Origin: an uncultured delta proteobacterium
GTDB lineage: Bacteria > Myxococcota_A > Polyangia > Polyangiales > Polyangiaceae
Reading direction: 5' to 3'
NCBI GenBank assembly: GCA_963841435.1
Contig: CAWJCS010000006.1
Span: forward strand, 128,001 to 192,000
DNA: 64,000 nucleotides
Shown: positions 1 through 64,000 of the stretch, in pieces
How positions within the stretch are numbered: the first letter of the stretch is position 1
How the letters are laid out: each line of letters starts with the position of its first letter
Translations under genes and position numbers: made by a program
The notes under the pieces: model-generated
Told to the model about the DNA's origin: nothing
Database searches by the model: none
Seen by the model: only the letters and a program-made list of their open reading frames with translations

Positions 1-363
1 ACGCAGGGCCGAAAATTCGTCGATGCGGACGAGGAATCGTTCGAGCGCGGCGCGGCGCTCGACGGGCTGAAGATCCGCGTGCGCTCGCAGCGATTTCGGG
101 GAGGGCGGCTCACGGCCGTGCTCTCGAGCGTGACGGTCGACTTGCGTGACGCGGTGCTGAGCCCGGACGGAGCGACCATCTCCGTGCAATCGGCGATGAG
201 CGGCATCGACATCCTGGTTCCGAGTGACTGGGAGGTCGTGTGCGACGTGGACGGGATTTGCGGTGCCGTGGACGACGGACAGTCGGCGCCCGGCGGTGCA
301 CGATTGGGGCCGCGCCTGCGCGTCACCGGGACGGTCGTGGCCGGCGGGCTCTCGCTGCGATAA
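1..363 (+). CDS. LiaF/DUF2154-like cell-wall-stress membrane protein, C-terminal part (5' end outside window)
   Basis: Frame is open from base 1. FRGGRLTAVLSSVTVDLRDA...IDILVPSDWEV matches the LiaF C-terminal domain and parallels the next gene. Confidence 0.75.
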   Translation, partial: TQGRKFVDADEESFERGAALDGLKIRVRSQRFRGGRLTAVLSSVTVDLRDAVLSPDGATISVQSAMSGIDILVPSDWEVVCDVDGICGAVDDGQSAPGGARLGPRLRVTGTVVAGGLSLR

Positions 364-372
364 GGGCGAGCC

Positions 373-1134
373 ATGCACGGGCACCACCACCACCGCCACG
401 GGCTCTTCCCGGGGCTCCTGCTCTTGACGCTCGGAGCGGGCCTTTTCGCGCGCGAGTTCGGCTGGTTGCCGGCCACCGTGCGGCTGGTCGACTTCTGGCC
501 GATCCTGGTCGTCTTCGCGGGCCTGTTCAGCGTGCTTCGGGGGCGCAGCGTGGTCCGCGTCTTCTTCGGGCTCGCCTTCGTGGGTCTCGGCAGCGCTCTC
601 CTCGCGGGTAACCTCGGGCTTCTGACTTTCCCCGCGGCGCGGCTCTGGCCGGGCCTCGTCGTCCTGCTCGGGCTCGCTTTCCTGGTCGGCAGTTTTCGCC
701 GGCATCATGGCGGGCCACCCCACCGTCCGCCCGGCGGCGCGTCGGCGGCGGGGTGGGAGGGGCCGCGGCACGGGCCGTACGGCGCCGTCACCACCGAAAA
801 AGACACGCTGAGCCGGCAGGTCACGTTCTCGGGCGCGCAGTATCGGGTCGAATCGCAGGCGTGGAAGGGAGGAGAGCTCGGCGTCACCTTGGGTGGCGTC
901 GAGCTCGACCTCCGAAATGCCCGCCTCGAGCCCGAGGGGGCGCAACTCGACGTGCACGTGCTGATGGGTGGGCTCGACATCCGCGTGCCGGATACCTGGC
1001 AGGTGAGCTGCGACGTGGCGCCGATGTTCGGGAGCGCCGAGGACGGGACGCGCTCGACGCAGGGGTCCACCAACGCGCCGCGGCTCCGCGTCACGGGCTC
1101 CGTGACGCTCGGCGGCGTGAACATCCGAAACTGA
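373..1134 (+). CDS. LiaF-family membrane protein (DUF5668 TM region + DUF2154 domain)
   Basis: Four hydrophobic helices with FWP/LWP motifs, then WKGGELGVTLGGVELDLRNA and GGLDIRVPDTW. Confidence 0.85.
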   Translation: MHGHHHHRHGLFPGLLLLTLGAGLFAREFGWLPATVRLVDFWPILVVFAGLFSVLRGRSVVRVFFGLAFVGLGSALLAGNLGLLTFPAARLWPGLVVLLGLAFLVGSFRRHHGGPPHRPPGGASAAGWEGPRHGPYGAVTTEKDTLSRQVTFSGAQYRVESQAWKGGELGVTLGGVELDLRNARLEPEGAQLDVHVLMGGLDIRVPDTWQVSCDVAPMFGSAEDGTRSTQGSTNAPRLRVTGSVTLGGVNIRN

Positions 1135-1158
1135 GCGGCTCCGAGCCGGCGCAACGCC

Positions 1159-2254
1159 ATGCATCCCCTGCTTTCCCAACGCCGTTCGCTCGCCGCGTAC
1201 CTCTTCTTCTGGGCGGATCTTTCGGCCGTGCCGTACCTGGTGCTGCGCTCGGAAGCCGGGCTCGGTGCCTTTCTGGTGTGCTTGATCGCGAGCTGGGTGT
1301 TCGCGCTCGCCACCCTGTTCGACCTTTTACCTCTGCCGCGCGCTTCCGCTCGCGACGCAACAGCCCCTGCGCCTCGTCGGAAGCCACGCCGTGGCCGGAG
1401 CCTTGTGGAGCCTCGTCTTCTTGCTGACGGCGAAGCTCGCTGCCGAGACGCTTTCGCTCGTGCCGGCGTGGCGCGACCTGCCCAAGGACGTGGGCACCGC
1501 CGAAAGCGCGCTGCTCGCGGTGGGAGCACTCTTTTACCTCTTGGTCGCGAGCTTTTCCTACGTGCTCGCCGAACTCGAGACGAAGCGTGACGCGCTCGAG
1601 CGCGAGGGCGCGCTCGCGCTCAGCGCCCAGCGCGCCGAGCTTGCCGCCCTGCGCGCCCAGGTCCACCCGCATTTTCTCTTCAACAGCCTGAACACCGTCA
1701 ACGCGCTGATTGGCTACGATTCGGAGAAGGCGCGAAGGGCGTGCGTGCTGCTCGGCGAATACCTGCGCGGCACGCTCCGTGGCCAGGACCACGCGCTCGT
1801 GAGCTTCGCAGAGGAGTGGGCGCTGTGTGAGCGCTTTCTCGGCGTGGAAGCCCTGCGCCTCGGTGAGCGCTTGCGGGTCGAAGCGGACATCGAGCCTCGA
1901 GCACGGGACTGTCTCTTGCCGTCGCTCTTGCTCCAACCGCTCGTCGAGAACGCCGTGACGCACGGCATCGCTCCCTTGGACACACCGGCGCCGTTCCGCG
2001 TGCGTGCGCGGCGCCATTCGGGCCGGCTCGCCCTCGAGCTCGAAAACGGCCTCGACCCGGCGCCACGCCGCAGCGACGGCGGCCTCGGGCTCGCGAACGT
2101 CAGGGCGCGTCTCGCGGCGCAGTACGGGGCGGACGCCACCCTGCGCGTCGAGTCGGATGCCGAGCGCTTCCTCGTCACGCTCGATCTGCCTGCCGAGTCG
2201 CCGGAGCTTTTGCCAGCTGCTAGCCCGGCCCGAGAAGGGTCCCCGCCGTCGTGA
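1159..2254 (+). CDS. LytS/YehU-family sensor histidine kinase (apparent frameshift near 1315)
   Basis: LRAQVHPHFLFNSLN H-box, LLQPLVENAVTHG, GLGLANVRARL. The N-terminal MHPLL... segment is in a different frame. Confidence 0.85.
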
Positions 2255-3006
2255 AGCCGCCCGCCCCACGCCGTGTCGTCATCGCCGACGACGAGGAGCC
2301 TGCGCGCCGCCTGCTCGCCGAGTACCTTTCGGCCCATCCTGACTGGACCGTCGTCGCCGAGGCCAAGCACGGGCTCGAAGCCGTGCAGCTCGCCAAACAA
2401 CACGAGCCGGATTTGCTGCTCCTCGACGTGCAGATGCCCAAGCTCGACGGCTTCGAGGCGCTGGAGCTCATCGCGCCGGAGATTGCCGTGGTGTTTACGA
2501 CGGCGTTCGACGAGTACGCCGTCAAGGCCTTCGAGGTGCACGCGGTCGACTACCTGCTGAAACCTTTCTCCGCGGAGCGGCTCGGCCAGGCGCTCGAGCG
2601 CGTCGAACGGCGGCTCGGTGAGCGGCGCCCCGTTTCCCCGAGCACGCTGGCTCGGGCCGCGCGGGGTCCCGGCGCCCACCTCGAGCGGCTGGTCATTCGC
2701 GATGGCGCCGAAATTCTCATCGTGCCGGTGCCGAGCATCGACTACGTGAAGGGCCAGGACGACTACGTCGAGGTCTTCCACGACGGCCGCTCGTCGCTCA
2801 CGCAAAAGACGCTGCAGGAGCTCGAGGAGAGCCTCGATCCCGAGCGGTTCGTGCGAGTGCACCGCTCGTACCTTTTGAACGTGAGTCGCGTGTCGCGCAT
2901 CGAGCCCTGGGGCAACAAGAGCAAGCTTGCCGTGCTCGCAGACGGCCGCACGGTGCCGATCAGCCGTTCGGGCGAGGCGCGGCTTCGCGCGGTCCTCGGC
3001 ACCTAA
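2251..3006 (+). CDS. LytTR-family response regulator
   Basis: REC domain (IADDE, LLDVQMP, DYLLKPF) plus LytTR motif FVRVHRSYLLN. GTGA overlap with the kinase. Confidence 0.95.
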   Translation: MKPPAPRRVVIADDEEPARRLLAEYLSAHPDWTVVAEAKHGLEAVQLAKQHEPDLLLLDVQMPKLDGFEALELIAPEIAVVFTTAFDEYAVKAFEVHAVDYLLKPFSAERLGQALERVERRLGERRPVSPSTLARAARGPGAHLERLVIRDGAEILIVPVPSIDYVKGQDDYVEVFHDGRSSLTQKTLQELEESLDPERFVRVHRSYLLNVSRVSRIEPWGNKSKLAVLADGRTVPISRSGEARLRAVLGT

Positions 3007-3090
3007 AGCACCGCGCTGTCCGCCCAGCCGGCGCGGGTTCCGCGCCCCGTTTGACCGATTCCGGCGCCCGGAAGCAACTGGACCGATGCC

Positions 3091-4293
3091 ATGCCCACCC
3101 GATCGACGCGCCGTGGACGCTCAAGCGTAGGAGCACGCGCCAATTTTCGCGCCTGGGTGGCTTTCGGCGCGCTGGCCTGTGCCGGCGCCGCGGCCTGCAG
3201 CAGTCCGAGCGATCCGAGCGCGGTCTTGGCGCCATCCGCTGCGACGGGGGGAACCGGGGGCGCGTCGACCGCGACAGGTGGAGCTGGGTCTCCCGAGATG
3301 GCCGGCTCCTCGGGCTCGCCGAGCGCAGGGGCTGCCATCGGCGGAGCAGGCGGGAGCAGCGGGGCCACGGCGGGGACGGGTGCTCTCGGCGGTGAAGCCG
3401 GGGGTGGCACGTCGAACGCGGGCGGCGCGGGCAGCGGCATGGGAGGAGCGCCGGGTGCGGGTGACGCGGGCAGGTCGGGAGCCTCCGCCGGCTCGGGCCT
3501 CGGCGGTGCGGCGGGAATGGCGGGAATGGCGGGCAGCGGCACGACCATGGCGGGTGCAGCCGGAACGGCGGGTGCCGCGGGAGGCGCCGGAACTGCGGGC
3601 AGCGCGGGTACCGCTGGCAGCGCCGGAACGGCGGGAGCCGGCGGTGTCGATCAAAGCACGCTGCCGAACGTCACCCTTCACCTTGCGGGCGACTCCACCG
3701 TCATGACCTACGACCAAGGCTCCGCACAGGAGGGCTGGGGTCAGGAGCTCGGTCAGTTCTTCATCAGCAAGGTGTCCATCGACAATCAAGCGATCGGTGG
3801 GGCCAGCATCCGAACGTTCCAGACGGGCCGCTGGACGAACATCATGAATGCCCTGAAGGCCGGCGACTACGTGATGATCCAGTTCGGTACCAACGACAGC
3901 GGAACGGTCGCCGGTCGTCACGTCGATCCACCCGATTTTTCGCTGGCTCTCACGGAGATGACCGATCAGGTCTCCGCAAAGCAAGCGACGACCTTTTTCG
4001 TCACGCCCTCGGCGCTCCAGGAATGGAGCGGCGGGAAGGAGGGCAACTCTCGGCTCGGCCCCTACGCCGATGCCATGCGAGCCCTCGGCCCCGTGAAGGG
4101 CGTTCTGGTCGACGACCTCAACGCCCGCAGCGTCGAGTTCTTGAACATGATCGGCCAGACCGCCGCGATGCAAATCTACATCAACGGGGACAAAGCGCAC
4201 TTCACGAAGACCGGCGCCACGCAGATGGCAGAGTTCGTCGCACAGGAGCTCGACCGCATCGGCAGCCCGCTCGCGGCGTACCTGAAGCGCTAG
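3091..4293 (+). CDS. Lipoprotein SGNH esterase, rhamnogalacturonan acetylesterase-like (CE12)
   Basis: Lipobox-like AAAC, Gly-rich linker, then LAGDSTV, GWGQ, IQFGTND and DKAH blocks. Confidence 0.85.
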   Translation: MPTRSTRRGRSSVGARANFRAWVAFGALACAGAAACSSPSDPSAVLAPSAATGGTGGASTATGGAGSPEMAGSSGSPSAGAAIGGAGGSSGATAGTGALGGEAGGGTSNAGGAGSGMGGAPGAGDAGRSGASAGSGLGGAAGMAGMAGSGTTMAGAAGTAGAAGGAGTAGSAGTAGSAGTAGAGGVDQSTLPNVTLHLAGDSTVMTYDQGSAQEGWGQELGQFFISKVSIDNQAIGGASIRTFQTGRWTNIMNALKAGDYVMIQFGTNDSGTVAGRHVDPPDFSLALTEMTDQVSAKQATTFFVTPSALQEWSGGKEGNSRLGPYADAMRALGPVKGVLVDDLNARSVEFLNMIGQTAAMQIYINGDKAHFTKTGATQMAEFVAQELDRIGSPLAAYLKR

Positions 4294-4296
4294 CTG

Positions 4297-4935
4297 TCAC
4301 CTGGGTAAGCCCAGGATGACACAGTGGTCGTCGAAGCATCCCTGGTTGAAATCCGGTGCTTCCGGGATCGCGACCGCGCACTCGGCGCACGCCTCCCCGG
4401 GATCGCAGCGCAGCGCTTCGTAGGCGCCGTCCTTGTCGCGGGCGATGGCGAGGGGCAGGCCGTTCGACTGCGCCGTGCAGCCGCAGCAGCGGTCCGAACG
4501 GAACTTGCAATCGTCCGCGGTCCTGCAGAAGGTCACGTCCGTTTGCGTGAGGTCGACGGCCACGCAGCGGCCCGCTTGGCACGTCGAAAGCAGCGCGTGA
4601 TCCACGCTCGGGTCGCACGCCGTGCACGCCTCGGACCCGTCGCACGACCGAGCTCGATACTCGTCCGCGTACAGGCCGTTCACGGCGACCACTTGCTCGA
4701 GCGAGAACGCGTTGCAGCGGCAGCAGCTCGTCATCGCGAAGACGCAATCCGAATTCTTGGTACAGGCGAGCTCCACTTCTGTGGGGACGCCCGGTGCGCC
4801 CGCGCTGGCAGCCGCCCCGGAAGTGCCTCCCGCGCCTGCGGAAGCAGGCTCGCCACCGCTCCGTGACGACCGTGCGCCGCAGCCCAGGCCCGCAGCGAGG
4901 AGCAGCACGACCGCGAACGATCGCTCCCGAGCCAT
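4297..4935 (-). CDS. Cys-rich lipoprotein with two CxxxxDC...CCxC repeats
   Basis: Lipobox GLGC; duplicated units CTKNSDCVFAMTSCCRC and CRTADDCKFRSDRCCGC. Confidence 0.75.
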   Translation of the reverse strand: MARERSFAVVLLLAAGLGCGARSSRSGGEPASAGAGGTSGAAASAGAPGVPTEVELACTKNSDCVFAMTSCCRCNAFSLEQVVAVNGLYADEYRARSCDGSEACTACDPSVDHALLSTCQAGRCVAVDLTQTDVTFCRTADDCKFRSDRCCGCTAQSNGLPLAIARDKDGAYEALRCDPGEACAECAVAIPEAPDFNQGCFDDHCVILGLPR

Positions 4936-4993
4936 CCGGTAAATTCTAGCATGCCGCGCGACGAGCCGAGCGAGCGCGCGGTGGCAGGAACGC

Positions 4994-5896
4994 CTAGGTC
5001 ACGGTGCCAGGGGGGACGTTTTCGGCGCCGAGCCGGAAGATGAGAAAATCCTTGGTCGTGTTCGCGTTGCCGCCGGGCCACATGAACGGGCTGCCCGACG
5101 TGCGATTGGGGTCCCATTCGAACCACATCCACCTGGCGGCGGCGTCGATGTCGCAGGCGATCAAAAATTCGTTGCCCACCGTGGGTTGACCGCGATCGGT
5201 GCTGTTGTCCTCACCGAAAACGACGTACCCGTTCGGCGTCTTCGCGGTGCCGACCCAGCCGGCGCTCGTGGTGGCAGGGTTCCCCGTGCCGCCGTTGCAC
5301 TTGGCGATTTCCGCGTTGATCTCGGCCAGGCTCGGCCCGCCCGAGCCCGGGTCGAAGTCCTGACCGGTGGCGCAACCTTCCCAGGCGCCGTTGCCCGTGA
5401 ACACGGGCAGGCCTCCCTCGCGGGAGAACTTCGCGATCACACCCTGCGTCGTGCTCTTGTCGGCGTAGGTCACGATGTAAAGGTAGCCGCCGACGTTCGC
5501 GTTGGCAGCTGGCACCGTGTACGCCTCGGGCCCCATGCCCACGGGGCAGGAGAAGATGTCCTGGCTGCGCGGGTTCTCGACGCCGCCCTGATAGTTCAGT
5601 AGCTCGGTCGCGGTGCCGTAGCCGAAGCCGTACGCGTTGTCGGCGGTGATGATGACGTTAACGTCGGTCGCAAGCGTCGGATTCGGGCTGGACCCCGCGC
5701 TGCCGCCCCCCGAGCCGCCCCCGGTCGGAATCGGCGTCGTACCGCCCGATGCTCCGATGGAGATGGTGCCGCCGCTGCCGCCGCCGCCCCCCTTGCCGAG
5801 CCCCGTGGCCGAGCCCTGATCGTCCGAGCCGCACGCGGTGGCGAGGCTAAACAATGCCGAGAGGAGCAACGACGCGCGAATCAGAGAATTTTTCAA
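4994..5896 (-). CDS. Hypothetical lipoprotein with a beta-sandwich/lectin-like domain (start uncertain)
   Basis: LATAC lipobox, Gly linker, IITADNAY motif and AARWMW near the C-terminus. Confidence 0.7.
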   Translation of the reverse strand: MKNSLIRASLLLSALFSLATACGSDDQGSATGLGKGGGGGSGGTISIGASGGTTPIPTGGGSGGGSAGSSPNPTLATDVNVIITADNAYGFGYGTATELLNYQGGVENPRSQDIFSCPVGMGPEAYTVPAANANVGGYLYIVTYADKSTTQGVIAKFSREGGLPVFTGNGAWEGCATGQDFDPGSGGPSLAEINAEIAKCNGGTGNPATTSAGWVGTAKTPNGYVVFGEDNSTDRGQPTVGNEFLIACDIDAAARWMWFEWDPNRTSGSPFMWPGGNANTTKDFLIFRLGAENVPPGTVT

Positions 5897-6069
5897 GGCG
5901 ATCACTTCGGGAGCATCGAGCGTCCCGCAATCCTTGGTTGCGTCCCGATACCCCAAAGCAGGCACGACTTGCCGAGTGGGGCGCGACGGAGCGGCCGGAC
6001 CCAGACCGTGATCGCGGGCGCGGGTTCCAGTGGAGCTGGAAGCGGGAGCTGAGTCACGGCTGCGAGCCT

Positions 6070-7785
6070 TCAGCACCCGCTGTTTTGCGCCAGGGTCGAG
6101 CCGTCCTTGCTCGCGAGGGGCGTCGTGCACGAGCTCGAGCCGCCGCCGCGGACGTTCTTGATGTTGATGTTGCGGAAGGTCGGGGTGCCGAGGGAGCGCG
6201 AGCCGGGGATGGTGGCCGACGCGTAGTTGGTCGTGATGAAAATGTCGTTGCTCGTCCCGGTCCCCGCAACGTCTTCGAACCAGAGGTTCGCGACCTCGAC
6301 GGCGCCGCGACCCGTCGGCGTCTTGACGCGAAGCAGATACTGCACCCCGGTCCACGTCTGCTGGGTGTCGTTGTACTCGTAGACGTTGTCGACCCCTCCC
6401 GAGAGCTCGCTCCCGATGGAAAAACCATGCCCGCCCTGCACCTTGAGGTTGTGGGCCACGATGTTGTGGGAGGGCCGTGCGATGTAAAATCCCGGTTCGT
6501 TGGTGCCCGACTTGATCGCAATCATGTCGTCGCTCGTGTTGAACTTCACGTTGTCGATGAGGACGTTCGTCGAGGAGTCGGGATTGACGCCGTCGCCGTT
6601 CGAGCTGCCATTGTTCGAGCTCACCGTGAGGTTTCGAACGATGACGTTGGACGAGTACAGGGGGTGGATGTTCCAGTACCAGCCACCGTCAACCAGCAGT
6701 CCTTCCAGCATGAAGTTCGTACATCCGTTGCATTCGATGAACGTCGGACGAAGGCCGTTGTTGGTGTGGGCGGTCGGAACTTTCAGGGACGCCATGTTGG
6801 CCAGAGTCGGCGGGCCCGACGTCTTCAGGGCGTCCACGTTGCCATTCATCCACGCGTTGTAGACGGCCGTGGCGGCCGCCGTACCGTTGTTCTTCCAGTT
6901 TGCCGTGCCCCCGCCAAAGCTCGTCCCCGGCCCGTGCAAGGTGCCCTGGCCCGTGATCGCGACGTTGGTCGCGCCGAGCGCATACACGGCCGGCTGCCAG
7001 TTGAGACAGTCGAGTCCTTCCCAGCGCGTGAGAACCGGCGGCTCGTAGTCGCTCGTTGCGGCGCTGAAGCTCAGCACGGCGCCCTCTTCGAGGTGGAGCT
7101 CGATGTTGCTCATGAGCGTGACCGCGCCGATCCGGTACGTGCCGCGCGGAACGTCGATGACGCCTCCTCCCGCGTCGCCGAGCTCGGCGATCGCCTGGTT
7201 CATCGCCGCGCGGTTCGCGGCCGAAGTCCCCGAGGTCATCACGCCCTTCGTCGTAACGTCCACGATACGGCAGGGGATCGTCGGCGGCGTGAACGTGAGC
7301 GAGTCGTCGGGCGCGGCGAACGGCGTCGTCACCGTGACCGGCGCCGTGTCTCGCCACGAGCACGCGTCCGCCGTGGCTCCGCCGTCGCCGCCGGTGCCGC
7401 TCGACCCCGCGCTGCCCGCACGGCCCGCGTCCGCGCCGCCGCTCGAGCCAGCGCCCGAGCCGCCGTCGGTCCCCGAGGCTCCGCCGGGCCCCGTGGCTCC
7501 GCCGCCGCCGCCAGTGCCGTTCGACCCCGCGCTGCCCGCACGGCCCGCGCCCGCGCTGCCGCTCGAGCCGGCGCCCGCGCCCGCGCTGCCGCTCGAGCCG
7601 GCGCCCGCGCCCGCGCTGCCGCCGGTCCCCGATGAGCCGCCCCCCATGCCCGCTCCCGAGGTGCCTCCCGTTCCCGAGCTGCCGCCCGCGGGGCCTCCCC
7701 CGGTGACGTTGTCCACGCTGCACGCGGTCATTGCCAGGCCGACCGCTGCCGCGAGCAAAAAGGTGAAGGTACGCCGATGCAGCAT
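6070..7785 (-). CDS. GH28 polygalacturonase-family lipoprotein
   Basis: GGGVIDVPRGTY, LMSNIELHLEEGA, TRWEG, NGDG, TSDD, GHG and RVK motifs; lipobox MTAC. Confidence 0.9.
   Translation of the reverse strand: MLHRRTFTFLLAAAVGLAMTACSVDNVTGGGPAGGSSGTGGTSGAGMGGGSSGTGGSAGAGAGSSGSAGAGAGSSGSAGAGRAGSAGSNGTGGGGGATGPGGASGTDGGSGAGSSGGADAGRAGSAGSSGTGGDGGATADACSWRDTAPVTVTTPFAAPDDSLTFTPPTIPCRIVDVTTKGVMTSGTSAANRAAMNQAIAELGDAGGGVIDVPRGTYRIGAVTLMSNIELHLEEGAVLSFSAATSDYEPPVLTRWEGLDCLNWQPAVYALGATNVAITGQGTLHGPGTSFGGGTANWKNNGTAAATAVYNAWMNGNVDALKTSGPPTLANMASLKVPTAHTNNGLRPTFIECNGCTNFMLEGLLVDGGWYWNIHPLYSSNVIVRNLTVSSNNGSSNGDGVNPDSSTNVLIDNVKFNTSDDMIAIKSGTNEPGFYIARPSHNIVAHNLKVQGGHGFSIGSELSGGVDNVYEYNDTQQTWTGVQYLLRVKTPTGRGAVEVANLWFEDVAGTGTSNDIFITTNYASATIPGSRSLGTPTFRNINIKNVRGGGSSSCTTPLASKDGSTLAQNSGC
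7520..7625. repeat. 30-nt tandem repeats encoding the Gly/Ser/Ala linker of GH28
   Basis: Unit cccgcgcccgcgctgccgctcgagccggcg repeated; about 7376-7446 is also partly duplicated at about 7496-7566. Confidence 0.8.
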
Positions 7786-7877
7786 CCGCCGACTCGCTCT
7801 CACCCAAGGTTGCGGGCGACCCGGAAAATCCTCCGAGAATTTTCGTGCCCCGCCGGGTGAGTGCACCCGCCCTACGT

Positions 7878-10698
7878 TCACTGGCACAGGCCCGCGACGC
7901 ACGTGGGCGTGGTGCCCGAGCACGCGGCGCCCGAGTCCGTCCAGACGCCCATGTCCGAACAGACCTGCGGTTGGGCGCCGCTGCAGCCGAGGGACGCCGG
8001 GGTGCACTCGTAGCAGGCGTTCGCACTCTCGTCGCACATCGTCCCCGTGGCGCAGGTGGTGGAGACGAGGGTGTTGTTGTTGCAGGTGCGGAGCGACTGT
8101 CCGCTACAATTCGGGACGGCGCTGCTGTTCCAGTGGCCCGTGCCGTCGCACTGGCGCAGCGTGCCCTGCGAGCACGAGTAGGGCGTCTGTGACGCCACGC
8201 AGTCGTCGCACTCCTTGTTGGTCGCGTCGCACAGGGTGCAGGTCGAGGCGGTCGGAGTTGACGTGCCGCCCGAGCACGTGCGCAGCGTGTTGCCCGAGCA
8301 GACCGAGCTGGCCGTCACGAAGTGCCCGTTGGCGTCGCACGATCTTAGCGTGGTCCCGCTGCACGAGTACTCGCCGCTGACGCATTGGTCGCACTCGTGC
8401 CCGTTGGCGTCGCAGTGAGCGGCGTCCACGCAGGCCTGGGACGTGGTCCGGCTGCTCCCGTCCGTGCTGCAAATCTGCAGGTTCGCGCCGCTGCAGGAGT
8501 AGCTTCCCGGGCGGCACAGCGTGGCGCAGAAGTCACCCTTGCCGTCCTTCGGGACGCAGCCGTTCCCGCACAACGGGCCGGCGGGAAATTGGCCGTCGGA
8601 GTTGCACATGCTCAGGTTGTCGCCCTGGCAGAGCTTGTCGCCCGGGCGACAGATGCCGCACAAATCGTAGATGTCACGGTCAACGCAGAGGCTCGGGCAA
8701 ACCTGAACGAAATCGAGGCTCGAGCCGTCCGTGTTGCAGTGCGTGAGCGTCGTACCCGAACAGCGCCACTCCTGGCCGGCCATGCACACAGCGCAGGCGT
8801 CGTTCAGCCCATGGTCAACGCAGCCATACGGACATGCGGTGCCGTTGACGAGCGTCGACTGATCCGCACTGCAGCTCTGCAGCATGCTTCCGGGAGCCGT
8901 TCCGTTGCAGCGCGTTTCGTTCTTCTCGCAGGCGGGACAATAGTCGGGTTGGGAGCCCGGAAGCTCGAGACACCCCGCACAGGACCTTTCCTGCACCCAG
9001 GCCTTTCCGCCGGGTCCGCAGACGTGCAAGCCCAGATGGTCGGTGCGGCAGCGGATCTCGCCGTCGAGGTTACAGACGGCGCAATATCCATCCTTGTACC
9101 CGGGCGGCGTCCCGGGGTGACACAGATCCTCACTGCCGCAATCGGTTTCGAGCTGCCAAGCCTCGCGCCCCGGCGAACAGCGCTCGAGCACGGAGCCCGT
9201 GCATTGGTCCTCTCCCACGCCGCACAGGGGAAGGCCGCAACCGTTCTGATCCACGCCGTTTTCGCAGCTGTCGTTGGCGGCACATTCGCAGAGCGTGGCC
9301 GTCGCGCAGTCGGCCTGATGAACGGTCCCCTCCTGCGTGCAGCGCAAGAGCTCGGTCCCGTTGCAGAGTAGCTCCTTGGGACACTCGGTCTTGCACGGGT
9401 CGCCGTGATCGTCCGGGAAGCAGAACTCGCCCGCAGTGCAGAGCTCGAGGGGCTCGAAGCCGGTGAAATCGGCCTTGCAGCGCTCGACCTGGAGCGGGTT
9501 CCCCGGAGCGCAGCGCAACGGGAGCTCCATGTTCATATCGGGGCGGCACTGAGGCTCGTCGCAGCGCCCCGCAGCGGCGTTGCACAGCGCGGCGGACAGG
9601 CACGTGTCCGCGAGCATGAAGCCGTTCCGGCCCTCGTTGCAGACCTGGAGCTCGTTCGGTGTGACCTCGTTGCAGCGAAATTGTCCAGGCTCGCAAGTCG
9701 GCGCTTCGCACGTGTGGATCCAGCTGCCCTCCTGTGGGTCGGCATGACAGAGCGCCGCCGTCTCACACGTCCGTTCGGGGTCCCATGTCCCGCCCGCACC
9801 GCAGACCTCGAGCTCGGCCGAGTTGCAGCGATACGACCCCGGCATGCAAGGGGCGCCGCACTCACCTTTCGTCGAGTCGCACACGAGCTCGCGTTCCGCG
9901 CAGTCCTCACGCGGCTCCCACTCCGTGAGGCACGCCTCCAGCGCCGAGCCCACGCAACGGAAGCCTCCCGACGGCGAGCAGGGGTGCGGGCAATCCGGCA
10001 CCGTATCGGGCATGGCGGTCGCTATCGCGTTTTCGCACAGCTCCGGTGAGGCACAGTCCGTGATCTTCGTCTCGCCGTCACCGCCGTTCCGACAGCGCAA
10101 AAGGCTTGCTCCGTCGCAGGCGAGCTCCCCCGGCGTGCACGGCGGCGGTGGGCAGGCCGGTTCCGGGTCCAGCTGCGACATGAACCGCTCCACGGCCTGT
10201 TTGCAGAGCGCCGTGCTGCCGCAATCTGCGATCGCGATGTACTTGCCGTCCGGCCCGCAGATCTCGAGCTCGCTCGACGGCAAGGGCTCGGTCAACCTCG
10301 CGCCGCCGGACGGAGTGACGCACTCTACCTCGTTCGGCATGCAAGGACCACAACGCGTGTCGTTGCACACCTGGTCGCCGCAATCCTCGAGCGGGGCGAA
10401 GCGAGATTCGATCCGGGGCGCAGAGCTCGCGCATCGAGCCGTTGCAACGAAGCTCGTCGGGCTCACACTCGGTGCAGATCCCGAGCTCCGGGTTACACTG
10501 CTCGGCGGTCGGACAGGTTTCGATCAGGATCTTCTGGCCGTTCCTACAACCGAGCAAAAACTCGCCGTTGCAGGTGAGCGGACACTGCTCGATCGGGTCG
10601 AGCACCTCGAAGTCGCCGAGCACGAGCTGACACGCCGGCAGGAACATCGCGAGCGAAAGAAGGCAGCGCATCAAGCTCGGCAAGCGTTCGCGATTCAT
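7878..10698 (-). CDS. Large Cys-rich repeat lipoprotein (about 940 aa; apparent frameshift near 10408)
   Basis: Lipobox LPAC in ORF 10078-10698 continues in ORF 7878-10466. Many CxPGxxRCxGxxLxxC units. Confidence 0.8.
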
Positions 10699-10968
10699 GT
10701 TCCCTCCTTTCGGTCGCCCGGCGGCCTCCCTCCCGACCTACCGACCGATCATCACGCAAAACCAATCCTACATAGACCTACACCCCGCTACCTCTCTCCT
10801 GGCGCCCTGGCAATGCGCAATGCTTCAACGAACGCGGCGCGGAAGCGGCGTTTTTCCGTATTCGTGGCCGTCAATTCTCGCTGCCCCGCGAGGGCGCCCG
10901 AGAACGCCGATTCGGCTCGTCTCGCGCTCGGTCGGCCCGGAGCGGCCGCCACGGAAGCTCGAGCCCGG

Positions 10969-12465
10969 TTAGCGCAGCAATTCGGCCGCCGCCCAGAGGA
11001 CGGGCGCTTGTCCGTGGCCGTCACCCGTGAGTCGGGTGAGCGCCATGTACTCCTGAGCGGTGGCCTTGTACCAGGTCCCGGTACAGATGCTGCTGACGTC
11101 GCCCTGCGGCGAGATCTTGGTCTGCAAGCCCGCCCATGCGGCCTGGATCGCCGGCACATAGGTCGGTGCATCGAGGATGCCGCGCCTGACTCCGGCGATC
11201 ATGGCGTAGGTGAACATGGCCGACCCCGAGCTCTCCTCCCAGTTGCTCGGGTCGTTCGGCATATCCAAGACTTGGTACCAGAGCCCGTTCGGCCCCTGAT
11301 ACGTCAGAAGCCCCGCCATCATCTTCTTGTACCCAGCTTCAATCGTCGCGTAGTCAGCCGAGCTCGTCGGGAGGTCTCGCATCATCTCGGCCATCCCCGA
11401 CGCGAACCAGCCGTTGCCGCGGCCCCAGTGAACCGGCGCCTGGGTCACGTTGTGGAAAAAGAGCCCGTTGGGCTGCTGCGCCTTGAGGTACTGCACCATC
11501 GTCTTGGACATGAAGTCCAGGTACTTGGTGTCCTTCGTCGCGCGATAGGCCTGGACCTGAAGACCCGTCATCATGAACATGTCGTCGATGGCGTCACGGG
11601 TCTGATTGGTGACCTGCTGATTGTCCGCTACCTGCGTCCCGAGCGGCAGGTAACTTGCGTCGCCGGTCTGGAGGTAGATCTCGAGCGGCACCATTCCGAA
11701 GATGTAACGATCGACGTGCGCATCGCCGCCGAGCATGGCACTGACGAAGCTTGCCTTGAGCGGATCGAACTTGGTCACCAGGGTGTTCAAGAGGGTCTGG
11801 TTGGCGGTCAGCTTCGCAACGCCGAGCGAGCCGTACCACTCACACGCCGTCTTGTAGCCGTCGCCGGGAAGGTTCGCGACGGTGCTGAACGAAAGCGCCT
11901 GCTTGCTGAAGCGCTGCGCCAAGAGCAGGCCTATCGTTTCGGCCGAGGGGACGAGGTCGGCAAGTGGATTCACCGCGGCGCCGCCTGCGCCGCCTGCGCC
12001 GCTTGCGCCGCTTGCGCCGCCTGCCGCCATGCCGCCCGCACCCGAGCTGTCGCCGCCCATACCTGCCCCTGCCATGGTACCGCCCGCGCCGCCGAGTCCC
12101 GCGCCGCCATCGCCGGCGCCGCCGCTTCCACCGACGGCACTCGTTCCACCGTCGCTCTGACCACCCGCACCCGCACCACCGCCTGGCACACCGCCCGCGC
12201 CGCCGGTTTGCACGGCTCCCCCCGCGCCACCAGCTTGCGCGCCCGCGCCGCCGCCCACAGGCGCCGTCCCTGCACTGCCGCCCGGCGCGGCTGCACCCGC
12301 GCCGGCGCTGCTACCGCCGGCTCCGCCGAGTCCCGCGCCCGAAGCTGAAGAGCCTGCCGCCGCCGCCGGCTCGTCGGGCTTTTCCTGGCCGCAGCCCAGG
12401 GGGAACGTCATCAAACCGAGGACGGAAAAGGGGACGACGAACCGGACAATCAGGCTGTGGCTCAT
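10969..12465 (-). CDS. GH105/GH88 unsaturated rhamnogalacturonyl hydrolase lipoprotein (start uncertain)
   Basis: IDDMFM, WGRGNGW, GLWYQVLD, EESSGSAMF motifs; lipobox PLGC. Confidence 0.9.
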   Translation of the reverse strand: MSHSLIVRFVVPFSVLGLMTFPLGCGQEKPDEPAAAAGSSASGAGLGGAGGSSAGAGAAAPGGSAGTAPVGGGAGAQAGGAGGAVQTGGAGGVPGGGAGAGGQSDGGTSAVGGSGGAGDGGAGLGGAGGTMAGAGMGGDSSGAGGMAAGGASGASGAGGAGGAAVNPLADLVPSAETIGLLLAQRFSKQALSFSTVANLPGDGYKTACEWYGSLGVAKLTANQTLLNTLVTKFDPLKASFVSAMLGGDAHVDRYIFGMVPLEIYLQTGDASYLPLGTQVADNQQVTNQTRDAIDDMFMMTGLQVQAYRATKDTKYLDFMSKTMVQYLKAQQPNGLFFHNVTQAPVHWGRGNGWFASGMAEMMRDLPTSSADYATIEAGYKKMMAGLLTYQGPNGLWYQVLDMPNDPSNWEESSGSAMFTYAMIAGVRRGILDAPTYVPAIQAAWAGLQTKISPQGDVSSICTGTWYKATAQEYMALTRLTGDGHGQAPVLWAAAELLR

Positions 12466-12939
12466 GTGGCGGCGGATGAAGCTTCCAACGCTCATATCGG
12501 TGAAACCTTTCAAGCTGGCCCTGCAGCGCTCGAGCTAAGACCGCGGCGAAGGCTCATTCCCGCAGGCGCCGCCCCTTGATCGCTTCGCGAGGGCGGGGCT
12601 GCTGCAACGGCACCTCCTCGCGGCGTCGCGCCGCTCCGTCGTACGTAAAAACACGGACTCCGAGACGCATCTCGCATTTCAGGCTCCGCGGCGGGCGCTC
12701 GGATCCACTCCGGCGCTCGTCGCCGAAGCTCTTCCGGGTTCCTTGGAATCTGGTGCTGGGAACGCAAGCAAAGGATCTTTGAACCGACTTCGGGAGTCGC
12801 AACCACCATGGCACCGGCGTACATTGCACGACAGCGCCCCACTCTGGGTACTAGCTCGCCCCCGCTTTCCCCGGGGGCGCCCCCTAGGCCCACGCGCGGC
12901 CATTGCTCAACGCCCTACGGGTTCGGAGGAATCAGCACC

Positions 12940-15006
12940 ATGTCGAATCGAAACGCGCCCGCTGTGGGGGTCGCGCTCGGGTTGTTGGCGTCGTGGATCG
13001 TGAGCTGCAACGGGAACGGACCGATCGAGGTCCCGCGCAGTCAGCTGGCATCGGCGGGCGGAGCAGGGGGAGCCGCGGCTGGGCAGACCATGACCGCTGG
13101 CGGCTCGGCCGGCGCGGGAGGATCGAGTGGCTCCGGCAGCCCGATCGCTGGCCAGCCCCCGGTGATCGTGATGACGGACGCCGGGCCGGACGATGCCTGC
13201 GATCCGCTCTCGTGCACGCCGCCGGGCGGACAGTACTGCGGGACCGTGGGCAACGGTTGTCTGGGCACCATGGAGTGTCCGGCGTGCACGGGAGACTGGG
13301 TCTGCGATGACGGCCTCTGCAAAGGCGGGCCGAGCTGCACGGCGCGCACGAGCTGTGCGGCGGGCGACACCGCGTATTGCGGCGTGGTCGGCGACGACTG
13401 CGGTGGCGCGCTCGACTGCGGAGACTGCGCGGCGCCTGCCACCTGCGGAGGCAGGGGCGCTCCCGGCGTGTGTGGCGACCCCGCGTGCGCTCCGATCTCG
13501 TGTGAGCTTCCGGTCGGAAAGTATTGTGGGATGGTGGGCGACGGCTGCGGCGGCGCGCTCGACTGTGGCGATTGCCCGGGCGGCGACGTGTGTGGCGGCG
13601 ACGGCATCTCGGGCGTGTGCCCCGGGAGCAGCATCGGCGTCGCGTGCACCGGCATCCAGTGCAACGTCGAACAGTGCGCTACCCCGGACGTGAAGACCAC
13701 CGTGAGCGGCGTCGTGTACGATCCCGCGGGGGTCAATCCGCTCTACAACGTGTGGGTCTACGTCCCGAACGAGCCGCTAGAGGACATCCCCACGGGCGCA
13801 ACCTGCGAGCGCTGCCTCGCGAACCTGACTGGCGCACCGATCGCGATCGCCCTCACCGATTCGTCGGGGCACTTCACTCTCGAGGGTGTTCCGACCGGGC
13901 AGAACATCCCGATCGTGATGCAGGTGGGGCGTTGGCGCCGCCAGGTGACGCTACCGGAGGTCGTGGGGTGCACCGACAACCCGGTGAACGACCCCGAGCT
14001 CATGCGCCTGCCGCGGAACCAGCAGGAGGGGCACATTCCGCTGATTGCGATCACGACGGGCAGGTCCGACGCCCTCGAGTGCATCATCCCGCGCATCGGC
14101 CTCGATCGCGAGGAGGTGACGACGGACACTGGTGGCGGTCGCGTGCACCTCTACGCCGGAGGCGGCACGACCATGGGGGGCAGGAGCGGTCCCGGGGCGA
14201 CCAGTATGACCCCCGGTGGCAACCTGACCCCGGCCACCGATCTCTGGGCGGACCCGATGAAGATGCGCGGGTACGACATCGTGATGTACTCGTGCGAGGG
14301 CGACGAGCTCGGGCAAGTCAAGGACCCCTACCTCGGGAACTTGCAAGACTACGCGGACAACGGTGGCCGCGCGTTTCTCACGCACTATCACTACTACTGG
14401 CTGAACCACGGCTCGCCCGCGTTCCAGGGCACGGCTGACTACAGCCCCGGCGGCCAGAACCCACCAGACCCGTCGATCGGCATCATCAATACCGGGTTTC
14501 CGAAGGGCGTGGCCCTGGCCGATTGGCTCGTTCTCGTCGGGGCGACGCCCACGCGCGGCGAGCTTTCGATCTACCAGCCCCGCGCGTCCATCAGGACGGC
14601 CACTGCGCCCACGCAGGACTGGATCTCCATTCCGACGAACCCGAGCGACATGGACAACCCCGCGCTCCAGTACATGACGTTCAACACGCCCGTGGGCACG
14701 CCGGCCGAGGACCAGTGCGGGCGCGTCGTCGATACCGACGTTCACATCGGCGCGGCGGTAGACGATGGCGGCACGATGCAGGGCGGCGACACGTCCGACC
14801 CGAACACGCCCTACCCGGGCGGCTGTCGGGACACGCCGATGTCGCCGCAAATCAAGGCCCTCGAGTTCATCTTCTTCGACCTGTCGAGCTGCGTTCAGCC
14901 CGACACGATGATGCCCGAGCCACCTCCTCCGCCGCCGGCCGCGGGCGCGCCACCCCCTCCGGTGCCGGTCCCGCCGCCGCCGCCCCCTCCGCCGCCTCCG
15001 CACTGA
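12940..15006 (+). CDS. Cys-rich lipoprotein with carboxypeptidase-regulatory-like domain and poly-Pro tail
   Basis: RBS GGAGGA at 12925; repeats CGxxGDxCGGxLDCGDC; VSGVVYDPAG..PLYNVWVYVP; LEFIFFDLSSC. Confidence 0.8.
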   Translation: MSNRNAPAVGVALGLLASWIVSCNGNGPIEVPRSQLASAGGAGGAAAGQTMTAGGSAGAGGSSGSGSPIAGQPPVIVMTDAGPDDACDPLSCTPPGGQYCGTVGNGCLGTMECPACTGDWVCDDGLCKGGPSCTARTSCAAGDTAYCGVVGDDCGGALDCGDCAAPATCGGRGAPGVCGDPACAPISCELPVGKYCGMVGDGCGGALDCGDCPGGDVCGGDGISGVCPGSSIGVACTGIQCNVEQCATPDVKTTVSGVVYDPAGVNPLYNVWVYVPNEPLEDIPTGATCERCLANLTGAPIAIALTDSSGHFTLEGVPTGQNIPIVMQVGRWRRQVTLPEVVGCTDNPVNDPELMRLPRNQQEGHIPLIAITTGRSDALECIIPRIGLDREEVTTDTGGGRVHLYAGGGTTMGGRSGPGATSMTPGGNLTPATDLWADPMKMRGYDIVMYSCEGDELGQVKDPYLGNLQDYADNGGRAFLTHYHYYWLNHGSPAFQGTADYSPGGQNPPDPSIGIINTGFPKGVALADWLVLVGATPTRGELSIYQPRASIRTATAPTQDWISIPTNPSDMDNPALQYMTFNTPVGTPAEDQCGRVVDTDVHIGAAVDDGGTMQGGDTSDPNTPYPGGCRDTPMSPQIKALEFIFFDLSSCVQPDTMMPEPPPPPPAAGAPPPPVPVPPPPPPPPPPH

Positions 15007-15169
15007 GCGCGCGGCGCCGGCGAAGACCGGTTTGGCAGGCGTCCGCCGTTTACGCTCGTCGCTTGCGACCGGCCGGCGCAGTCGCCCGAGCGCGTCTTGT
15101 CTCCCGAGGCGAGGCGCGGCATGCCGTGACTGAACGGCGGCTGCCCGCGCAACCAGAAAAGGGTCGTTC

Positions 15170-16705
15170 GTGCGCTACCCCCTCCGACTCGCTCCGTCCT
15201 TGCTCGTCGTCCTCGCCCTGGGCTGCGGCTCAGAAACGCCGTCGCGGTCGCCAGGCGGCGGTTCCGGCGACGGTGGCCAGGCAGGGACGGTGGCGGCCGG
15301 CGGCGCGGGTCTCGGCGGCACGGGCGGCGCCGACACGGGTGGTGCCGGCGCCGGTGGGGCGGGCGGCGCTTTCGCGGGTGTGAGCGGCGGCGGGGCGAGC
15401 GCCGGTGTGGGCGGCAGTCTCGCCGGGACGGGCGGCGAAGGCGCGGGAGCGGGTGCCGCCTCGGGCACGAGCGGCGCGGGCAACGGCGGCTCGGCCGATG
15501 GCGGCTCGAGCGCGGGAACCGCGCCCGGTGGCAATGGTGGTGACTCGGGCAGTGCCGGGGTAGCGCCGGGCGGCGCGGGAGCAGGTGGTGCGGGAGCAGG
15601 TGGTGGCGGCGGCGCGGGCGGTGGCGGTGTGGTGACGGGCTTGCCACCGAAGAGCGAGATCCTCGACGCGATGCGCCTCGCGAACGGCTACTTCATGAAC
15701 AAGTGGCCGGACCCCGGCAAGGACATCGTCACCGACCAGACGCGACCGAGCAACATCTGGACGCGGGCCGTGTACTACGAGGGCGTGATGGGTCTCTACG
15801 CCGTGGATCCCAATCAGAGCCTGCTCGATTACGCCGTGAGCTGGGGGGAGAGCCACAACTGGGGACTGCGCAGCGGGACGACCACGCGCAATGCAGACGA
15901 TCAGTGCGCGGGACAGACGTACATCGACCTTTATCGCATCGATGCCCAGCCGCAGCGCATCGCCGCCATCGCCGCGAGCCTCGATGCCATGGTGAACAGC
16001 TCGGGCGTCGCCGACTGGACGTGGATCGACGCCATCCAGATGTCGATGCCGGTTTTCGCGAAGCTCGGCGCGCTCCGTTCGGACTCGGCCTACTTCGACA
16101 AAGCCTACGCCCTTTACGAGTATGCCAAGACGTCGCAAGGCGCGAACGGACTCTATAGCGGCACCGATCACCTGTGGTGGCGCGACGGCGACTTCGACCC
16201 TCCCTACACCGAGCCGAACGGCAAGAGCTGCTACTGGTCGCGCGGCAACGGTTGGGTCTACGCGGCGCTCGTCCGGGTGCTGGATGCCATCCCCGCAACC
16301 GAGACCCATCGCAACGAATACCTTGGCGACTTTCGCGCGATGTCGGATGCGCTCCTCGCGGTGCAACGCACCGACGGCTTCTGGAACGTCAGCCTGTTCG
16401 ACCCGACGCATCTCGGCGGCAAGGAGCTGAGCGGCACGGCGCTCTTCACCTACGGCATGGCCTGGGGCGTGCGCCAGGGCATCCTGGACGCCGGGACTTT
16501 CGGACCGAGCATCGCGCTCGCCTGGAACGCGATGGTCAGCGACGCGCTGCACACGGACGGGAAGCTTGGCTACGTGCAGGGCACCGGCAAGCAACCGTCG
16601 GACGGCCAGCCCGTCACCTTCGACAGCACGCCGGATTTCGAAGACTACGGGCTCGGCTGCTTCCTTCTCGCCGGCAGCGAGAGCGCGAAGCTGGCCCCGC
16701 CCTGA
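15170..16705 (+). CDS. GH105/GH88 unsaturated rhamnogalacturonyl hydrolase lipoprotein
   Basis: NADDQC, WIDAIQM, LWWRD, WSRGNGW, ELSGTALF, DYGLGCFLLA; lipobox ALGC. Confidence 0.9.
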   Translation: MRYPLRLAPSLLVVLALGCGSETPSRSPGGGSGDGGQAGTVAAGGAGLGGTGGADTGGAGAGGAGGAFAGVSGGGASAGVGGSLAGTGGEGAGAGAASGTSGAGNGGSADGGSSAGTAPGGNGGDSGSAGVAPGGAGAGGAGAGGGGGAGGGGVVTGLPPKSEILDAMRLANGYFMNKWPDPGKDIVTDQTRPSNIWTRAVYYEGVMGLYAVDPNQSLLDYAVSWGESHNWGLRSGTTTRNADDQCAGQTYIDLYRIDAQPQRIAAIAASLDAMVNSSGVADWTWIDAIQMSMPVFAKLGALRSDSAYFDKAYALYEYAKTSQGANGLYSGTDHLWWRDGDFDPPYTEPNGKSCYWSRGNGWVYAALVRVLDAIPATETHRNEYLGDFRAMSDALLAVQRTDGFWNVSLFDPTHLGGKELSGTALFTYGMAWGVRQGILDAGTFGPSIALAWNAMVSDALHTDGKLGYVQGTGKQPSDGQPVTFDSTPDFEDYGLGCFLLAGSESAKLAPP

Positions 16706-16810
16706 TAGCGGGGCTGGCTCCGCATCCCGGGGCGCGCTCTCGGGACGCCAGGCAGGCTCCCCTGCGTGGAAAGTTGAGCGATCCCGAGCGCGGGGATTCA
16801 CTGACTTTCC

Positions 16811-18373
16811 ATGAGGCGCCGAGCTCCCGCTCGTTTCGTCGTCAGCGCGGCCCTCGTGCTGCCGCTTATCGTCGGCTGTTCCGGAACGGCGGACACTAAC
16901 CACCCCGGCGGAACGGTCGGCGGCAGCGGAGGCACCGCCGCCACCGGAGGCGTCTCCGCCACCGGCGGGTCCACACCAGGCGGGGCCGGAGCCACGGCCG
17001 CGACCGGCGGCACGAGCACGGGCGGTGTGAGCACGGGTGGCGCAAGCACGGGCGGCGCGAGCGGTGCCACGATGACGGGGGGCTCGGCCGGGACGTCGGG
17101 CGCAGGGGGCGGCATCGTCGCAGGTGCCGGTGGCGCGGATGCGGGAAGCGGCGGCACCGATCCAGGCGGGACGGCGGGGATGGGCGGAATGGCGGGCAGC
17201 ATGGGCGGCGCCGCGGGAGCGGGCGTCGCGGGGAGCTTCGTCGGCGGCGGCATGGGCGGCGCAACGATGGTGGAGCCGCTCGACTGCGGCGGGAATGGTA
17301 CCGCGGTCGAGAATCACGGGCCGCCGTCGAACCGGCTGAACTACGTCATCGTCGGCGACGGTTACAGCGCGTCGGATCTCATGCCGGGCGGTGCGCTCGA
17401 TCAGCACATCGAGGCCGCGATGACGAAGCGCTTCAGTGAGCCCGTCGGTCAGCCCTACCTCAGGTATCGAAATTTCATCAACATCTGCGTGCTCAGGATC
17501 CCCTCGAGCCCCATCTGCGGCTCGAGCGAGTTCGGTTGCTGCGGCGACGATCAGAGTAGGCTCGCGAACTGCAACACACAGTCCGTCAATAGCGCGATCA
17601 GCGCGAACCTACCGGCAAGCTTCGAGGTCGACTGGCGCGCGGTCGTGCTGAACGGCTCGAGCTGGTGGAACTCCGGCGGGACCACGATGATGTGGTCGGG
17701 CGGCAACGCCGACGCGGGGGGCGCGGCGCTCCACGAAGGCGGCCACGGCTTCAACTCCGTCTCCGACGAGTACGGCAACTGCGAGCAAAGCCGCGTTTCG
17801 CGTGAAGCGACCTACGGCGTCAACGTGAGCCTCAACGGTCAGTCGAGCGGGGACAAGTGGGACGGCTGGCTCGGGTACGACCAGAGCCCCGGTACGGGGA
17901 TGCAGGGTTTCTTCGCGTGCGACGGCAACGCAACCTGGCGGCCGAGCAGCAACTCGATGATGAACAGCCTGTTCGGCACCAACCCGAACACCTCCTACAA
18001 CCCCGTCACGCGCGAGAAGATCATCATGGACATCTGGCGCGTCGTGATGACCCCGTACGACTCGCTGACTCCACCGGCAGGCCCCGTAACGAACCCGACG
18101 GCACTCACCGTGAACGTCATCGATCCCGCCGTCATCAGCGTCGACTGGTCGCTCGACGGAAACGTCGTCGCCCAAGACGGCGGCCCCACCTACGACATCG
18201 GGGCCGCGAATCTCGCGCCGGGCATGCACACCGTGACGGCCCGCGCCTACGACAACGCCGGCCCGGATCTCGTCAAGCAGGTCCCTGGCACGACCTTCAA
18301 CCGCCAGTACTGGGGCTCGGGCGCGATGGGTCACTCGGACAAGACCGTGACCTGGACCGTCACGATCCAGTAG
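16811..18373 (+). CDS. M64-family (IgA peptidase-like) metallopeptidase lipoprotein
   Basis: RLNYVIVGDGY, PYLRYRNFIN, HEGGHGF...DEY zinc motif, WRPSSNSMM. Confidence 0.85.
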   Translation: MRRRAPARFVVSAALVLPLIVGCSGTADTNHPGGTVGGSGGTAATGGVSATGGSTPGGAGATAATGGTSTGGVSTGGASTGGASGATMTGGSAGTSGAGGGIVAGAGGADAGSGGTDPGGTAGMGGMAGSMGGAAGAGVAGSFVGGGMGGATMVEPLDCGGNGTAVENHGPPSNRLNYVIVGDGYSASDLMPGGALDQHIEAAMTKRFSEPVGQPYLRYRNFINICVLRIPSSPICGSSEFGCCGDDQSRLANCNTQSVNSAISANLPASFEVDWRAVVLNGSSWWNSGGTTMMWSGGNADAGGAALHEGGHGFNSVSDEYGNCEQSRVSREATYGVNVSLNGQSSGDKWDGWLGYDQSPGTGMQGFFACDGNATWRPSSNSMMNSLFGTNPNTSYNPVTREKIIMDIWRVVMTPYDSLTPPAGPVTNPTALTVNVIDPAVISVDWSLDGNVVAQDGGPTYDIGAANLAPGMHTVTARAYDNAGPDLVKQVPGTTFNRQYWGSGAMGHSDKTVTWTVTIQ

Positions 18374-18430
18374 GTAGGGTTCCTCGCCCTGAACCGCGCT
18401 CGCTGGGTTTTTGCCGTCGCTCTCGCCACC

Positions 18431-18967
18431 GTGGCAAGCGTTGGTCTTTGGGTCGTTCTCGCGACGGGTGACGATCGCGTTTCGCCGCACGAGCCGGCGA
18501 CGCGTGATGAGCCGCCCGTGCCGCTGCCAGAGCCCGCCGCGGCTCCGCCCCTCGCGAACGCTGCATGGCCCGCGCGCCCCGCGGCCCCGCCCCAAGCGTC
18601 GTCCGAGGCTCCGAACAGCTTCGTCGTGGTCGGTCCCAGGCCGGACGATCCGCACGAGCCCGGCATGGTGCCCCACCCGCTCGACGAAGCCCACGCGCGC
18701 ATCGACGCCGAGAACCGACTGATTCAGGCGTTGAACGACGCGATGTCGTTCCGCAAGGTCGAGGACATGCGCGAGATGCTCGACGAGTACCGGAAGCTCG
18801 AGCCGAGCGACCTCGACAAGAACCAGCTCGGCTACGAGGTGATCGCCGACTGCATCGAGTTTCCGGGCGAAGCGTCACTCGCCGCCGCGCACGACTTCTA
18901 CGACACCGAACGCCACTCGCCGCTACGGCGCTTCGTCCGCCGGATCTGCCTCGAGAACACCAACTGA
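18431..18967 (+). CDS. Hypothetical membrane-anchored protein (start uncertain)
   Basis: Hydrophobic N-terminus, Pro-rich linker, helical C-terminal domain; GC3-biased codons. Confidence 0.6.
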   Translation: MASVGLWVVLATGDDRVSPHEPATRDEPPVPLPEPAAAPPLANAAWPARPAAPPQASSEAPNSFVVVGPRPDDPHEPGMVPHPLDEAHARIDAENRLIQALNDAMSFRKVEDMREMLDEYRKLEPSDLDKNQLGYEVIADCIEFPGEASLAAAHDFYDTERHSPLRRFVRRICLENTN

Positions 18968-19038
18968 GCTCGGCGCTTCCCCCCCCCGAGCAACTCGACG
19001 GCCTGCCACGCGCCAGGTGACCGACTTTGCGTCGCTCT

Positions 19039-19887
19039 TTAGGCTCGCCGACGACGGATGAACGTGGCTCCCAAGAGCAGCGAGGCGGTCCAAAGCGCCA
19101 CGCCGTCCGCGGGGGCGGGGCTACCGATCGAGCAGCTCACCGTCTTGGATTTGCCGTCCCCGTTCGTATCGATGTGCGTGTCGATATCGACGCTCACGTC
19201 GAGGCTGATCGAAAGCTGAGCGGACAGATCGGCCGCGCAATCGTTCAGGTTCGTGGCATTCAAGAACTGTCCGTCGCAGAAGATGGCGCCGCCCTTGTCC
19301 GTACAGTCGGTGTGGCACTTTTCGTGAATCGTCGTCTGGCAGCTCTCCCACTGTGTGGTCTGACAGTCGACCTGGCAGGTCGTGTCCGACGTCGAAGTAC
19401 ACGTGCCATCGCAGGCGGTGACGCACTTGGGCTCGCACTCCACCTGTTGGTCGTCCTCGCTGCAGCGCTCCTCGCACTTGCGGTTGCAGGTATGAGGACA
19501 CGCGCGACGGCAGCACTCCGGGTTTCGTGCGTCCATGCACTTCACGTCGCAGTCCGCAAGGCAGCCGTCGCGACAGATCTCGGCCGAGCTTTCGGCGGAC
19601 GTCGCGCTGCAGTTTTCCACGCAAACGGGCGAGCAGCTTTCGGTGCATTCCGTGCTTGCCGTGGCGGTGCACTCCGTTTCGCAGGCCGTGTAGAGCGTGG
19701 CCGCGCAGGATTCGTCAACTGACACCACATCGCAGTGCTCCTCGCAATCCTGCGCCTTCCGAAACTCGCACGCTGCATCTCCCGACAGGAACACGCCGCC
19801 GCAGCTTTCCAGTGCCGCGTGCGCGGTGGATGGGGCCGCAAGCAGCACGAGGAAGGGGAGCGCGAGAAATGCTTTGGATCGCAGCAT
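19039..19887 (-). CDS. Cys-rich secreted protein with MYXO-CTERM-like sorting signal
   Basis: Signal peptide AHA, CxxxC repeats, C-terminal CSIGSP-hydrophobic helix-RRRRA. Confidence 0.8.
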   Translation of the reverse strand: MLRSKAFLALPFLVLLAAPSTAHAALESCGGVFLSGDAACEFRKAQDCEEHCDVVSVDESCAATLYTACETECTATASTECTESCSPVCVENCSATSAESSAEICRDGCLADCDVKCMDARNPECCRRACPHTCNRKCEERCSEDDQQVECEPKCVTACDGTCTSTSDTTCQVDCQTTQWESCQTTIHEKCHTDCTDKGGAIFCDGQFLNATNLNDCAADLSAQLSISLDVSVDIDTHIDTNGDGKSKTVSCSIGSPAPADGVALWTASLLLGATFIRRRRA

Positions 19888-19946
19888 GAGGAGTTCCTTT
19901 GCGAGACGTTTCGACGCGCGATGTGGCGGGCCGCCTGCAGCGTCCA

Positions 19947-19962
19947 AGCAACATGCGGACCA
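19947..19962 (-). promoter_or_regulatory. Putative sigma-54 promoter for the Cys-rich gene
   Basis: TGGTCCGCATGTTGCT (GG-N10-GC), about 60 nt upstream of the ATG. Confidence 0.5.
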
Positions 19963-20177
19963 GAACGCACGTACGGCTTCCACCCCGAGAGCCGCCGCGA
20001 CTTGCCGCGCCAGCCAGCCTCACCGTTCAAAGCGAACGAGTGGCTCCATCACTTTGACGGGTTCCGGCCGTTCGATCCCCGCGGACGTCGTACGCCCGCC
20101 GGGCTGCGGGCGCCCGAGCCCTTGCCGATCGTCCGGCCGCGCGCGCCTCCATGTCCGCGCGTCGATCCGAGCGGCCG

Positions 20178-20193
20178 CGGCACGGAAGTTGCT
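20178..20193 (+). promoter_or_regulatory. Putative sigma-54 promoter for the ice-binding-like gene
   Basis: CGGCACGGAAGTTGCT, close to the consensus TGGCACG-N4-TTGCW. Confidence 0.6.
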
Positions 20194-20353
20194 TCGTTGG
20201 GGGTGATGGACAAGTCACGTCGGGCGCGTCGTGCCGCCGAGCACGCAAGCTCGATGACTTGAATCGAGAGCGGCTCTGTCGCTCGCGCACGAGGTCGCGA
20301 GATGAAACATGGCCGTCGCTCATGATGCGGGCGCGCTCGCAGAGAGAGACACG

Positions 20354-21370
20354 ATGACCACGTTTGGATCCGATGCACTTATACCCGGAGCGGCTTTGCT
20401 GCTCTTCGGGGCGATCGTCGGCGGGTGCGGAGAGTCGGGGGACGAGTCGAGTCGAACCCGGGTCCGGGGGAACGGGCGCCAGCTTGGGTGGAAGCTCGGG
20501 AGTCGGTGGCTCCGTGGGGGGCGCGTCTGGAAGGGGTGGCTCGAGCGCGGGCACGAGCACGAGCACGGGTGGATCGGGCGGCAAGGCGGGAAGCGCTACA
20601 GGCGGCACATCGAGCGGCGGCGACGTGGGCGCTGGCGGTGACGCGGGTGCTGGCGGTGACGCGGATGCCGGTGGCGACGCGGGTGCGGGCGGCGACCCGG
20701 CGCCTCGAACGATGGCCGTGGACCTCGGGTCCGCCGAAGAGTTTGCGATCATGGCGAAGAGCGGGATCTCCACGGTGCCGACGTCCGCGGTCACGGGAAA
20801 CATCGCCGTCAGCCCGGCCGCGGCGAGCTACATCACGGGATTTTCACTCATCGCCGACGCAACGAACGCCTTTTCGAGATCATCGCAGGTCACGGGAAGA
20901 GTGTACGCGGCCGACTACGCGGCGCCCACGCCATCCGACCTGACGGTAGCCGTCGGTGACATGGAGCTTGCGTTCACGGACGCTGCTGGACGCGCTCCCG
21001 ACGTGACGGAGCTCGGTGCCGGAGACATCGGCGGCAAGACCGTCACCCCGGGTGTCTACAAGTGGGGCACGGGGCTGCTCATCCCAGCGGACCTGACATT
21101 GTCCGGTGACGCGCGCGCCGTATGGATTTTCAGGTGGCCCAAGACCTGACCGTGAGTAGCGCCGTCAAGGTGGTCCTCGAAGGAGGCGCGCTCCCAGAGA
21201 ACGTCTTCTGGCAAGTGAGCGGCCACGTCGAGCTCGGTACCACCGTGCATTTCGAGGGCATCGTGCTTTCCCAAACTTCGATCACGCTCGCCACCGGAGC
21301 ATCGATCAATGGTCGGCTTTTCGCCCAGACCGCGGTCAGCCTGGACGAGGGCACCTTGACCGAGCCCTGA
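20354..21370 (+). CDS. DUF3494 ice-binding-family lipoprotein (apparent frameshifts near 20460 and 21131)
   Basis: VDLGSAEEFAIMAKSGIS, VTGNIAVSPAA, AFTDAAGR, TPGVYKW, VWIF/QVA, NVFWQV, INGRLFAQTAVSL; lipobox VGGC. Confidence 0.85.
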
Positions 21371-21452
21371 CTGAGCGTGGCGAGCTCGACCAGGATGCGA
21401 AAAGAATGACGCTCGCGAATCGCTCTGCGCACTCGCTGCCTCGGGCGCGCGG

Positions 21453-22646
21453 GTGAGCGATGCGACCGTCCTCGACGCGCCCGAGGTGTTTGGCGGGCGG
21501 ATCAGCCGCGTCGCCGGGCTCTTGCCCGAGTTTTCGTGGCGGACGAGCGAGCTACCCGACGGCCTGCGGGTCGAGCTCGGGGGAGAAATCACGATCGAGG
21601 AGGCGCCCGCACTGTGGCAGCGCGTGACCGGCTTGCTGGAGAGTCTCGGTACCCGGCAGCGCGTACAGATCGACAACGCCGCCGTCGAGGTGATCGACGG
21701 CGCGTGCATGGCGTTGCTCGTGCACCTGAGAAGCGAGCTCAAGGCGCGGCGCGTGCATTGCGAGTTCACGGGCGGCTCGCCTGCGGTGCGTCAGATCGTG
21801 GACCTTTACGGCGGGCGCCGCCGGCCGAAGGTGCGGCGCCGCCGACGCACGCAAAACGCCGTCGAGCAAGTCGGCCAGGGGACGGTCGACCTGTTTCGCG
21901 CCGGCTTGTCGGTGCTCGACTTCTTCGGCGAGCTCCTGGCTTCCGCCTGGCACTCGCTACGCCATCCGCGAAGCATCAACTTTCGCGACATCGCGCTCAC
22001 GATGGAGCGTGCGGGTGCCGACGCCGCGCCGATCGTCCTTTTGATCAACTTTCTGATTGGCTTCGTCATGGCCTATCAGAGCGCGCTCCAACTCGAGCGG
22101 TTCGGCGCCAGCATCTTCGTGGCCGATCTCGTCGGCCTGTCGATGACGCGCGAGCTCGGCCCTTTGATGACCGCGATCATCGTCTGTGGACGCACGGGCG
22201 CCGCTTTCGCCGCGGAGCTCGGGACGATGAAGGTCTCCGAAGAGGTCGACGCGCTCCGCACCCTGGGCTTCATGCCCTTGCGCTATCTGGTCATGCCACG
22301 AGTGCTCGGGCTGCTCCTGGTGGCCCCGCTCCTGACGTTGCTGGCCGACGCCGTCGGCATCCTCGGCGGCCTGATGGTGGGCTCGTTGACGCTCGACATC
22401 ACGCCTGCGGCGTACTGGGTCGAGACCGTCGGTGTCGTCAAGCCATGGGACGTCTTCTCCGGGTTGCTGAAGAGCGTCGTGTTCGCGGGCACCATCGCGC
22501 TGATCGGCTGCCAGCAAGGCTTGGCCACTTCGGGAGGAGCCGCCGGCGTCGGCCGCAGCACGACGTCCGCCGTGGTCTCGACCCTATTCACGTTGATTCT
22601 CCTCGACGCAGTCTTCACGGTCCTGTTCGGAGCGCTCGGCTTATGA
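21453..22646 (+). CDS. mlaE: MlaE-family ABC permease with N-terminal STAS-like domain
   Basis: RELGPLMTAIIVCGRTGAAFAAELGTMKVSEEVDAL; GVGRSTTSAVV. Confidence 0.9.
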   Translation: MSDATVLDAPEVFGGRISRVAGLLPEFSWRTSELPDGLRVELGGEITIEEAPALWQRVTGLLESLGTRQRVQIDNAAVEVIDGACMALLVHLRSELKARRVHCEFTGGSPAVRQIVDLYGGRRRPKVRRRRRTQNAVEQVGQGTVDLFRAGLSVLDFFGELLASAWHSLRHPRSINFRDIALTMERAGADAAPIVLLINFLIGFVMAYQSALQLERFGASIFVADLVGLSMTRELGPLMTAIIVCGRTGAAFAAELGTMKVSEEVDALRTLGFMPLRYLVMPRVLGLLLVAPLLTLLADAVGILGGLMVGSLTLDITPAAYWVETVGVVKPWDVFSGLLKSVVFAGTIALIGCQQGLATSGGAAGVGRSTTSAVVSTLFTLILLDAVFTVLFGALGL

Positions 22647-23383
22647 GCGAACCACTGATCACCGTGCGTGACCTGAGAGTGGGTTGGGGTGACCAGTTGC
22701 TCTTGAGCTCCGCCAGTTTCGAGGTGGCACGCGGGGACGTCTTCGTGATCCTGGGAGCCAGCGGCTGCGGCAAGTCGACGCTGCTTCGCTACTTGATTGG
22801 GCTCGAGACGCCGGCGTCAGGCTCCATTTCGATCGCCGGCATCGGCGCGCCTCGGCTCGAGGGTGCCGCGCCAGACTACGGTGTCATGTTCCAGTCGGGC
22901 GCACTGTTCAGCTCGATGACGGTCGGGGAGAACGTCGGCTTCGCGCTTCAGGAATGGACCGAGCTGCCGAGCGAGGCCATCGACGCGATCGTGAAGGCAA
23001 AGCTTGCCCTCGTGGGGCTCGAGGGCGCCGAGAACAAACTCCCCGCCGACCTCTCGGGAGGCATGAAAAAGCGCGCCGCCATCGCGCGGGCGATGGCGTT
23101 CGAGCCACACCTGATCTTCATGGACGAACCTTCGGCCGGGCTCGATCCGGTCACCGCCGCGGAGCTCGACGACTTGATCACGAGCCTCAATCGCGGACTC
23201 GGCCTCACCGTCGTGATGGTCACCCACGAGCTCGAGAGCATCTTCAACGTAGGAAAGACCTGTATCATGCTGGACAGAGAGTCGAAGTCCATCATCGCGT
23301 CCGGCGATCCGCGGGTGCTCAAAGCCGAGAGCGAAGACCCGAAGGTCCGCCAGTTCTTCCACCGGGAAGCGAGGGTGCGCTGA
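22643..23383 (+). CDS. mlaF: MlaF-family ABC ATPase
   Basis: GASGCGKST Walker A, FQSGALF, LSGGMKKR, DEPSAGLDP; ATGA overlap. Confidence 0.9.
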   Translation: MSEPLITVRDLRVGWGDQLLLSSASFEVARGDVFVILGASGCGKSTLLRYLIGLETPASGSISIAGIGAPRLEGAAPDYGVMFQSGALFSSMTVGENVGFALQEWTELPSEAIDAIVKAKLALVGLEGAENKLPADLSGGMKKRAAIARAMAFEPHLIFMDEPSAGLDPVTAAELDDLITSLNRGLGLTVVMVTHELESIFNVGKTCIMLDRESKSIIASGDPRVLKAESEDPKVRQFFHREARVR

Positions 23384-24345
23384 TGACGATGGGCACCAAC
23401 CGCTACAAGCTCGGACTCTTCGTGATCGTGGGAGTCGGCCTCGCGCTCACGGCCGTGGTCGTGCTCGGAGCGAGCAGCTGGAACGACGAGACCGTCAGCT
23501 ACATGAGCTTCTTCGACGAATCGGTGCAGGGCCTCGACGTTGGATCGCCGGTGAAGTTCCGTGGCGTGACGATCGGGCGTGTTGCCGGCATCGACGTGGC
23601 GCCGGATCGTCGGCACGTTCAGGTGGAGAACGAGCTTTCCGTCGATCAGCTCGCGCGTTTGGGTCTGCGCTCGAAAGCTCGCGGCGATGCCGGGCTCGCC
23701 CTGGATCCCCACCTCCGAGTTCAGCTCGCGCAGACCGGGCTCACGGGGGTGAAGTTCATTCTGCTCGATTTCTTCGACGGCTCCGCGTACCCGCCGCCCG
23801 TGCTGCCGTTCAAGGCGCCTCCGAACACGATCCCGTCCACCCCTTCCACGATGAAGAATCTGGAGGACTCGGTCGTGCGTGCCGCCGACCGATTTCCAGA
23901 CATCGCGGACGCACTACTCGGGACCGTGACGAAGATGAATACCCTGATGGATGGCGTGGAAAAGCAGCGCCTTCCGCTGCGAGCCGGGGACACGCTCGAC
24001 GAAGCCAGTACCGCGATGCGCGAGCTCAGAACGGAGCTGAATGCGCTGAATGCCGCAGGGCTGTCGGCGGACGCCCGGCATGGCCTGGCGGAGCTCAATC
24101 AAACGCTGATGGGTGCGAACCGTGTGCTCGAGCGCATGGAAAGCGACCAGGGGCTGATGAAGAGCGCGGAGCGCGCGACCAACTCGATCAACGAGGTGGC
24201 GCGGGGAGCTCAGTCGGTCGGTCCGGAGCTGGAGCTCACGATGCGAGAGGTTCGGGGTGCGGCACGGTCGATTCGACACTTCGTCGACGCACTCGAGCGT
24301 GACCCCGACATGCTTCTCAAGGGAAGAGCGACGGCGGAAAAATGA
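23383..24345 (+). CDS. mlaD: MlaD/MCE-domain protein
   Basis: FDESVQGLDVGSPVKFRGVTIGRV, GLTGVKFI, C-terminal LERDPDMLLKG. Confidence 0.85.
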   Translation: MTMGTNRYKLGLFVIVGVGLALTAVVVLGASSWNDETVSYMSFFDESVQGLDVGSPVKFRGVTIGRVAGIDVAPDRRHVQVENELSVDQLARLGLRSKARGDAGLALDPHLRVQLAQTGLTGVKFILLDFFDGSAYPPPVLPFKAPPNTIPSTPSTMKNLEDSVVRAADRFPDIADALLGTVTKMNTLMDGVEKQRLPLRAGDTLDEASTAMRELRTELNALNAAGLSADARHGLAELNQTLMGANRVLERMESDQGLMKSAERATNSINEVARGAQSVGPELELTMREVRGAARSIRHFVDALERDPDMLLKGRATAEK

Positions 24346-25016
24346 GCACCTGTGCTCGCGCGTTCGGGTTCCTCGCCCTTCATCTCCTCGCGGTCGTCTA
24401 CGGAGGCTGCGCGCTCACGTCCAAGGCGGACGCGCGGTCGCCCCCGCGATTTTTCAGCGCCGAGCTCCCCACGCGCGCCCCGCTGCTTGCCGAATCGGGA
24501 GCTTTCCCACTGGAGCTTCGCATGGGTCAAGTCGATGCCGCGTCGCATCTGGAGGAGCGTATCTCGTACCGGCTAAATGGGGCCGAGCTCGGCTACTACG
24601 ACGATCGCCGCTGGACCGAGGCGCCCGAGCAGTATCTCCGCCGCGGGCTCGAGCGAGAGCTGTTCGAGCGCCGCCACGTTCGGCGCATCGTATCGGGTGC
24701 GAGCTCGACGCTCGATGTCGAGCTCACGGCGTTCGAGGAGCTGCGCGGGCCGCCCGCACGGGTGCGGCTGGCACTGAGCTACACGTTGCACGACTCTCGC
24801 CAGTCGTCGCTGGAGCGGAGTCTCGTGGTCGAGCGACCCCTCGCTGCCTCCGACCCGTCCGACCGCGCAGAAGAGGTCGCGGCGGCACTGGCCATCGCGC
24901 TCCGGATTGCGGTCTCCGAAATCAGCGACCAGGTCACCGCGAACCTTCGTACGTTGGCGCCGCTCACGGAACCTTCGGCCCCTGCCACGGCCACTTCGGA
25001 GCGCTCTCCCCCGTAG
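24342..25016 (+). CDS. ABC-transport auxiliary lipoprotein (PqiC-like)
   Basis: Lipobox YGGC, YYDDRRWTEAP, ELTAFEE; position directly after the MCE gene. Confidence 0.8.
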   Translation: MSTCARAFGFLALHLLAVVYGGCALTSKADARSPPRFFSAELPTRAPLLAESGAFPLELRMGQVDAASHLEERISYRLNGAELGYYDDRRWTEAPEQYLRRGLERELFERRHVRRIVSGASSTLDVELTAFEELRGPPARVRLALSYTLHDSRQSSLERSLVVERPLAASDPSDRAEEVAAALAIALRIAVSEISDQVTANLRTLAPLTEPSAPATATSERSPP

Positions 25017-25971
25017 CCCAGCGGTAGCGAAAACCGGCGACGCCGTAGGCACCGAGCGCGATGCCCAGCCGATCGGGGCTCCACAGCGCGACGCTCAACG
25101 TGCCGAGCATTTCGAGGTGGTCCGTCAGCTGCAGCGCTCCGGCCGGGCCCATGCGAAACACGCCGTGCGGGCGCCCGGTCGAGGTGACGAATTCACCGAG
25201 CACGCCAATCCTGAGCGCTTCCTCGCGCAACAACCGGAGGACGGCCGCGCCGCGGAACACTTGAAAGAAAGAGGGCGCGACGATCACTCGGTACGATTCG
25301 TCGTAAAAAAAGCGGTTCGCCGGCACGTCGAGCGTGCCGACCGCGACGTAATCGAAAAGGATTGCCGAATGCGGCAGCGGTGCGATGGCGACGGCCTCGG
25401 CTTCCCATGCCCAGTAGCGGGCGTTGGGTCCGGGCTGACTCACGTCGCCGAAGACGAACGTCGCCCGTGGCTCGAGGAACGTCTTCGTATACGAATAGGT
25501 GTCGCGCACCCCGAACGCGAAGTCCAAGATCGGGGACGATGCCCGGGCGCCTCCGTAGACCTGGGCGAACTCGACCGTTGCGATGGCGTTCAGATCGAGG
25601 CCCACCCAAATCCAATGCGGAAGGCCGTACCCGACGGAAAAATAGGGCTTCGCGTAGATACCGCCCACGTCAGTCTTGGTGGACACGAACCAGCGCGGCA
25701 CCCCCGTGCTCCAATAGCCGTTCGCTGGGCGCAGTCTCGGCCGCACCGTCTCGGGCAGGACGACCTCCGCTCCCGGCCGGACCGCCGCAGGGGCCGGCTC
25801 GTCGGGCCCCAGCGCCCAGGCCCGGGTCGGCCCTCCTGCTACGCCAACAGCGGCCACCGCGGCCAAGATGGTGCGCGCGCTGCCGTGACGCCGACGAGAG
25901 GGTTCGCCAGGGACGCGCCCGGGTCCTGCGCAAGGGCTCGCGGGCGTTGTGGGTAGAAAGGGGTCTTTCAC
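24964..25971 (-). CDS. Hypothetical secreted, beta-strand-rich (possibly outer-membrane) protein; start uncertain
   Basis: Signal-like AWA, amphipathic strands, ending FRYRWATGE..P.WP. Confidence 0.55.
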   Translation of the reverse strand: MKDPFLPTTPASPCAGPGRVPGEPSRRRHGSARTILAAVAAVGVAGGPTRAWALGPDEPAPAAVRPGAEVVLPETVRPRLRPANGYWSTGVPRWFVSTKTDVGGIYAKPYFSVGYGLPHWIWVGLDLNAIATVEFAQVYGGARASSPILDFAFGVRDTYSYTKTFLEPRATFVFGDVSQPGPNARYWAWEAEAVAIAPLPHSAILFDYVAVGTLDVPANRFFYDESYRVIVAPSFFQVFRGAAVLRLLREEALRIGVLGEFVTSTGRPHGVFRMGPAGALQLTDHLEMLGTLSVALWSPDRLGIALGAYGVAGFRYRWATGESAPKWPWQGPKVP

Positions 25972-26173
25972 GGCAAATTCGTCGGCAAGTGCTCGGGCCC
26001 CGCGTGGCCCACGCGGTGCAAGCTTCGAGCCACGGGTTGCGGTCGAGCCCGTCATCTGGGCCGTGGCGGTTCTCGCGCAGAGCCCCATCGAATTGATGGA
26101 GTCCGAGCGTCAGGTTGATTGGGCGCCGACGCCCGCCGCTGCATCGATCCGCCGAACCGGGCGGAAACTCGGG

Positions 26174-26189
26174 CGGCATGGAAGCTGCT
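26174..26189 (+). promoter_or_regulatory. Possible sigma-54 promoter
   Basis: CGGCATGGAAGCTGCT (GG-N10-GC) just upstream of GTG 26204. Confidence 0.35.
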
Positions 26190-26203
26190 GCGGCACGGCG
26201 AGC

Positions 26204-26758
26204 GTGGGCAGTCCGCGGCGACATTTACAACCCTCCACCTTCGTGGCGTGGACGGTCACCGCGATCGTCTGCTTGGTCCTGGGAAGCGTGCCGTCCGCCG
26301 CCGGAGCCCCGGCTGCGCGTGAGGCGGTCCTCTTCTCAATCGCGAAGAGCGAGAACGAGAACCAGGTTCAGTACTCTGTCCGCGTGGATGACCGCTGCGC
26401 GCCGGTGGGGGCAAAGCCGGTCTTCGCCTACTGGCGTCTGCGCGAGGAGGGGCCGAATCGACGCGCGCCGCTCTTGTCGCGCGAGCAGCGCGCGTACGGG
26501 ATCGCGAGCCAGTGGATCGAAGCGGGCAATTGGCGTCTCCTCTTGCGCGCACTCTCGAGGCGGCCGATTGACGTACAGGCGCTGCGCGGCGCCGACGGCT
26601 CGTGCCAGGCGGTCGCAAGGATGACCATCAATGGCTCGCCCGCCTACCTGTTCAACGTGTACCTGAAGTTGAAATGGCCCTTTGGCGTCGACTACATGCT
26701 TCTGCGCGGTTGGTCCCTCGATCGCACCCACACCGTGACGGAAAGGCTCACGCCGTAG
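26204..26758 (+). CDS. DUF4833-family secreted protein (start uncertain)
   Basis: LFSIAKSENENQVQY, PVFAYW, EQRAYGI, ARMTING, VDYMLLRG. Confidence 0.75.
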   Translation: MGSPRRHLQPSTFVAWTVTAIVCLVLGSVPSAAGAPAAREAVLFSIAKSENENQVQYSVRVDDRCAPVGAKPVFAYWRLREEGPNRRAPLLSREQRAYGIASQWIEAGNWRLLLRALSRRPIDVQALRGADGSCQAVARMTINGSPAYLFNVYLKLKWPFGVDYMLLRGWSLDRTHTVTERLTP

Positions 26759-27035
26759 CCGCTCGCGGCTATGGCGCCGGAGCTCCACGCCGGGTCCGCG
26801 AGCTGAATATCCGAGGCTGAAGCAATTTTCGTGCTCGAGCGGACGCGTCGCCCCGGAGCTCCGCCCGCTCGACGAGGCCCGCCCGCAGCGAAGTCGAGGA
26901 GCGTCCCCCCACTGTCTGGGCCACGGGGACGCGCATTCGTGGCCGCTCCCAGGGCGCCCGAACGACCTATTTAGACACGGTCGCATGGCCCTTCAGGCAC
27001 GAAAGCAAGGCGCGCGCGGGCCATGGGCCGATTTT

Positions 27036-27698
27036 CTATGGGCTCGGCAGGGCCTGCTCGCAAATGTACGGCAACTGGAGCGAGCAGGCGCGATCGTTCC
27101 AGTTATCCCCCGTGAAGGTGAGCGCCAGACAGCGCTCCGGGTCCGTGGTCACGGTGCTCGAATCGTTCGGCTCTCCCGGCAGCCACCTCACGTAGGTGTT
27201 GCCCTCGGCGGAGCCGTCTGGACCGCCCCGCCAGAAGACCGTGCCGTCCGGCCAACGCCAGACATGCTGGTCGTCACGAGTGCCGCCGAGCCACAGGTTG
27301 CCGTTGACGAGGCTGCTGGCGCTCTGGGCGATGTACGCATTTTCCTCCGCCGAGCCCACAGCGGCGAGTGTCGCGCTCCGGCGAGCGCAGTCGGTCGCCG
27401 CCGCCTCGAAATCGAGCGGCTCTGGGCAGATCACGTACTCGGGCGGGGCTATCTCGACGAACGAGGAGCAGGTCGCGAGCGGCTCGCCGCCGGTGCCGCC
27501 CGAGCCGGCGCCCCCGGTGCTAGCGCCGCCGCCCGAGCCGGCGCCGCCTCCGCCGTAGCCCCCGACGGCGAGGACGCTCGGCTCGAGGTCGGTCGTGCAG
27601 GAGGCGAGTGCGACGAGCAGGCTCGCGTAGCGAATCGCGAGCGCACCGCTCACGGCGAGGGAGGTCGCGCGGTGCCCATCCGGCGGGCTCACGTTCAT
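27036..27698 (-). CDS. C-type lectin-domain lipoprotein
   Basis: LASC lipobox; CARRSATLAAV..AEEN, LWLGG, WLPGEPND, WNDRAC, YICE. Confidence 0.85.
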   Translation of the reverse strand: MNVSPPDGHRATSLAVSGALAIRYASLLVALASCTTDLEPSVLAVGGYGGGGAGSGGGASTGGAGSGGTGGEPLATCSSFVEIAPPEYVICPEPLDFEAAATDCARRSATLAAVGSAEENAYIAQSASSLVNGNLWLGGTRDDQHVWRWPDGTVFWRGGPDGSAEGNTYVRWLPGEPNDSSTVTTDPERCLALTFTGDNWNDRACSLQLPYICEQALPSP

Positions 27699-27785
27699 CA
27701 GACGCCCGTGCCTTGCGAATGGTGCCATGAATCGCGCTCGAAGAGGCTCGCCCTCGGACGGGAGCCGGCTTCGGAGTCTGCTATC

Positions 27786-28424
27786 GTGACGGCGGTGGCT
27801 CGCGCTCGTCAACCCGCCGGCCCAGCGCCGACGCCCGTCGAGGCCGACGGGGCGCGGCTGGTGCTCATTCCCACGAGCGCCGCGCGCGGGGACGAGCTCT
27901 ACGAGCGTGTCGCGCCCGTCGTGAGCAAAATGGTGTGGCTCTATCTCGCGACCGATCCGGAGCGAGACGACATCATACAGGACATTCTGATCTCCGTTCT
28001 TCGGCATGCGGACTCGGTCAGAGACCCCGAAAACCTCGAAGCATGGGTCTCGCGCGTTGCGTTCAACAAGATCTGCAGCCTGTTTCGCGCGAGGAAGCTG
28101 CGCCGCTGGCTCTCGCTCGAGGTGCTCTCCGGCTACGAGCCCCCGGAGCCCCACGCCGATTTCGAAGGACGCGAGCTCGTCGCGCGGGCACAGCGGATCC
28201 TGGAGCACCTCCCGGTTGCCGAGCGCATGCCCTTCACCTTGCAGCTCTTCGGCAACGCCGGCCTCCGGGAGATCGCAGCGCAGTGCGGGTGGTCGGAGCG
28301 GACGACTCGGCGTCGGCTCAAAGCGGCTCGCGTTCGGTTCATGCGCCTCGTGGAACGAGATCCCGTCCTGTCGGCTCGCCTCGGCAAGCGCGCCGGTCTC
28401 GGCGAGGAGAGCTCCGATGGATGA
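27786..28424 (+). CDS. ECF sigma-70 factor (start uncertain)
   Basis: DDIIQDILI, LEAWVSRVAFN region 2; LREIAAQCGWSERTTRRRL region 4. Confidence 0.85.
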   Translation: MTAVARARQPAGPAPTPVEADGARLVLIPTSAARGDELYERVAPVVSKMVWLYLATDPERDDIIQDILISVLRHADSVRDPENLEAWVSRVAFNKICSLFRARKLRRWLSLEVLSGYEPPEPHADFEGRELVARAQRILEHLPVAERMPFTLQLFGNAGLREIAAQCGWSERTTRRRLKAARVRFMRLVERDPVLSARLGKRAGLGEESSDG

Positions 28425-29574
28425 GCTCGAGCCGCTTCAGACCGCGCTTCGGCAGGAGCTCGGAAGCCCCCCGGATGCGTGGCAGCAAGCGCAGCGCGCG
28501 CGCGTGCGGGCAGGGCTGCGCGCACCAGCGCGCCCTCCGCTTTTCCGAAAAGCGGCCCCCTGGGTCCTCGCGTCGCTCGCGCTTTTCTCGGTGCTCGTCT
28601 GGTTCGTGGCGTCGCGCCCGGCCGCGAGCGCCGACCAAGAGCTCGTTGCGGAAGCGCTAAAAGAGCCGTTCCGACTCGACGACGGGAGCAGCATCTCTCT
28701 CGATCCGGGAGCACGCGGGCGGCTTTCGGCGGGCGACGCCGGTGTTCATTTCGATCTGGAGCAGGGCCGCGCAAGCTTCAACGTCAACCCCGCGCGCAAG
28801 CGAAAATGGAGGGTCAGCGCCGGAAAGAACGAAGTGCGGGTCGTCGGGACGCGCTTCAGCGTCACCTATGGACCCGCTGACGGGTTCGAGGTCAACGTCG
28901 AGCGCGGGATCGTGGCCGTGCAGGTTCCAGGTCGCCCCGCAAGCGTCGAGCTCAAGGCAGGTGAGCACTTCCGCGGACGCTCGGAGCGCGTAGAAACCGT
29001 TCGCAACGCGGCGCCGTCGCTCGGGCCTGCCGCCGAGCCACGACCAACGCTCGTCTTGCCAACGTCGCCCTCGGCGGTGCCGTCCGGGGCCGAGGCGCCC
29101 GCGACGCCGGCAACCACCTCCGACTGGCTGGCCCGATACCGAGCGGGGAAGTACGCCGAGGCGCTCGCGCTCGTGCGCTCGACCGGTGTGGACAAGCGCC
29201 TCGGCGAGCTCTCGCCGACGGCGCTTTCGGACCTCGCGGAGGCTGCCCGGCTGGGTGGTGATTCCGATCTGGCTGTGCGCGCATTGACGGCGCTCTTGCG
29301 GCGGTTTGCTGGGACCGCGGAGGCTCGCGAAGCGAGATTCCTGCTCGGTCGCGTGCAGGCCCTGCGCGGCGATCGCACCGCCGCCATCGCGGCGTTCGAG
29401 GGCTACCTCGCGGGTCGGGCGACACGCTACGAAAACGAGGCCCTCGGTCAACTGATGGAGCTTTACTCGGCTCGCGGCGACCGTGAGCGCGCTCGCGAGA
29501 TCGCCCAGCGCTACCTCGAGCGGGCCCCGAAGGGCCCCTACCATCTCCTCGCGCAGTCGCTCATATCTCCCTAG
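28417..29574 (+). CDS. FecR-domain anti-sigma factor with C-terminal TPR
   Basis: TM helix, LDDGSSISL, LEQGRASF, VRVVGTRFSV, then TPR-like EARFLLGR and YLERAPKGPY. Confidence 0.85.
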   Translation: MDELEPLQTALRQELGSPPDAWQQAQRARVRAGLRAPARPPLFRKAAPWVLASLALFSVLVWFVASRPAASADQELVAEALKEPFRLDDGSSISLDPGARGRLSAGDAGVHFDLEQGRASFNVNPARKRKWRVSAGKNEVRVVGTRFSVTYGPADGFEVNVERGIVAVQVPGRPASVELKAGEHFRGRSERVETVRNAAPSLGPAAEPRPTLVLPTSPSAVPSGAEAPATPATTSDWLARYRAGKYAEALALVRSTGVDKRLGELSPTALSDLAEAARLGGDSDLAVRALTALLRRFAGTAEAREARFLLGRVQALRGDRTAAIAAFEGYLAGRATRYENEALGQLMELYSARGDRERAREIAQRYLERAPKGPYHLLAQSLISP

Positions 29575-29590
29575 GAGCGAGGCGCTTTTC

Positions 29591-30619
29591 GTGACGGGTC
29601 GGTCGAGCTTGACGGCGTTCGCGGCGACGCTGGTCGCGGCCAGTTTCGTTTCGCGACCCGCTCGCGCGGAAGTCCACGTCTCGATTCAGTACGATTCCGA
29701 GGAGCGTCTCGAGGCCGCGCGACGCCTTTTTTCCGAGCTCGCCACGGAAGGGTACGTCGTGGAGATGGCGCCGAGCGCGGTCGCGTCGCCATGCGAGGCG
29801 ACCGGCGCGCGCGTTCCGAGCGTCCCGCGGGACACGAATGCTTGGGTCCGATTGAGCGCGGACCCATCCGGCGCCGACGCGGTCGTGGCCTCAATCTGTT
29901 ACCTTGGTGCGCTGCCTTTCCTCCAGCAAGCGAGCTCGAGCGCACCGAGATCCGATCCGGACCAGCTCGCCGTCGCGACGGCCGAGGCCCTGAACGGCCT
30001 CCGTGCCAAGCTGCCTCCGATCGTCGGCGAGACCCCGGCACCCGAGCGTCAGGAGGCCCCACCGAGCCCGGCAGAGCCCCCGGCCAGTCCAAGCGCGCCC
30101 GTGAACGGCGTGGGACTCGGCGTGGCAATCTGGCAAAACCTCCCGGACTACCCCGTATCGCCCGGCGTGCTGTTTCGGGCGACGCTCGGCGCGAGCGCCC
30201 GAGTGAGCCTTTCCGTCGAAGCGTTCGCGCCGACCCGCGGCGCGGAGCTCGCGGACGCAGAGGTGACGGCCACCGTCCGAACCGCCTGGCTGAGAGTGGG
30301 CCCGCGCCTCGGCTGGAAGCTCGGTGACCTCGAGCTTTTTGGTGCGCTGCTCGCGGGCCCGGCCCTCACTTGGGCGACCGCCACGGCACGCCCTCCGCGT
30401 GTCGGCACGGCGGACGTCTCGCCCGGCGCGCTCCTCTCGATCTCGGCCGCCCTCGAGTACCCGAGCCGAAGCCCGATCTTCGCCTCTGCCTCGGCGTCGG
30501 CGTCCGCGCTTCTACCGGGCCTGCGACTGCACCTCGCCGACGGCTCGCCGGCGCCGAGCGGCTCGTGGCCAATCGATGCGGCCGTGGGGGTCGGAGCTCG
30601 CTTTGGCGGCGAGGACTGA
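29591..30619 (+). CDS. Hypothetical secreted protein with possible C-terminal beta-barrel
   Basis: Signal ARA, Pro-rich hinge, amphipathic strands ending VGVGARF. Confidence 0.65.
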   Translation: MTGRSSLTAFAATLVAASFVSRPARAEVHVSIQYDSEERLEAARRLFSELATEGYVVEMAPSAVASPCEATGARVPSVPRDTNAWVRLSADPSGADAVVASICYLGALPFLQQASSSAPRSDPDQLAVATAEALNGLRAKLPPIVGETPAPERQEAPPSPAEPPASPSAPVNGVGLGVAIWQNLPDYPVSPGVLFRATLGASARVSLSVEAFAPTRGAELADAEVTATVRTAWLRVGPRLGWKLGDLELFGALLAGPALTWATATARPPRVGTADVSPGALLSISAALEYPSRSPIFASASASASALLPGLRLHLADGSPAPSGSWPIDAAVGVGARFGGED

Positions 30620-30717
30620 GCCGGGCCCTTTCGTCGGCCGCTCAGCGCTTCGGCTCGAGCGGCGAGGTGCCGGCGAATCGACGCGCGGACAACCCTGGGA
30701 ATCGGCTTCGGTCGGCA

Positions 30718-32103
30718 TCAAGGCTTCGCGGCGCGAAGCGCGCGGCGGCGCGCATTGAACAGGACCGCCGTGGCCAGGAGTGGCCCCGACACCGCGATGG
30801 CCACCACGATTTGCTCGAGCGCGCCCGGGTGGCGCGGGGCTTCGAAGAAAGCCGCCTCGAACAGCGTCGTCACGGCATCGCCCGCGATGAGCACGAGCAA
30901 GAGCGCCGCGAGCCACGACCGCCAGCGCACGCCGAGCGCGAGGAGCCCAGCGCACAAAAGCACGTCGAAGACGACCCAGAACCACTGCACCCAGGGCGCC
31001 GGAAACCAGTACGCTCCGTCAACGGTGGCGAGCAAGAGCGTCCACGGAACCAAGAGCACGGCGAGCACGCGGACCACGATGGACGGCCCGCGCAGGAGCG
31101 CCTCGATGCCGTAGCGCAGGAGTCCCCGGTGGGAGAACGCGGAAAGGCTGTCGTAGACGGCCGACTGCAACGACTGCTGCGCCGGGAACGAGAGGTAAAT
31201 CGGCGTCCATTCGCGGGGTCGAAACTTGGCCTTGAACGCCTGCAGCCCCGAAAAATCGTAGAGCGCGGAGCCCCAGCGTCCGGCCAGGCGCAAGCCGAAC
31301 GGCACCTCGCCGGAGAGCGGCGCGAGCCCGAGTGTCACGTAACCGATGCCGGCGGCTTCCGCATCCCGCATCGCCGCGTCCACGAGAAGCTCGATGGTGC
31401 CATTTGGTGCATCGGGCGCCCGCACGAGGTCCTCGATGAAACGACCGTTGCGCGCGTAGACCGGAACGATGCCGGCGAGGCCCACGAGGCGCTGGCCGAC
31501 ATGCGCCAAGAGCACGGTGCGTTCCTCGGGGAACGCGTAGGGGTACACGCGCACGAGGAACCCCATCGGCGGCATGGGTTTGGTGGCAAGCCAGCGAGCG
31601 ATGAGCTTCTCAATCTCGCGACGTTCGGCACCTCCGTGATCGGCGAGCGACTCGGCCGAAGGACGCGTGACGACGACGCCTTTGGCTCGCGCTCGACGGA
31701 GCTGCTCGCGCAGGCTCGGATTCGCGGTGAGCGTTCCCTGCCACTTTTGGGGATCGAAGAGCGGCTGCTCGCCGATGAGGATCGAATCGAGCCCGCTCTG
31801 CTCGACGAAGCGGCCCTCGGTAGCGAAAAACACGGCCCGGCGCCCCGCGGCACGGGCGACCCGAATGAACCCTGCCGCCACCTCCCGCAATCGCGTCGGG
31901 TCGGCGATGGGCGCGCCCGCGGCGACCCAGGCGCGCCCCGTGTCCACGTAAGCGACGCAAGCGTCGTCATCGACGAACCAATACTCGAACCCGGGCTCGA
32001 GGATCTGGAAGGAGGTCGCATTCCAGCCGAAGCGGCGGAGCACGTCGAGCACCCGTGGCTCCGGCGGCTCAGGTTCGTGACTCGGAGGAGGGGAGGTAGA
32101 CAC
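30718..32103 (-). CDS. DUF2156 (MprF/LPG-synthase C-terminal-like) protein with C-terminal TM helices
   Basis: WVAAGAP, RAPDAPNGTIELL, TLGLAPL, YDFSGLQAFKAKFRP.W.PIY. Confidence 0.85.
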   Translation of the reverse strand: MSTSPPPSHEPEPPEPRVLDVLRRFGWNATSFQILEPGFEYWFVDDDACVAYVDTGRAWVAAGAPIADPTRLREVAAGFIRVARAAGRRAVFFATEGRFVEQSGLDSILIGEQPLFDPQKWQGTLTANPSLREQLRRARAKGVVVTRPSAESLADHGGAERREIEKLIARWLATKPMPPMGFLVRVYPYAFPEERTVLLAHVGQRLVGLAGIVPVYARNGRFIEDLVRAPDAPNGTIELLVDAAMRDAEAAGIGYVTLGLAPLSGEVPFGLRLAGRWGSALYDFSGLQAFKAKFRPREWTPIYLSFPAQQSLQSAVYDSLSAFSHRGLLRYGIEALLRGPSIVVRVLAVLLVPWTLLLATVDGAYWFPAPWVQWFWVVFDVLLCAGLLALGVRWRSWLAALLLVLIAGDAVTTLFEAAFFEAPRHPGALEQIVVAIAVSGPLLATAVLFNARRRALRAAKP

Positions 32104-32170
32104 GAAAGCAACCGCTCCACGCGAGCCTACCGCCGATCACCTCGCGCGCGAGGGGCTCGAGGCCGTGGGG

Positions 32171-32244
32171 GGCTACCACCTCCACTACCCGAGTCGCCGG
32201 CAACGTTCTCCCGCGTTCGCCTTGCTCGTCGACGCGCTACGCCT
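32171..32244 (+). pseudogene. Orphan 3' tail of a LysR-type regulator
   Basis: Translates GYHLHYPSRRQRSPAFALLVDALR, a typical CrgA/PgrR-like LysR C-terminus; no upstream gene body. Confidence 0.7.
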
Positions 32245-32310
32245 CAAGGAGAGGTCACGCCCAACGCCAAACAAGACACGCGCTCCTCGCTCGTCTATCT
32301 CGTGGGCGTC

Positions 32311-32938
32311 ATGAGCTGGAGCAGGGTAGGCAGCCTCGGGCTTTTCGGGACGCTTTGCGTCTGTCAGTGCGGTCCCTCCGTGGCTTCCCGACGGGACGGG
32401 TGGGCTCGCCGCTCGGTACGTGTCCTGGGAGCCGACGACGAAAGCGGTGCCGCGTCAGACCGGAAGCTCGCGTACGAGTACCTCCGGCAGAGCCTTTGCG
32501 GTGGCGGACCGCGCGTCAGGCAGCGACGCTGTTGGCACTCGACCCGAGAGCTCCAGCTACGACGGTCTCGCTGTGTCTAGTATGTCCCCGGAATGGAGCT
32601 ACGCGTGCGATAGCTGCCGGTGCGAAAGGGGCGCAGAACCACCGCCAGCACCGAGCAGAGCGCGGACCCAACCACCACCGCGGCCGCCCGGCTCGCCGCT
32701 TGCCGATATCTGTCGGATCGATCCGGCGGCGTGTCCGCCACCGGTCCCGCCCGACGGACCGTGGGGAAAGTGGGGAGGGTGGGCTTGCATGACGCTACTG
32801 ATAGCCGATTGCCCCGGTCGTCCAATGCCGCCCGCGGTGCGTCCGCCGACCTGCGTCGGCAAGCAGACGCCCAACGAGCCGCTCGCGGAGGCGTTCGCTC
32901 GTTGCAAGGAGCAGGAGCGCCTCTTTCGGTCGCGCTGA
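32311..32938 (+). CDS. Hypothetical Cys/Pro-rich putative lipoprotein (apparent frameshift near 32386)
   Basis: Signal-like MSWSRVGSLGLFGTLCVCQC joins ORF 32420-32938 after a frame change. Confidence 0.4.
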
Positions 32939-32968
32939 GCGCCGGCTTTGCGTTGGTCGGGCGAGCGC

Positions 32969-33556
32969 ATGCTTGCTCGAAGCCCGGTCTCGCACGAGAA
33001 TGAGGGTATCAACATGCTCACCCAAGTCGTCCCCGAGGGTCAGGTCCTCGTCTACGATGGCGTGGGCATGCTCTTCCGCGGGGACGTCTGCGTCATCGTC
33101 TATCAGAAGGCGGCGCGACTCGAACGGACGCGGTGGCTCTTCGATGTCGTCGAGAACTTTCTCGCGGGCACCGATACCGACCTCCTGGCCTTCATGCTGG
33201 TCCTGCCGAGCGCGGACCCGCCTGATGCGGAGACGCGCCAAGAGAACACGGACCGGATGCGACGGCTCGGCCCCCGCATCCGACGGCTCGTGACCACGCC
33301 GATCGGCAACGCGTTCAAGGTCAACGTGGTGCGGGCGATCATGCGAGGCCTCAACGTGGTGCTCGGCAATCGGGACAAGCAATTCATCGCCGACACCGTG
33401 GACCAGGGCCTGATGCGTTTGCTAGAAGCCACGAGCGAACGGACGCCGACCATCCAGCAAATGCGTGCCGACATCGCGGCCATCTACCGAGAGCTCGGCG
33501 AGTCGGAGCCGAGGTTTCCGACCATCCCCCCAGGCACCCGCAACAGCGAGGGGTGA
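32969..33556 (+). CDS. Hypothetical protein, STAS/SEC14-like alpha/beta domain
   Basis: VLPSADPPDAETRQ...VVRAIMRGL pattern common in myxobacterial small proteins; codon bias. Confidence 0.6.
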   Translation: MLARSPVSHENEGINMLTQVVPEGQVLVYDGVGMLFRGDVCVIVYQKAARLERTRWLFDVVENFLAGTDTDLLAFMLVLPSADPPDAETRQENTDRMRRLGPRIRRLVTTPIGNAFKVNVVRAIMRGLNVVLGNRDKQFIADTVDQGLMRLLEATSERTPTIQQMRADIAAIYRELGESEPRFPTIPPGTRNSEG

Positions 33557-33633
33557 GTTGGGATTTGGCGCCCCGAAACGCGCTCGGGATCACCGCCCGT
33601 GCCGGACTGGGGGGTCTGTGATAACGAAACCGC

Positions 33634-34320
33634 GTGGCGCCGACTGCCTCTGCCTCCTCTTCCCCGGTGTCGTCGTCGACCGATGAGCGGAGCCTCCGCC
33701 TGCGAAGGGCCCTGCTCCTTTTGTGGGCGGTTCCCTTCGCCCCGCTCTTTGGCGTGCTCCATCCCCATCTGCCCGATCCGCCGATCCACCGCAGCTTGCT
33801 CGGTGCCGCGGTGTTTGCCGCCACGGCGCTCCCGGCCTTTTGGCTGCTCGGGCGCGAGAAAAAGAAGGCAATCTGGATCTGGCGGATTGTCTTCGTGGTG
33901 TGGGGGCTCCTCGTTCTTCCCGTACTGCTCACGGTCGCGGAGGGCATCGCCGCGGAGGGTTGGCCTACTGGCAGACAGAACGAGCCCGTGGCCCGTCTCT
34001 TGACCCTGGTGCTCTTGCTCACCGTGCCTGGGTTTCTGACCGGCCTTTTCGCGCTGCTGAGGACCCATCGCGTGACGAGCGCGCTCGCGCTCGCGACCGG
34101 TGTGCTCTATCTGGTAAACGGTGTGCTTCTGATCCGAGCCACGGCTGCCTCCGGGGGATGGTGGTTCAGCGTCGACAACGTTTTGAACATCATCCTCTCG
34201 GGCGCCAAGCTGGGGTCGTACCTGTCGATCCCGGTCGGACTTTTGCTCATCGCCGGCGCGATCGTGACGTTTCGAAGCGCCAGGGACCACGCCGCCCCGA
34301 CGCGCAGCCGAGCAGCGTGA
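33634..34320 (+). CDS. Hypothetical integral membrane protein (about 6 TM)
   Basis: Multiple hydrophobic helices. Confidence 0.7.
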   Translation: MAPTASASSSPVSSSTDERSLRLRRALLLLWAVPFAPLFGVLHPHLPDPPIHRSLLGAAVFAATALPAFWLLGREKKKAIWIWRIVFVVWGLLVLPVLLTVAEGIAAEGWPTGRQNEPVARLLTLVLLLTVPGFLTGLFALLRTHRVTSALALATGVLYLVNGVLLIRATAASGGWWFSVDNVLNIILSGAKLGSYLSIPVGLLLIAGAIVTFRSARDHAAPTRSRAA

Positions 34321-34469
34321 CCGCGGCCAGCGAGCTGCCATCGCCGCGCGAAATACGACCTCGTTGCTCCCGGGTACGCCCGTGTCGGACATCGGCCTAG
34401 GCGATCACACAAGGGGCCGTCATCCGTGATCATTTCATTATTGGGGAGACAACTGATCCCCTGAGGCTC

Positions 34470-37400
34470 ATGCTAATGAGAGTGCGCGGTCGGCTGTCGA
34501 GGGTCGTTGTGGGAATTCTCCTGAGCGGGCTTTCCGCCGTAGGGTGCGGCGGGGACGACGACTTTCCGCCGGGGAGCGGTGGGGCGCGCGGCGGTCGCGG
34601 CGGGGGTTCCACGGCGGAGGCCGGTGAGGCGGGCGAAGGCGGTGCGCCGGCTAGCGGCGGATCCGGTCACGGCACGGGTGGAGCGGGACAGGAGGTCGGT
34701 GGGACTAGCGGCGTCGCTGCGGTCGGGGGCAGCGCGGGGAGGGGCGGTGGTGCGGGCGGCAGTGGAGCTGCTGGTACGGCCGGTACTCTCGGCGGGAGCG
34801 CGGGGGTGGAGCCGAGCGCCGGAACGGCAGGGGTCGACGCAAGCGGCGGGACCGGGATGGGTGGCAGCGTGTCGAGCGGCGGTGGCGGCGGCACGGCGCC
34901 CGGCGAGGGAGGGGAAGGCGGCGCGGTTGGCGAAGGTGGAGAGGCAGGCGCCGTCGGCAGCGGTGGGTCGAGCGGCGCCACGGCGGGCACTGCCGGAACG
35001 AGCGGTGTCGCCGGAACGAGCGGCGCGGGCGGCACGATGGGCGGCACCGCCGGCACGATGGGCGGCACGGGCGGCACGACGGGCGGCACGGGCGGCACGA
35101 CGGGCGGCACAGGCGGCACGACGGGCGGCACCGCCGGCACGATGGGCGGCACCGCCGGCACGACGGGCGGCACTGCCGGCACCAGCGGCACGAGCGGTGC
35201 GGGAGGCAGCGGCGGCTCGGGCGGTGGCTGCGTTGGCCCCGATCCGTGCGACTGCGTGAAGGTCGCGCCCGACGGCGACGACGCGGCGGCGGTTGCCGCG
35301 AACGGTGCCGTGCCGTTCGCCACCCTGCAGCCCGCGATCGATTACGCTGCGGCGCACCCCGAGGTGTCGAGCAACGTCTGCGTCGCCGCGGGACCCGCGT
35401 GCGGGGCGCAGGCCACTTACTTGCTCGGCACCGCGCTGAAGCTCAAGGCCGGCGTCGGCGTCTACGGCGCCTACGAGTCCTCCACCTTCACCCGCTGCTC
35501 GACCTCGGAGACGGTGATCAGTGGGGCATCGGTTTCCGCGAAGGACGAGGTCGGCGGACCGATCGTGCTCGACGGCTTCACCGTCGATGGCTCGATTGGC
35601 ATCCTTCGCTCGAACGCCGTCACGCTCTCGAACCTGGCTTCCGTGCCCAGCATCAACGTCAGCCGGTCGACGACGGTCGCCATTTTTCGGGTGGCGATCG
35701 TCGGCGGTGGCATTCACCTCGACCAGACGACCCCGGCGACCCTCACCGAGAGCACCATCGACAGCGACGTCGACCCGACGCTCTACGGCTCCGATACGGC
35801 GCTCTGGGTCAACAAGTCCGGGGCCGTGGTCTCGGACAACGTGGTGACCGCGCTTGGTCAGGCCCAGCCGGCGGTCGTGCTCGAGGGTCGAAACACCATC
35901 ACCTTCACGCGCAACAACGTCGATGCGGCCGGCGACGCGCTCCAGGCCTGGGACGGCTACGCCGAGATCGTGGAAAACGTCGTCACGGCGGGTGGGACGG
36001 GTGTCGAGATCTACGACTGCTTGTCGGCGGGAACGTGGGTCCAAGGCAACGACATCCAGGGAGTGACGGGCTTTCGCAGCTGGGGGTATTGTGGAACGGG
36101 GCACGTGGATTCGAATCGGGTCCGGGCCACCGGCCCCGACGCGGCGGGGCTCGACTGCTACGGCGGCTGCGCCGCCTCTGGCAACGACATCAGCGTCACG
36201 GCCAACCCCGCGGCGAGCACGGCCCGAGGCGTGTTCTGCCAATTCGACTGTCGCATGACGGACAATGACGTGATCGTGGATGCCGACGGTGGGCAATCCG
36301 GCATCGACATCGACGCGGCGGACGCCGACATTCTCCGCAACCGCATTATACTCCTGGGCAGCGGGGCCGGGTCGGGGCTCGATGCCGAGGGTGGCCTCGT
36401 CGAGCGGAATCTCATCGACGCCCCTCGTGCATTGTCCATCGGTGACACGGGAGTGCGAGTCAGCGAAGCCACGCTGCGCAACAACATGATCGTCGGCAAC
36501 CTGCGCGCGCAGCCCTGGCAGCAGCCGAGCCAACTGCTCGTCGAGCACAACACCATCGTGGGCTCGCTTTTGATCGACGGTGAGGGCGGGCGATACCTCG
36601 GGAACATCGTTCGCGGCAACGTTCTTCAGGGCCCGCCCTACACGGACAACACGCCATGGCCCGTCCCCGCCTGGGACCAGTTTCTCGACAACGACCTTCT
36701 GCCCGTTGGCGCGTATTTCTTCATAGGCAGCGGCGGGATCAACGTCAGCGTGACGACGCTCAACGCCTTCAATGCCCTCTACCCGCAGGTCCCGTACTCC
36801 GCGCTCACGAGCCGCAACTTCTCGGATGATCCGCTGTTCGGTCCCGGGAAGCACCTGACGGCGGGCTCGCCCTGCATCGACCGCGGCGCTACGGCCGTCA
36901 CCGGTGACATCGACATCGACGGCGAGGCGCGCACGGGGAAAAAAGACGTCGGTGCCGACGAATATAGCGCGGGCCCGCCATGCAGAGGCTTCTCCTGCAA
37001 CGGCCCGGGGCTCTGCCTCGACATCGGGTTCGCGCCGACGTGCGACTGCGACGCGGGTTACCTCAATCCCCCCGGCGACCAGCAGAGCTGCGTGGTCGAT
37101 GCGTGCGCGGCGCCGTCTCCCTGCGATCCGCTGACCACCTGCAGCAACACGTTCCCGGGGTTTTCGTGCAGTCCGTGTCCGTCCGGATATTCGGGCAGCG
37201 GGGACACCGGGTGTTACGACCAAGACCAGTGCCTGACGAACAACGGCGGGTGCGACCCGCTCACGCAGTGCATCGACGAGCCGACGGGGCGAAGCTGCGG
37301 CCCGTGCCCGAGCGGCTACCTCGGTGACGGCGAGACCGGCTGCTTGCCCGACGATTGCTCCAGCAACAACGGCGGCTGCGATCCGCTCACCACTTGCACC

Positions 37401-38120
37401 AACGATCCAGGTGGCTCCATCTGTGGCGCGTGCCCCTCGGGTTACGTGGGTGACGGCTCGACGGGTTGCGTGGAGGTCGTCTGTGGCGACGTGACGTTCG
37501 TCGATGCGAATCTCGAAGCTGCCGTGCGCAGCGCGCTGTCGATCCCGACCGGCCCCATCAGCGGCGCAGAGGCCGTGTCGCTCCAGGTCCTCTCCGCGCC
37601 CAACCTCGGGATCACGGATCTGACCGGTCTGGAATGCTTCACCGGGCTCACTTCGCTCGGTATCGGCAACAACCAGATCACGAGCCTCATGCCGCTGGAC
37701 GGCCTGCCGAAACTCGCCTCGCTGAACGTCCTCAACAACAAGCTCGGACATCTCGTGTACTGGCCGAGCATCGTCAACCTGGACGTCGCCGGGAACTTGT
37801 TCGCGAACACCGACGAGTTCGCGGCGCTGACGACGCTTCGCACGCTCGACATCTCCACCAACTACTGGCTCACGGACCTGGATGGTCTCGCCAACCTGCC
37901 GAATCTGGATGTCGTCGACCTTCACGACACGCCGGCGTACGACCTTGGCGGGCTCATCAGCGCCCTCGGCTCGGGCAACGTCGCGTTCGTTCAGTTCATC
38001 AACACCGTGCCCGGGCCCCCGTGCAGCGTGAAGTGCTCCGCCCTCGAGGTGCACGTCGGGCTGCTCGAAGCGCACGGCGTGACGGTCTACTTCACGCCGT
38101 GTAGCTCGGTCTGTCCGTAG
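34470..38120 (+). CDS. Large mosaic lipoprotein: Gly linker, right-handed beta-helix, EGF-like repeats, internalin-type LRR
   Basis: AVGC lipobox; PFATLQPAI; HLTAGSPCIDRG..DIDGEAR..DVGADE; CxxNNGGCDPLTxC repeats; VTFVDANLEAAVR plus LRRs. Confidence 0.85.
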   Translation: MLMRVRGRLSRVVVGILLSGLSAVGCGGDDDFPPGSGGARGGRGGGSTAEAGEAGEGGAPASGGSGHGTGGAGQEVGGTSGVAAVGGSAGRGGGAGGSGAAGTAGTLGGSAGVEPSAGTAGVDASGGTGMGGSVSSGGGGGTAPGEGGEGGAVGEGGEAGAVGSGGSSGATAGTAGTSGVAGTSGAGGTMGGTAGTMGGTGGTTGGTGGTTGGTGGTTGGTAGTMGGTAGTTGGTAGTSGTSGAGGSGGSGGGCVGPDPCDCVKVAPDGDDAAAVAANGAVPFATLQPAIDYAAAHPEVSSNVCVAAGPACGAQATYLLGTALKLKAGVGVYGAYESSTFTRCSTSETVISGASVSAKDEVGGPIVLDGFTVDGSIGILRSNAVTLSNLASVPSINVSRSTTVAIFRVAIVGGGIHLDQTTPATLTESTIDSDVDPTLYGSDTALWVNKSGAVVSDNVVTALGQAQPAVVLEGRNTITFTRNNVDAAGDALQAWDGYAEIVENVVTAGGTGVEIYDCLSAGTWVQGNDIQGVTGFRSWGYCGTGHVDSNRVRATGPDAAGLDCYGGCAASGNDISVTANPAASTARGVFCQFDCRMTDNDVIVDADGGQSGIDIDAADADILRNRIILLGSGAGSGLDAEGGLVERNLIDAPRALSIGDTGVRVSEATLRNNMIVGNLRAQPWQQPSQLLVEHNTIVGSLLIDGEGGRYLGNIVRGNVLQGPPYTDNTPWPVPAWDQFLDNDLLPVGAYFFIGSGGINVSVTTLNAFNALYPQVPYSALTSRNFSDDPLFGPGKHLTAGSPCIDRGATAVTGDIDIDGEARTGKKDVGADEYSAGPPCRGFSCNGPGLCLDIGFAPTCDCDAGYLNPPGDQQSCVVDACAAPSPCDPLTTCSNTFPGFSCSPCPSGYSGSGDTGCYDQDQCLTNNGGCDPLTQCIDEPTGRSCGPCPSGYLGDGETGCLPDDCSSNNGGCDPLTTCTNDPGGSICGACPSGYVGDGSTGCVEVVCGDVTFVDANLEAAVRSALSIPTGPISGAEAVSLQVLSAPNLGITDLTGLECFTGLTSLGIGNNQITSLMPLDGLPKLASLNVLNNKLGHLVYWPSIVNLDVAGNLFANTDEFAALTTLRTLDISTNYWLTDLDGLANLPNLDVVDLHDTPAYDLGGLISALGSGNVAFVQFINTVPGPPCSVKCSALEVHVGLLEAHGVTVYFTPCSSVCP
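35031..35180 (+). repeat. 21-nt tandem repeat (GGTAGTM/GGTGGTT), about 7 units
   Basis: ggcggcac(c/g)g(c/g)cggcacga(t/c)g repeated in tandem. Confidence 0.85.
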
Positions 38121-38176
38121 CCAGCCACAGGCCTACGCTTTCAACCCGCAGCGCTCCCGTGAGCCTGCGCGCGGGC

Positions 38177-38278
38177 TCAGTACTCGCACGAGATCTTGAT
38201 GTCGGTTCCGCCGCCGCCCACGCACGTGTCGTACGAGTTGCCGCCGTTCAGCGTGTCGTTGCCGGCGCCGCCGTCGAG
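38177..38278 (-). pseudogene. Orphan 3' tail of an RTX (hemolysin-type Ca-binding) gene
   Basis: LDGGAGNDTLNGGNSYDTCVGGGGTDIKISCEY-stop with no start codon, 7 nt after the GH16 stop. Confidence 0.75.
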
Positions 38279-38285
38279 GCGAGCG

Positions 38286-39209
38286 TCACGTTCGGCGTCG
38301 GCGTGCGGCGACGAGAGCGAGCAGACTCAGCGCAGCGACCACGCCGGGCGTGCCGATCGGCCGCGAGCCACCGATACTGCACCCGCCCTCGTCGCTGGCT
38401 CCAGCCGTCGCCTCAGGCTGACTTCCAGCGTCCGGTACTGCGCCGGGTTCGGGCACTGCGCCCGCAGGACCGGTCGCGTCTTCCGCCGTGAGCGACAGCA
38501 CGGCGTAGCCGTGGACGAAGTTTACGTTGCGCGCGTCGTGGGTCGAGAGATTCTTGGGTGAGCTCCAGCTGCCGGCCTGCCACCCGGCAGGGGTGGTGGC
38601 GGCGTCGAAATCCTCGCGCCAGGCGACCGTGAAGGCTCCGTTCGCGTACGACGAGTACTGAATCCAATCGACGTACTCGTGCACGGGGAGGATGGAGGGG
38701 TCGAAGTTGCCACCGAACGAGCTGTCGCCCGGCCAGATGTTGAACCGGATCTGCATGCCGCCGGTCGCGTTGTTCGCGTAGGCGGCCGCCGCGTCGCCGG
38801 TCTCGCGCCGGACTTCCGTACCGTCGAAGAACCAGGCGAGCGCGTCGGGCGTCCACTCGTAGGCATAAACGTGGAACTCGCCGCAGGGATCCGCGGTCAG
38901 CATCGGATACTGGTTGTGAACGGCCGCCGGGTTCCCGTAGAAGGCGTTCGTCACCAGACGGCAGTCCGCGCCGATCTTCTCGTAGTCGAGCTCGTTCCAG
39001 AACGTCCCGGGCATCTCGGAGCCGTCCTTCCACAGGAAGAACGAGCCGACGACGCCGTCACCCGCGGCGAAGCGGATCCGGGCTTCCACGCGACCGTAGC
39101 CGTAGGATGCCGCGCTGTAGAGCTCCGCGCTCCGCGTCGCGTGCGCGACTCGGGGCAAAAGGATCGTTGCGACAAACAAGCAAAGCGCTCGTGCGAGACA
39201 TCTCACCAT
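38286..39209 (-). CDS. GH16 beta-glucanase with MYXO-CTERM-like tail
   Basis: YGRVEARI, WNELDYE (ExDxE), FHVYAYEWTP, C-terminal GGCSIG-TM-RRRRT. Confidence 0.9.
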   Translation of the reverse strand: MVRCLARALCLFVATILLPRVAHATRSAELYSAASYGYGRVEARIRFAAGDGVVGSFFLWKDGSEMPGTFWNELDYEKIGADCRLVTNAFYGNPAAVHNQYPMLTADPCGEFHVYAYEWTPDALAWFFDGTEVRRETGDAAAAYANNATGGMQIRFNIWPGDSSFGGNFDPSILPVHEYVDWIQYSSYANGAFTVAWREDFDAATTPAGWQAGSWSSPKNLSTHDARNVNFVHGYAVLSLTAEDATGPAGAVPEPGAVPDAGSQPEATAGASDEGGCSIGGSRPIGTPGVVAALSLLALVAARRRRT

Positions 39210-39369
39210 CCACGATCACCTACCGCCCTGGCCGTCGGTCGTCTTCGCGTTCCTTGGGGAAAGCGCGCGTCATGCGTCGCCGGCCACTTGCGCGCAGCGA
39301 TCACGGTCAGCGAATCCAGGGCGGAAAAACTCATCAGCGTCCCGCGGGCGTCACTGGCGGGCCCCGCGA

Positions 39370-40835
39370 TTCGTGGTGAGGTAGTTCGAGGAGTACTTGA
39401 AGTGCGGGATCCTCGAAGAGGGTTGTCTACACCTCGTGTGCCGGAGCTGCGGCTACTCGCAGGTCGTGGCCTTGAGCTGCAAGAAGCGCGGCTTCTGCCC
39501 GGGCTGCCTGGGCCGGCGGATGGCCGATACGGCCGTCCACTTGGAGGAGCGCGTGCTGCCGGCCGTGCGAGTGCGCCATTGGATCTGCTCTCTGCCCTGG
39601 GGCCTCAGGGCGCTGCTCGGCTACGACCGGGAGCTGTGCGCCAAGGTCGTGAGCGCGTTCGTGGGCGAGCTCTGCCGCTCGCTGAAGAGGAGAGCAAAGC
39701 GACAGCTCGGGCTCGCGAGCGTCGCGCAAGCGCACACCGGCGCCGTCTGCGCCGTGCAGAGGACGGACGGGGCCCTCCGGCTCAACGTCCATCTCCACGT
39801 GCTCTCGCTCGACGGCGTCTACGTGCGCGACTCCGAGAGCGCCGCGCTCGTGTTCGAAGAGCTCGGCACGCCCAGCCACGCCGAGGTGCTCGACGTGGCC
39901 CGGCACACCGCCGAGCGCGTCGACAGGCTGCTCCGAAAGAGCGGGCGAAGCCTCGAGCGCGAGGGCGACGACGCCGTGCCCGAGCTCGTGCTCGACGAGC
40001 CGGGGCTCGCCTCCTGCTACGCGGCCGCCGCTCAGGGCATCAGCGTGGGCGGCGAGCGAGCGGGACTGCCCCAGCTCAGGCTCGTGTTCGGCACCGGCGC
40101 CGCTGCCGAGAGAGCCGAGCCCCGCGCCGACGACCCGGTCGCCGACCACCGGGGCGTCAACGTGCACGCCAAGCAGTCCGTCGACGGCCGCGACCGACGA
40201 CAGCTCGAAAGACTCTGCCGCTATGTCACGCGGCCTCCGGTTGCACAGGACCGGCTCGCTCGCCTGCCAGACGGCTCGCTCGAGCTCCGCCTCAAGCACC
40301 CGTGGAAGGACGGCACGCGCGCCGTCGTGCTCGAACCGGATGATCTCTTGGTCCGGCTCGTCGCCTCGGTGCCCCCGCCGCGCTGGCATTTACTTCGGTA
40401 CTTTGGCGTCATCTCGAGCCATTCGCGACTGCGCTCAGAAGTGGTCCCGCATACGCCCGCTGATCCAAGTGCCACCGCGCCGCCGCCTGCTCCGGGCGAT
40501 CAGCTCGAGCTCGCGCTCGCCGCCGAGGCGGCTCGCAAGCTGCTCGCGCGCCTTGGGCTCGGTCCGCGTCCGCCGCCGGCACCCAACCCACCGCCGCTCG
40601 GGCAGCTCGCGCTGCCGTTCCCGCGGTGAGCCGGCCCAATCCGGCTTCGCCTTGGCCGAGCGTGCGTGCGCTTGCCGCCCCAAGACCCGAAAAGCCGGCC
40701 CTCTTCCGCTCCCCCTCCTGCTCTTTTGCCCTCTCGCCCCTCTCGCCTCCCCACCGCGGCGGGGTCAGGCGTCACCCACCAAAGCCTCCGCCCGCCCCTC
40801 ACCCTCGTTTTCCCAGTTCGAATGCCCTTGGCGCC
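39370..40835 (+). mobile_element. ISCR/IS91-like element, copy A1 (5'-truncated, amber stop at 39382, 126-nt internal deletion)
   Basis: Near-identical to 60463-62055; ends in the oriIS-like motif TTTTCCCAGTTCGAATGCCCTTGGCGCC. Confidence 0.9.
39397..40629 (+). pseudogene. IS91/ISCR-family transposase, truncated
   Basis: SCKKRGFCPGC zinc motif, NVHLH (HUH), LERLCRYVTRP, HLLRYFGV. Confidence 0.9.
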
Positions 40836-42195
40836 GACCAGGTCACGGAGCTGCGCCAGGCCCTCGAGCGCCGCGGCGGACGTTACGACGAGCATCTCGT
40901 CTTCCGCGATGCGGAGGTGAGCGGCGGGGTTTGGCAGCGCGACGGGCTGCAAGCGCTGCTCACCGCCGTCGAAACCGGGCGCGTGCGTCGTGTCTTTGTC
41001 GAGGACGTGAGCCGCCTCTCACGCGACAAGGAAGATGCCGCGCGACTCGAGAAGACCTTCGACTACCACGGGGTCTCGATCGTCACGCTCGACGGTATGA
41101 CCTACGACGGAAGCGTCGGCTCATCACTCGCGTTCACGTTTCAGAGCGCTGGGGCTGCCCAGTACCTTCGCGACTTGGGCGCCAAGACGCGCCGTGGGTT
41201 GCGCGGCGCGCACCGTGAAGGGAAGAGCACGGGCGGCCGCTGCTACGGCTTCAAGGTCGCGGCTGGGAAGCTCGAGGTCGACGAGACCGAAGCCGCCACC
41301 GTGAAGCTCATCTTCACCCTGTACCTCGAGGGGCATGGCTACGCGGTGATCGCGCAGAAGCTGAACGAGCGCGGCGTACCTGCGCCTCGCAGCCGTCGAC
41401 GCGCGGGGATCGGCTGGATGCACTCGTGCATCCGCGAAATGCTTCGCAACCCGAAGTACGTCGGCGAATTCGCGTTCGGCGTCCGGAAGTGGCAGCGGCA
41501 CCCAACCACGCGCAGGCGCGTCGCGCGCACCAACCATGACGCGGACGTACTGCGAACAAATCGCCCGGAGCTCACGGTCGTCGATCGGCAGACGTGGGAC
41601 GCGGTGCAAGCGCTGCTCGCGAAGCACGCGAAGAACTACAAGGCGCGCGCCGTCCCCCACGGCAGGACGAACTACTTGCTGACCGGCTTGCTTCGCTGCG
41701 GCTGCTGCGGAGCCCCGATGCAGATCATGGGCGGCAGCACCGAGCGCTATTACCGCTGCGTCGCCAACCGAAAGCGCGGGACCTGCTCGAACAGGCTCAG
41801 CGTGCGCGAGGGGCTCACCCGAACGCGCATCCTCGCGGCCGTGAGCGAGGCGCTGGCTACGCCCAAAGCCATCGCCTACGTACGCCAGCGACTCGCCGAG
41901 CGCGCCGGCTCCCTGTCGCGCGACGCCGGCCGCGAGGTAGCCGAGCGCTCCGGGCGCCTTGAGCGCACCGAGGAGCGCGTCCGAGGCCTGATCACCATGC
42001 AGGCCGAGGGCGACCGCTCTCCAATGGTTTCCGAGATGCGGGCCGACCTCGAGGCACAGGCCGCCCAGGACCGCGCCGCAATCGCCGACCTCCGAACCAT
42101 GGCATCGGCGCCCATCCGTCTCCCGCCGGTCGACCTGCTCATCGAGCGCGTGTTCGCGCTCCGCGCTCTCGCCGAGTCCCAGAACGTCCAGAGCG
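40836..42195 (+). pseudogene. Large serine recombinase lacking its N-terminal catalytic motif and its C-terminus
   Basis: DQ...FRDAEVSG..RDGLQALL, EDVSRLSRD, GGRCYG, NPKYVG, YLLTGLLRCGCCGAPM; no YARxS upstream. Confidence 0.85.
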
Positions 42196-43592
42196 CTGCT
42201 GCCGTGCGTGCGCATTCGGCATTGGATCTGTTCCTTGCCCTGGGGCCTCAGAGCCTTGCTCGGCTACGACCGCGAGCTCTGCGCGAAGGTCGTGAGCGCG
42301 TTCGTCGGTGAGCTCAGCCGCTCGCTCAAGAAGAGAGCGAAAGGAGAGTTCGGCCTTGCGAGCGTCGAGGATGCGCACACCGGCGCCGTCTGCACCGTGC
42401 AGAGGACGGACGGGGCTTTGCGACTAAACGTCCATCTTCATGTTCTCGCCCTCGACGGCGTGTACGTCCGCGATACGGAGAGCGGCGCGCTCGTGTTCGA
42501 GGAGCTCGGCACGCCCAGCCACGTGGAGGTACTAAACGTCGCACGCCGCACCGCCGAGCGCATCGACAGGCTGCTCGGAAAGAGCGGCCGGAGCCTCGAG
42601 CGGGAAGGGGACGAGCCCGTGCCCGAGCTCCTCTCCGACGAGCCGAGCCTGGCCTCGTGCTATGCGGCCGCTGCCCAGGGCATCAGCGTGAGCGGCGAGC
42701 GAGCGGGAAAGCCCCAGCTCAGGCTCGTCCTCGGCACTGGCGCCACTGCCGAAGGAGCCGAGCTCAACCCGGACGAGCCCGTGGCCGAGCACCTCGGCGT
42801 CAACATCCACGCCAAGCAGTCGGTCGACGGGCGTGATCGCCGGCAGCTCGAGCGTTTGTGCCGTTACATCACGCGGCCTCCTGTTGCTCAGGAAAGACTC
42901 GAGCGGCTTGCCGACGGCCAGCTCGAGCTCCGACTCAAGCATGCGTGGAAGGACGGCACGCGCGCCGTCGTGCTCGAGCCCGACGACTTGCTGGTCCGGC
43001 TCGTCGCCGCGGTGCCCCCGCCACGCTGGCATTTACTTCGCTACTTCGGCGTCCTCTCGAGCCACTCACGGCTCCGCCGAGAAGTTGTTCCGCACCCGCC
43101 CGCTGATCCGAGTGCTACCGCGCCTCCGCCTGCTCCGGGCGATCAGCTCGAGCTCGACCTCGACGCTGACGCTGACGAGCCTGCTCCGAGAAAAAGATGG
43201 GCCTGGCTGCTCAGACATGTGTTCAAGGCAGATTTGGATATTTGTCCGCGCTGCGGTGGACCGATGCGCTGGCTCGAGGCGGCGGCTACCCGAGAGTCTG
43301 CTCGTGACCTGCTCGCTCGGCTCGGGCTCGGGCCCAGGCCGCCGCCGGCTCCACCCCGCACGCCGCTCGCGCAGCTCACGCTGCCGTTCGCGAGGTGAGC
43401 CGGCTTGCGCTGGTCGCTGCGCCAGGCGAGCGTCCGCGCGTTCTGGGTTCGGGGAGCTCTGGCACCTCAGAGCCTCCTTCCGCCTCGTCCACGACAGCAC
43501 GTCCACCCCATAGGCGTGCGTTCTTACGGCCTCGCCGGCCTCGCCGTGGGCCCCGCCCGGGACCTTTTGCCAGATCGTTTCGCCTAGGCGCC
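42195..43592 (+). mobile_element. ISCR/IS91-like element, diverged variant B (5'-truncated; transposase remnant 42208-43398)
   Basis: Homologous transposase with many substitutions; different 3' non-coding region but conserved end TTTTGCCAGATCGTTTCGCCTAGGCGCC. Confidence 0.9.
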
Positions 43593-44111
43593 GACTCCGT
43601 CGGTGGGGCGTTGATCTTCAAGGGAACGAATTCGACGATGCTCTACGCTCAGCACCTCCACAACGGCGACTCCGTGCAGGGCGACTATTTCGGCGGATCG
43701 CTGGCAGTCGGAGACTTCTTCAGGAAAGCCAGCTACCAGGGTCTCGTGGTCGGGATACCCGGTGAAACGCTCGACGCGCAGCTGCCCGAGGGCGCGATCT
43801 GGATCTACGCGGGTGGCTCGTCAACGATGGCCTCGAAATTCTACAGAAGCCAGAAGAACCTCTACTCGGTGAGCGACACGGACACCATTCTCCCGACCGA
43901 GCAGCGCGACATAGGTTTCGGCACCGCCCTGGTCTCGGGCAACTTCAACGGCGGCGGTGGCGACGAGCTCGTGGTCGGCGCTCCCACCGACGACCCCGGA
44001 CAGGACGGCAGCACCGCCGGCGCGGTGTTCGTCTTCCGATACAACTCCTTCGGCGACGCCGAGAAAATCGACCAGGTGACCACTCGCTACGGTGACAGCA
44101 GCTTCGACTGA
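43593..44111 (+). pseudogene. 3' part of an FG-GAP (integrin-alpha-like) repeat gene
   Basis: GDYFGGSLAVGDF, LVVGIPGE, FGTALVSGNFNG..DELVVGAP, GAVFVF; begins at the element end. Confidence 0.8.
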
Positions 44112-44358
44112 GCTGTTGCTCGATCAATCGTTGCCGGAATCTTGACTGCTCGGACGACAGGCCCTAGCGCAGAGTTGGGTGGGTCGAGATATGCACTGCG
44201 CGCGACGTAGGAGCCAACGTAAACCTCGCGTTTGCCCCAGGAATCGAGAAAGAAGCGACCAAAGCTCTCCAGCTCTCGCTGAGCGCCTGAATAGGAAAGA
44301 AAGCCGTCCTCGGTGCGCGCCGTGGAACCTTGGCGACGGGCGCCCGTAATCCCGAGCT

Positions 44359-44539
44359 CCGGATGATCTCTTGGTCCGGCTCGTCGCCTCGGTGCCCCCG
44401 CCGCGCTGGCATTTACTTCGGTACTTTGGCGTCATCTCGAGCCATTCGCGACTGCGCTCAGAAGTGGTCCCGCATTCGCCCGCTGATCCAAGTGCCACCG
44501 CGCCGCCGCCCCTGCTCCGGGCGATCAGCTCGAGCTCGA
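44359..44539 (+). mobile_element. Internal fragment of the variant A transposase
   Basis: Near-identical to about 50841-51018 (PDDLLVRLVASVPPPRWHLLRYFG...). Confidence 0.9.
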
Positions 44540-44750
44540 CGCGCCCGCTCACTACACCACGAATTCCAGGCTCACTAAAAACAGTCTGCCGTGCCTCCTC
44601 GTCCTCCCTGCTATTTCATTCGCTCCACTACCCCCCTCCTCCCCGTTGGTCTCCCTAGCCGCTTGACGAGGGGTCCGAGCTGGGCGTAAGAAGCTAGGTG
44701 TTGTCGCCCCGGGGAGGCGGAGGGCACGTAACGGCGCAGCGGAGGTCACG

Positions 44751-47429
44751 ATGCGAAGGTGGATGACGCCATTCCTTGGTGCTAAAGGGACCGTGGTGAT
44801 TGCCGTCCTTTCGGCGGGATGCGCTGGACGCGGCGACGATGTGGGGGGGGGTGAGACAACCTCCTACGCGCAGGACGCGATCACGGTTCCCTTCTCGCTT
44901 CCGATCCCCGTAGGTCTTCACCCAGGAAAATTGGTCCTCGGCGCTACAGGCACCATCCGGGTCAACGACCGAGCGGAGATCCTCGTACCATCTTTCGGGA
45001 TCCCGTTCGGGGACATCGCGGCGATGGGGCCAGGCGGCGAGACCAACATCGGTGTCGATGCGCGCGTGAGCAGGATCTGGGCCCGGCACTCGATTCTGTT
45101 CCGTCATCCCGCCAACGTGTCCTTTTACAAGACCTCGGCCACGGTTCAGTCGCAAGGCACGACGATGTTCGCCGATCCAGACGAGAATCGCGAGCAAGTC
45201 ACCATCCGCCAGGACCCCATCTGGACCGCGAGCTTCACGGTTCCGACCAACCAAGCGTATGTCAGCATCGAGCCCGGGTACACGGCCGCCATTACACCAG
45301 GCGACCGCGGGAACTACACCGTCAAGGGCACGCTGACACTCAACGGTGGCGGTACCTACTCCTTCGCAAGCTTCGATCTCGAGCCCACGGGCGTCGTGCA
45401 GCTCTCGGATCCAGCGAACACCACCGTCGTGGTTGGCTCCAACCTGATCCTCCACACGCAACCTGGGGCGCCGCTCTTCGGCGCAAACGGGCTCGTCTTC
45501 GCCTACCTCGGGACGTCGGCGGCGCAGGTCGAAAGAGGCTTCAAGGGGGACTTGTTCTTGGCGCCGCAGGCAGACATCAGCGTCAAGAGTCACTCGTTCG
45601 CGAACTTCTACGGCAAGAACATCACCGTGTTCGAAGGGATCCGCGTCACGGGCGTGCCCGTGCTCGGGCCGAGAGCCGTTGGACTGCTTCTACCCACAGA
45701 GTCGGTGACCGGGCTCGGCGTGATGGGTTCGGGTTTTCCGGGCGGCGACGAGATGGCCAGTGCGCTGCTGCCGCCTGCGTTCGCTCCGCAATGCAGCTCG
45801 GCGACTCCGATCGCCCTCGTGAGCCACCACTCGCGTTCTGTGGTCCGTGCGAATGTTAACCTACCCGGTGGCGCTTTCCTCAACGTTCAGGACATCACGC
45901 CCGGGTTCCCCGGCGATCCTTCCGCGTGTATCCCCACCGTGTTTCCGAATTTCTTTCAGATTGAGCCGTGGCTAGCGCCACTCTATCCGTCCACGGTGCC
46001 GGACCCGAACGCGATCGCGTACTACGGCCCGAGCCTCACAGATAACCTGATCGCGCGGCTCCCCGGAGGTCGAGCTCTGCAAGTCGGGCTCACAAGCCGC
46101 GTTTGCGCTGATCCCCCCGGGCCATTGGCGGCGGGCTGCCCTGCGATGATGTTGGAGGCGGCTGCGTGCAACCCCTTCCTGAGCCCCAACGTGTGCGCAT
46201 ATGGCGGTGGCGTGCCAGCTGACGCGAATACCGACAAGAACTGCCTTTGCGTCGACCCGGAGGGCGACGAAGTCACAGCCGGAGCGGCGTTCACCCCGGT
46301 GTGGGTCTGCCGCACGAGGCGAATTGAAGGGGGGGCACTGGCAGTACGGATGTCATCAGACTGCGGCAGTGGGTGGAACTCGGGCGCGCTGGACTTATAC
46401 CAGCTCGGGGTGACTGCGTTGCCCCCGAACCCGCCCGACGGGCTTCGGAACGTGGATAGACCTGATCTGTACGTCAACCCCTTCGATGATCGCGTCTTCG
46501 TCTCGGCGAATTGGGGCCCCGGTTTCGCGATCACGCAGAACGTCGTCGTCGAGGGCAGACCAAAGAGCGCGATGAACCCCCAGACGATGCAGTGGTCCGT
46601 GTTCCGCAACGATGCGAGTTCGGTGGCCTATGCGCCTCGAGTCATGACCACGGTCCGCGACGACCGTGCCTTACTGTCCCTGTCACCGCGGACGTACGGG
46701 CCGTTCGTCCACTTCGCGAGCGCCTATTGCATCAACGAAAGACCCATGCTCAACGTCCAGACGCCGTTCGGTCCGCGCCAATGGGACCTAGCGGGGACTA
46801 ATGCCGCACCAGAAGCGCTCTGCCGCCAGGTCCCCAAGGGTACCAACGGCATGCCCTTCTTCGGTATTCATTTCGGCCCCAGCATCGCAGCGATATCATC
46901 TTCTCCCCCGCGCTTTCTCATCGCCTATTCGGGAAAGACCGACACGGACTTTGAGCGTACCAACCTGTACGAGGTGACGCTGCGGAGCGCCGGCGGCTAT
47001 GCGGCCGCCCCGGAAATCGAGCCCCTCGCTACCTTCGTAACCGGGGCGCCGCCAAATGGACACGTGATCTTTCCCCAGCTCGTTCAGGCCGACCATCTCG
47101 CAGGGTCTGACCTCGGGTTTGATGAGCCCGTGATCCTGCGCATTGCGTCCGTGGTTGGCGACACGGTCAAAGAACATGCGTTCGGAATCTACTCGGGGCT
47201 GATCGGGCCCTCCCACCTGCTCACGACTTGGTCGCTCGCCTCCGCATTCCCGGGCCAGGTGTGCAGCGACTCCATCGACTTCGAATGCTTCGTAGGCGAC
47301 TACCGCTACGGTTCGCTAATGGACAAGTCGGGCGCCACGCTCCGATTTTTCGTGCCCTGGATTGGCGGCAACCCTGGAGGCGCGGTGAGCACCTCCATTC
47401 AGGCAGCAGTCTTCAATGTTAGCCCGTAA
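44751..47429 (+). CDS. Large hypothetical lipoprotein (892 aa)
   Basis: SAGC lipobox; N-terminal beta-solenoid-like region, Cys-containing middle, FVGDY motif near the C-terminus. Confidence 0.75.
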   Translation: MRRWMTPFLGAKGTVVIAVLSAGCAGRGDDVGGGETTSYAQDAITVPFSLPIPVGLHPGKLVLGATGTIRVNDRAEILVPSFGIPFGDIAAMGPGGETNIGVDARVSRIWARHSILFRHPANVSFYKTSATVQSQGTTMFADPDENREQVTIRQDPIWTASFTVPTNQAYVSIEPGYTAAITPGDRGNYTVKGTLTLNGGGTYSFASFDLEPTGVVQLSDPANTTVVVGSNLILHTQPGAPLFGANGLVFAYLGTSAAQVERGFKGDLFLAPQADISVKSHSFANFYGKNITVFEGIRVTGVPVLGPRAVGLLLPTESVTGLGVMGSGFPGGDEMASALLPPAFAPQCSSATPIALVSHHSRSVVRANVNLPGGAFLNVQDITPGFPGDPSACIPTVFPNFFQIEPWLAPLYPSTVPDPNAIAYYGPSLTDNLIARLPGGRALQVGLTSRVCADPPGPLAAGCPAMMLEAAACNPFLSPNVCAYGGGVPADANTDKNCLCVDPEGDEVTAGAAFTPVWVCRTRRIEGGALAVRMSSDCGSGWNSGALDLYQLGVTALPPNPPDGLRNVDRPDLYVNPFDDRVFVSANWGPGFAITQNVVVEGRPKSAMNPQTMQWSVFRNDASSVAYAPRVMTTVRDDRALLSLSPRTYGPFVHFASAYCINERPMLNVQTPFGPRQWDLAGTNAAPEALCRQVPKGTNGMPFFGIHFGPSIAAISSSPPRFLIAYSGKTDTDFERTNLYEVTLRSAGGYAAAPEIEPLATFVTGAPPNGHVIFPQLVQADHLAGSDLGFDEPVILRIASVVGDTVKEHAFGIYSGLIGPSHLLTTWSLASAFPGQVCSDSIDFECFVGDYRYGSLMDKSGATLRFFVPWIGGNPGGAVSTSIQAAVFNVSP

Positions 47430-48054
47430 GCATTTCGTTTTCGTGGCGGGTATCGGTCTAGGCGGTCTTGCTGGCGCCTCGTGTGCAGGAAAGAGCGATA
47501 GTGCAGCGCACTCAAGCGCAGGCGCGCCCGCTGCGGGGGCTGCGCTCGGTGGAAGCGGCGGCACCCCCGCCGGCGGGGCGGCGAATGGCGGGGCCGCGCT
47601 TGGCGGCGGTTCCGGAGGAGGGCACGGCGGCATTGGGGGCACTGCCGCCGATGGGGGACGCGGCGGCGGAATTGCGGGCGGGGCAGCGCAGGCGGGTAAC
47701 GGAGGCACCGGGCTCGTCGTGTGCGTCGGGGGCATCTGCGCAGGCTCCCCGAACGGGGGTGCGGCCGGAGAGTCCGCCGGCGGCGCGGGCGAGGGAAGTG
47801 GCGCCGCGGGCACGACCGGAGGAGGGGCTGCCTGGAATGGGTTGCCCGAGCAGTACGACTGCGTTCAGACGAGCGTGACCGGCTGTGCCAGCAACACGGT
47901 GGAGTACTGCTGTCCTGGCATGAGCTTGCGGAATTTCGATGCGCTCGAGCAGGCAGGTTGTGGTTGCCAGCTACCGCCGTCGCAGGTGCAACAGTGCATG
48001 GCAGACGCGTCCGACGGTGGGCTGCTGTATGGCTACCCGTGCTGCTGCGAGTAA
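47416..48054 (+). CDS. Cys-rich lipoprotein, paralog 1 (ends GYPCCCE)
   Basis: ASCAGKS lipobox region, Gly linker, GLPEQYDC..C..YCC..CGC..PS..C..GYPCCC. Confidence 0.75.
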   Translation: MLARKHFVFVAGIGLGGLAGASCAGKSDSAAHSSAGAPAAGAALGGSGGTPAGGAANGGAALGGGSGGGHGGIGGTAADGGRGGGIAGGAAQAGNGGTGLVVCVGGICAGSPNGGAAGESAGGAGEGSGAAGTTGGGAAWNGLPEQYDCVQTSVTGCASNTVEYCCPGMSLRNFDALEQAGCGCQLPPSQVQQCMADASDGGLLYGYPCCCE

Positions 48055-48665
48055 TGGCTCGCTCCACGTCGCTGTTCGCTTCGAGCAACCCGGAAGTTGC
48101 CATCGTGCTCGGGGTCGCGTTGGTGATGCTTGCGGGTCCGGCGTGCGCGGGGAAAAGCATTGGCTCCCCGGGGGTCGGAGCCGCGAGTTCGGGCGGCGAC
48201 CCAACCGGCTCGACTGGTGGCTCCGTGGGAGCCGGTGGCTCTTCAGCGGGAAAGGGCGGCACGGATGGCTCTCACGGCACCGGGGGAGGGGTCGTCATTT
48301 GCCTCGACGGCCCGTGCGGCGGGGTGAGTGGAGCCGGTGAGGCCGGTTCAATGACTGCGGGCGACGGATTTGGTGGCCGGGGCGGCGGTGACGCAATCGT
48401 TGACGTCGAGGCGGGTGCCGCCGGCGCAGGCGACGGAACGGGGGCTCGAGGCGATGGGCTGCCTGAAGAGTACGGTTGCCTCAGCCAAGAGCTCATTTAT
48501 TGCGGCTCGAGCGCCGCGAGCTACTGCTGCCCGCCACTGACTATTGAGCAGCACTCCGCACTCTCGAACGCACATTGCGCTTGCTACATGGCGCCGTCGC
48601 AGACGACGTGTCGCGCGGACCTGCCGCAGGGGGGCTGGTTCCAGGGTTATCCGTGCTGCTGCTAG
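48054..48665 (+). CDS. Cys-rich lipoprotein, paralog 2 (ends GYPCCC)
   Basis: TAATG coupling; PACAGKS, GLPEEYGC..C..YCC..CAC..PS..C..GYPCCC. Confidence 0.75.
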   Translation: MARSTSLFASSNPEVAIVLGVALVMLAGPACAGKSIGSPGVGAASSGGDPTGSTGGSVGAGGSSAGKGGTDGSHGTGGGVVICLDGPCGGVSGAGEAGSMTAGDGFGGRGGGDAIVDVEAGAAGAGDGTGARGDGLPEEYGCLSQELIYCGSSAASYCCPPLTIEQHSALSNAHCACYMAPSQTTCRADLPQGGWFQGYPCCC

Positions 48666-48763
48666 AGCGGAGGGCGGGGGAGCGGGAGCTGGCACTCGGA
48701 GCTAGGTCGCCATCTTGGCGCTCCGCGCGGGCGGGGCTGAGCGGCGGCAGGCGCGTCTTGGTC

Positions 48764-48960
48764 GGCGCCAAGGTGAAACGAACTGGGAAAATCGTGCTGA
48801 GGGACGGCAGCGAGCCGGGGTAGCGGGCCCCAGCGGGCCCCCCCGACGAGGATGACCGCGCCTGAGCGTAGTTTCGCGAGCGGCCTGCGAACCTCGTAGT
48901 GCGGGCGGACAGCGAGCCACTCGGGCGTGGGCAAGATCGCACCCGCCCGAGCAAGACCAC
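48764..48960 (-). mobile_element. Orphan oriIS-like end of a third ISCR variant, no transposase (far boundary uncertain)
   Basis: Minus strand reads ATTTTCCCAGTTCGTTTCACCTTGGCGCC (48792-48764), sharing features of both the A and B ends. Confidence 0.7.
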
Positions 48961-49037
48961 AATGGGGTGAACGGCCTATCCGAGTCCGAACGAGGCTAGG
49001 AAGGGTCCGCTCCCGGCTGCCTCGCGAATGAAATCGA

Positions 49038-49061
49038 CACGCCCGGCTTTCGCCGGGCGTG
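49038..49061 (-). terminator. GC hairpin immediately 3' of the RNase P RNA fragment
   Basis: CACGCCCGGC-GAAA-GCCGGGCGTG perfect stem. Confidence 0.6.
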
Positions 49062-49223
49062 GTCGCAGAGCTCGTAAGCCGGGTTCTGTTCTTCGTGCGA
49101 GTCGCCTCGCGCGAAGCGGCGGTCATTCCTCTGGGACGCGCGTCGCCGCGCGCCTCGAGCGGCCTACCCGGGAGCTCGGGCGGGCAGCCCTCGAACGCTC
49201 CTCTATGTGGCCTTGCTCCGGAT
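49062..49223 (-). ncRNA. rnpB: 3' half of bacterial type-A RNase P RNA (5' part missing)
   Basis: CCGGAGCAAGGCCACAUAG, P15 GGGUAGGCC, P18 with GCGA loop, AGAGGAAUGA, P19 hairpin, ACAGAACCCGGCUUAC. The expected GGUAAAC and GAGGAAAGUCC are absent upstream. Confidence 0.9.
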
Positions 49224-49366
49224 TTGCTGCCCACCCCCGGCCTGCTCGGCGCGTGCTCGCGTGCTCGGCAGGGTCGGGGTGCTCACCGTGAGCGAGTGTC
49301 CGTCCGCCCGGCCGCACCCGGTGACGACGCCCCCGGCGGCGGCGCGGCGCGGCAGACTCGGGGGCG

Positions 49367-49703
49367 ATGGAACGCTGGACGACGGACGAGGCGCGGGAAG
49401 TTCTCGGGCGATGGCGCGCGAGCGGCGAATCGGCTCGAGCGTACGGGCGCGAGGAGGGCATCGATCCGCAGCGGCTGTTTTACTGGCGGAGGAAACTGGG
49501 AAGCGCAGCGAAACGCGGACCGAAGCGGCCCGAGCGTGCGATCGCGCGGTTGGTGCCGGCGGTGGTCCGGGTCGAGAGCGCGACGGGGGACGAGCGTGCG
49601 GTCGTCGTGCGCCTGTCGAGCGGAGTGATCGTCGAAGTCGAACGCGGCGCGCGTGCGGCCCGAGTGGCTGGCTACGCTCGTCGGCGAACTCGCGAGGCGA
49701 TGA
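49367..49703 (+). CDS. tnpA: IS66 accessory protein TnpA (apparent frameshift near 49655)
   Basis: WRASGESARAYGREEGI...LFYWRRKL HTH and VRLSSGVIVEV. Confidence 0.75.
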
Positions 49704-49706
49704 GCC

Positions 49707-50087
49707 GTGCTGCTCTTGCCGCGCGCCGTGCGCGTGTACGTGGGGACGGAGCCGGTTAATCTCAGAAAGTCGTTCGACGGCCTGTCGAACGAAGTCCGCG
49801 AGGTGCTCCGGCGCGATCCGCTGAGCGGGCACGTCTTCGTGTTCCTCAACCGGCGAAAGACGATGGTGAAGCTTCTTCTGTGGACTCGCGGCGGCTTCAC
49901 GATTTTGCACAAACGGCTCGAGCAGGGGCGCTTCACTTTTACGAAGAAGGTGACGAGCGAGGCGAAAAGCGTGGAGCTCGAGGTGCACGAGCTTTCGATG
50001 TTGCTCGAGGGCATCGACGCTCGCGTCGTGAGCACGCAGAAGCGCTGGGAGCCACCGCTGCACGCGCGGGCAACTGTGTCGCCGTGA
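49707..50087 (+). CDS. tnpB: IS66 accessory protein TnpB
   Basis: PVNLRKSFDGL, DPLSGHVFVFLNRR..VKLLLW, KRLEQGRF, LLEGID. Confidence 0.95.
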   Translation: MLLLPRAVRVYVGTEPVNLRKSFDGLSNEVREVLRRDPLSGHVFVFLNRRKTMVKLLLWTRGGFTILHKRLEQGRFTFTKKVTSEAKSVELEVHELSMLLEGIDARVVSTQKRWEPPLHARATVSP

Positions 50088-50159
50088 CGGTACGTGATCC
50101 CACGTGACAACGCGCGATTCTTCTTGCTCCTTTCGATCGCGATGAAATAGAAACGCGGA

Positions 50160-51260
50160 GTGAGCGGAGCGACGAAGAGCACGAGCAAGGAGCGGAGGGG
50201 GCCGGCGCTCGACATGCTCAAGGAGCTCGCGCAAGCGCACACCGGCGCCGTCTGCGCCGTGCAGAGGACGGACGGGGCCCTCCGGCTCAACGTCCATCTC
50301 CACGTGCTCTCGCTCGACGGCGTCTACGTGCGCGACTCCGAGAGCGCCGCGCTCGTGTTCGAAGAGCTCGGCACGCCCAGCCACGCCGAGGTGCTCGACG
50401 TGGCCCGGCACACCGCCGAGCGCGTCGACAGGCTGCTCCGAAAGAGCGGGCGAAGCCTCGAGCGCGAGGGCGACGACGCCGTGCCCGAGCTCGTGCTCGA
50501 CGAGCCGGGGCTCGCCTCCTGCTACGCGGCCGCCGCTCAGGGCATCAGCGTGGGCGGCGAGCGAGCGGGACTGCCCCAGCTCAGGCTCGTGTTCGGCACC
50601 GGCGCCGCTGCCGAGAGAGCCGAGCCCCGCGCCGACGACCCGGTCGCCGACCACCGGGGCGTCAACGTGCACGCCAAGCAGTCCGTCGACGGCCGCGACC
50701 GACGACAGCTCGAAAGACTCTGCCGCTATGTCACGCGGCCTCCGGTTGCACAGGACCGGCTCGCTCGCCTGCCAGACGGCTCGCTCGAGCTCCGCCTCAA
50801 GCACCCGTGGAAGGACGGCACGCGCGCCGTCGTGCTCGAACCGGATGATCTCTTGGTCCGGCTCGTCGCCTCGGTGCCCCCGCCGCGCTGGCATTTACTT
50901 CGGTACTTTGGCGTCATCTCGAGCCATTCGCGACTGCGCTCAGAAGTGGTCCCGCATTCGCCCGCTGATCCAAGTGCCACCGCGCCGCCGCCTGCTCCGG
51001 GCGATCAGCTCGAGCTCGCGCTCGATGCCGACAGTGACGAGCCCGCTCCGAGAAAGAGATGGGCCTGGCTTCTCAAGCATGTGTTCGCGGCAGATTTGGA
51101 TACTTGCCCGCGCTGTTCGGGGCCGATGCGTTGGATGGAGGCAGCGGCCACCGCCGAGGCGGCTCGCAAGCTGCTCGCGCGCCTTGGGCTCGGTCCGCGT
51201 CCGCCGCCGGCACCCAACCCACCGCCGCTCGGGCAGCTCGCGCTGCCGTTCCCGCGGTGA
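50160..51260 (+). CDS. Chimeric ORF: about 23 aa putative IS66 TnpC N-terminus fused to the ISCR transposase catalytic domain
   Basis: MSGATKSTSKERRGPALDMLKEL then AQAHTGAVC... identical to copy A from 50227. Confidence 0.75.
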   Translation: MSGATKSTSKERRGPALDMLKELAQAHTGAVCAVQRTDGALRLNVHLHVLSLDGVYVRDSESAALVFEELGTPSHAEVLDVARHTAERVDRLLRKSGRSLEREGDDAVPELVLDEPGLASCYAAAAQGISVGGERAGLPQLRLVFGTGAAAERAEPRADDPVADHRGVNVHAKQSVDGRDRRQLERLCRYVTRPPVAQDRLARLPDGSLELRLKHPWKDGTRAVVLEPDDLLVRLVASVPPPRWHLLRYFGVISSHSRLRSEVVPHSPADPSATAPPPAPGDQLELALDADSDEPAPRKRWAWLLKHVFAADLDTCPRCSGPMRWMEAAATAEAARKLLARLGLGPRPPPAPNPPPLGQLALPFPR

Positions 51261-51466
51261 GCCGGCCCAATCCGGCTTCGCCTTGGCCGAGCGTGCGTGC
51301 GCTTGCCGCCCCAAGACCCGAAAAGCCGGCCCTCTTCCGCTCCCCCTCCTGCTCTTTTGCCCTCTCGCCCCTCTCGCCTCCCCACCGCGGCGGGGTCAGG
51401 CGTCACCCACCAAAGCCTCCGCCCGCCCCTCACCCTCGTTTTCCCAGTTCGAATGCCCTTGGCGCC
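50227..51466 (+). mobile_element. ISCR/IS91-like element, copy A2 (5'-truncated)
   Basis: Near-identical to 60816-62055 including the oriIS-like end. Confidence 0.9.
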
Positions 51467-51618
51467 TCGACGACAGCGGGATCCGCCTCGTGGATCAGCG
51501 CGCGCATCCGCCCGAGCATCTCCCCGCGCCAGTCGCCGAGGTCGGCGATTCTCTCGCTGATCAGCCGAGACGCGGACGCCTCTTCCTTTTTGGCCCCGGA
51601 GTGCTTCTTCGCTGCCAC
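51467..51618 (-). pseudogene. 5' part of a DUF1801 (YdhG-like) gene interrupted by copy A2
   Basis: SASRLISERIADLGDWRGEMLGRMRALIHEADPAVVE, then element sequence where xKW is expected. Confidence 0.85.
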
Positions 51619-51708
51619 GGTGAAGTACGTTTCATCTTGCCGTGATCCCGCGAGAATACAAGCGCGCGCCAGACCCCGCCCGTCGGCCGCTACCCGCGCA
51701 AAAGCGGT

Positions 51709-52587
51709 CTAGCCCGCCTGGGCGATCGCCGACACTTCTTCCGACGAGAGCGCGATGTGGCGAGCAGCCCAGTTCTCCTCGAGGTGGGCAACGGTGCTCG
51801 TTCCCGGGATCGGCAGCATGACGGGCGAGCGCGCGAGGAGCCAGGCGAGCGCGATCTGTGCGGGGGACGCGTCGTGCTGCTTGGCGATCGCCGCGAGGAC
51901 GGGCCTGTCCTGGGTGATGTTGCCGACGGCGAGCGGGAAGAAGGGCAAAAAAGCGATGCCCTTCTGGGTGCAGAGCTCGAGCACGCCCTCGGGATCAGTG
52001 ACCTCGGAGTGGGTAAGCCTCGCGAATGCGCCGCTGCCCCCCGAGACATTGAACATGTTCTGCACGGTGACGACGGGCGTGCGCGCGAGCACTCGTTCGA
52101 GCTCGCTCGGGCTCACGTTGCTGAGGCCGACGTGGCGGATCTTGCCCTCGGCTTTCAGTGCGAGGAGCGCGTCGAGGGACTCCAGGAGCGGGATGCCGGC
52201 CGCCGGCATGTTGCGCAGGTGGACGACATCGAGACGCTCGAGCTTGAGGGTGCGGAGGTCTTCCTCGGCGCCCGTTCGGAGCTCCTCGGGGCGGAGCGCC
52301 GGCGCCCAGCCTTTGTTCGGGAGGCGTTTGCCGCCGAGCTTCGTCGCGATCACGAGATCGCGCGGGTAGGGGTGCAGCGCCTCGGCGATCAGTCGGTTCG
52401 AGACGAGCGGGCCGTAGTACCAGGCGGTGTCGATGAAGTTGATGCCAAGCTCCACCGCGCGGCGGAGGACTTGGCGCGCACGCGCGGGATCGTCGGGCTC
52501 GCCCCAGACCTCTTTGCCGGGCAGACGCATGGCGCCGTAGCCCATGCGCTCCACCTCGAGATCGCCGATGCGGAGGGTGGTCGGCAT
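51709..52587 (-). CDS. Aldo/keto reductase
   Basis: MGYGAMRL, GINFIDTAWYYG, ATKLG, GKIRHVGLSN, PIPGTS..HLEEN. Confidence 0.95.
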   Translation of the reverse strand: MPTTLRIGDLEVERMGYGAMRLPGKEVWGEPDDPARARQVLRRAVELGINFIDTAWYYGPLVSNRLIAEALHPYPRDLVIATKLGGKRLPNKGWAPALRPEELRTGAEEDLRTLKLERLDVVHLRNMPAAGIPLLESLDALLALKAEGKIRHVGLSNVSPSELERVLARTPVVTVQNMFNVSGGSGAFARLTHSEVTDPEGVLELCTQKGIAFLPFFPLAVGNITQDRPVLAAIAKQHDASPAQIALAWLLARSPVMLPIPGTSTVAHLEENWAARHIALSSEEVSAIAQAG

Positions 52588-52600
52588 GCTGATGTGGCCT

Positions 52601-53494
52601 TCACTCTGGGTAGGTTCGCTCATGCAATGAAGATGCGGCACGGGCGTCGAACCGCATTGGGCGATGTTGGCGTGCTCGTTCCGAGGGGACGAAGCTTCGC
52701 GCGTAGGCGCCCGGCGTGATGCCGACGATGCGTCGAAAGTGGCGGTGGAGCTGGCTTTCGTCGTAAAAACCGACACTTTGCGCGGCAGCGGCCGCGCGCA
52801 CGCCGTGGCGGAGCAGCTCCCTCGCGCGGGCAACGCGCAGGTGAGTCAAGTACTCGTAGGGAGGCAGCCCGACCTCGGAGCGGAAGGCGCGCACGAGGTG
52901 GAACTTGTCGAGCCGGGCGTGCTCGGCGAGATCGTCGAGGGTTACCCTGGCGGTGAGCGCTTCGTGCAGGAACGCGCGTGCGCGGCGTACGGCGAGCGGC
53001 GCACGGCCGCTCGAGGGTGCAGTCGTGCAGAGGATCTCGCTCAACGTTTCGGTCACCCGTGTGGTGCGCTCGAGCTCGGTGGCGTCGGGTCGCACGAGCG
53101 CGTCGTGCATGGCGAACGCGAGCTCGGTCGCTCGCTCGCCCTGGGCAAAGCCGGGCGCCTTGAAGTGCGGCGGCCCGCGCAAGCCCAGCGCGTCGGCTGC
53201 GGCGGCGACGAGCTCGCTCGCGAACGCCGCTCCCTGGAGCGTGAAGGGGGCGTGGACCCTGAGGGCGCGGTGGACCTCGCCGGGCTCTTGCAGCTTGAGC
53301 GAGCTGGCAAAGAGCCTACGCTCCCGCCCCCGGTACCAGCCGTCGAAGGCGCCCTCGTACACCACCACCACGGCGAAGTGCTCGGCGTAGGTGACCTTGG
53401 TGCGATCCTCCCGCTCGAGGCGAAACATCCCCGTCACCGCGGAGGTGTCGGGCCGCCAGAAGCGGGTCCGCCGGCGATCGTCGGTGGAGGGCAC
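52601..53494 (-). CDS. AraC-family transcriptional regulator
   Basis: FHLVRAFRSEVGLPPYEY, GFYDESQLHRHFRRIVGITPGAY. Confidence 0.95.
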   Translation of the reverse strand: MPSTDDRRRTRFWRPDTSAVTGMFRLEREDRTKVTYAEHFAVVVVYEGAFDGWYRGRERRLFASSLKLQEPGEVHRALRVHAPFTLQGAAFASELVAAAADALGLRGPPHFKAPGFAQGERATELAFAMHDALVRPDATELERTTRVTETLSEILCTTAPSSGRAPLAVRRARAFLHEALTARVTLDDLAEHARLDKFHLVRAFRSEVGLPPYEYLTHLRVARARELLRHGVRAAAAAQSVGFYDESQLHRHFRRIVGITPGAYARSFVPSERARQHRPMRFDARAASSLHERTYPE

Positions 53495-53557
53495 CCGTCG
53501 AGTGTACGCGCGACGCGCAAGCCGGGCTTGGGCGATCTTGGCGGCCCGTGTGCGGGC

Positions 53558-55876
53558 TCAGGCCACCGCGCGTCGCTGGTACAGGTACTTCTGAAAGTCG
53601 GCAAAGACGCGGCCGATTTCGTCGGGCCGGCCCAGGTCGGCCACCGCGTCCGCGATGGAGTTCTGATAACGGAGCCGCAAAAGGGGCGTCAGCTTCTCCT
53701 GGTCGAGCTCCTCGACCCCGACGCTCACGTAGTGCGACAGGACGAAGTCGAGAAAGGCCTGCTGCTTGCTGTCGAAGTTCGCGCTGATGTCGAGCTTCGC
53801 AGTGATCGCTCGCTGTTCGCGCGTCACCGGCGTGAGGGCGTACGCGACGTTGGCGAGCACGTCGAACAGGTCGCTTTTCTCAGCGTCGATGATCTTCTGC
53901 ATCTCGGCGAGCTGCTCGCTGCCAAAGCCCTTTTCCGCGAGACCCTCGAGGAGCTTCTTCCTGGTGCCTGGCGCGCTCCACAGCGCGCGCAGCTCGGCTT
54001 CGTCCTTGAAAAAGTCGGGCAGCTTGCCGAACAGCATTTCCATGAACTGCTGGGCGGACATCGGCGTTCCGTCGGGGTGCCAGAACGTCGTGCACATCAT
54101 GTGCTGGATGACGCGCGCCTTGCCGTCGGCGAGCTTCACTTTGACCTTCCCCCGCTTCGGATACTCCGACTTTTCCGGGTCTGCCACCGCGAGCTCCCCA
54201 CCGGGTGCTGCCGGGCGCTTGGGCTCGGGCTCGAGCGGCTCGCCGTCCCACTCCGGATCGCTGAAGTGCTGGTGGGCCTTCACGAAGTCATAAATCGTGA
54301 AGTAATCCTTGCCATCGTAGAGCCGCGTCCCGCGCCCGATGATCTGCTTGAACTCGATCATCGAGTTGACGGGGCGCATCAGTACGATGTTGCGGATGTT
54401 GCGAGCATCCACGCCGGTGGAGAGCTTCTGCGAGGTCGTGAGGATGGTGGGAATGGTCTTCTCGTTGTCCTGAAAATCACGCAGGTGCTGCTCGCCAAGC
54501 TCGCCATCGTCGGCCGTCACCCGCTGGCAATAGTTGGGGTCGGAGCTCGCCTTGGCCTGGTTCACGAGATCGCGGACGGCCAGGGCGTGGTCCTGCGTGG
54601 CGCAGAAAACGAGCGTCTTTTGGCGCTGGTCGATCTGATCCATGAGGACCTGCACCCGGTGCGCTTCGCGTTCCTTGATCTCGATGATCTTGTTGAAGTC
54701 CTTCTCCTGGTAGCGCTTGCCGCTTTCGACTTCACCCTCGATGAGCTTGTCGTCTGGCGTGTAGACGTACTCGTCGAGCGTCGTCGAGATCTGCTTCACC
54801 TTGAAGGGCGTCAGAAAGCCGTCGTTGATGCCCTGCTTCAGCGAATAGACGTACACGGGCTCGCCGAAGTAAGCGTACGTGTCCACGTTGTCCTTGCGCT
54901 TGGGTGTCGCGGTGAGACCCAGTTGCACCGCTGGGGCGAAGTACTCCAGGATCCCGCGCCAGTTGCTCTCGTCGTTCGCGCCGCCGCGGTGGCACTCGTC
55001 GATGATGATGATGTCGAAAAAATCGGGCGCGTACTCGCCGAAATAGGGCGATGGCCGCCCGTCCTTCGGCGGCCCGCTCATGAACGTCTGGAAGATCGTG
55101 AAGAAGAGGCTCCCGTTCTTGGGCACCTTGCCCTTCTTGCGGATGTCCGCCGGATCAATGCGCACGAGCGCATCTTCGGCAAACGCGGAGAAGGCGTTGT
55201 AAGCCTGATTCGCTAGGATGTTGCGGTCCGCGAGGAACAGAATGCGCGGCCGGCGCGTGGGCTCCCGGCTCAGACTCCAGCGGCTTTGGAACAGCTTCCA
55301 GGCGATCTGAAACGCGATGAAGGTCTTACCGGTGCCGGTCGCGAGGGTCAGCAGCATGCGCTGGCGGCCATCCGCGACCGCCTCCAGCACGCGTTCGACG
55401 GCGATGTCTTGGTAGTAACGGCTCGGGTGAGAGCCGCCCCTGTCCTCGAACGGTACGGCAGCGAAGCGATCGCGCCAGGCGTTGGCCTCAGCGAACGTCT
55501 CGGCCCACAGCTCGTTGGGTGTGGGGTAGCGCGACAGCTCGCCTTCACGGCCGTTGCCCATGTCGACGCCGTAGATGCCCTGGCCGTTCGTGGCATACGC
55601 GTAGCGAAGCTCCAGCTTGCCGGCGTAGTTCTTGGCTTGGGCCAGCCCCTCCGTGAGCGGCTTGTCCCAGGCCTTGGCCTCGGCAACGGCGAGCTTGCGG
55701 TTGCGGTACACGAGCACGTAGTCCGCGACCACCGGCTTGCCACGCCGGCCGAGCCCTTCGATGCGGCCGGGCGCGATCGGAAACTCGCGCAAAATCTTAC
55801 TGCCCTCGACGACGCCCCAGCCCGCCGCCGCCAATGCGGGGTCGACGTGCTCGGCTCTCGTCTCGGCTTCGTTCAT
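53558..55876 (-). CDS. hsdR: Type I restriction endonuclease subunit R (EcoAI/EcoEI-like)
   Basis: MNEAETR, ADY..AEAK nuclease, ATGTGKT, DECHR, LTATP, QIIGRGTR. Confidence 0.95.
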   Translation of the reverse strand: MNEAETRAEHVDPALAAAGWGVVEGSKILREFPIAPGRIEGLGRRGKPVVADYVLVYRNRKLAVAEAKAWDKPLTEGLAQAKNYAGKLELRYAYATNGQGIYGVDMGNGREGELSRYPTPNELWAETFAEANAWRDRFAAVPFEDRGGSHPSRYYQDIAVERVLEAVADGRQRMLLTLATGTGKTFIAFQIAWKLFQSRWSLSREPTRRPRILFLADRNILANQAYNAFSAFAEDALVRIDPADIRKKGKVPKNGSLFFTIFQTFMSGPPKDGRPSPYFGEYAPDFFDIIIIDECHRGGANDESNWRGILEYFAPAVQLGLTATPKRKDNVDTYAYFGEPVYVYSLKQGINDGFLTPFKVKQISTTLDEYVYTPDDKLIEGEVESGKRYQEKDFNKIIEIKEREAHRVQVLMDQIDQRQKTLVFCATQDHALAVRDLVNQAKASSDPNYCQRVTADDGELGEQHLRDFQDNEKTIPTILTTSQKLSTGVDARNIRNIVLMRPVNSMIEFKQIIGRGTRLYDGKDYFTIYDFVKAHQHFSDPEWDGEPLEPEPKRPAAPGGELAVADPEKSEYPKRGKVKVKLADGKARVIQHMMCTTFWHPDGTPMSAQQFMEMLFGKLPDFFKDEAELRALWSAPGTRKKLLEGLAEKGFGSEQLAEMQKIIDAEKSDLFDVLANVAYALTPVTREQRAITAKLDISANFDSKQQAFLDFVLSHYVSVGVEELDQEKLTPLLRLRYQNSIADAVADLGRPDEIGRVFADFQKYLYQRRAVA

Positions 55877-56916
55877 GGCTTGGGGGGCTTCGACTTCCTC
55901 GGCTTCGGCAGCTTCTCGAGCTGAGCTTCGATCTGCTTCAACGTCTCGAGCTCGCCCGCGCTTTCCAGCTCGCCTCTGCGGCGAGCCTCAAACTCCTCGT
56001 ATTCCCGCTCCGCGAGCGCGTCCGCCTGCTCGCGGCTGACCTTCCCAGCATCAGGCAAAATGGCGCGCTCGTTCAAGCGCAGAAAGTCGTCGAGCCGCGT
56101 TTGCCAGGTTTCGAGGAAGATTTGCTTCCGGCGGAGCGCCTGATCCTCGGCGAAATCCAGGAACATCACGACGATCCGGTTCAGCTGGCGGATCTCGTCT
56201 TCGCGCAGGTAGTTCTTCGCAATGGTCACATCGCGCTTGCGAACCACGCCGCCCTTCCACGTGGTCAGCCCCATGTTGGGCTGGTTGGCGTCGGCGCGTT
56301 CGGCGATCAGCTCGGGCGCCGTCTTGCCCGTGGCGGCAACATGCAGCTTGTTCTGCACCGTCTGGAAAAAGACCTGAGCCTCCGGGTCGGACGGCGAATA
56401 GTCCGCGGCAAGCGCCAGGATTTCGCGAACCCGCACGTACACGCGTTGCTCGCTCGAGCGGATCTCGCGGATGCGCTCGAGCAGCTCGTCGAAGTAGTCG
56501 GTCAGGCCGCTGGTGAGCGGACTCTTGAGCCGCTCGTCGTCCATGGTGAACCCCTTCACCAGGTACTCGCTGAGCCTGGCGGTGGCCCACTGGCGGAATT
56601 GCGTGCCGCGCCTGGACTTCACCCGGTAGCCGACCGCGATGATCGCCTCCAGGTTGTAGTGCTGCGTTTCGTAGCCCTTGCCGTCCGACGCAGTTATCCG
56701 GAATTTCCGGATAACTGCTTCCTCTACCAATTCGCCCTCCTCGAACACGTTCTGCAGGTGCTCGTTGATGGTGCGAACGTCCTTCTGAAAGAGCTCCGCC
56801 ATCAGCTTTTGCGTGAGCCAGATCGTCTCGTTCTCGAACCGGCACTGGATGCGCGTCCGCCCATCCTCTGTTTGGTAGAGGACGATGCTGCTTTCCGGGG
56901 CGGTGGGGTCCGGCAT
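55873..56916 (-). CDS. rhuM: Virulence protein RhuM-family protein
   Basis: IVLYQTEDG, WLTQKLMAELF, YNLEAIIAVGYRVKS.RGTQFRQWAT, IAKNYL. Confidence 0.9.
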   Translation of the reverse strand: MPDPTAPESSIVLYQTEDGRTRIQCRFENETIWLTQKLMAELFQKDVRTINEHLQNVFEEGELVEEAVIRKFRITASDGKGYETQHYNLEAIIAVGYRVKSRRGTQFRQWATARLSEYLVKGFTMDDERLKSPLTSGLTDYFDELLERIREIRSSEQRVYVRVREILALAADYSPSDPEAQVFFQTVQNKLHVAATGKTAPELIAERADANQPNMGLTTWKGGVVRKRDVTIAKNYLREDEIRQLNRIVVMFLDFAEDQALRRKQIFLETWQTRLDDFLRLNERAILPDAGKVSREQADALAEREYEEFEARRRGELESAGELETLKQIEAQLEKLPKPRKSKPPKP

Positions 56917-56935
56917 CGGGGGGCGACTAACGCGA

Positions 56936-58219
56936 CTAGAGCAGGCCGGTGAAGGCTTGGTGGAGGAGTGACTTCTTCAGTGCTGCGAGCGCGGTGAGCT
57001 TTTGTTGGTAGATGTTTTCGAGGCGTTGAGTTTCGGCCATCACCGTCTGAAGCCGAGAGACGACCGCTCGTTGCTCACCCAGCGTTGGTAGGGGTATCGC
57101 TATTTCTTTGATCTTTCCCAGGCTCAGGTTCTTTTGGCGGACGCCACGGCGCTCAAGAAGCAATCGGGGTTTGTCCGCATTGATCGCATTGAGAACAAAT
57201 TCAACATCAAGCTTCGCATTTGGCCGAATTCCAGCAATGGCTTGATTGAAGGCGCCATCGCGATCAAGGATAGACATCTTTAAGGCCGCAGTGTCATACA
57301 TACCGACGAGCAATGAGCCTTTCGGAAAGAGCTTTGCATTGGAGTTGGTTAGACCTGTGCTGGTTAGCCTTCTCTCGGGCTCGACCGTAAAGGTGGAATT
57401 TAACTCACCTGATGAATACCAGGGGATGTCACCACCCCAAAACTCCTTTTGCGAGACGAGGGGTGTGCCGCCGCTCTGAATGTCGGCAACATCGCCCAAC
57501 TTTTGCTCTGCCCACCCGTTGCGGCGTTGGGTGAAGACGGATCGGAGGTGGCTTTCAAACAGGGCGCGGGCGTTTTGGAGGTTCTTTTCGGCGTTGGCTT
57601 GGGCGGTGGCGAGGCCGGCAAACGCTTCGTCGAGCACACCTACGATCCGCTGCTGTTCGGGAAGCGGGGGGAGACAAATGTGGAATGCCTTTGCCTCGGG
57701 ATAGTAAATAGTCTGATGAACTGAGCCGCTCGCGAAGCGAAGTAGGTCGTCACCCTCGGCAACAAAGACATACTTGAGAAATTCGGGTTCGAGATCGTTG
57801 CCGCAGATCCAGTTCACAAAATCCTGACTCGTCGTCATGGGGCGACCCATCACAACGACATATCCAACCGAAGCAGTCCGCGAAAGGCAGACCGTACCCT
57901 CGGGAAGGACGCGCGCAGATGAATTCTGGGTGCCAAGCTCACTGATCGTCTCGCCCGTTTGTTGGATTCGCGCACCATCGTTCGCCCGTGCATCGGCGAT
58001 CCCAATCCACGGAATGCCACCACCCCAATAGTCAGGATGCTGCCTGCTTGGCGTGTGACCGGATTCGAGCGTGGCTACCGAAGACAAGGCGGTCCACCGC
58101 CAGCCGGTCGGAGCGGGGGTTGCTGGCATTCCAACCGCCAACGCAAGCTTGGGCGGAATGCACCGGGTCGTCGCCTGCCGGCCTCCGGTTCTGCTTGTTC
58201 GAGCGGGGGCTGTAGTCAC
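56936..58219 (-). CDS. hsdS: Type I restriction-modification specificity subunit
   Basis: Two TRDs (SGHTPS and SGGTP), PPLPEQQRIV, LKKSLLHQAFTG; visibly lower GC. Confidence 0.95.
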   Translation of the reverse strand: MTTAPARTSRTGGRQATTRCIPPKLALAVGMPATPAPTGWRWTALSSVATLESGHTPSRQHPDYWGGGIPWIGIADARANDGARIQQTGETISELGTQNSSARVLPEGTVCLSRTASVGYVVVMGRPMTTSQDFVNWICGNDLEPEFLKYVFVAEGDDLLRFASGSVHQTIYYPEAKAFHICLPPLPEQQRIVGVLDEAFAGLATAQANAEKNLQNARALFESHLRSVFTQRRNGWAEQKLGDVADIQSGGTPLVSQKEFWGGDIPWYSSGELNSTFTVEPERRLTSTGLTNSNAKLFPKGSLLVGMYDTAALKMSILDRDGAFNQAIAGIRPNAKLDVEFVLNAINADKPRLLLERRGVRQKNLSLGKIKEIAIPLPTLGEQRAVVSRLQTVMAETQRLENIYQQKLTALAALKKSLLHQAFTGLL

Positions 58220-59679
58220 ACCAGCGCTCTGATGTTCTTCAGCACAGCCGCGCTCTGGGCGTCCAGAGAACCGATTTCTTCCATGATTTGCTTCGGCGTA
58301 CGATGCACAACTTCCTCGCCGACGTTGGGGTTCTTCACGGAAAGATCGAATGTCGTCGGGTCAATCGCCTTCGCATCCACGCTCCAGCTCTTGGGCGAGT
58401 TGGCAAACGTCTTTTGCAGCGTGATGAACTCGGCGAGATCGGCGTCGTTGAGCGGGTTGGTCTTGCCCATGCTGCGGCCCGGATCGAGCTGGTAGAACCA
58501 GACTTTGCGGGTGGGCGCGCCCTTTTCGAAGAAGAGCACGACAGTCTTCACGCCCGCGCCCTGGAACGTGCCGCTCGGGCAGTCGAGCACGGTGTGTAGG
58601 TTGCAGCTCTCGAGCAGCAGCTTGCGCAGGCTGACCGAGGCGTTGTCGGTGTTGGAGAGGAAGGTGTTCTTGATCACTACGCCGCCGCGGCCGCCGGCTT
58701 TCAGGATCTTGATGAAGTGCTGCAGGAATAGGAACGCGGTTTCGCCGGTGCGGATGGGAAAGTTTTGCTGCACTTCCGGGCGCTCTTTGCCGCCGAAGGG
58801 CGGGTTGGCCAGGACGACGTGGTAGCGGTCCTTCTCCTGAATGTCGGCCAGGTTTTCGGTGAGCGTGTTGGTGTGGATGATGTTCGGCGCTTCGATCCCG
58901 TGCAGGATCATGTTCATGACGCCGATCACGTAGGCGAGGGACTTCTTTTCCTTGCCGTAGAAGGTGCGCTCTTGCAGCGCGCGGTCCTGAGCGGTGGTGC
59001 GTTTAGGGTTGGCGTGTTGGAGGTAGTCGAAGGCCTCGCACAAGAAGCCTGCGGAGCCGACGGCACCGTCGTAGATGCGCTCGCCGAGCTCGGGGCGCAC
59101 GACTTGGATGATGGCGCGCTCCAGCGGGCGAGGTGTGTAGTACTCGCCGCCGTTGCGCCCGGCGTTGCCCATGTTCTTGATCTTGGCTTCGTACAGGTGG
59201 GAGAGCTCGTGCTTCTCGACCTGCGAGCCGAAGCGCAGCTCGTCGATGTGATCAATCACCTCGCGCAGGTTGTAGCCGCTGGTGATGCGGTTTTTGATCT
59301 CGCTGAAGATCTCCCCAATCTTGTATTCGATGGTGTTCGGCCCAGTCGCGCGCTGCTTGAACCCCATCAGGTAGGGAAAAAGCTTGCCGTTGACGAAGGC
59401 GGTCAGATCATCGCCGGAGAGGGCGACGTTGTGGTCGATCTGACCGTCCTTGGTCTTCGGCGCCGCCCAGGTTGGCCAGCGATACGCTTTGTCGAGGATG
59501 AAGTCGTACTTCCGCCCGTCGAGCTTCGCCTCGGTGGCCTTGTCGGCTTCGAGAGCGTCGAGGTACTTTAGAAAGAGCAGCCAGGAGCTCTGCTCGGTGT
59601 AGTCGAGCTCGCTAGTGCAGCCCGCGTCCTTCCAGAGGACATCGTTGACGTTCTTGAAAACCTGCTCAAACACGGTCAC
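58216..59679 (-). CDS. hsdM: Type I restriction-modification N6-methyltransferase
   Basis: GEYYTPR, IYDGAVGSAGFL, LANPPFG. Confidence 0.95.
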   Translation of the reverse strand: MTVFEQVFKNVNDVLWKDAGCTSELDYTEQSSWLLFLKYLDALEADKATEAKLDGRKYDFILDKAYRWPTWAAPKTKDGQIDHNVALSGDDLTAFVNGKLFPYLMGFKQRATGPNTIEYKIGEIFSEIKNRITSGYNLREVIDHIDELRFGSQVEKHELSHLYEAKIKNMGNAGRNGGEYYTPRPLERAIIQVVRPELGERIYDGAVGSAGFLCEAFDYLQHANPKRTTAQDRALQERTFYGKEKKSLAYVIGVMNMILHGIEAPNIIHTNTLTENLADIQEKDRYHVVLANPPFGGKERPEVQQNFPIRTGETAFLFLQHFIKILKAGGRGGVVIKNTFLSNTDNASVSLRKLLLESCNLHTVLDCPSGTFQGAGVKTVVLFFEKGAPTRKVWFYQLDPGRSMGKTNPLNDADLAEFITLQKTFANSPKSWSVDAKAIDPTTFDLSVKNPNVGEEVVHRTPKQIMEEIGSLDAQSAAVLKNIRALV

Positions 59680-60252
59680 ACATCACTTCCGTGGCCTTTG
59701 GCGCGTCCAGTCGCATCGCGACGCGGAAACTTATCAGGATTTGGGCGGGGCCGAGGTTGACTCCCGAAACCTCGAGCCGGTGCATGTGGCGCTTGGCGCC
59801 TGGGTCTCGGGCCGTCTTCCCTGGCGCTGCCCGCCTTGGCTCAGGGCGGGTCGGTGAACGGGTCGCTCGGTGACGGCGACGGGGCGTCGTCTGCGTCGCG
59901 CGAGGGCGCTGATTCCGTGGCGGTCTCATGCGCGTGTACAGGTCCCGCGGCGGGCGAGCCCGACTTGCCGAGCACGGCGGCGACGTTCTCCGCGATCTCG
60001 TCGAGATCCGACACGCTTGGCGTCTGATGCTTTCGACGAGCTTCGACTTGGACATGGTGCTTGGCATGGGTGAGTCTCCGGGGGTGCGCTTTGAAGTAGG
60101 GAAGTGCATCACGTCGGGAGGTTGCGTGTAAAGAGCACGGGGAGCGCACATTGCGTGGTGACGACGCTCACGTGCACCACGCCCCCGTTCCGACGGTGCA
60201 GGGCGGCCAGGGTGTTGCGCCATGGCCGCCAGCTGGCTGTGCTGATGAGAAG

Positions 60253-62055
60253 CGCCGAAACGTGCGGCGTGAGGGCCGGGCATGCACCTTGTGACGCCGC
60301 TCGGCTGTGGGCCACCCGGCGCACGACCTCGAGCAGCACGGCACGCGCCGCCCCGACGGCTACGCCCGCCGCCGGCCGGAAGACACGGTGCTCTACCAGA
60401 CCGTGGCCGAGCGCTGGCCCCTGTTTCGCGAGCAGATGGAGCAGCAAGGCGGGTTGCCGAAGTTCGTGGTGAGGTAGTTCGAGGAGTACTTGAAGTGCGG
60501 GATCCTCGAAGAGGGTTGTCTACACCTCGTGTGCCGGAGCTGCGGCTACTCGCAGGTCGTGGCCTTGAGCTGCAAGAAGCGCGGCTTCTGCCCGGGCTGC
60601 CTGGGCCGGCGGATGGCCGATACGGCCGTCCACTTGGAGGAGCGCGTGCTGCCGGCCGTGCGAGTGCGCCATTGGATTCTGCTCTCTGCCCTGGGGCCTC
60701 AGGGCGCTGCTCGGCTACGACCGGGAGCTGTGCGCCAAGGTCGTGAGCGCGTTCGTGGGCGAGCTCTGCCGCTCGCTGAAGAGGAGAGCAAAGCGACAGC
60801 TCGGGCTCGCGAGCGTCGCGCAAGCGCACACCGGCGCCGTCTGCGCCGTGCAGAGGACGGACGGGGCCCTCCGGCTCAACGTCCATCTCCACGTGCTCTC
60901 GCTCGACGGCGTCTACGTGCGCGACTCCGAGAGCGCCGCGCTCGTGTTCGAAGAGCTCGGCACGCCCAGCCACGCCGAGGTGCTCGACGTGGCCCGGCAC
61001 ACCGCCGAGCGCGTTGACAGGCTGCTCCGAAAGAGCGGGCGAAGCCTCGAGCGCGAGGGCGACGACGCCGTGCCCGAGCTCGTGCTCGACGAGCCGGGGC
61101 TCGCCTCCTGCTACGCGGCCGCCGCTCAGGGCATCAGCGTGGGCGGCGAGCGAGCGGGACTGCCCCAGCTCAGGCTCGTGTTCGGCACCGGCGCCGCTGC
61201 CGAGAGAGCCGAGCCCCGCGCCGACGACCCGGTCGCCGACCACCGGGGCGTCAACGTGCACGCCAAGCAGTCCGTCGACGGCCGCGACCGACGACAGCTC
61301 GAAAGACTCTGCCGCTATGTCACGCGGCCTCCGGTTGCACAGGACCGGCTCGCTCGCCTGCCAGACGGCTCGCTCGAGCTCCGCCTCAAGCACCCGTGGA
61401 AGGACGGCACGCGCGCCGTCGTGCTCGAACCGGATGATCTCTTGGTCCGGCTCGTCGCCTCGGTGCCCCCGCCGCGCTGGCATTTACTTCGGTACTTTGG
61501 CGTCATCTCGAGCCATTCGCGACTGCGCTCAGAAGTGGTCCCGCATTCGCCCGCTGATCCAAGTGCCACCGCGCCGCCGCCTGCTCCGGGCGATCAGCTC
61601 GAGCTCGCGCTCGATGCCGACAGTGACGAGCCCGCTCCGAGAAAGAGATGGGCCTGGCTTCTCAAGCATGTGTTCGCGGCAGATTTGGATACTTGCCCGC
61701 GCTGTTCGGGGCCGATGCGTTGGATGGAGGCAGCGGCCACCGCCGAGGCGGCTCGCAAGCTGCTCGCGCGCCTTGGGCTCGGTCCGCGTCCGCCGCCGGC
61801 ACCCAACCCACCGCCGCTCGGGCAGCTCGCGCTGCCGTTCCCGCGGTGAGCCGGCCCAATCCGGCTTCGCCTTGGCCGAGCGTGCGTGCGCTTGCCGCCC
61901 CAAGACCCGAAAAGCCGGCCCTCTTCCGCTCCCCCTCCTGCTCTTTTGCCCTCTCGCCCCTCTCGCCTCCCCACCGCGGCGGGGTCAGGCGTCACCCACC
62001 AAAGCCTCCGCCCGCCCCTCACCCTCGTTTTCCCAGTTCGAATGCCCTTGGCGCC
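60253..62055 (+). mobile_element. ISCR/IS91-like element, copy A3 (longest; terIS boundary uncertain)
   Basis: Full-length transposase homology and oriIS-like end; candidate left-end hairpin CGCCG-AAACGTG-CGGCG at 60253-60269. Confidence 0.85.
60307..61849 (+). pseudogene. Full-length ISCR-type transposase with in-frame TAG (60475) and +1 frameshift (about 60677)
   Basis: YARRRPEDTVLYQTV..GLPKFVVR*FEEYLKCG; extra T relative to copy A1 (tggattctg vs tggatctg). Confidence 0.9.
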
Positions 62056-62249
62056 ACCTTGCCCGGCTCGACGCCGTGCTGCGCGAGAAAGGCGCGATAG
62101 GCAGGCACGTCTTCGGCGGCCGAGCGGAAGAGCGCGAGCAAGCGCCGTTCGTGGTCTTCTCGCGTCGTCGGTTCCGGCGGGAACCGCTCGGCGTAGAAAG
62201 CCCGGAAGGCGGCCAGCACCTCGTCGGAGCTCGTTTTCGGGGAGGTCAC
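62056..62249 (-). pseudogene. 5' part of a phenylacetate-CoA ligase-like gene interrupted by copy A3
   Basis: LLALFRSAAEDVPAYRAFLAQHGVEP is typical of this family's N-terminus; stops at the element end. Confidence 0.7.
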
Positions 62250-62301
62250 GGGCCCGAGGGTTCCATCGGGTTCGCGCGGAGGGAAGGGGTGCGGGTCGGG
62301 T

Positions 62302-64000
62302 CTAGAAATGAGCCTTTGCCTGACAGCTCTGGCCCGTCCACCAAGTTTGCACGTAGTCGGGGGCAAAACCGAAGGTGGCGTTCGCGGTGATCGCAAAGGT
62401 GTTCGCTGCCCGCTGGCAGGTGTCGGTCGGGAGCTTCGGCGTGGTACTGCACGAAGCGCCCGTCCACCAGCTTTGGACGTAGCTTGGCGCGTAGCCCCAG
62501 CTGAAGTTCGAGATGGTGCCGAAGAGGTCGCTGACCGCTTGGCAGTCGGGTGTGACGTTGCACCCTTTCTGCGTCCACCAAGTTTGAACGTTTGCCGGCG
62601 CGCCGCCGAACGTGGAGCCGGCCACGATGGCGTACAGATTGGAGGCGTTGCGGCAGAGCTGTGCGGTGGTGGAAGCGGTGCTCGCGCTGCAGCTGTTCTG
62701 CGTCCACCAAGTCTGTACCTCGGGTGGCGCGAAACCAAACGTCACGTTTGCGACGATGCCGTAAAGATCCGCAGCCTTCTGACAGGCGTTGGTTTCAGCC
62801 GAGTTGCAGCCGCCGCACGATGAGGTGGAGGCCCAGTAACATGGGCGCTGGAACGGATAGTACTTCCACCAGACACCGAGGGAGCCGTGGTCGTTGACCG
62901 GAGCCATCACGTCGATGCGGTTGCTAGGCGTGGTTTGGGCCACTGCCGCCGGCGTTCCGGAGGCTACCAATTGCCCGCCGAGCGGTAGGGGGCTGAGCCA
63001 ATTGCCCATCAAGGTCTTGAGGTAGAGCGTGCCGTTGTAACGGTAGAAGACGTTGAGCCGATTGGGCCCCCAGCTGCTCACGGCAGGGCTCGCGCCCGAG
63101 TCTGCCAATGAACCCAGCGAGTAGAAGGACCGCCAGCTACCGTCGTACCAGATACTCCACAAGACGTTGTTCGAACGTTTGACCACGACGTTGATTCGAC
63201 CGTTCCCCCACGAAACCGCCGCCGGCTTCCCCACGAACGTCTTGTCGCCCCGAACTGCCCAGCTCGACCAACTACCCGTGAAGCTCTTGTGGTAGAGAAG
63301 GCTGTCGCCGCTTCCTTTTACGAATACGTCCAGGCGATTCGGCCCCCAGCTGCTGACCGCGGGTGCAGAGCCGATTCCGACGCTCGGTTTGCCAATCGAG
63401 GTCCACGACGACCAACTCCCGGAGTAAGTGCGCTGGTAGATGGCTCCGTCCGACGACTTTCGGGCGAAGACATCGATGCGTCCCGCGCCCCACGAAACTG
63501 CGGCAGGGTCTGAATTGAAGCCGCCGCCGAGGTCGCTCCAGCTCGACCAGCCCTGGAAGACTCCGCCCGAGACGTTCTTGTATCTGCGGTAGATGTGACC
63601 GTCGCTCCCGCGGACGTAGACTTCGAGGGACGGATAACCGAGCGACACGACTGCCGGCGAGCCCAGCATGCTGACACCCGGCGCAAGATCGTAGTTGAGC
63701 ACCGAACACTGCCCCACGTCGTCGCCCAGCGTGTTAAACGGGGCCCAGTCCTCGGCGCTCCGATAGAGCTCAATCGCCGCGGCGCCGTCCGCGTCTGTCG
63801 CGGTATCGGCGGCGGACGGCTGGCAGTCGTTCACGGACTCGCAGATGTCGGGAGAAATGTAGTTCATCACCGAGGTCTCGTTGAACACACCGAGCAGGCC
63901 GGTGGGGATGCTCGGAAACTTGGGGTCGTACCCGAGCTCGCCAGGGCCAGGAGCCATGCACTTGGTCCAGACGGTGTCGGTCAAGTCCTGAGAGCCACAC
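62302..64000 (-). CDS. Secreted multidomain protein (5' end outside window): possible metalloprotease Met-turn, PLL/DUF346-like lectin propeller, four C-terminal Cys-bracketed repeats
   Basis: SVMNY; repeated PA(A)VSWGxxRxDVFxR blades; four CQxAxxLxxIxxxxTFGxAPxxVQTWWTxxxC units; frame open to the window end. Confidence 0.8.
   Translation of the reverse strand, partial: CGSQDLTDTVWTKCMAPGPGELGYDPKFPSIPTGLLGVFNETSVMNYISPDICESVNDCQPSAADTATDADGAAAIELYRSAEDWAPFNTLGDDVGQCSVLNYDLAPGVSMLGSPAVVSLGYPSLEVYVRGSDGHIYRRYKNVSGGVFQGWSSWSDLGGGFNSDPAAVSWGAGRIDVFARKSSDGAIYQRTYSGSWSSWTSIGKPSVGIGSAPAVSSWGPNRLDVFVKGSGDSLLYHKSFTGSWSSWAVRGDKTFVGKPAAVSWGNGRINVVVKRSNNVLWSIWYDGSWRSFYSLGSLADSGASPAVSSWGPNRLNVFYRYNGTLYLKTLMGNWLSPLPLGGQLVASGTPAAVAQTTPSNRIDVMAPVNDHGSLGVWWKYYPFQRPCYWASTSSCGGCNSAETNACQKAADLYGIVANVTFGFAPPEVQTWWTQNSCSASTASTTAQLCRNASNLYAIVAGSTFGGAPANVQTWWTQKGCNVTPDCQAVSDLFGTISNFSWGYAPSYVQSWWTGASCSTTPKLPTDTCQRAANTFAITANATFGFAPDYVQTWWTGQSCQAKAHF

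Follow-up and report, generated by a model that had tools for sequence, protein, structure and literature searches.

How did an ISCR-type (IS91-related) rolling-circle insertion sequence come to lie, in five copies or fragments, next to gene fragments in a soil myxobacterial (Polyangiaceae-like) genome, and where exactly does such an element end? The DNA analysed is a stretch of 64 kb, called the window below. ISCR elements are best known from clinical Proteobacteria, where they are suspected of carrying resistance genes; showing that they move has proved difficult. As of 2018 there was no experimental evidence for ISCR transposition, according to an excerpt of PMC6218425. The preliminary description of the window took CGCC for a GC-adapted tetranucleotide target, beside which each element had inserted into a different gene. 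We arrive at another view: the window very probably (about 80%) holds an island of ISCR-type relics that have oriIS ends of their own, stop after GGCGC and may have originated by imprecise termination.

The elements are ISCR-type, single-tyrosine HUH rolling-circle insertion sequences of the IS91 superfamily, as had been proposed from the sequence. All four transposase-bearing copies of the window (A, B, D and E) match Pfam PF04986 (Y2_Tnp) with 82-83 bits (cut-off 20.9; E 3e-23 to 8e-23), and copy A also matches PF14319 (Zn_Tnp_IS91) with 41 bits, a domain found eight times genome-wide, including copy E and both intact transposase genes of this genome. The best-scoring model was NCBIfam ISCR_clade_Ia (NF052416; 260 and 249 bits), but its cut-off of 925 bits was not reached, which places the transposases outside that named clade; transpos_IS91 (NF033538) gave 94 and 95 bits, under its cut-off of 125. 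Transposases of ISCR1 and ISVsa3 were matched by tblastn with 35-36% identity across 89% of the length. The HUH motif is present as VHLHVL, with H194 and H196 invariant relative to ISCR1 and ISCR2, and E333-R334-L335-C336-R337-Y338-I339-x-R341-P342 is invariant in a four-sequence alignment including these two. The LERLCRY motif reported before is thus indeed there, extended to the LERLCRYIxRP common to ISCR1 and ISCR2; the residue four before Y338 is an arginine, a single-tyrosine context. IS91 itself has a two-tyrosine motif. The terminal block can also be aligned with the ISCR1 and ISCR2 ends. The elements are further members of an already known kind.

The features of the window are listed in the table. 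Copies A, D and E are of one sequence variant (E-type), B is of a second and C of a third. The extents first given for the copies had to be corrected: A is no whole element, the starts of B and D are likewise those of 5'-truncated copies, C is a mere tail, and E starts 5' of position 60463, where its start had been placed, and is longer than first reported.

Table. Element copies and adjoining DNA in the window (C4 and C5, contigs of the same assembly)
Feature	Position	Strand	Remarks
Copy A, E-type, 5'-truncated	39370-40834	+	Pfam Y2_Tnp and Zn_Tnp_IS91 on ORF 39397-40629
Serine recombinase fragment	40835-42189	+	from ori end of A to truncated 5' end of B
Copy B, B-type, 5'-truncated to last 1404 nt	42190-43591	+	ori end intact
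FG-GAP gene fragment and downstream DNA	43592-44358	+	
Internal E-type element fragment	44359-44538	+	spans 624 to 447 nt from ori end
Copy C, solo 77-nt ori tail, third variant (GTTTCACC type)	48765-48841	-	
Pieces resembling B-type 5' untranslated left region	49030-49284	+	96% to C4:550292-550446
Segment 99.9% identical to C5:898295-899225	49296-50222	+	
Copy D, E-type, 5'-truncated to last 1243 nt	50223-51465	+	without Zn domain; ori end intact
DUF1801-like N-terminal fragment	51466-51708	-	reads towards ori end of D; cut after ...DPAVVE
Copy E, full-length E-type element, 1886 nt	60169-62054	+	
PaaK-like N-terminal fragment, about 90 codons	62055-62327	-	reads towards ori end of E; cut after ...VEPGKV

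The earlier count of four transposase-bearing copies holds for the Y2_Tnp domain, but the transposase gene is intact in none of the four, and all of them are defective. Of the reference, copy A keeps the last 1591 nt apart from an internal stretch of 126 nt that is deleted; it has a TAG nonsense codon at 39382-39384, and its ori end is intact. Copy B is about 83% identical to A at the nucleotide level and 99.6% identical to a full-length copy at C4:550233-552426. In copy E, a TAG at 60475-60477 and a 1-nt frameshift at 60677 disrupt the gene. What the window holds are non-autonomous relics: besides one full-length element with a broken gene there are three 5'-truncated copies, a tail and an internal fragment. 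Three more GTTTCACC-type tails are found elsewhere in the genome, in which the only intact transposase genes are C4:550687-552231 and C5:365604-367160.

A common end motif of the five ends had been noticed before, and TTTTSCCAGWTCG-N5-CCTWGGCGCC was indeed matched without mismatch at 40808-40835(+), 43565-43592(+), 48764-48791(-), 51439-51466(+) and 62028-62055(+), whereas 100 dinucleotide shuffles gave no match. Outside this terminal block the 3' untranslated regions of the three variants could not be aligned (BLAST, alignment), in line with the divergence described. The element end lies 193-212 nt past the stop codon, close to the roughly 200 nt that the preliminary description gave as an ISCR hallmark. 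The conserved block TTTT(C/G)CCAG(T/A)TCG-N5-CCT(T/A)GGCGC forms the oriIS end that belongs to the elements themselves, and would be the nick site of the transposase. Genome-wide, 37 such ends were kept from 44 regex matches after removal by eye of seven that were poor or register-shifted. Folding of the ori ends gave no significant hairpin (z from -0.3 to +1.5).

Element pieces become more numerous from 5' to 3': the Zn domain is matched eight times in the genome and the Y2 domain 19 times, there are 37 ori ends, and six pieces reach the 5' end, three of them in full-length copies. When another element piece follows an ori end within 10 kb downstream, it has the same orientation in 19 of 25 cases (p = 0.007), and in related genomes in six of seven. 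In related metagenome-assembled genomes (MAGs), the stretch shared by near-identical copies is 2009, 2960 or 4228 nt long and always extends to the ori end. The arrays are therefore ori-anchored and head-to-tail, with variable left boundaries. Microhomology of 4-12 nt was seen at several left junctions; at copy D it amounts to 4-5 nt where segment 49296-50222 meets the truncated 5' end.

The gene pieces at the ori ends had been described as genes cut mid-ORF at the four plus-strand ends. Such fragments do adjoin the ends, but the missing halves are not found within the window, and the pieces are orphan fragments that cannot be shown to come from genes split by simple insertion. The serine recombinase fragment is without its N-terminus (Resolvase profile positions 1-16), and no close paralogue or orthologue of it was found. 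The FG-GAP piece comprises residues 351-523 of 523, i.e. the C-terminal third, and its region matches C5:862452-863219 at 99.4%; there the gene is complete and followed by the same element fragment, the left junction of which recurs at C5:863220. The pieces beside D and E, which we take to be DUF1801-like and PaaK-like, have an intact paralogue each. For annotation this means that the recombinase, FG-GAP, DUF1801-like and PaaK-like pieces should be treated as orphan fragments and not as functional genes.

One-ended or prematurely terminated rolling-circle transposition is a plausible but unproven origin of the mosaic; native DNA is contiguous with only one side of each junction, and the copy gradient points in the same direction, as do the left boundaries that vary in the relatives while the ori end stays fixed. 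Replication would start at oriIS and run back through the transposase gene. An early stop would then give 5'-truncated copies and a late stop one-ended transposition that takes along upstream DNA, and if the products tended to land next to existing ori ends, head-to-tail arrays would result in which an orphan gene fragment separates each ori end from the next truncated element. The order of events and the landing preference are what we infer from these patterns. Other observations run against this mechanism: the unit proposed to have carried the FG-GAP fragment has no ori end of its own in either copy, and the microhomology at left junctions could equally reflect illegitimate recombination unrelated to the transposase.

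Ordinary decay, in which normal full-length insertions were later broken up by deletions, inversions and homologous or illegitimate recombination, with no one-ended or prematurely terminated transposition, would account for these microhomologies, for the 3'-truncated pieces that exist as well (the internal fragment of the window and C5:882239-883005) and for a gene-conversion-like patch of 12 substitutions in C5:877352. General rearrangement does act on this genome, since two complementary halves of an element, divided at a single point, are found on different contigs (C5:896869-897518, C4:544798-545967). However, decay should erode both ends about equally, yet 37 ori ends stand against eight Zn-domain regions and six pieces with a 5' end; moreover, the ori junctions are base-precise and the near-identical copies of the relatives combine a fixed ori end with three different left extents. 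We therefore regard decay as the sole cause as unlikely.

Where the element stops was decided by three lines of evidence. First, the base after GGCGC is variable: it is C at 22, T at 7, A at 4 and G at 4 of the 37 ends, reads C, T, A, T and C in five B-type copies that are 99.5-100% identical, and A, C, C, T, C, T and T at seven ends of one 99-100% identical element in related MAGs. Second, at five paralogous uninterrupted sites homology starts directly after GGCGC (in one case after GGCGCC); these sites are paralogues, none a true pre-insertion allele, and one is only 83% identical. Third, the empirically defined ISCR1 boundary, which follows TTCCTATACCC and at which most of the rows listed out of 2060 matching records stop at query position 156 and some at 157-160, falls in the same alignment column as the position after GGCGC, and opposite the CGC of our elements stands ACC, which is internal to ISCR1. 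The element thus stops after GGCGC; CGC is part of it, which leaves the last C alone as flank.

This leaves very little room for CGCC as the target. GGCGCC does stand at all five window ends, a C at +1 is enriched genome-wide (22/37 against a background of 34%, p = 0.0016), GGCGCC is retained ahead of the common flank in one member (C5:913703) of a repeat family of about 100 nt, and IS91, IS801 and IS1294 read a target tetranucleotide beside oriIS (excerpt of PMC13181058). But T, A or G occupies the fourth position at 15 of the 37 ends, even among 99.5%-identical copies, the five paralogous sites read GTCC, ATCA, GCGA, ACGG or GGTGGT and never CGCC, and the alignment with ISCR1 puts CGC inside the element. 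The genome-wide collection of ends and the comparison with uninterrupted sites, suggested together with the CGCC proposal, hence do not bear it out. The reading frames had been cited in its favour, A-D-Q being restored in the recombinase and V-V-E-A in DUF1801; one flank base suffices for this, and the DUF1801 paralogue has E, not A, after VVE. What survives of a GC-adapted target is a weak preference for GC-rich flanks in another register (+1 to +4): +1 is a pyrimidine at 29 of the 37 ends, CG occupies +1/+2 at 14 and CGNC, a pattern recognised post hoc, is seen at 10, with no fixed tetranucleotide among the 37 flanks. This preference, too, fits a mosaic built by one-ended transposition. One uninterrupted paralogue lacks the +1 C, and that junction may sit one base rightward; at the junction C5:1624 there are 17 unmatched bases.

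With the boundary placed after GGCGC, it is tempting to speculate on landing sites. Short tails sit exactly at a resident ori end at C4:562490/562579 and C5:367372/367496, and in relatives at three loci (L010, L017 and L023); for the tandem units of L010 and L017, common descent or unequal crossing-over is possible. We tentatively suggest, while holding it to be somewhat doubtful, that in this ISCR clade the nick site of a resident oriIS end is the preferred landing site, that termination is loose in both directions and that units of a captured upstream fragment plus a 5'-truncated element are pasted serially behind ori ends already present. Head-to-tail arrays would then copy chromosomal gene pieces while the source genes stay intact, and the weak CG-rich bias (+1 pyrimidine, CGNC) would be a degenerate cleavage preference of target and termination sites. 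If so, the genome would be a natural record of ISCR transposition.

That the junctions are chimeric assembler joins across repeats in a metagenome-derived genome is most improbable, for although the related records are nearly all MAGs, the single run containing the stretch is labelled soil metagenome, CheckM-type contamination is 2.7% and short contigs of one shallow run bridge no junction, the assembly has 6 contigs of 0.4-1.9 Mb, which implies long reads, junctions of the same kinds are seen on five contigs as well as in independent MAGs, with partners that differ, and they lie at one exact base, not within repeats.

Among the known systems most similar to these elements are ISCR1 and ISCR2: 5'-truncated copies are frequent there, and, as here, ISCR1 and ISCR2 (ISVsa3) have an HUH transposase of about 510 aa with an N-terminal zinc domain, the identical HxH and LERLCRYIxRP motifs, an oriIS-type block 190-235 nt past the stop (ISCR1: 232 nt) whose boundary falls in the same column of the alignment and, going by an excerpt of PMC6218425, variable DNA adjoining the oriIS side. 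In contrast, protein identity is only 35-37%, the terminal hexamer is GGCGC-rich here and ATACCC there, the host is a high-GC, Polyangiaceae-like soil bacterium, resistance genes or an integron context are absent, and many copies of several variants share one genome. IS91, IS801 and IS1294 likewise have distinct oriIS and terIS ends, make no target duplication and undergo one-ended transposition when termination fails, but they use a defined tetranucleotide (CTTG, GTTC, GTCC), whereas we see only the degenerate +1 pyrimidine and the CG bias at +1/+2. The ISCR28 'sandwich' (Yuan et al., cited in PMC12772301), as outlined in the citing paper, has a remnant with an extra oriIS upstream of a second element; by that description DNA between two successive oriIS ends is captured in both cases, resistance genes there and orphan fragments of housekeeping-type genes here. 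Eukaryotic Helitrons also capture gene fragments by imprecise termination and leave truncated copies (excerpt of PMC4778049), but they capture DNA past their own 3' terminator and encode a Rep-helicase, and no helicase is present in our elements. This soil myxobacterial genome, which has several variants, two intact transposase genes, some 37 ori ends and numerous defective copies that are nearly identical, provides independent sequence-level data on where an ISCR element ends, on the lack of a strict target tetranucleotide and on variable left boundaries alongside an exact ori end.

At the left end, inspection of copy E, the one full-length copy of the window, revealed no terminal inverted repeats between its two ends and no direct repeat between its left flank, ending in GACGACGCT, and its right flank, beginning with CACCTTGCC. 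For each left end (60169 in the E-type, C4:550233 in the B-type) the definition comes from only two flanks that differ. Hairpins are present at both; the B-type fold is not significant against shuffles, whereas the E-type fold, in the putative terIS-side region 60169-60235 opposite the ori end at 62028-62054, beats them on the plus strand only (z = -2.3, 3/200 shuffles).

The elements in the window belong to a multi-variant, mostly decayed family of the ISCR type in a Polyangiaceae-like soil bacterium (7.78 Mb, 68.7% GC, six contigs, here C1 to C6 with the window at C6:128001-192000). The end motif reported in the preliminary description occurs five times in the window as an exact match and in none of 100 dinucleotide-preserving shuffles. 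It does lie about 200 nt beyond the stop codon, and these 200 nt cannot be aligned between variants except for the terminal block. The three sequence variants are also real: copies A, D and E (E-type) are mutually 99.5-99.8% identical, copy B (B-type) is ~83% identical to them, and copy C, the third variant, is a tail only. The Pfam model Y2_Tnp matches all four plus-strand copies, and Zn_Tnp_IS91 additionally matches A. No window copy has an intact transposase gene. A and E have a TAG nonsense codon in common, to which E adds a 1-nt frameshift at 60677; A is missing 126 nt through a deletion also present in C5:877352, and B and D are without the N-terminal domain. The sole intact transposase genes in the genome are a 514-aa ORF (C4:550687-552231), in the B-type element C4:550233-552426, and a 518-aa ORF (C5:365604-367160), in the V-type element C5:~365535-367372. 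Their best model is NCBIfam ISCR_clade_Ia, with 260 and 249 bits, far under its 925-bit cut-off; with the IS91 equivalog they reach 94 and 95 bits, under the cut-off of 125. The transposases of ISCR1 and ISVsa3 (ISCR2) are 35-36% identical to them over 89% of the length (tblastn against plasmids), and HxH and E-R-L-C-R-Y-I-x-R-P, the single-tyrosine context noted earlier, are invariant in an alignment with both proteins. The observation and the ISCR-like filing were correct; the inference of a CGCC target was wrong.

Copy extents were redrawn by aligning the window copies with those elsewhere in the genome. The first 72 nt of copy E recur as an isolated fragment with a different left flank (C5:869961-870032), and the copy at C5:882239 begins 60 nt further in than copy E.

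Element ends, element copies and restriction-modification genes in the window
Feature	Coordinates	Strand	Remark
End motif	40808-40835	+	exact pattern match
End motif	43565-43592	+	exact pattern match
End motif	48764-48791	-	exact pattern match
End motif	51439-51466	+	exact pattern match
End motif	62028-62055	+	exact pattern match
Copy A	39370-40834	+	5'-truncated, because its start falls inside the zinc-domain coding region
Copy B	start 42190	+	5'-truncated
Copy C	48765-48841	-	77-nt tail
Copy D	start 50223	+	5'-truncated
Copy E	left end 60169	+	from genome-wide copy comparison
Internal element fragment	44359-44538		extra piece
Fragments resembling B-type left region	49030-49284		extra pieces
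hsdR	53558-55876	-	type I restriction-modification operon
RhuM-family gene	55873-56916	-	type I restriction-modification operon
hsdS	56936-58219	-	type I restriction-modification operon
hsdM	58216-59679	-	type I restriction-modification operon

Reference sequences of ISCR1 and ISCR2 were taken from plasmid records, and the right boundary of ISCR1 was set empirically with a 301-nt probe across it that matched 2060 plasmid records. Most of the listed rows end at query position 156 and a few at 157-160; the ISCR1 end was placed directly after ...GGTTTATACTTCCTATACCC. In a multiple alignment the block TTCG(A/T)(A/T)T..CCT(T/A)GGCGC of the elements studied here aligns with the ISCR1 end, and both boundaries fall in the same column. 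The element end is written here as ...CCTTGGCGC followed by N, the first flank base. A loose genome-wide scan for such ends (ori ends) gave 44 matches, of which 37 were kept and seven removed by eye; six of these were poor, and the seventh, C2:539960, resembles a genuine end into which 1 nt has been inserted. The base after GGCGC at the 37 ends is C in 22, T in seven, A in four and G in four. It reads C, T, A, T and C in five B-type copies that are 99.5-100% identical, and A, C, C, T, C, T and T after seven ends of one 99-100% identical element in related MAGs. Uninterrupted sites were sought by BLAST of the 250-nt right flank of each of the 37 ends against the genome. Homology with an uninterrupted paralogous site starts directly after GGCGC at C4:552426, C4:562490, C5:367372 and copy B, where the exact point is ambiguous owing to two Cs, and one base later in a fifth comparison, C2:39332. 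At the would-be CGCC position the uninterrupted copies read ATCA, GCGA, ACGG, GTCC and GGTGGT. Two results fit poorly: the junction C5:1624 has 17 unmatched bases, and C5:913703 has GGCGCC before the common flank, which the aligned member C5:836234 of the same ~100-nt repeat family does not. Members of this family, 92-98% identical, lie at C5:836240, 838713, 878095, 888360, 901921 and 913601, two of them directly or ~110 nt after ISCR-type ori ends.

Because the ISCR1 column, the variable base after GGCGC, the related MAGs and the paralogous sites agree, CGC is assigned to the element and only the final C of the proposed CGCC to the flank. Judged from these alignments, the end motif is the oriIS, with GGCGC as the last bases of the element. 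A CGCC target is incompatible with a variable base at the 37 ends, and none of the five paralogous uninterrupted sites reads CGCC. The restored protein readings once credited to CGCC (A-D-Q in the recombinase, V-V-E-A in the DUF1801-like gene) need the last C alone. If the junction is set after GGCGC, ...VVE and ...GKV are already encoded by the flanks; the DUF1801 paralogue continues after VVE with E instead of A. The comparison of ends and flanks across the genome that had been proposed thus places the junction after GGCGC, with paralogues as comparison sites.

A target preference does exist, but it is degenerate and in a register other than CGCC. A pyrimidine occupies position +1 in 29 of the 37 flanks (p = 4e-4), +1/+2 is CG in 14/37 against a background of 15.8% (p = 1e-3), and CGNC, a pattern picked after viewing the data, is found in 10/37 against 5.8% (p = 3e-5). 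Of 29 flanks at related loci, 21 have a pyrimidine at +1 (p = 0.012); C alone is not enriched in these 29. By manual reading, 14/18 of the 5'-truncated copies likewise begin with a pyrimidine, their boundaries being accurate to within a few bases. According to PMC13181058, elements of the IS91 family cleave target and terIS, the opposite (left) end, at tetranucleotides that resemble each other, and a weak preference common to both cleavages would fit this behaviour. Putative terIS sites, each placed from two flanks, are CACG with hairpins at 60169 (E-type) and CAGA with a 6-bp hairpin at C4:550233 (B-type); their folds are better than shuffles for the E-type plus strand only. DNA folds of the ori region were no better than shuffles on either strand, and no covarying stem was found by eye in the terminal block. 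A V-type element has a 24-nt tandem duplication (CCCGCCCAACGGCCCCGCCGTTTT x2) just upstream of the terminal block (locus L002, C5:367290-367372, and C5:370750-370832), and in a related MAG (L023) a 24-nt duplication comprises the terminal block itself.

The genes beside the ori ends had been taken as cut mid-ORF. Fragments do lie at the ori ends; with intact paralogues as tblastn queries, the sole match in the window was the piece adjoining each ori end, and the other part of the PaaK-like, DUF1801-like and FG-GAP genes was absent from the 64 kb. In five paralogue pairs, the 8 kb upstream of each filled junction did not contain the paralogue's left flank, so that simple insertion into a gene does not account for them. 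The pieces beside the ori ends are orphan fragments. The FG-GAP piece (43592-44358) matches C5:862452-863219 as a 99.4% copy; on C5 the gene is whole, and the same element fragment adjoins it at an identical junction. The recombinase has a single, distant paralogue (C3:754285-754678, 40-44% identity), and the search for its empty site gave nothing closer than 65% identity and no such site at the nucleotide level (tblastn in the genome, DNA search of 40 relatives). Its N-terminus is not present left of copy A, where a repeat protein of 1216 aa (EGF/LRR/NosD-like, 34470-38120) is encoded beside a gene for a family 16 glycosyl hydrolase on the minus strand (38286-39209). The sequence CGACCA(G/A)G is common to the flanks of C and A; that both cut a recombinase was considered as the reason and rejected, the C flank not continuing as recombinase.

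Genome-wide, the elements form a copy gradient from 8 zinc-domain matches through 19 catalytic-domain matches to 37 ori ends, and the ori ends are clustered in islands on five contigs. The next element piece within 10 kb downstream has the same orientation for 19 of 25 ori ends (p = 0.007, which makes the bias look stronger than it is, copies within one island not being independent), and within 3 kb for 6/6. At C4:562490/562579 and C5:367372/367496 a different variant contributes a tail of 89 or 124 nt directly behind an ori end, each tail ending in its own ori end. In relatives, element DNA within 1.5 kb downstream has the same orientation for six of seven ori ends, and near-identical copies have 2009, 2960 or 4228 nt in common, every one ending at the ori end. 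A tandem unit of 63 foreign nt and the last 1117 nt of the element lies directly behind a resident ori end, twice at locus L010 and once, with a 10-nt terminal duplication, at L017.

In the IS91/ISCR scheme as outlined in PMC13181058 and PMC6218425, a nick at oriIS is followed by replication through the gene towards terIS, and failed termination takes upstream DNA along. This accepted scheme explains the fixed ori end. If termination also occurred early, 5' truncations and the copy gradient would result, and if products frequently became attached to a resident ori end where it is nicked, head-to-tail arrays would arise, with tails of one variant behind another. One transposed unit would then be the recombinase fragment with B, and another the FG-GAP fragment with the element piece at 44359, its FG-GAP source being intact on C5. 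For ISCR28, as cited in PMC12772301, a related 'sandwich' of two successive oriIS ends is described. Weak points of this mechanism are that the FG-GAP unit is without its own ori end in both copies, that left junctions have microhomologies of 4-12 nt, and that element halves are scattered over different contigs. Ordinary recombination among repeats certainly contributes too, and the L010 and L017 arrays could stem from a single event combined with unequal crossing-over. The ori ends that are exact, the left ends that vary and the arrays behind ori ends do not amount to a new mechanism; as a natural record they are of some interest for research on ISCR mobility. None of the junctions was bridged by contigs of the soil-metagenome run X1 (listed pieces 166-678 nt), which contained 34% of sampled words. 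Two B-type pieces on different contigs, C5:896869-897894 (-) and C4:544798-545967 (+), complement each other exactly at a point 1168 nt from the ori end, which suggests that a large rearrangement or an insertion divided one copy.

The relatives in public genomes are almost all Polyangiaceae or Myxococcales MAGs. The order was searched in 41 genomes, this one counted in, and 24 have a match at E <= 1e-10; the present genome has the most (35), to which its contiguity probably contributes. Neither IS91 nor ISCR occurs in the best 15 of 795 literature matches for these elements in myxobacteria, which does not show that there is nothing in print. Locus L009, on a contig binned as Vicinamibacterales, and L028, in a 'delta proteobacterium' MAG, have 2960 nt in common at 99.97% identity, ending at the ori end; this is either a recent transfer or a binning error.

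Between the ori end of D and the left end of E lies a complete type I restriction-modification operon (53558-59679, minus strand) in a stretch poorer in GC (0.55-0.65 versus 0.69 in the genome), and AraC-family and aldo-keto reductase genes are found at 51709-53494. The 4.2-kb segment 44539-48764 is flanked by two convergent element pieces, and its first half is poorer in GC (0.63-0.64 at 44-47 kb) than the rest (0.67-0.69); its 892-aa ORF (44751-47429) has no Pfam match and no usable Protein Atlas match. A long open frame at 62302-63999 (-), with no Pfam match, encodes ~40-aa repeats with ...TFGFAP.YVQTWWTG.SC..., and 44-nt direct repeats recur in it every 111-129 nt at 62335-62744.

Follow-up and report, generated by a model that had tools for sequence, protein, structure and literature searches.

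Three 3' Fragments of the RNase P RNA Gene Behind One Hairpin-Rich Repeat: Probable Relics of Insertion with Gene-End Replacement

What is half of an RNase P RNA gene doing among IS elements, with a repeat standing where its other half should be, and how did it get there? The stretch of DNA that raises the question, which we call the window, is 64,000 nt long (G000:C6:128001-192000, in which G000 is the source genome and C6 one of its contigs; window positions are given without a contig). An initial annotation had recognized the 3' half of rnpB at 49062..49223 and had offered three ways of explaining it: an attachment-site (att) duplication left by an integrating element, perhaps with a nearby serine recombinase as the enzyme; cargo captured by a rolling-circle element; or one piece of a split RNase P RNA. 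Here, we ask which of these survives, and we argue that the part worth following up is a small boundary element at the broken end of the gene, which links rnpB to a ribosomal protein gene (rpmB) and to Rhs genes.

Results

The features of the window that matter for the argument are the following.

49059..49223, minus strand: 5'-truncated copy of rnpB (covariance model match and BLAST to intact rnpB)
49030..49061, minus strand: rnpB terminator hairpin (49038-49061) with the last ~8 homologous bases (..TCGATTTC; BLAST, alignment of relatives)
49224..49295, minus strand: element remnant, 3' terminal ~70 nt (nhmmer C6:177292-177227, profile positions 136-201, E 3.3e-10)
49296..50227, plus strand: left 932 nt of an IS66-family element, with an orfA-like ORF and TnpB_IS66 (99.9% identical to C5:898295-899225; PF05717, E 1.5e-31)
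50223..51466, plus strand: IS91-family copy (Y2 transposase), 5'-truncated, right terminal repeat intact (99.8% identical to C6:188811-190055; PF04986)
48763..48841, plus strand: solo IS91-family terminal repeat (GGCGCCAAGG..CGAACTGGGAAAA), 197 nt beyond the rnpB terminator

The fragment is real: it consists of the last (3') 165 nt of a gene for class A RNase P RNA, with the terminator hairpin adjoining, and its RNA-sense strand is the minus strand. Under E-value reporting, cmscan matched RF00010 to 49059-49252 (minus strand) with 80.5 bits and an E value of 2.4e-24; at the gathering threshold (a score of 100 for RF00010), the window gave no match, because half of the gene is missing and only about model positions 223-367 are truly aligned. 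These positions comprise J5/15, P15-P18, the conserved ACAGAACCCGGCUUA stretch, and the P1 3' strand; the fragment also holds a variable hairpin and the P4 3' strand, and the "match" to model positions 1-19 was forced onto unrelated sequence. By BLAST, 180 of 194 bases (93%) over window 49030-49223 are identical to intact rnpB, most of the differences lying in that one variable hairpin, between the P2 and P4 3' strands, which on our own reading of the sequence would still pair. Homology to the intact locus stops at ..TCGATTTC, ~8-12 nt beyond the terminator, and the downstream hairpin that had been noticed earlier is that terminator, common to intact rnpB and several close relatives.

At its 5' limit, the fragment ends at ...AUCCGGAGCAAG (read 3'->5'), just where it had been said to stop. 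When the intact gene is aligned to RF00010, the break point reads ..CCCCAUC and then, across the break, UGGAGCAAGG.. (written also as ..CCCCAUC and then CGGAGCAAGG..). The earlier placement of the break near the boundary between the S domain and the C domain holds, because the break falls within the closing helices of the specificity domain (those bracketed in the alignment), on their 3' strand. A functional class A RNase P RNA is full-length, with P1-P4 and a specificity domain, and the window fragment falls short of this.

Is there an intact gene elsewhere? A covariance-model search of all six contigs of G000 (7.78 Mb) gave four RF00010 matches: one full-length rnpB, which stands on another contig and is not identical to the fragment (G000:C4:576007-576390, 286.3 bits), and three 3' fragments, of which two, shorter than that of the window, are identical to each other (C4:550300-550417 and C5:897710-897827, 57.7 bits each). 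The same whole-genome search found no separate rnpB 5' half, and rnpA is present (C2:570800-571096). It is close to certain that the window piece is a dead partial duplicate and no split ribozyme: a nonfunctional, 5'-truncated copy of the 3' part of rnpB with its terminator.

The upstream neighborhood of intact rnpB is conserved in 19 of 19 same-genus loci compared, and downstream of the gene the sequence differs in nearly all relatives compared, starting just past the terminator. The 5' half of the G000 gene is at most 85% identical to that of any relative and its 3' half 92-94% identical to that of three, a contrast that is no evidence of mosaicism, because the 5'-half differences sit mostly in two hypervariable hairpins. 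Second copies are rare: among 41 genomes searched with the covariance model, only G000 had more than one RF00010 match, and in an order-wide sample, in which 167 of 301 genomes had an rnpB match, only G000 had two among the best 2 per genome. In one relative (G043), the intact rnpB is followed, 1.6 kb downstream and in the same orientation, by a 39-nt rnpB remnant that stands behind a low-GC lipoprotein-like gene. In another (G008), rnpB is split over two contig ends (C78 and C166) exactly at the G000 break base, with a 26-nt overlap on the 5' side; an assembly-graph branch, or a second path, at the break base is hinted at, nothing more.

What, then, lies on the other side of the break? All three fragments begin at the identical base and are joined there to one common, hairpin-rich repeat of ~190 nt. 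The window copy of this element, which covers the last 66 profile positions only, ends in ..GAGCACGCGAGCACGCGCCGAGCAGGCCGGGGGTGGGCAGCAA, fused to the first base of the rnpB fragment; it is the short palindrome that the initial annotation had seen between the fragment and the IS66 end. That end, too, was correctly named, since a complete IS66-family counterpart stands on C5: the window IS66 copy was inserted into the element after ~70 nt, and its own right side is cut by the 5'-truncated IS91-family copy.

Across the three fragments, the junction reads ..GGGCAGCAA and, past the break, A(T/G)C(C/T)GGAGCAAGG; the sequence before the break is ..GGCCGGGG(C)GTGGGCAGCAA and then A... The window fragment and the C4 and C5 fragments share an A in ..GGCCACAUAG.., where intact rnpB and 26 of 26 aligned relatives have G. 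This derived A, common to the fragments and absent from the intact gene and its relatives, points to a junction between element and rnpB that arose once and was later propagated. The base preceding the break is C in the window copy and in 24 of 26 relatives and T in the C4 copy and the intact gene; it lies 17 nt from the A/G site, and all four allele combinations occur, which suggests recombination or gene conversion among the rnpB copies.

The C4 fragment has the orientation of intact rnpB and lies 25.6 kb downstream of it, and its element is on the side that faces the gene. The C4 and C5 copies belong to a 1026-nt block (the fragment, the element, and the first 570 nt of an IS91-family copy) that is 99.8% identical at the two places. 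One 151-nt Logan contig (run X1, maybe the source sample) reproduces the C4/C5-type junction; the joints peculiar to the window (49224-49296) are spanned by none of the short Logan contigs aligned.

A profile of the element built from seven copies detected five copies in G000 (nhmmer), besides which there are three shorter variants:

C6:177292-177227: the window remnant
C4:550596-550406: beside the C4 rnpB fragment
C5:897531-897721: beside the C5 rnpB fragment
C4:705638-705444: beside a truncated rpmB
C3:1543091-1542959: beside a YD/Rhs fragment

The element consists of a long GC hairpin (GCCCCxCCC...GGGxGGGGC), a GCGCGCG hairpin, and a conserved 3' end, and it has no Rfam match at E <= 1 (one unit of the relative G006 searched); the other Rfam families matched in the window were sRNAs at chance level. 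Integron attC sites have RYYYAAC/GTTRRRY ends, and the element differs, ending in GCCCCACCC... and ...GTGGGCA, with no integrase (IntI) nearby. Parts of it are widespread among 47 same-genus genomes, and its exact terminal motif occurs in 4 of the 47 (G000, G006, G041, and G056). A search of public genome contigs with an end motif one base longer returned only a G056-like contig, and a search of public metagenome contigs returned none; these blanks are uninformative on the window variant, because the motif was one base longer than the version in the window and G006.

All eight copies in G000 precede, in sense, a 5'-truncated gene copy of which a longer copy exists elsewhere: rnpB in three cases, rpmB in one, and Rhs/YD in four. 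Between the conserved end GTGGGCA and each flank lie 4-11 variable bases. In the rpmB case, the flank at C4:705444 is a 5'-truncated rpmB whose parent lies 11 kb upstream on the same strand:

C4:705215-705659: region of the truncated rpmB copy, outside the window
C4:716712-716949: region of intact rpmB (gene at C4:716725-716949), outside the window

The two genes match over 223 nt, from codon 6 to 13 nt beyond the stop, with 98.7% identity, and the Pfam family Ribosomal_L28 recognizes both (E 3e-18 for the truncated copy and 1.5e-20 for the intact gene). The 11-kb interval between them holds genes for an aldo/keto reductase, a GH15 enzyme, an AI-2E transporter, and a type III PKS/UbiA cluster, which need not be foreign, because their GC3 is host-like. 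Neither here nor at rnpB could an empty site be compared, the flanks being too diverged among relatives.

The Rhs cases are on C3. The flank at C3:1542959 is a YD/Rhs fragment, and three more Rhs fragments (C3:1538414, 1548601, and 1530534) start at a common base behind the shorter element variant; a continuous parent Rhs sequence is found at C1:420356. In relatives, too, the element precedes orphan tips of Rhs core ends (an array in G006, and G056). On G006:C353, four copies stand in a row at spacings of 1.4-2.3 kb. Directly behind two of them comes the Rhs core end (NPQGLNRYAYVMNNPLRFTDPSG), each time with a different toxin tip; of the other two, one is truncated and the last abuts a convergent kinase gene. 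The flank on G056:C722 codes for YD repeats. For neither of two further flanks tested (G006:C191 and G041:C38) did the genome in question yield a parent gene.

A second companion of the element is a gene of the DUF559 family (PF04480), which stands divergently beside it in many loci of relatives; the element lies upstream of, and divergent from, 8 of 9 DUF559 genes examined there. G000 itself is different in that 0 of its 6 full DUF559 genes have an element-profile match and that none of its element copies adjoining rnpB or rpmB has a DUF559 gene beside it. Three of its DUF559 genes are 0.84-1.05 kb from Rhs fragments, two of these behind a short element variant.

The window also carries four IS91-family copies with a Y2 transposase (39397-40629, 42208-43398, 50160-51260, and 60743-61849), members of a family with many copies genome-wide and with terminal repeats GGCGCCAAGG..CGAACTGGGAAAA; most lack the left repeat (ISCR-like), and solo ends are scattered. 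At 40626-42311, 7 kb from the fragment, is the serine recombinase ORF (561 aa, with Resolvase, Recombinase, and Zn_ribbon_recom domains), the only full-length copy in G000. The ORF is an in-frame fusion (window 39397-42311) in which the right end of an IS91 copy supplies the codons for the first ~70 residues; this IS91 end (C6:168835) recurs at 4 other sites.

Discussion

How could a dead half of rnpB come to share a boundary with pieces of rpmB and rhs? We think it probable that these are relics of att-type junctions, left by DNA that enters conserved genes together with a substitute for their 3' end, and that IS elements later scattered them; our judgment takes in this whole reading, the mechanism included. 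It is the first of the three original explanations in modified form and the best supported of them: the duplication stands, given the C4 fragment downstream of intact rnpB, direct and with its element gene-proximal, and the analogous duplication of rpmB, and the nearby serine recombinase, to which we return, falls away as the enzyme.

An intact gene, a 5'-truncated copy downstream of it in direct orientation, a stop at the gene end, and an element on the proximal side would, by analogy, be the product of insertion with 3'-end replacement. As in a displaced target fragment, each rnpB piece runs from a fixed point toward the gene 3' end, and the window copy reaches the terminator; the duplicated segments end just beyond the gene (~8-12 nt past the terminator in the window, 13 nt past the stop in rpmB). 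What is copied is in either case a gene end that is complete and goes no further, as in the replacement modules of att-type elements. The pattern is consistent with site-specific recombination at the element end, and it would be equally consistent with a single homologous crossover by a circular molecule carrying the element and the 3' part of the gene.

The events would have run as follows. DNA would have entered rnpB at one fixed position, within the 3' strand of the helices closing the specificity domain, and would have carried its own rnpB 3' half and terminator; the essential gene, on this proposal, stayed whole because the insert brought that replacement. The 3' half that was displaced or carried would have come to be joined to the insert at its far end, which would be the conserved ~190-nt hairpin-rich element that in relatives adjoins the gene for a DUF559 (Vsr-like) nuclease. 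Formed once, the junction would then have been spread and rearranged, both through recombination and through the IS66 and IS91 elements in which G000 abounds; the window copy would have been moved by this IS-driven mosaic, or else would be a copy borne by a cassette. The insertion with replacement, the direction of the events, the enzyme, and any role of DUF559 are what we infer.

Several observations stand against this att-type reading. In the C4 rnpB pair (25.6 kb) and the rpmB pair (11 kb), target gene and 3' fragment enclose the intervening DNA in one orientation, as they would an island, but the window copy and intact rnpB are on different contigs. Neither interval holds an integrase or recombinase among its longer ORFs (Pfam; cutoff of 110-170 aa), and 0 of 13 PF00589 matches in G000 fall inside either. 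The rpmB interval has host-like GC3, the elements adjoining rnpB are without DUF559, two of two further flanks have no parent gene, one G006 copy abuts a kinase gene, and extra rnpB 3' pieces are rare among relatives.

Known systems offer partial precedents. Islands and prophages in tRNA and tmRNA genes (the Islander/TIGER class) regenerate the gene and displace its 3' fragment, and our loci resemble them in the direct arrangement of intact gene and 5'-truncated 3' copy around inserted DNA, in a fragment with a set start inside the gene and an end shortly beyond it, and, for rnpB, in a conserved structured RNA as target. They differ in the target (rnpB and rpmB), in having no integrase in the intervals, in a boundary made of a ~190-nt hairpin element linked to a DUF559 gene, and in that the window copy lies away from its gene. 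Lambdoid phage 21 and e14 replace the last ~165 bp of icd; as there, a long 3' end (~160-220 nt) would come from the insert and the old end be left as a pseudogene piece, but those elements encode their own integrase, and none was found here. Orphan toxin-immunity arrays of Rhs and CDI systems consist of displaced 3' gene ends, each starting with a short piece of conserved core. Our boundary element is present in such arrays of G000, G006, and G056, yet in our case it borders, besides these, parts of a gene for an RNA and of one for a ribosomal protein. In IS91/ISCR elements, one-ended rolling-circle transposition mobilizes DNA flanking the upstream side of the transposase gene; many copies here likewise lack a left end, but the junction is not at an IS91 end.

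The nearest precedent for the target is phage phiEf11, which, according to a 2025 paper, integrates into ffs, the 4.5S RNA gene, by a 27-nt core and a tyrosine integrase encoded beside attP (PMC12540744). The likeness lies in a housekeeping RNA gene other than a tRNA gene serving as attachment site, and the difference lies in that core and integrase (PMC12540744). The same paper presents ffs as a novel RNA-gene att site; among RNA-gene targets, its introduction names tRNA/tmRNA and csRNA genes and leaves rnpB unmentioned (PMC12540744). In the full-text literature that we searched, no integration into rnpB was reported (catalogues of island targets may sit in supplements), nor did we find DUF559 described as a mobile or homing gene or linked to Rhs, or a module of DUF559 and hairpin at Rhs orphan boundaries.

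If no integrase is at hand, what did the inserting? The only recurrent neighbor of the element is the DUF559 nuclease gene, and a tentative extension of the att-type reading, one on which we would not wager at even odds, would give these Polyangiaceae-like soil bacteria a mobile cassette of an undescribed, integrase-free kind, with the ~190-nt hairpin element beside a DUF559 gene at one end and a replacement 3' gene part at the other. Recombination at a fixed point, possibly following a nuclease cut, would bring such a cassette into rnpB, rpmB, or rhs; there it would keep the gene whole, push the old 3' end downstream, and so build Rhs orphan arrays. The same process would leave spare halves of an essential ribozyme gene.

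A skeptic might prefer to see in the element a passive folding repeat, a hot spot at which replication template switches or end-joining connect unrelated DNA. Local duplications would then have yielded the rnpB, rpmB, and Rhs pieces by accident, and no mobile cassette would be involved. The element does fold strongly (-74.5 kcal/mol, z -2.9), its joints to the flanks are loose (those 4-11 variable bases), a 35-nt copy of the junction was spliced into an IS91 end at microhomology (C5:883914-883948), and both the missing recombinase and the two parentless flanks in relatives would fit. Chance, however, should not choose a 5'-truncated gene in sense as the flank in 8 of 8 G000 copies, nor halt the duplicated rnpB and rpmB segments just beyond the gene end, nor give the Rhs orphans of one array the same start base. 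The last 42 nt of the element, moreover, are identical in G000 and G006 despite a difference of ~20% in the remainder. We regard a hot spot of this kind as unlikely.

Less likely still is the second of the original explanations, in which an IS91-family element without a terminating end read into neighboring rnpB and carried a piece of it off. There is no shortage of such elements, with four copies in the window and a solo end 197 nt from the fragment, and at C4 and C5 a Y2-transposase gene without a left repeat lies ~0.3 kb from the fragment, reads away from it, and belongs with it to the duplicated 1026-nt block. Captured DNA should abut the IS end, but what abuts the fragment is the repeat element, and at C4 and C5 the element and 77 nt separate fragment and IS. 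The element also occurs without an adjoining IS91 in other genomes and at C4:705444, and the IS91 copy on the window side is of another subfamily than that at C4 and C5 (83% identity). The tetranucleotide GTTC/CTTG, the IS91 termination signal, is absent at the distal boundary of the C4/C5 block, and capture from within rnpB would require an earlier insertion that split an essential gene. As the origin of the junction, then, rolling-circle capture fails; IS91-family elements may have helped to move secondary copies, and for the C4/C5 block, such secondary spread would be plausible.

Could RNA have been the intermediate? A reverse transcriptase would have copied the 3' end of the rnpB precursor and switched to an element RNA, and the cDNA would have been integrated. 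Window homology does end right after the terminator hairpin and a T-rich tail, as expected of a transcript end, but the rpmB copy ends 13 nt beyond its stop without a terminator, and no reverse transcriptase was seen near any copy. Moreover, the C4 rnpB and rpmB copies lie 25.6 and 11 kb downstream of their parents in direct orientation, and the chance of landing there at random in 7.8 Mb is, by our own arithmetic, ~0.1-0.3% each. We give this route very little credence.

Still less can be said for the serine recombinase as the maker of an attL or attR, for all its three domains and its place only 7 kb from the fragment. An att site of a large serine recombinase calls for a complete enzyme with its catalytic N terminus. 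Here, the Resolvase match begins at profile position 17, so that the gene is 5'-truncated and lacks the region presumed to hold the catalytic serine; its first ~70 residues are an IS91 right end of the sort found at 4 other sites, and no other full-length copy exists in the genome. To our knowledge, serine integrases normally require no long duplicated target segment.

Last, a split RNase P RNA, or a truncated ribozyme that still works, has well-formed helices to recommend it and is refuted by an intact gene scoring 286.3 bits, a 5' half found nowhere in the genome, the presence of rnpA, and fragments joined to repeat and IS elements.

What does the att-type reading mean for the organism and beyond? 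Taken alone, the fragment is a pseudogene scar, and RNase P production is unchanged. As a target of attachment or duplication, rnpB was not found in the literature that we searched. One boundary element connects spare parts of a gene for an RNA, of one for a ribosomal protein, and of genes for polymorphic toxins, which hints at a common insertion mechanism, apparently without an integrase in cis and with a small DUF559 nuclease as its only recurrent neighbor. If confirmed, it would be a concrete and testable route for building Rhs orphan arrays.

Further Observations

Other sequences met along the way deserve a place in the record. The window contains, at 44751-47429 (plus strand), an ORF of 892 aa with lower GC (~63%) that matches no Pfam family and has no usable atlas match. 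G000 holds 5 or more paralogues of it, 37-41% identical, and one of these stands 2.8 kb away from the rnpB fragment on C4; in relatives, the matches are only weak and partial (8 of 46). A type I restriction-modification operon (HsdR, a RhuM-family gene, HsdS, and HsdM) adjoins the IS mosaic at 53558-59679 (minus strand).

Two candidates for rnpB fragments in relatives were rejected: a match in G010 lies inside a coding region and was judged a chance one, and G056:C362, a candidate fragment junction, is a divergent rnpB (76% identity) at a contig start. At G043:C85:56821-56971, on another contig than the intact gene, is a 151-nt rnpB 3' piece with terminator and a different 5' boundary, ~300 nt downstream of a tRNA- or tmRNA-like 3' end; the locus is possibly a stack of attachment-site remnants.

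On C3, the region 1530000-1550000 is an Rhs/YD orphan array, in which four fragments with the same start base stand behind element variants, interleaved with DUF559 genes, a HicB-like small ORF (named from its translation), and IS66 copies. The 35-nt junction copy at G000:C5:883914-883948 consists of 14 nt of element end and 17 nt of rnpB, and the microhomology at which it entered the IS91 terminal region is short. Finally, a 179-nt contig from another soil metagenome (run X2), aligned at window 49224-49272, joins the conserved element end to rpmB-like sequence that reads ..IKTMRWQHV.. on the other strand.
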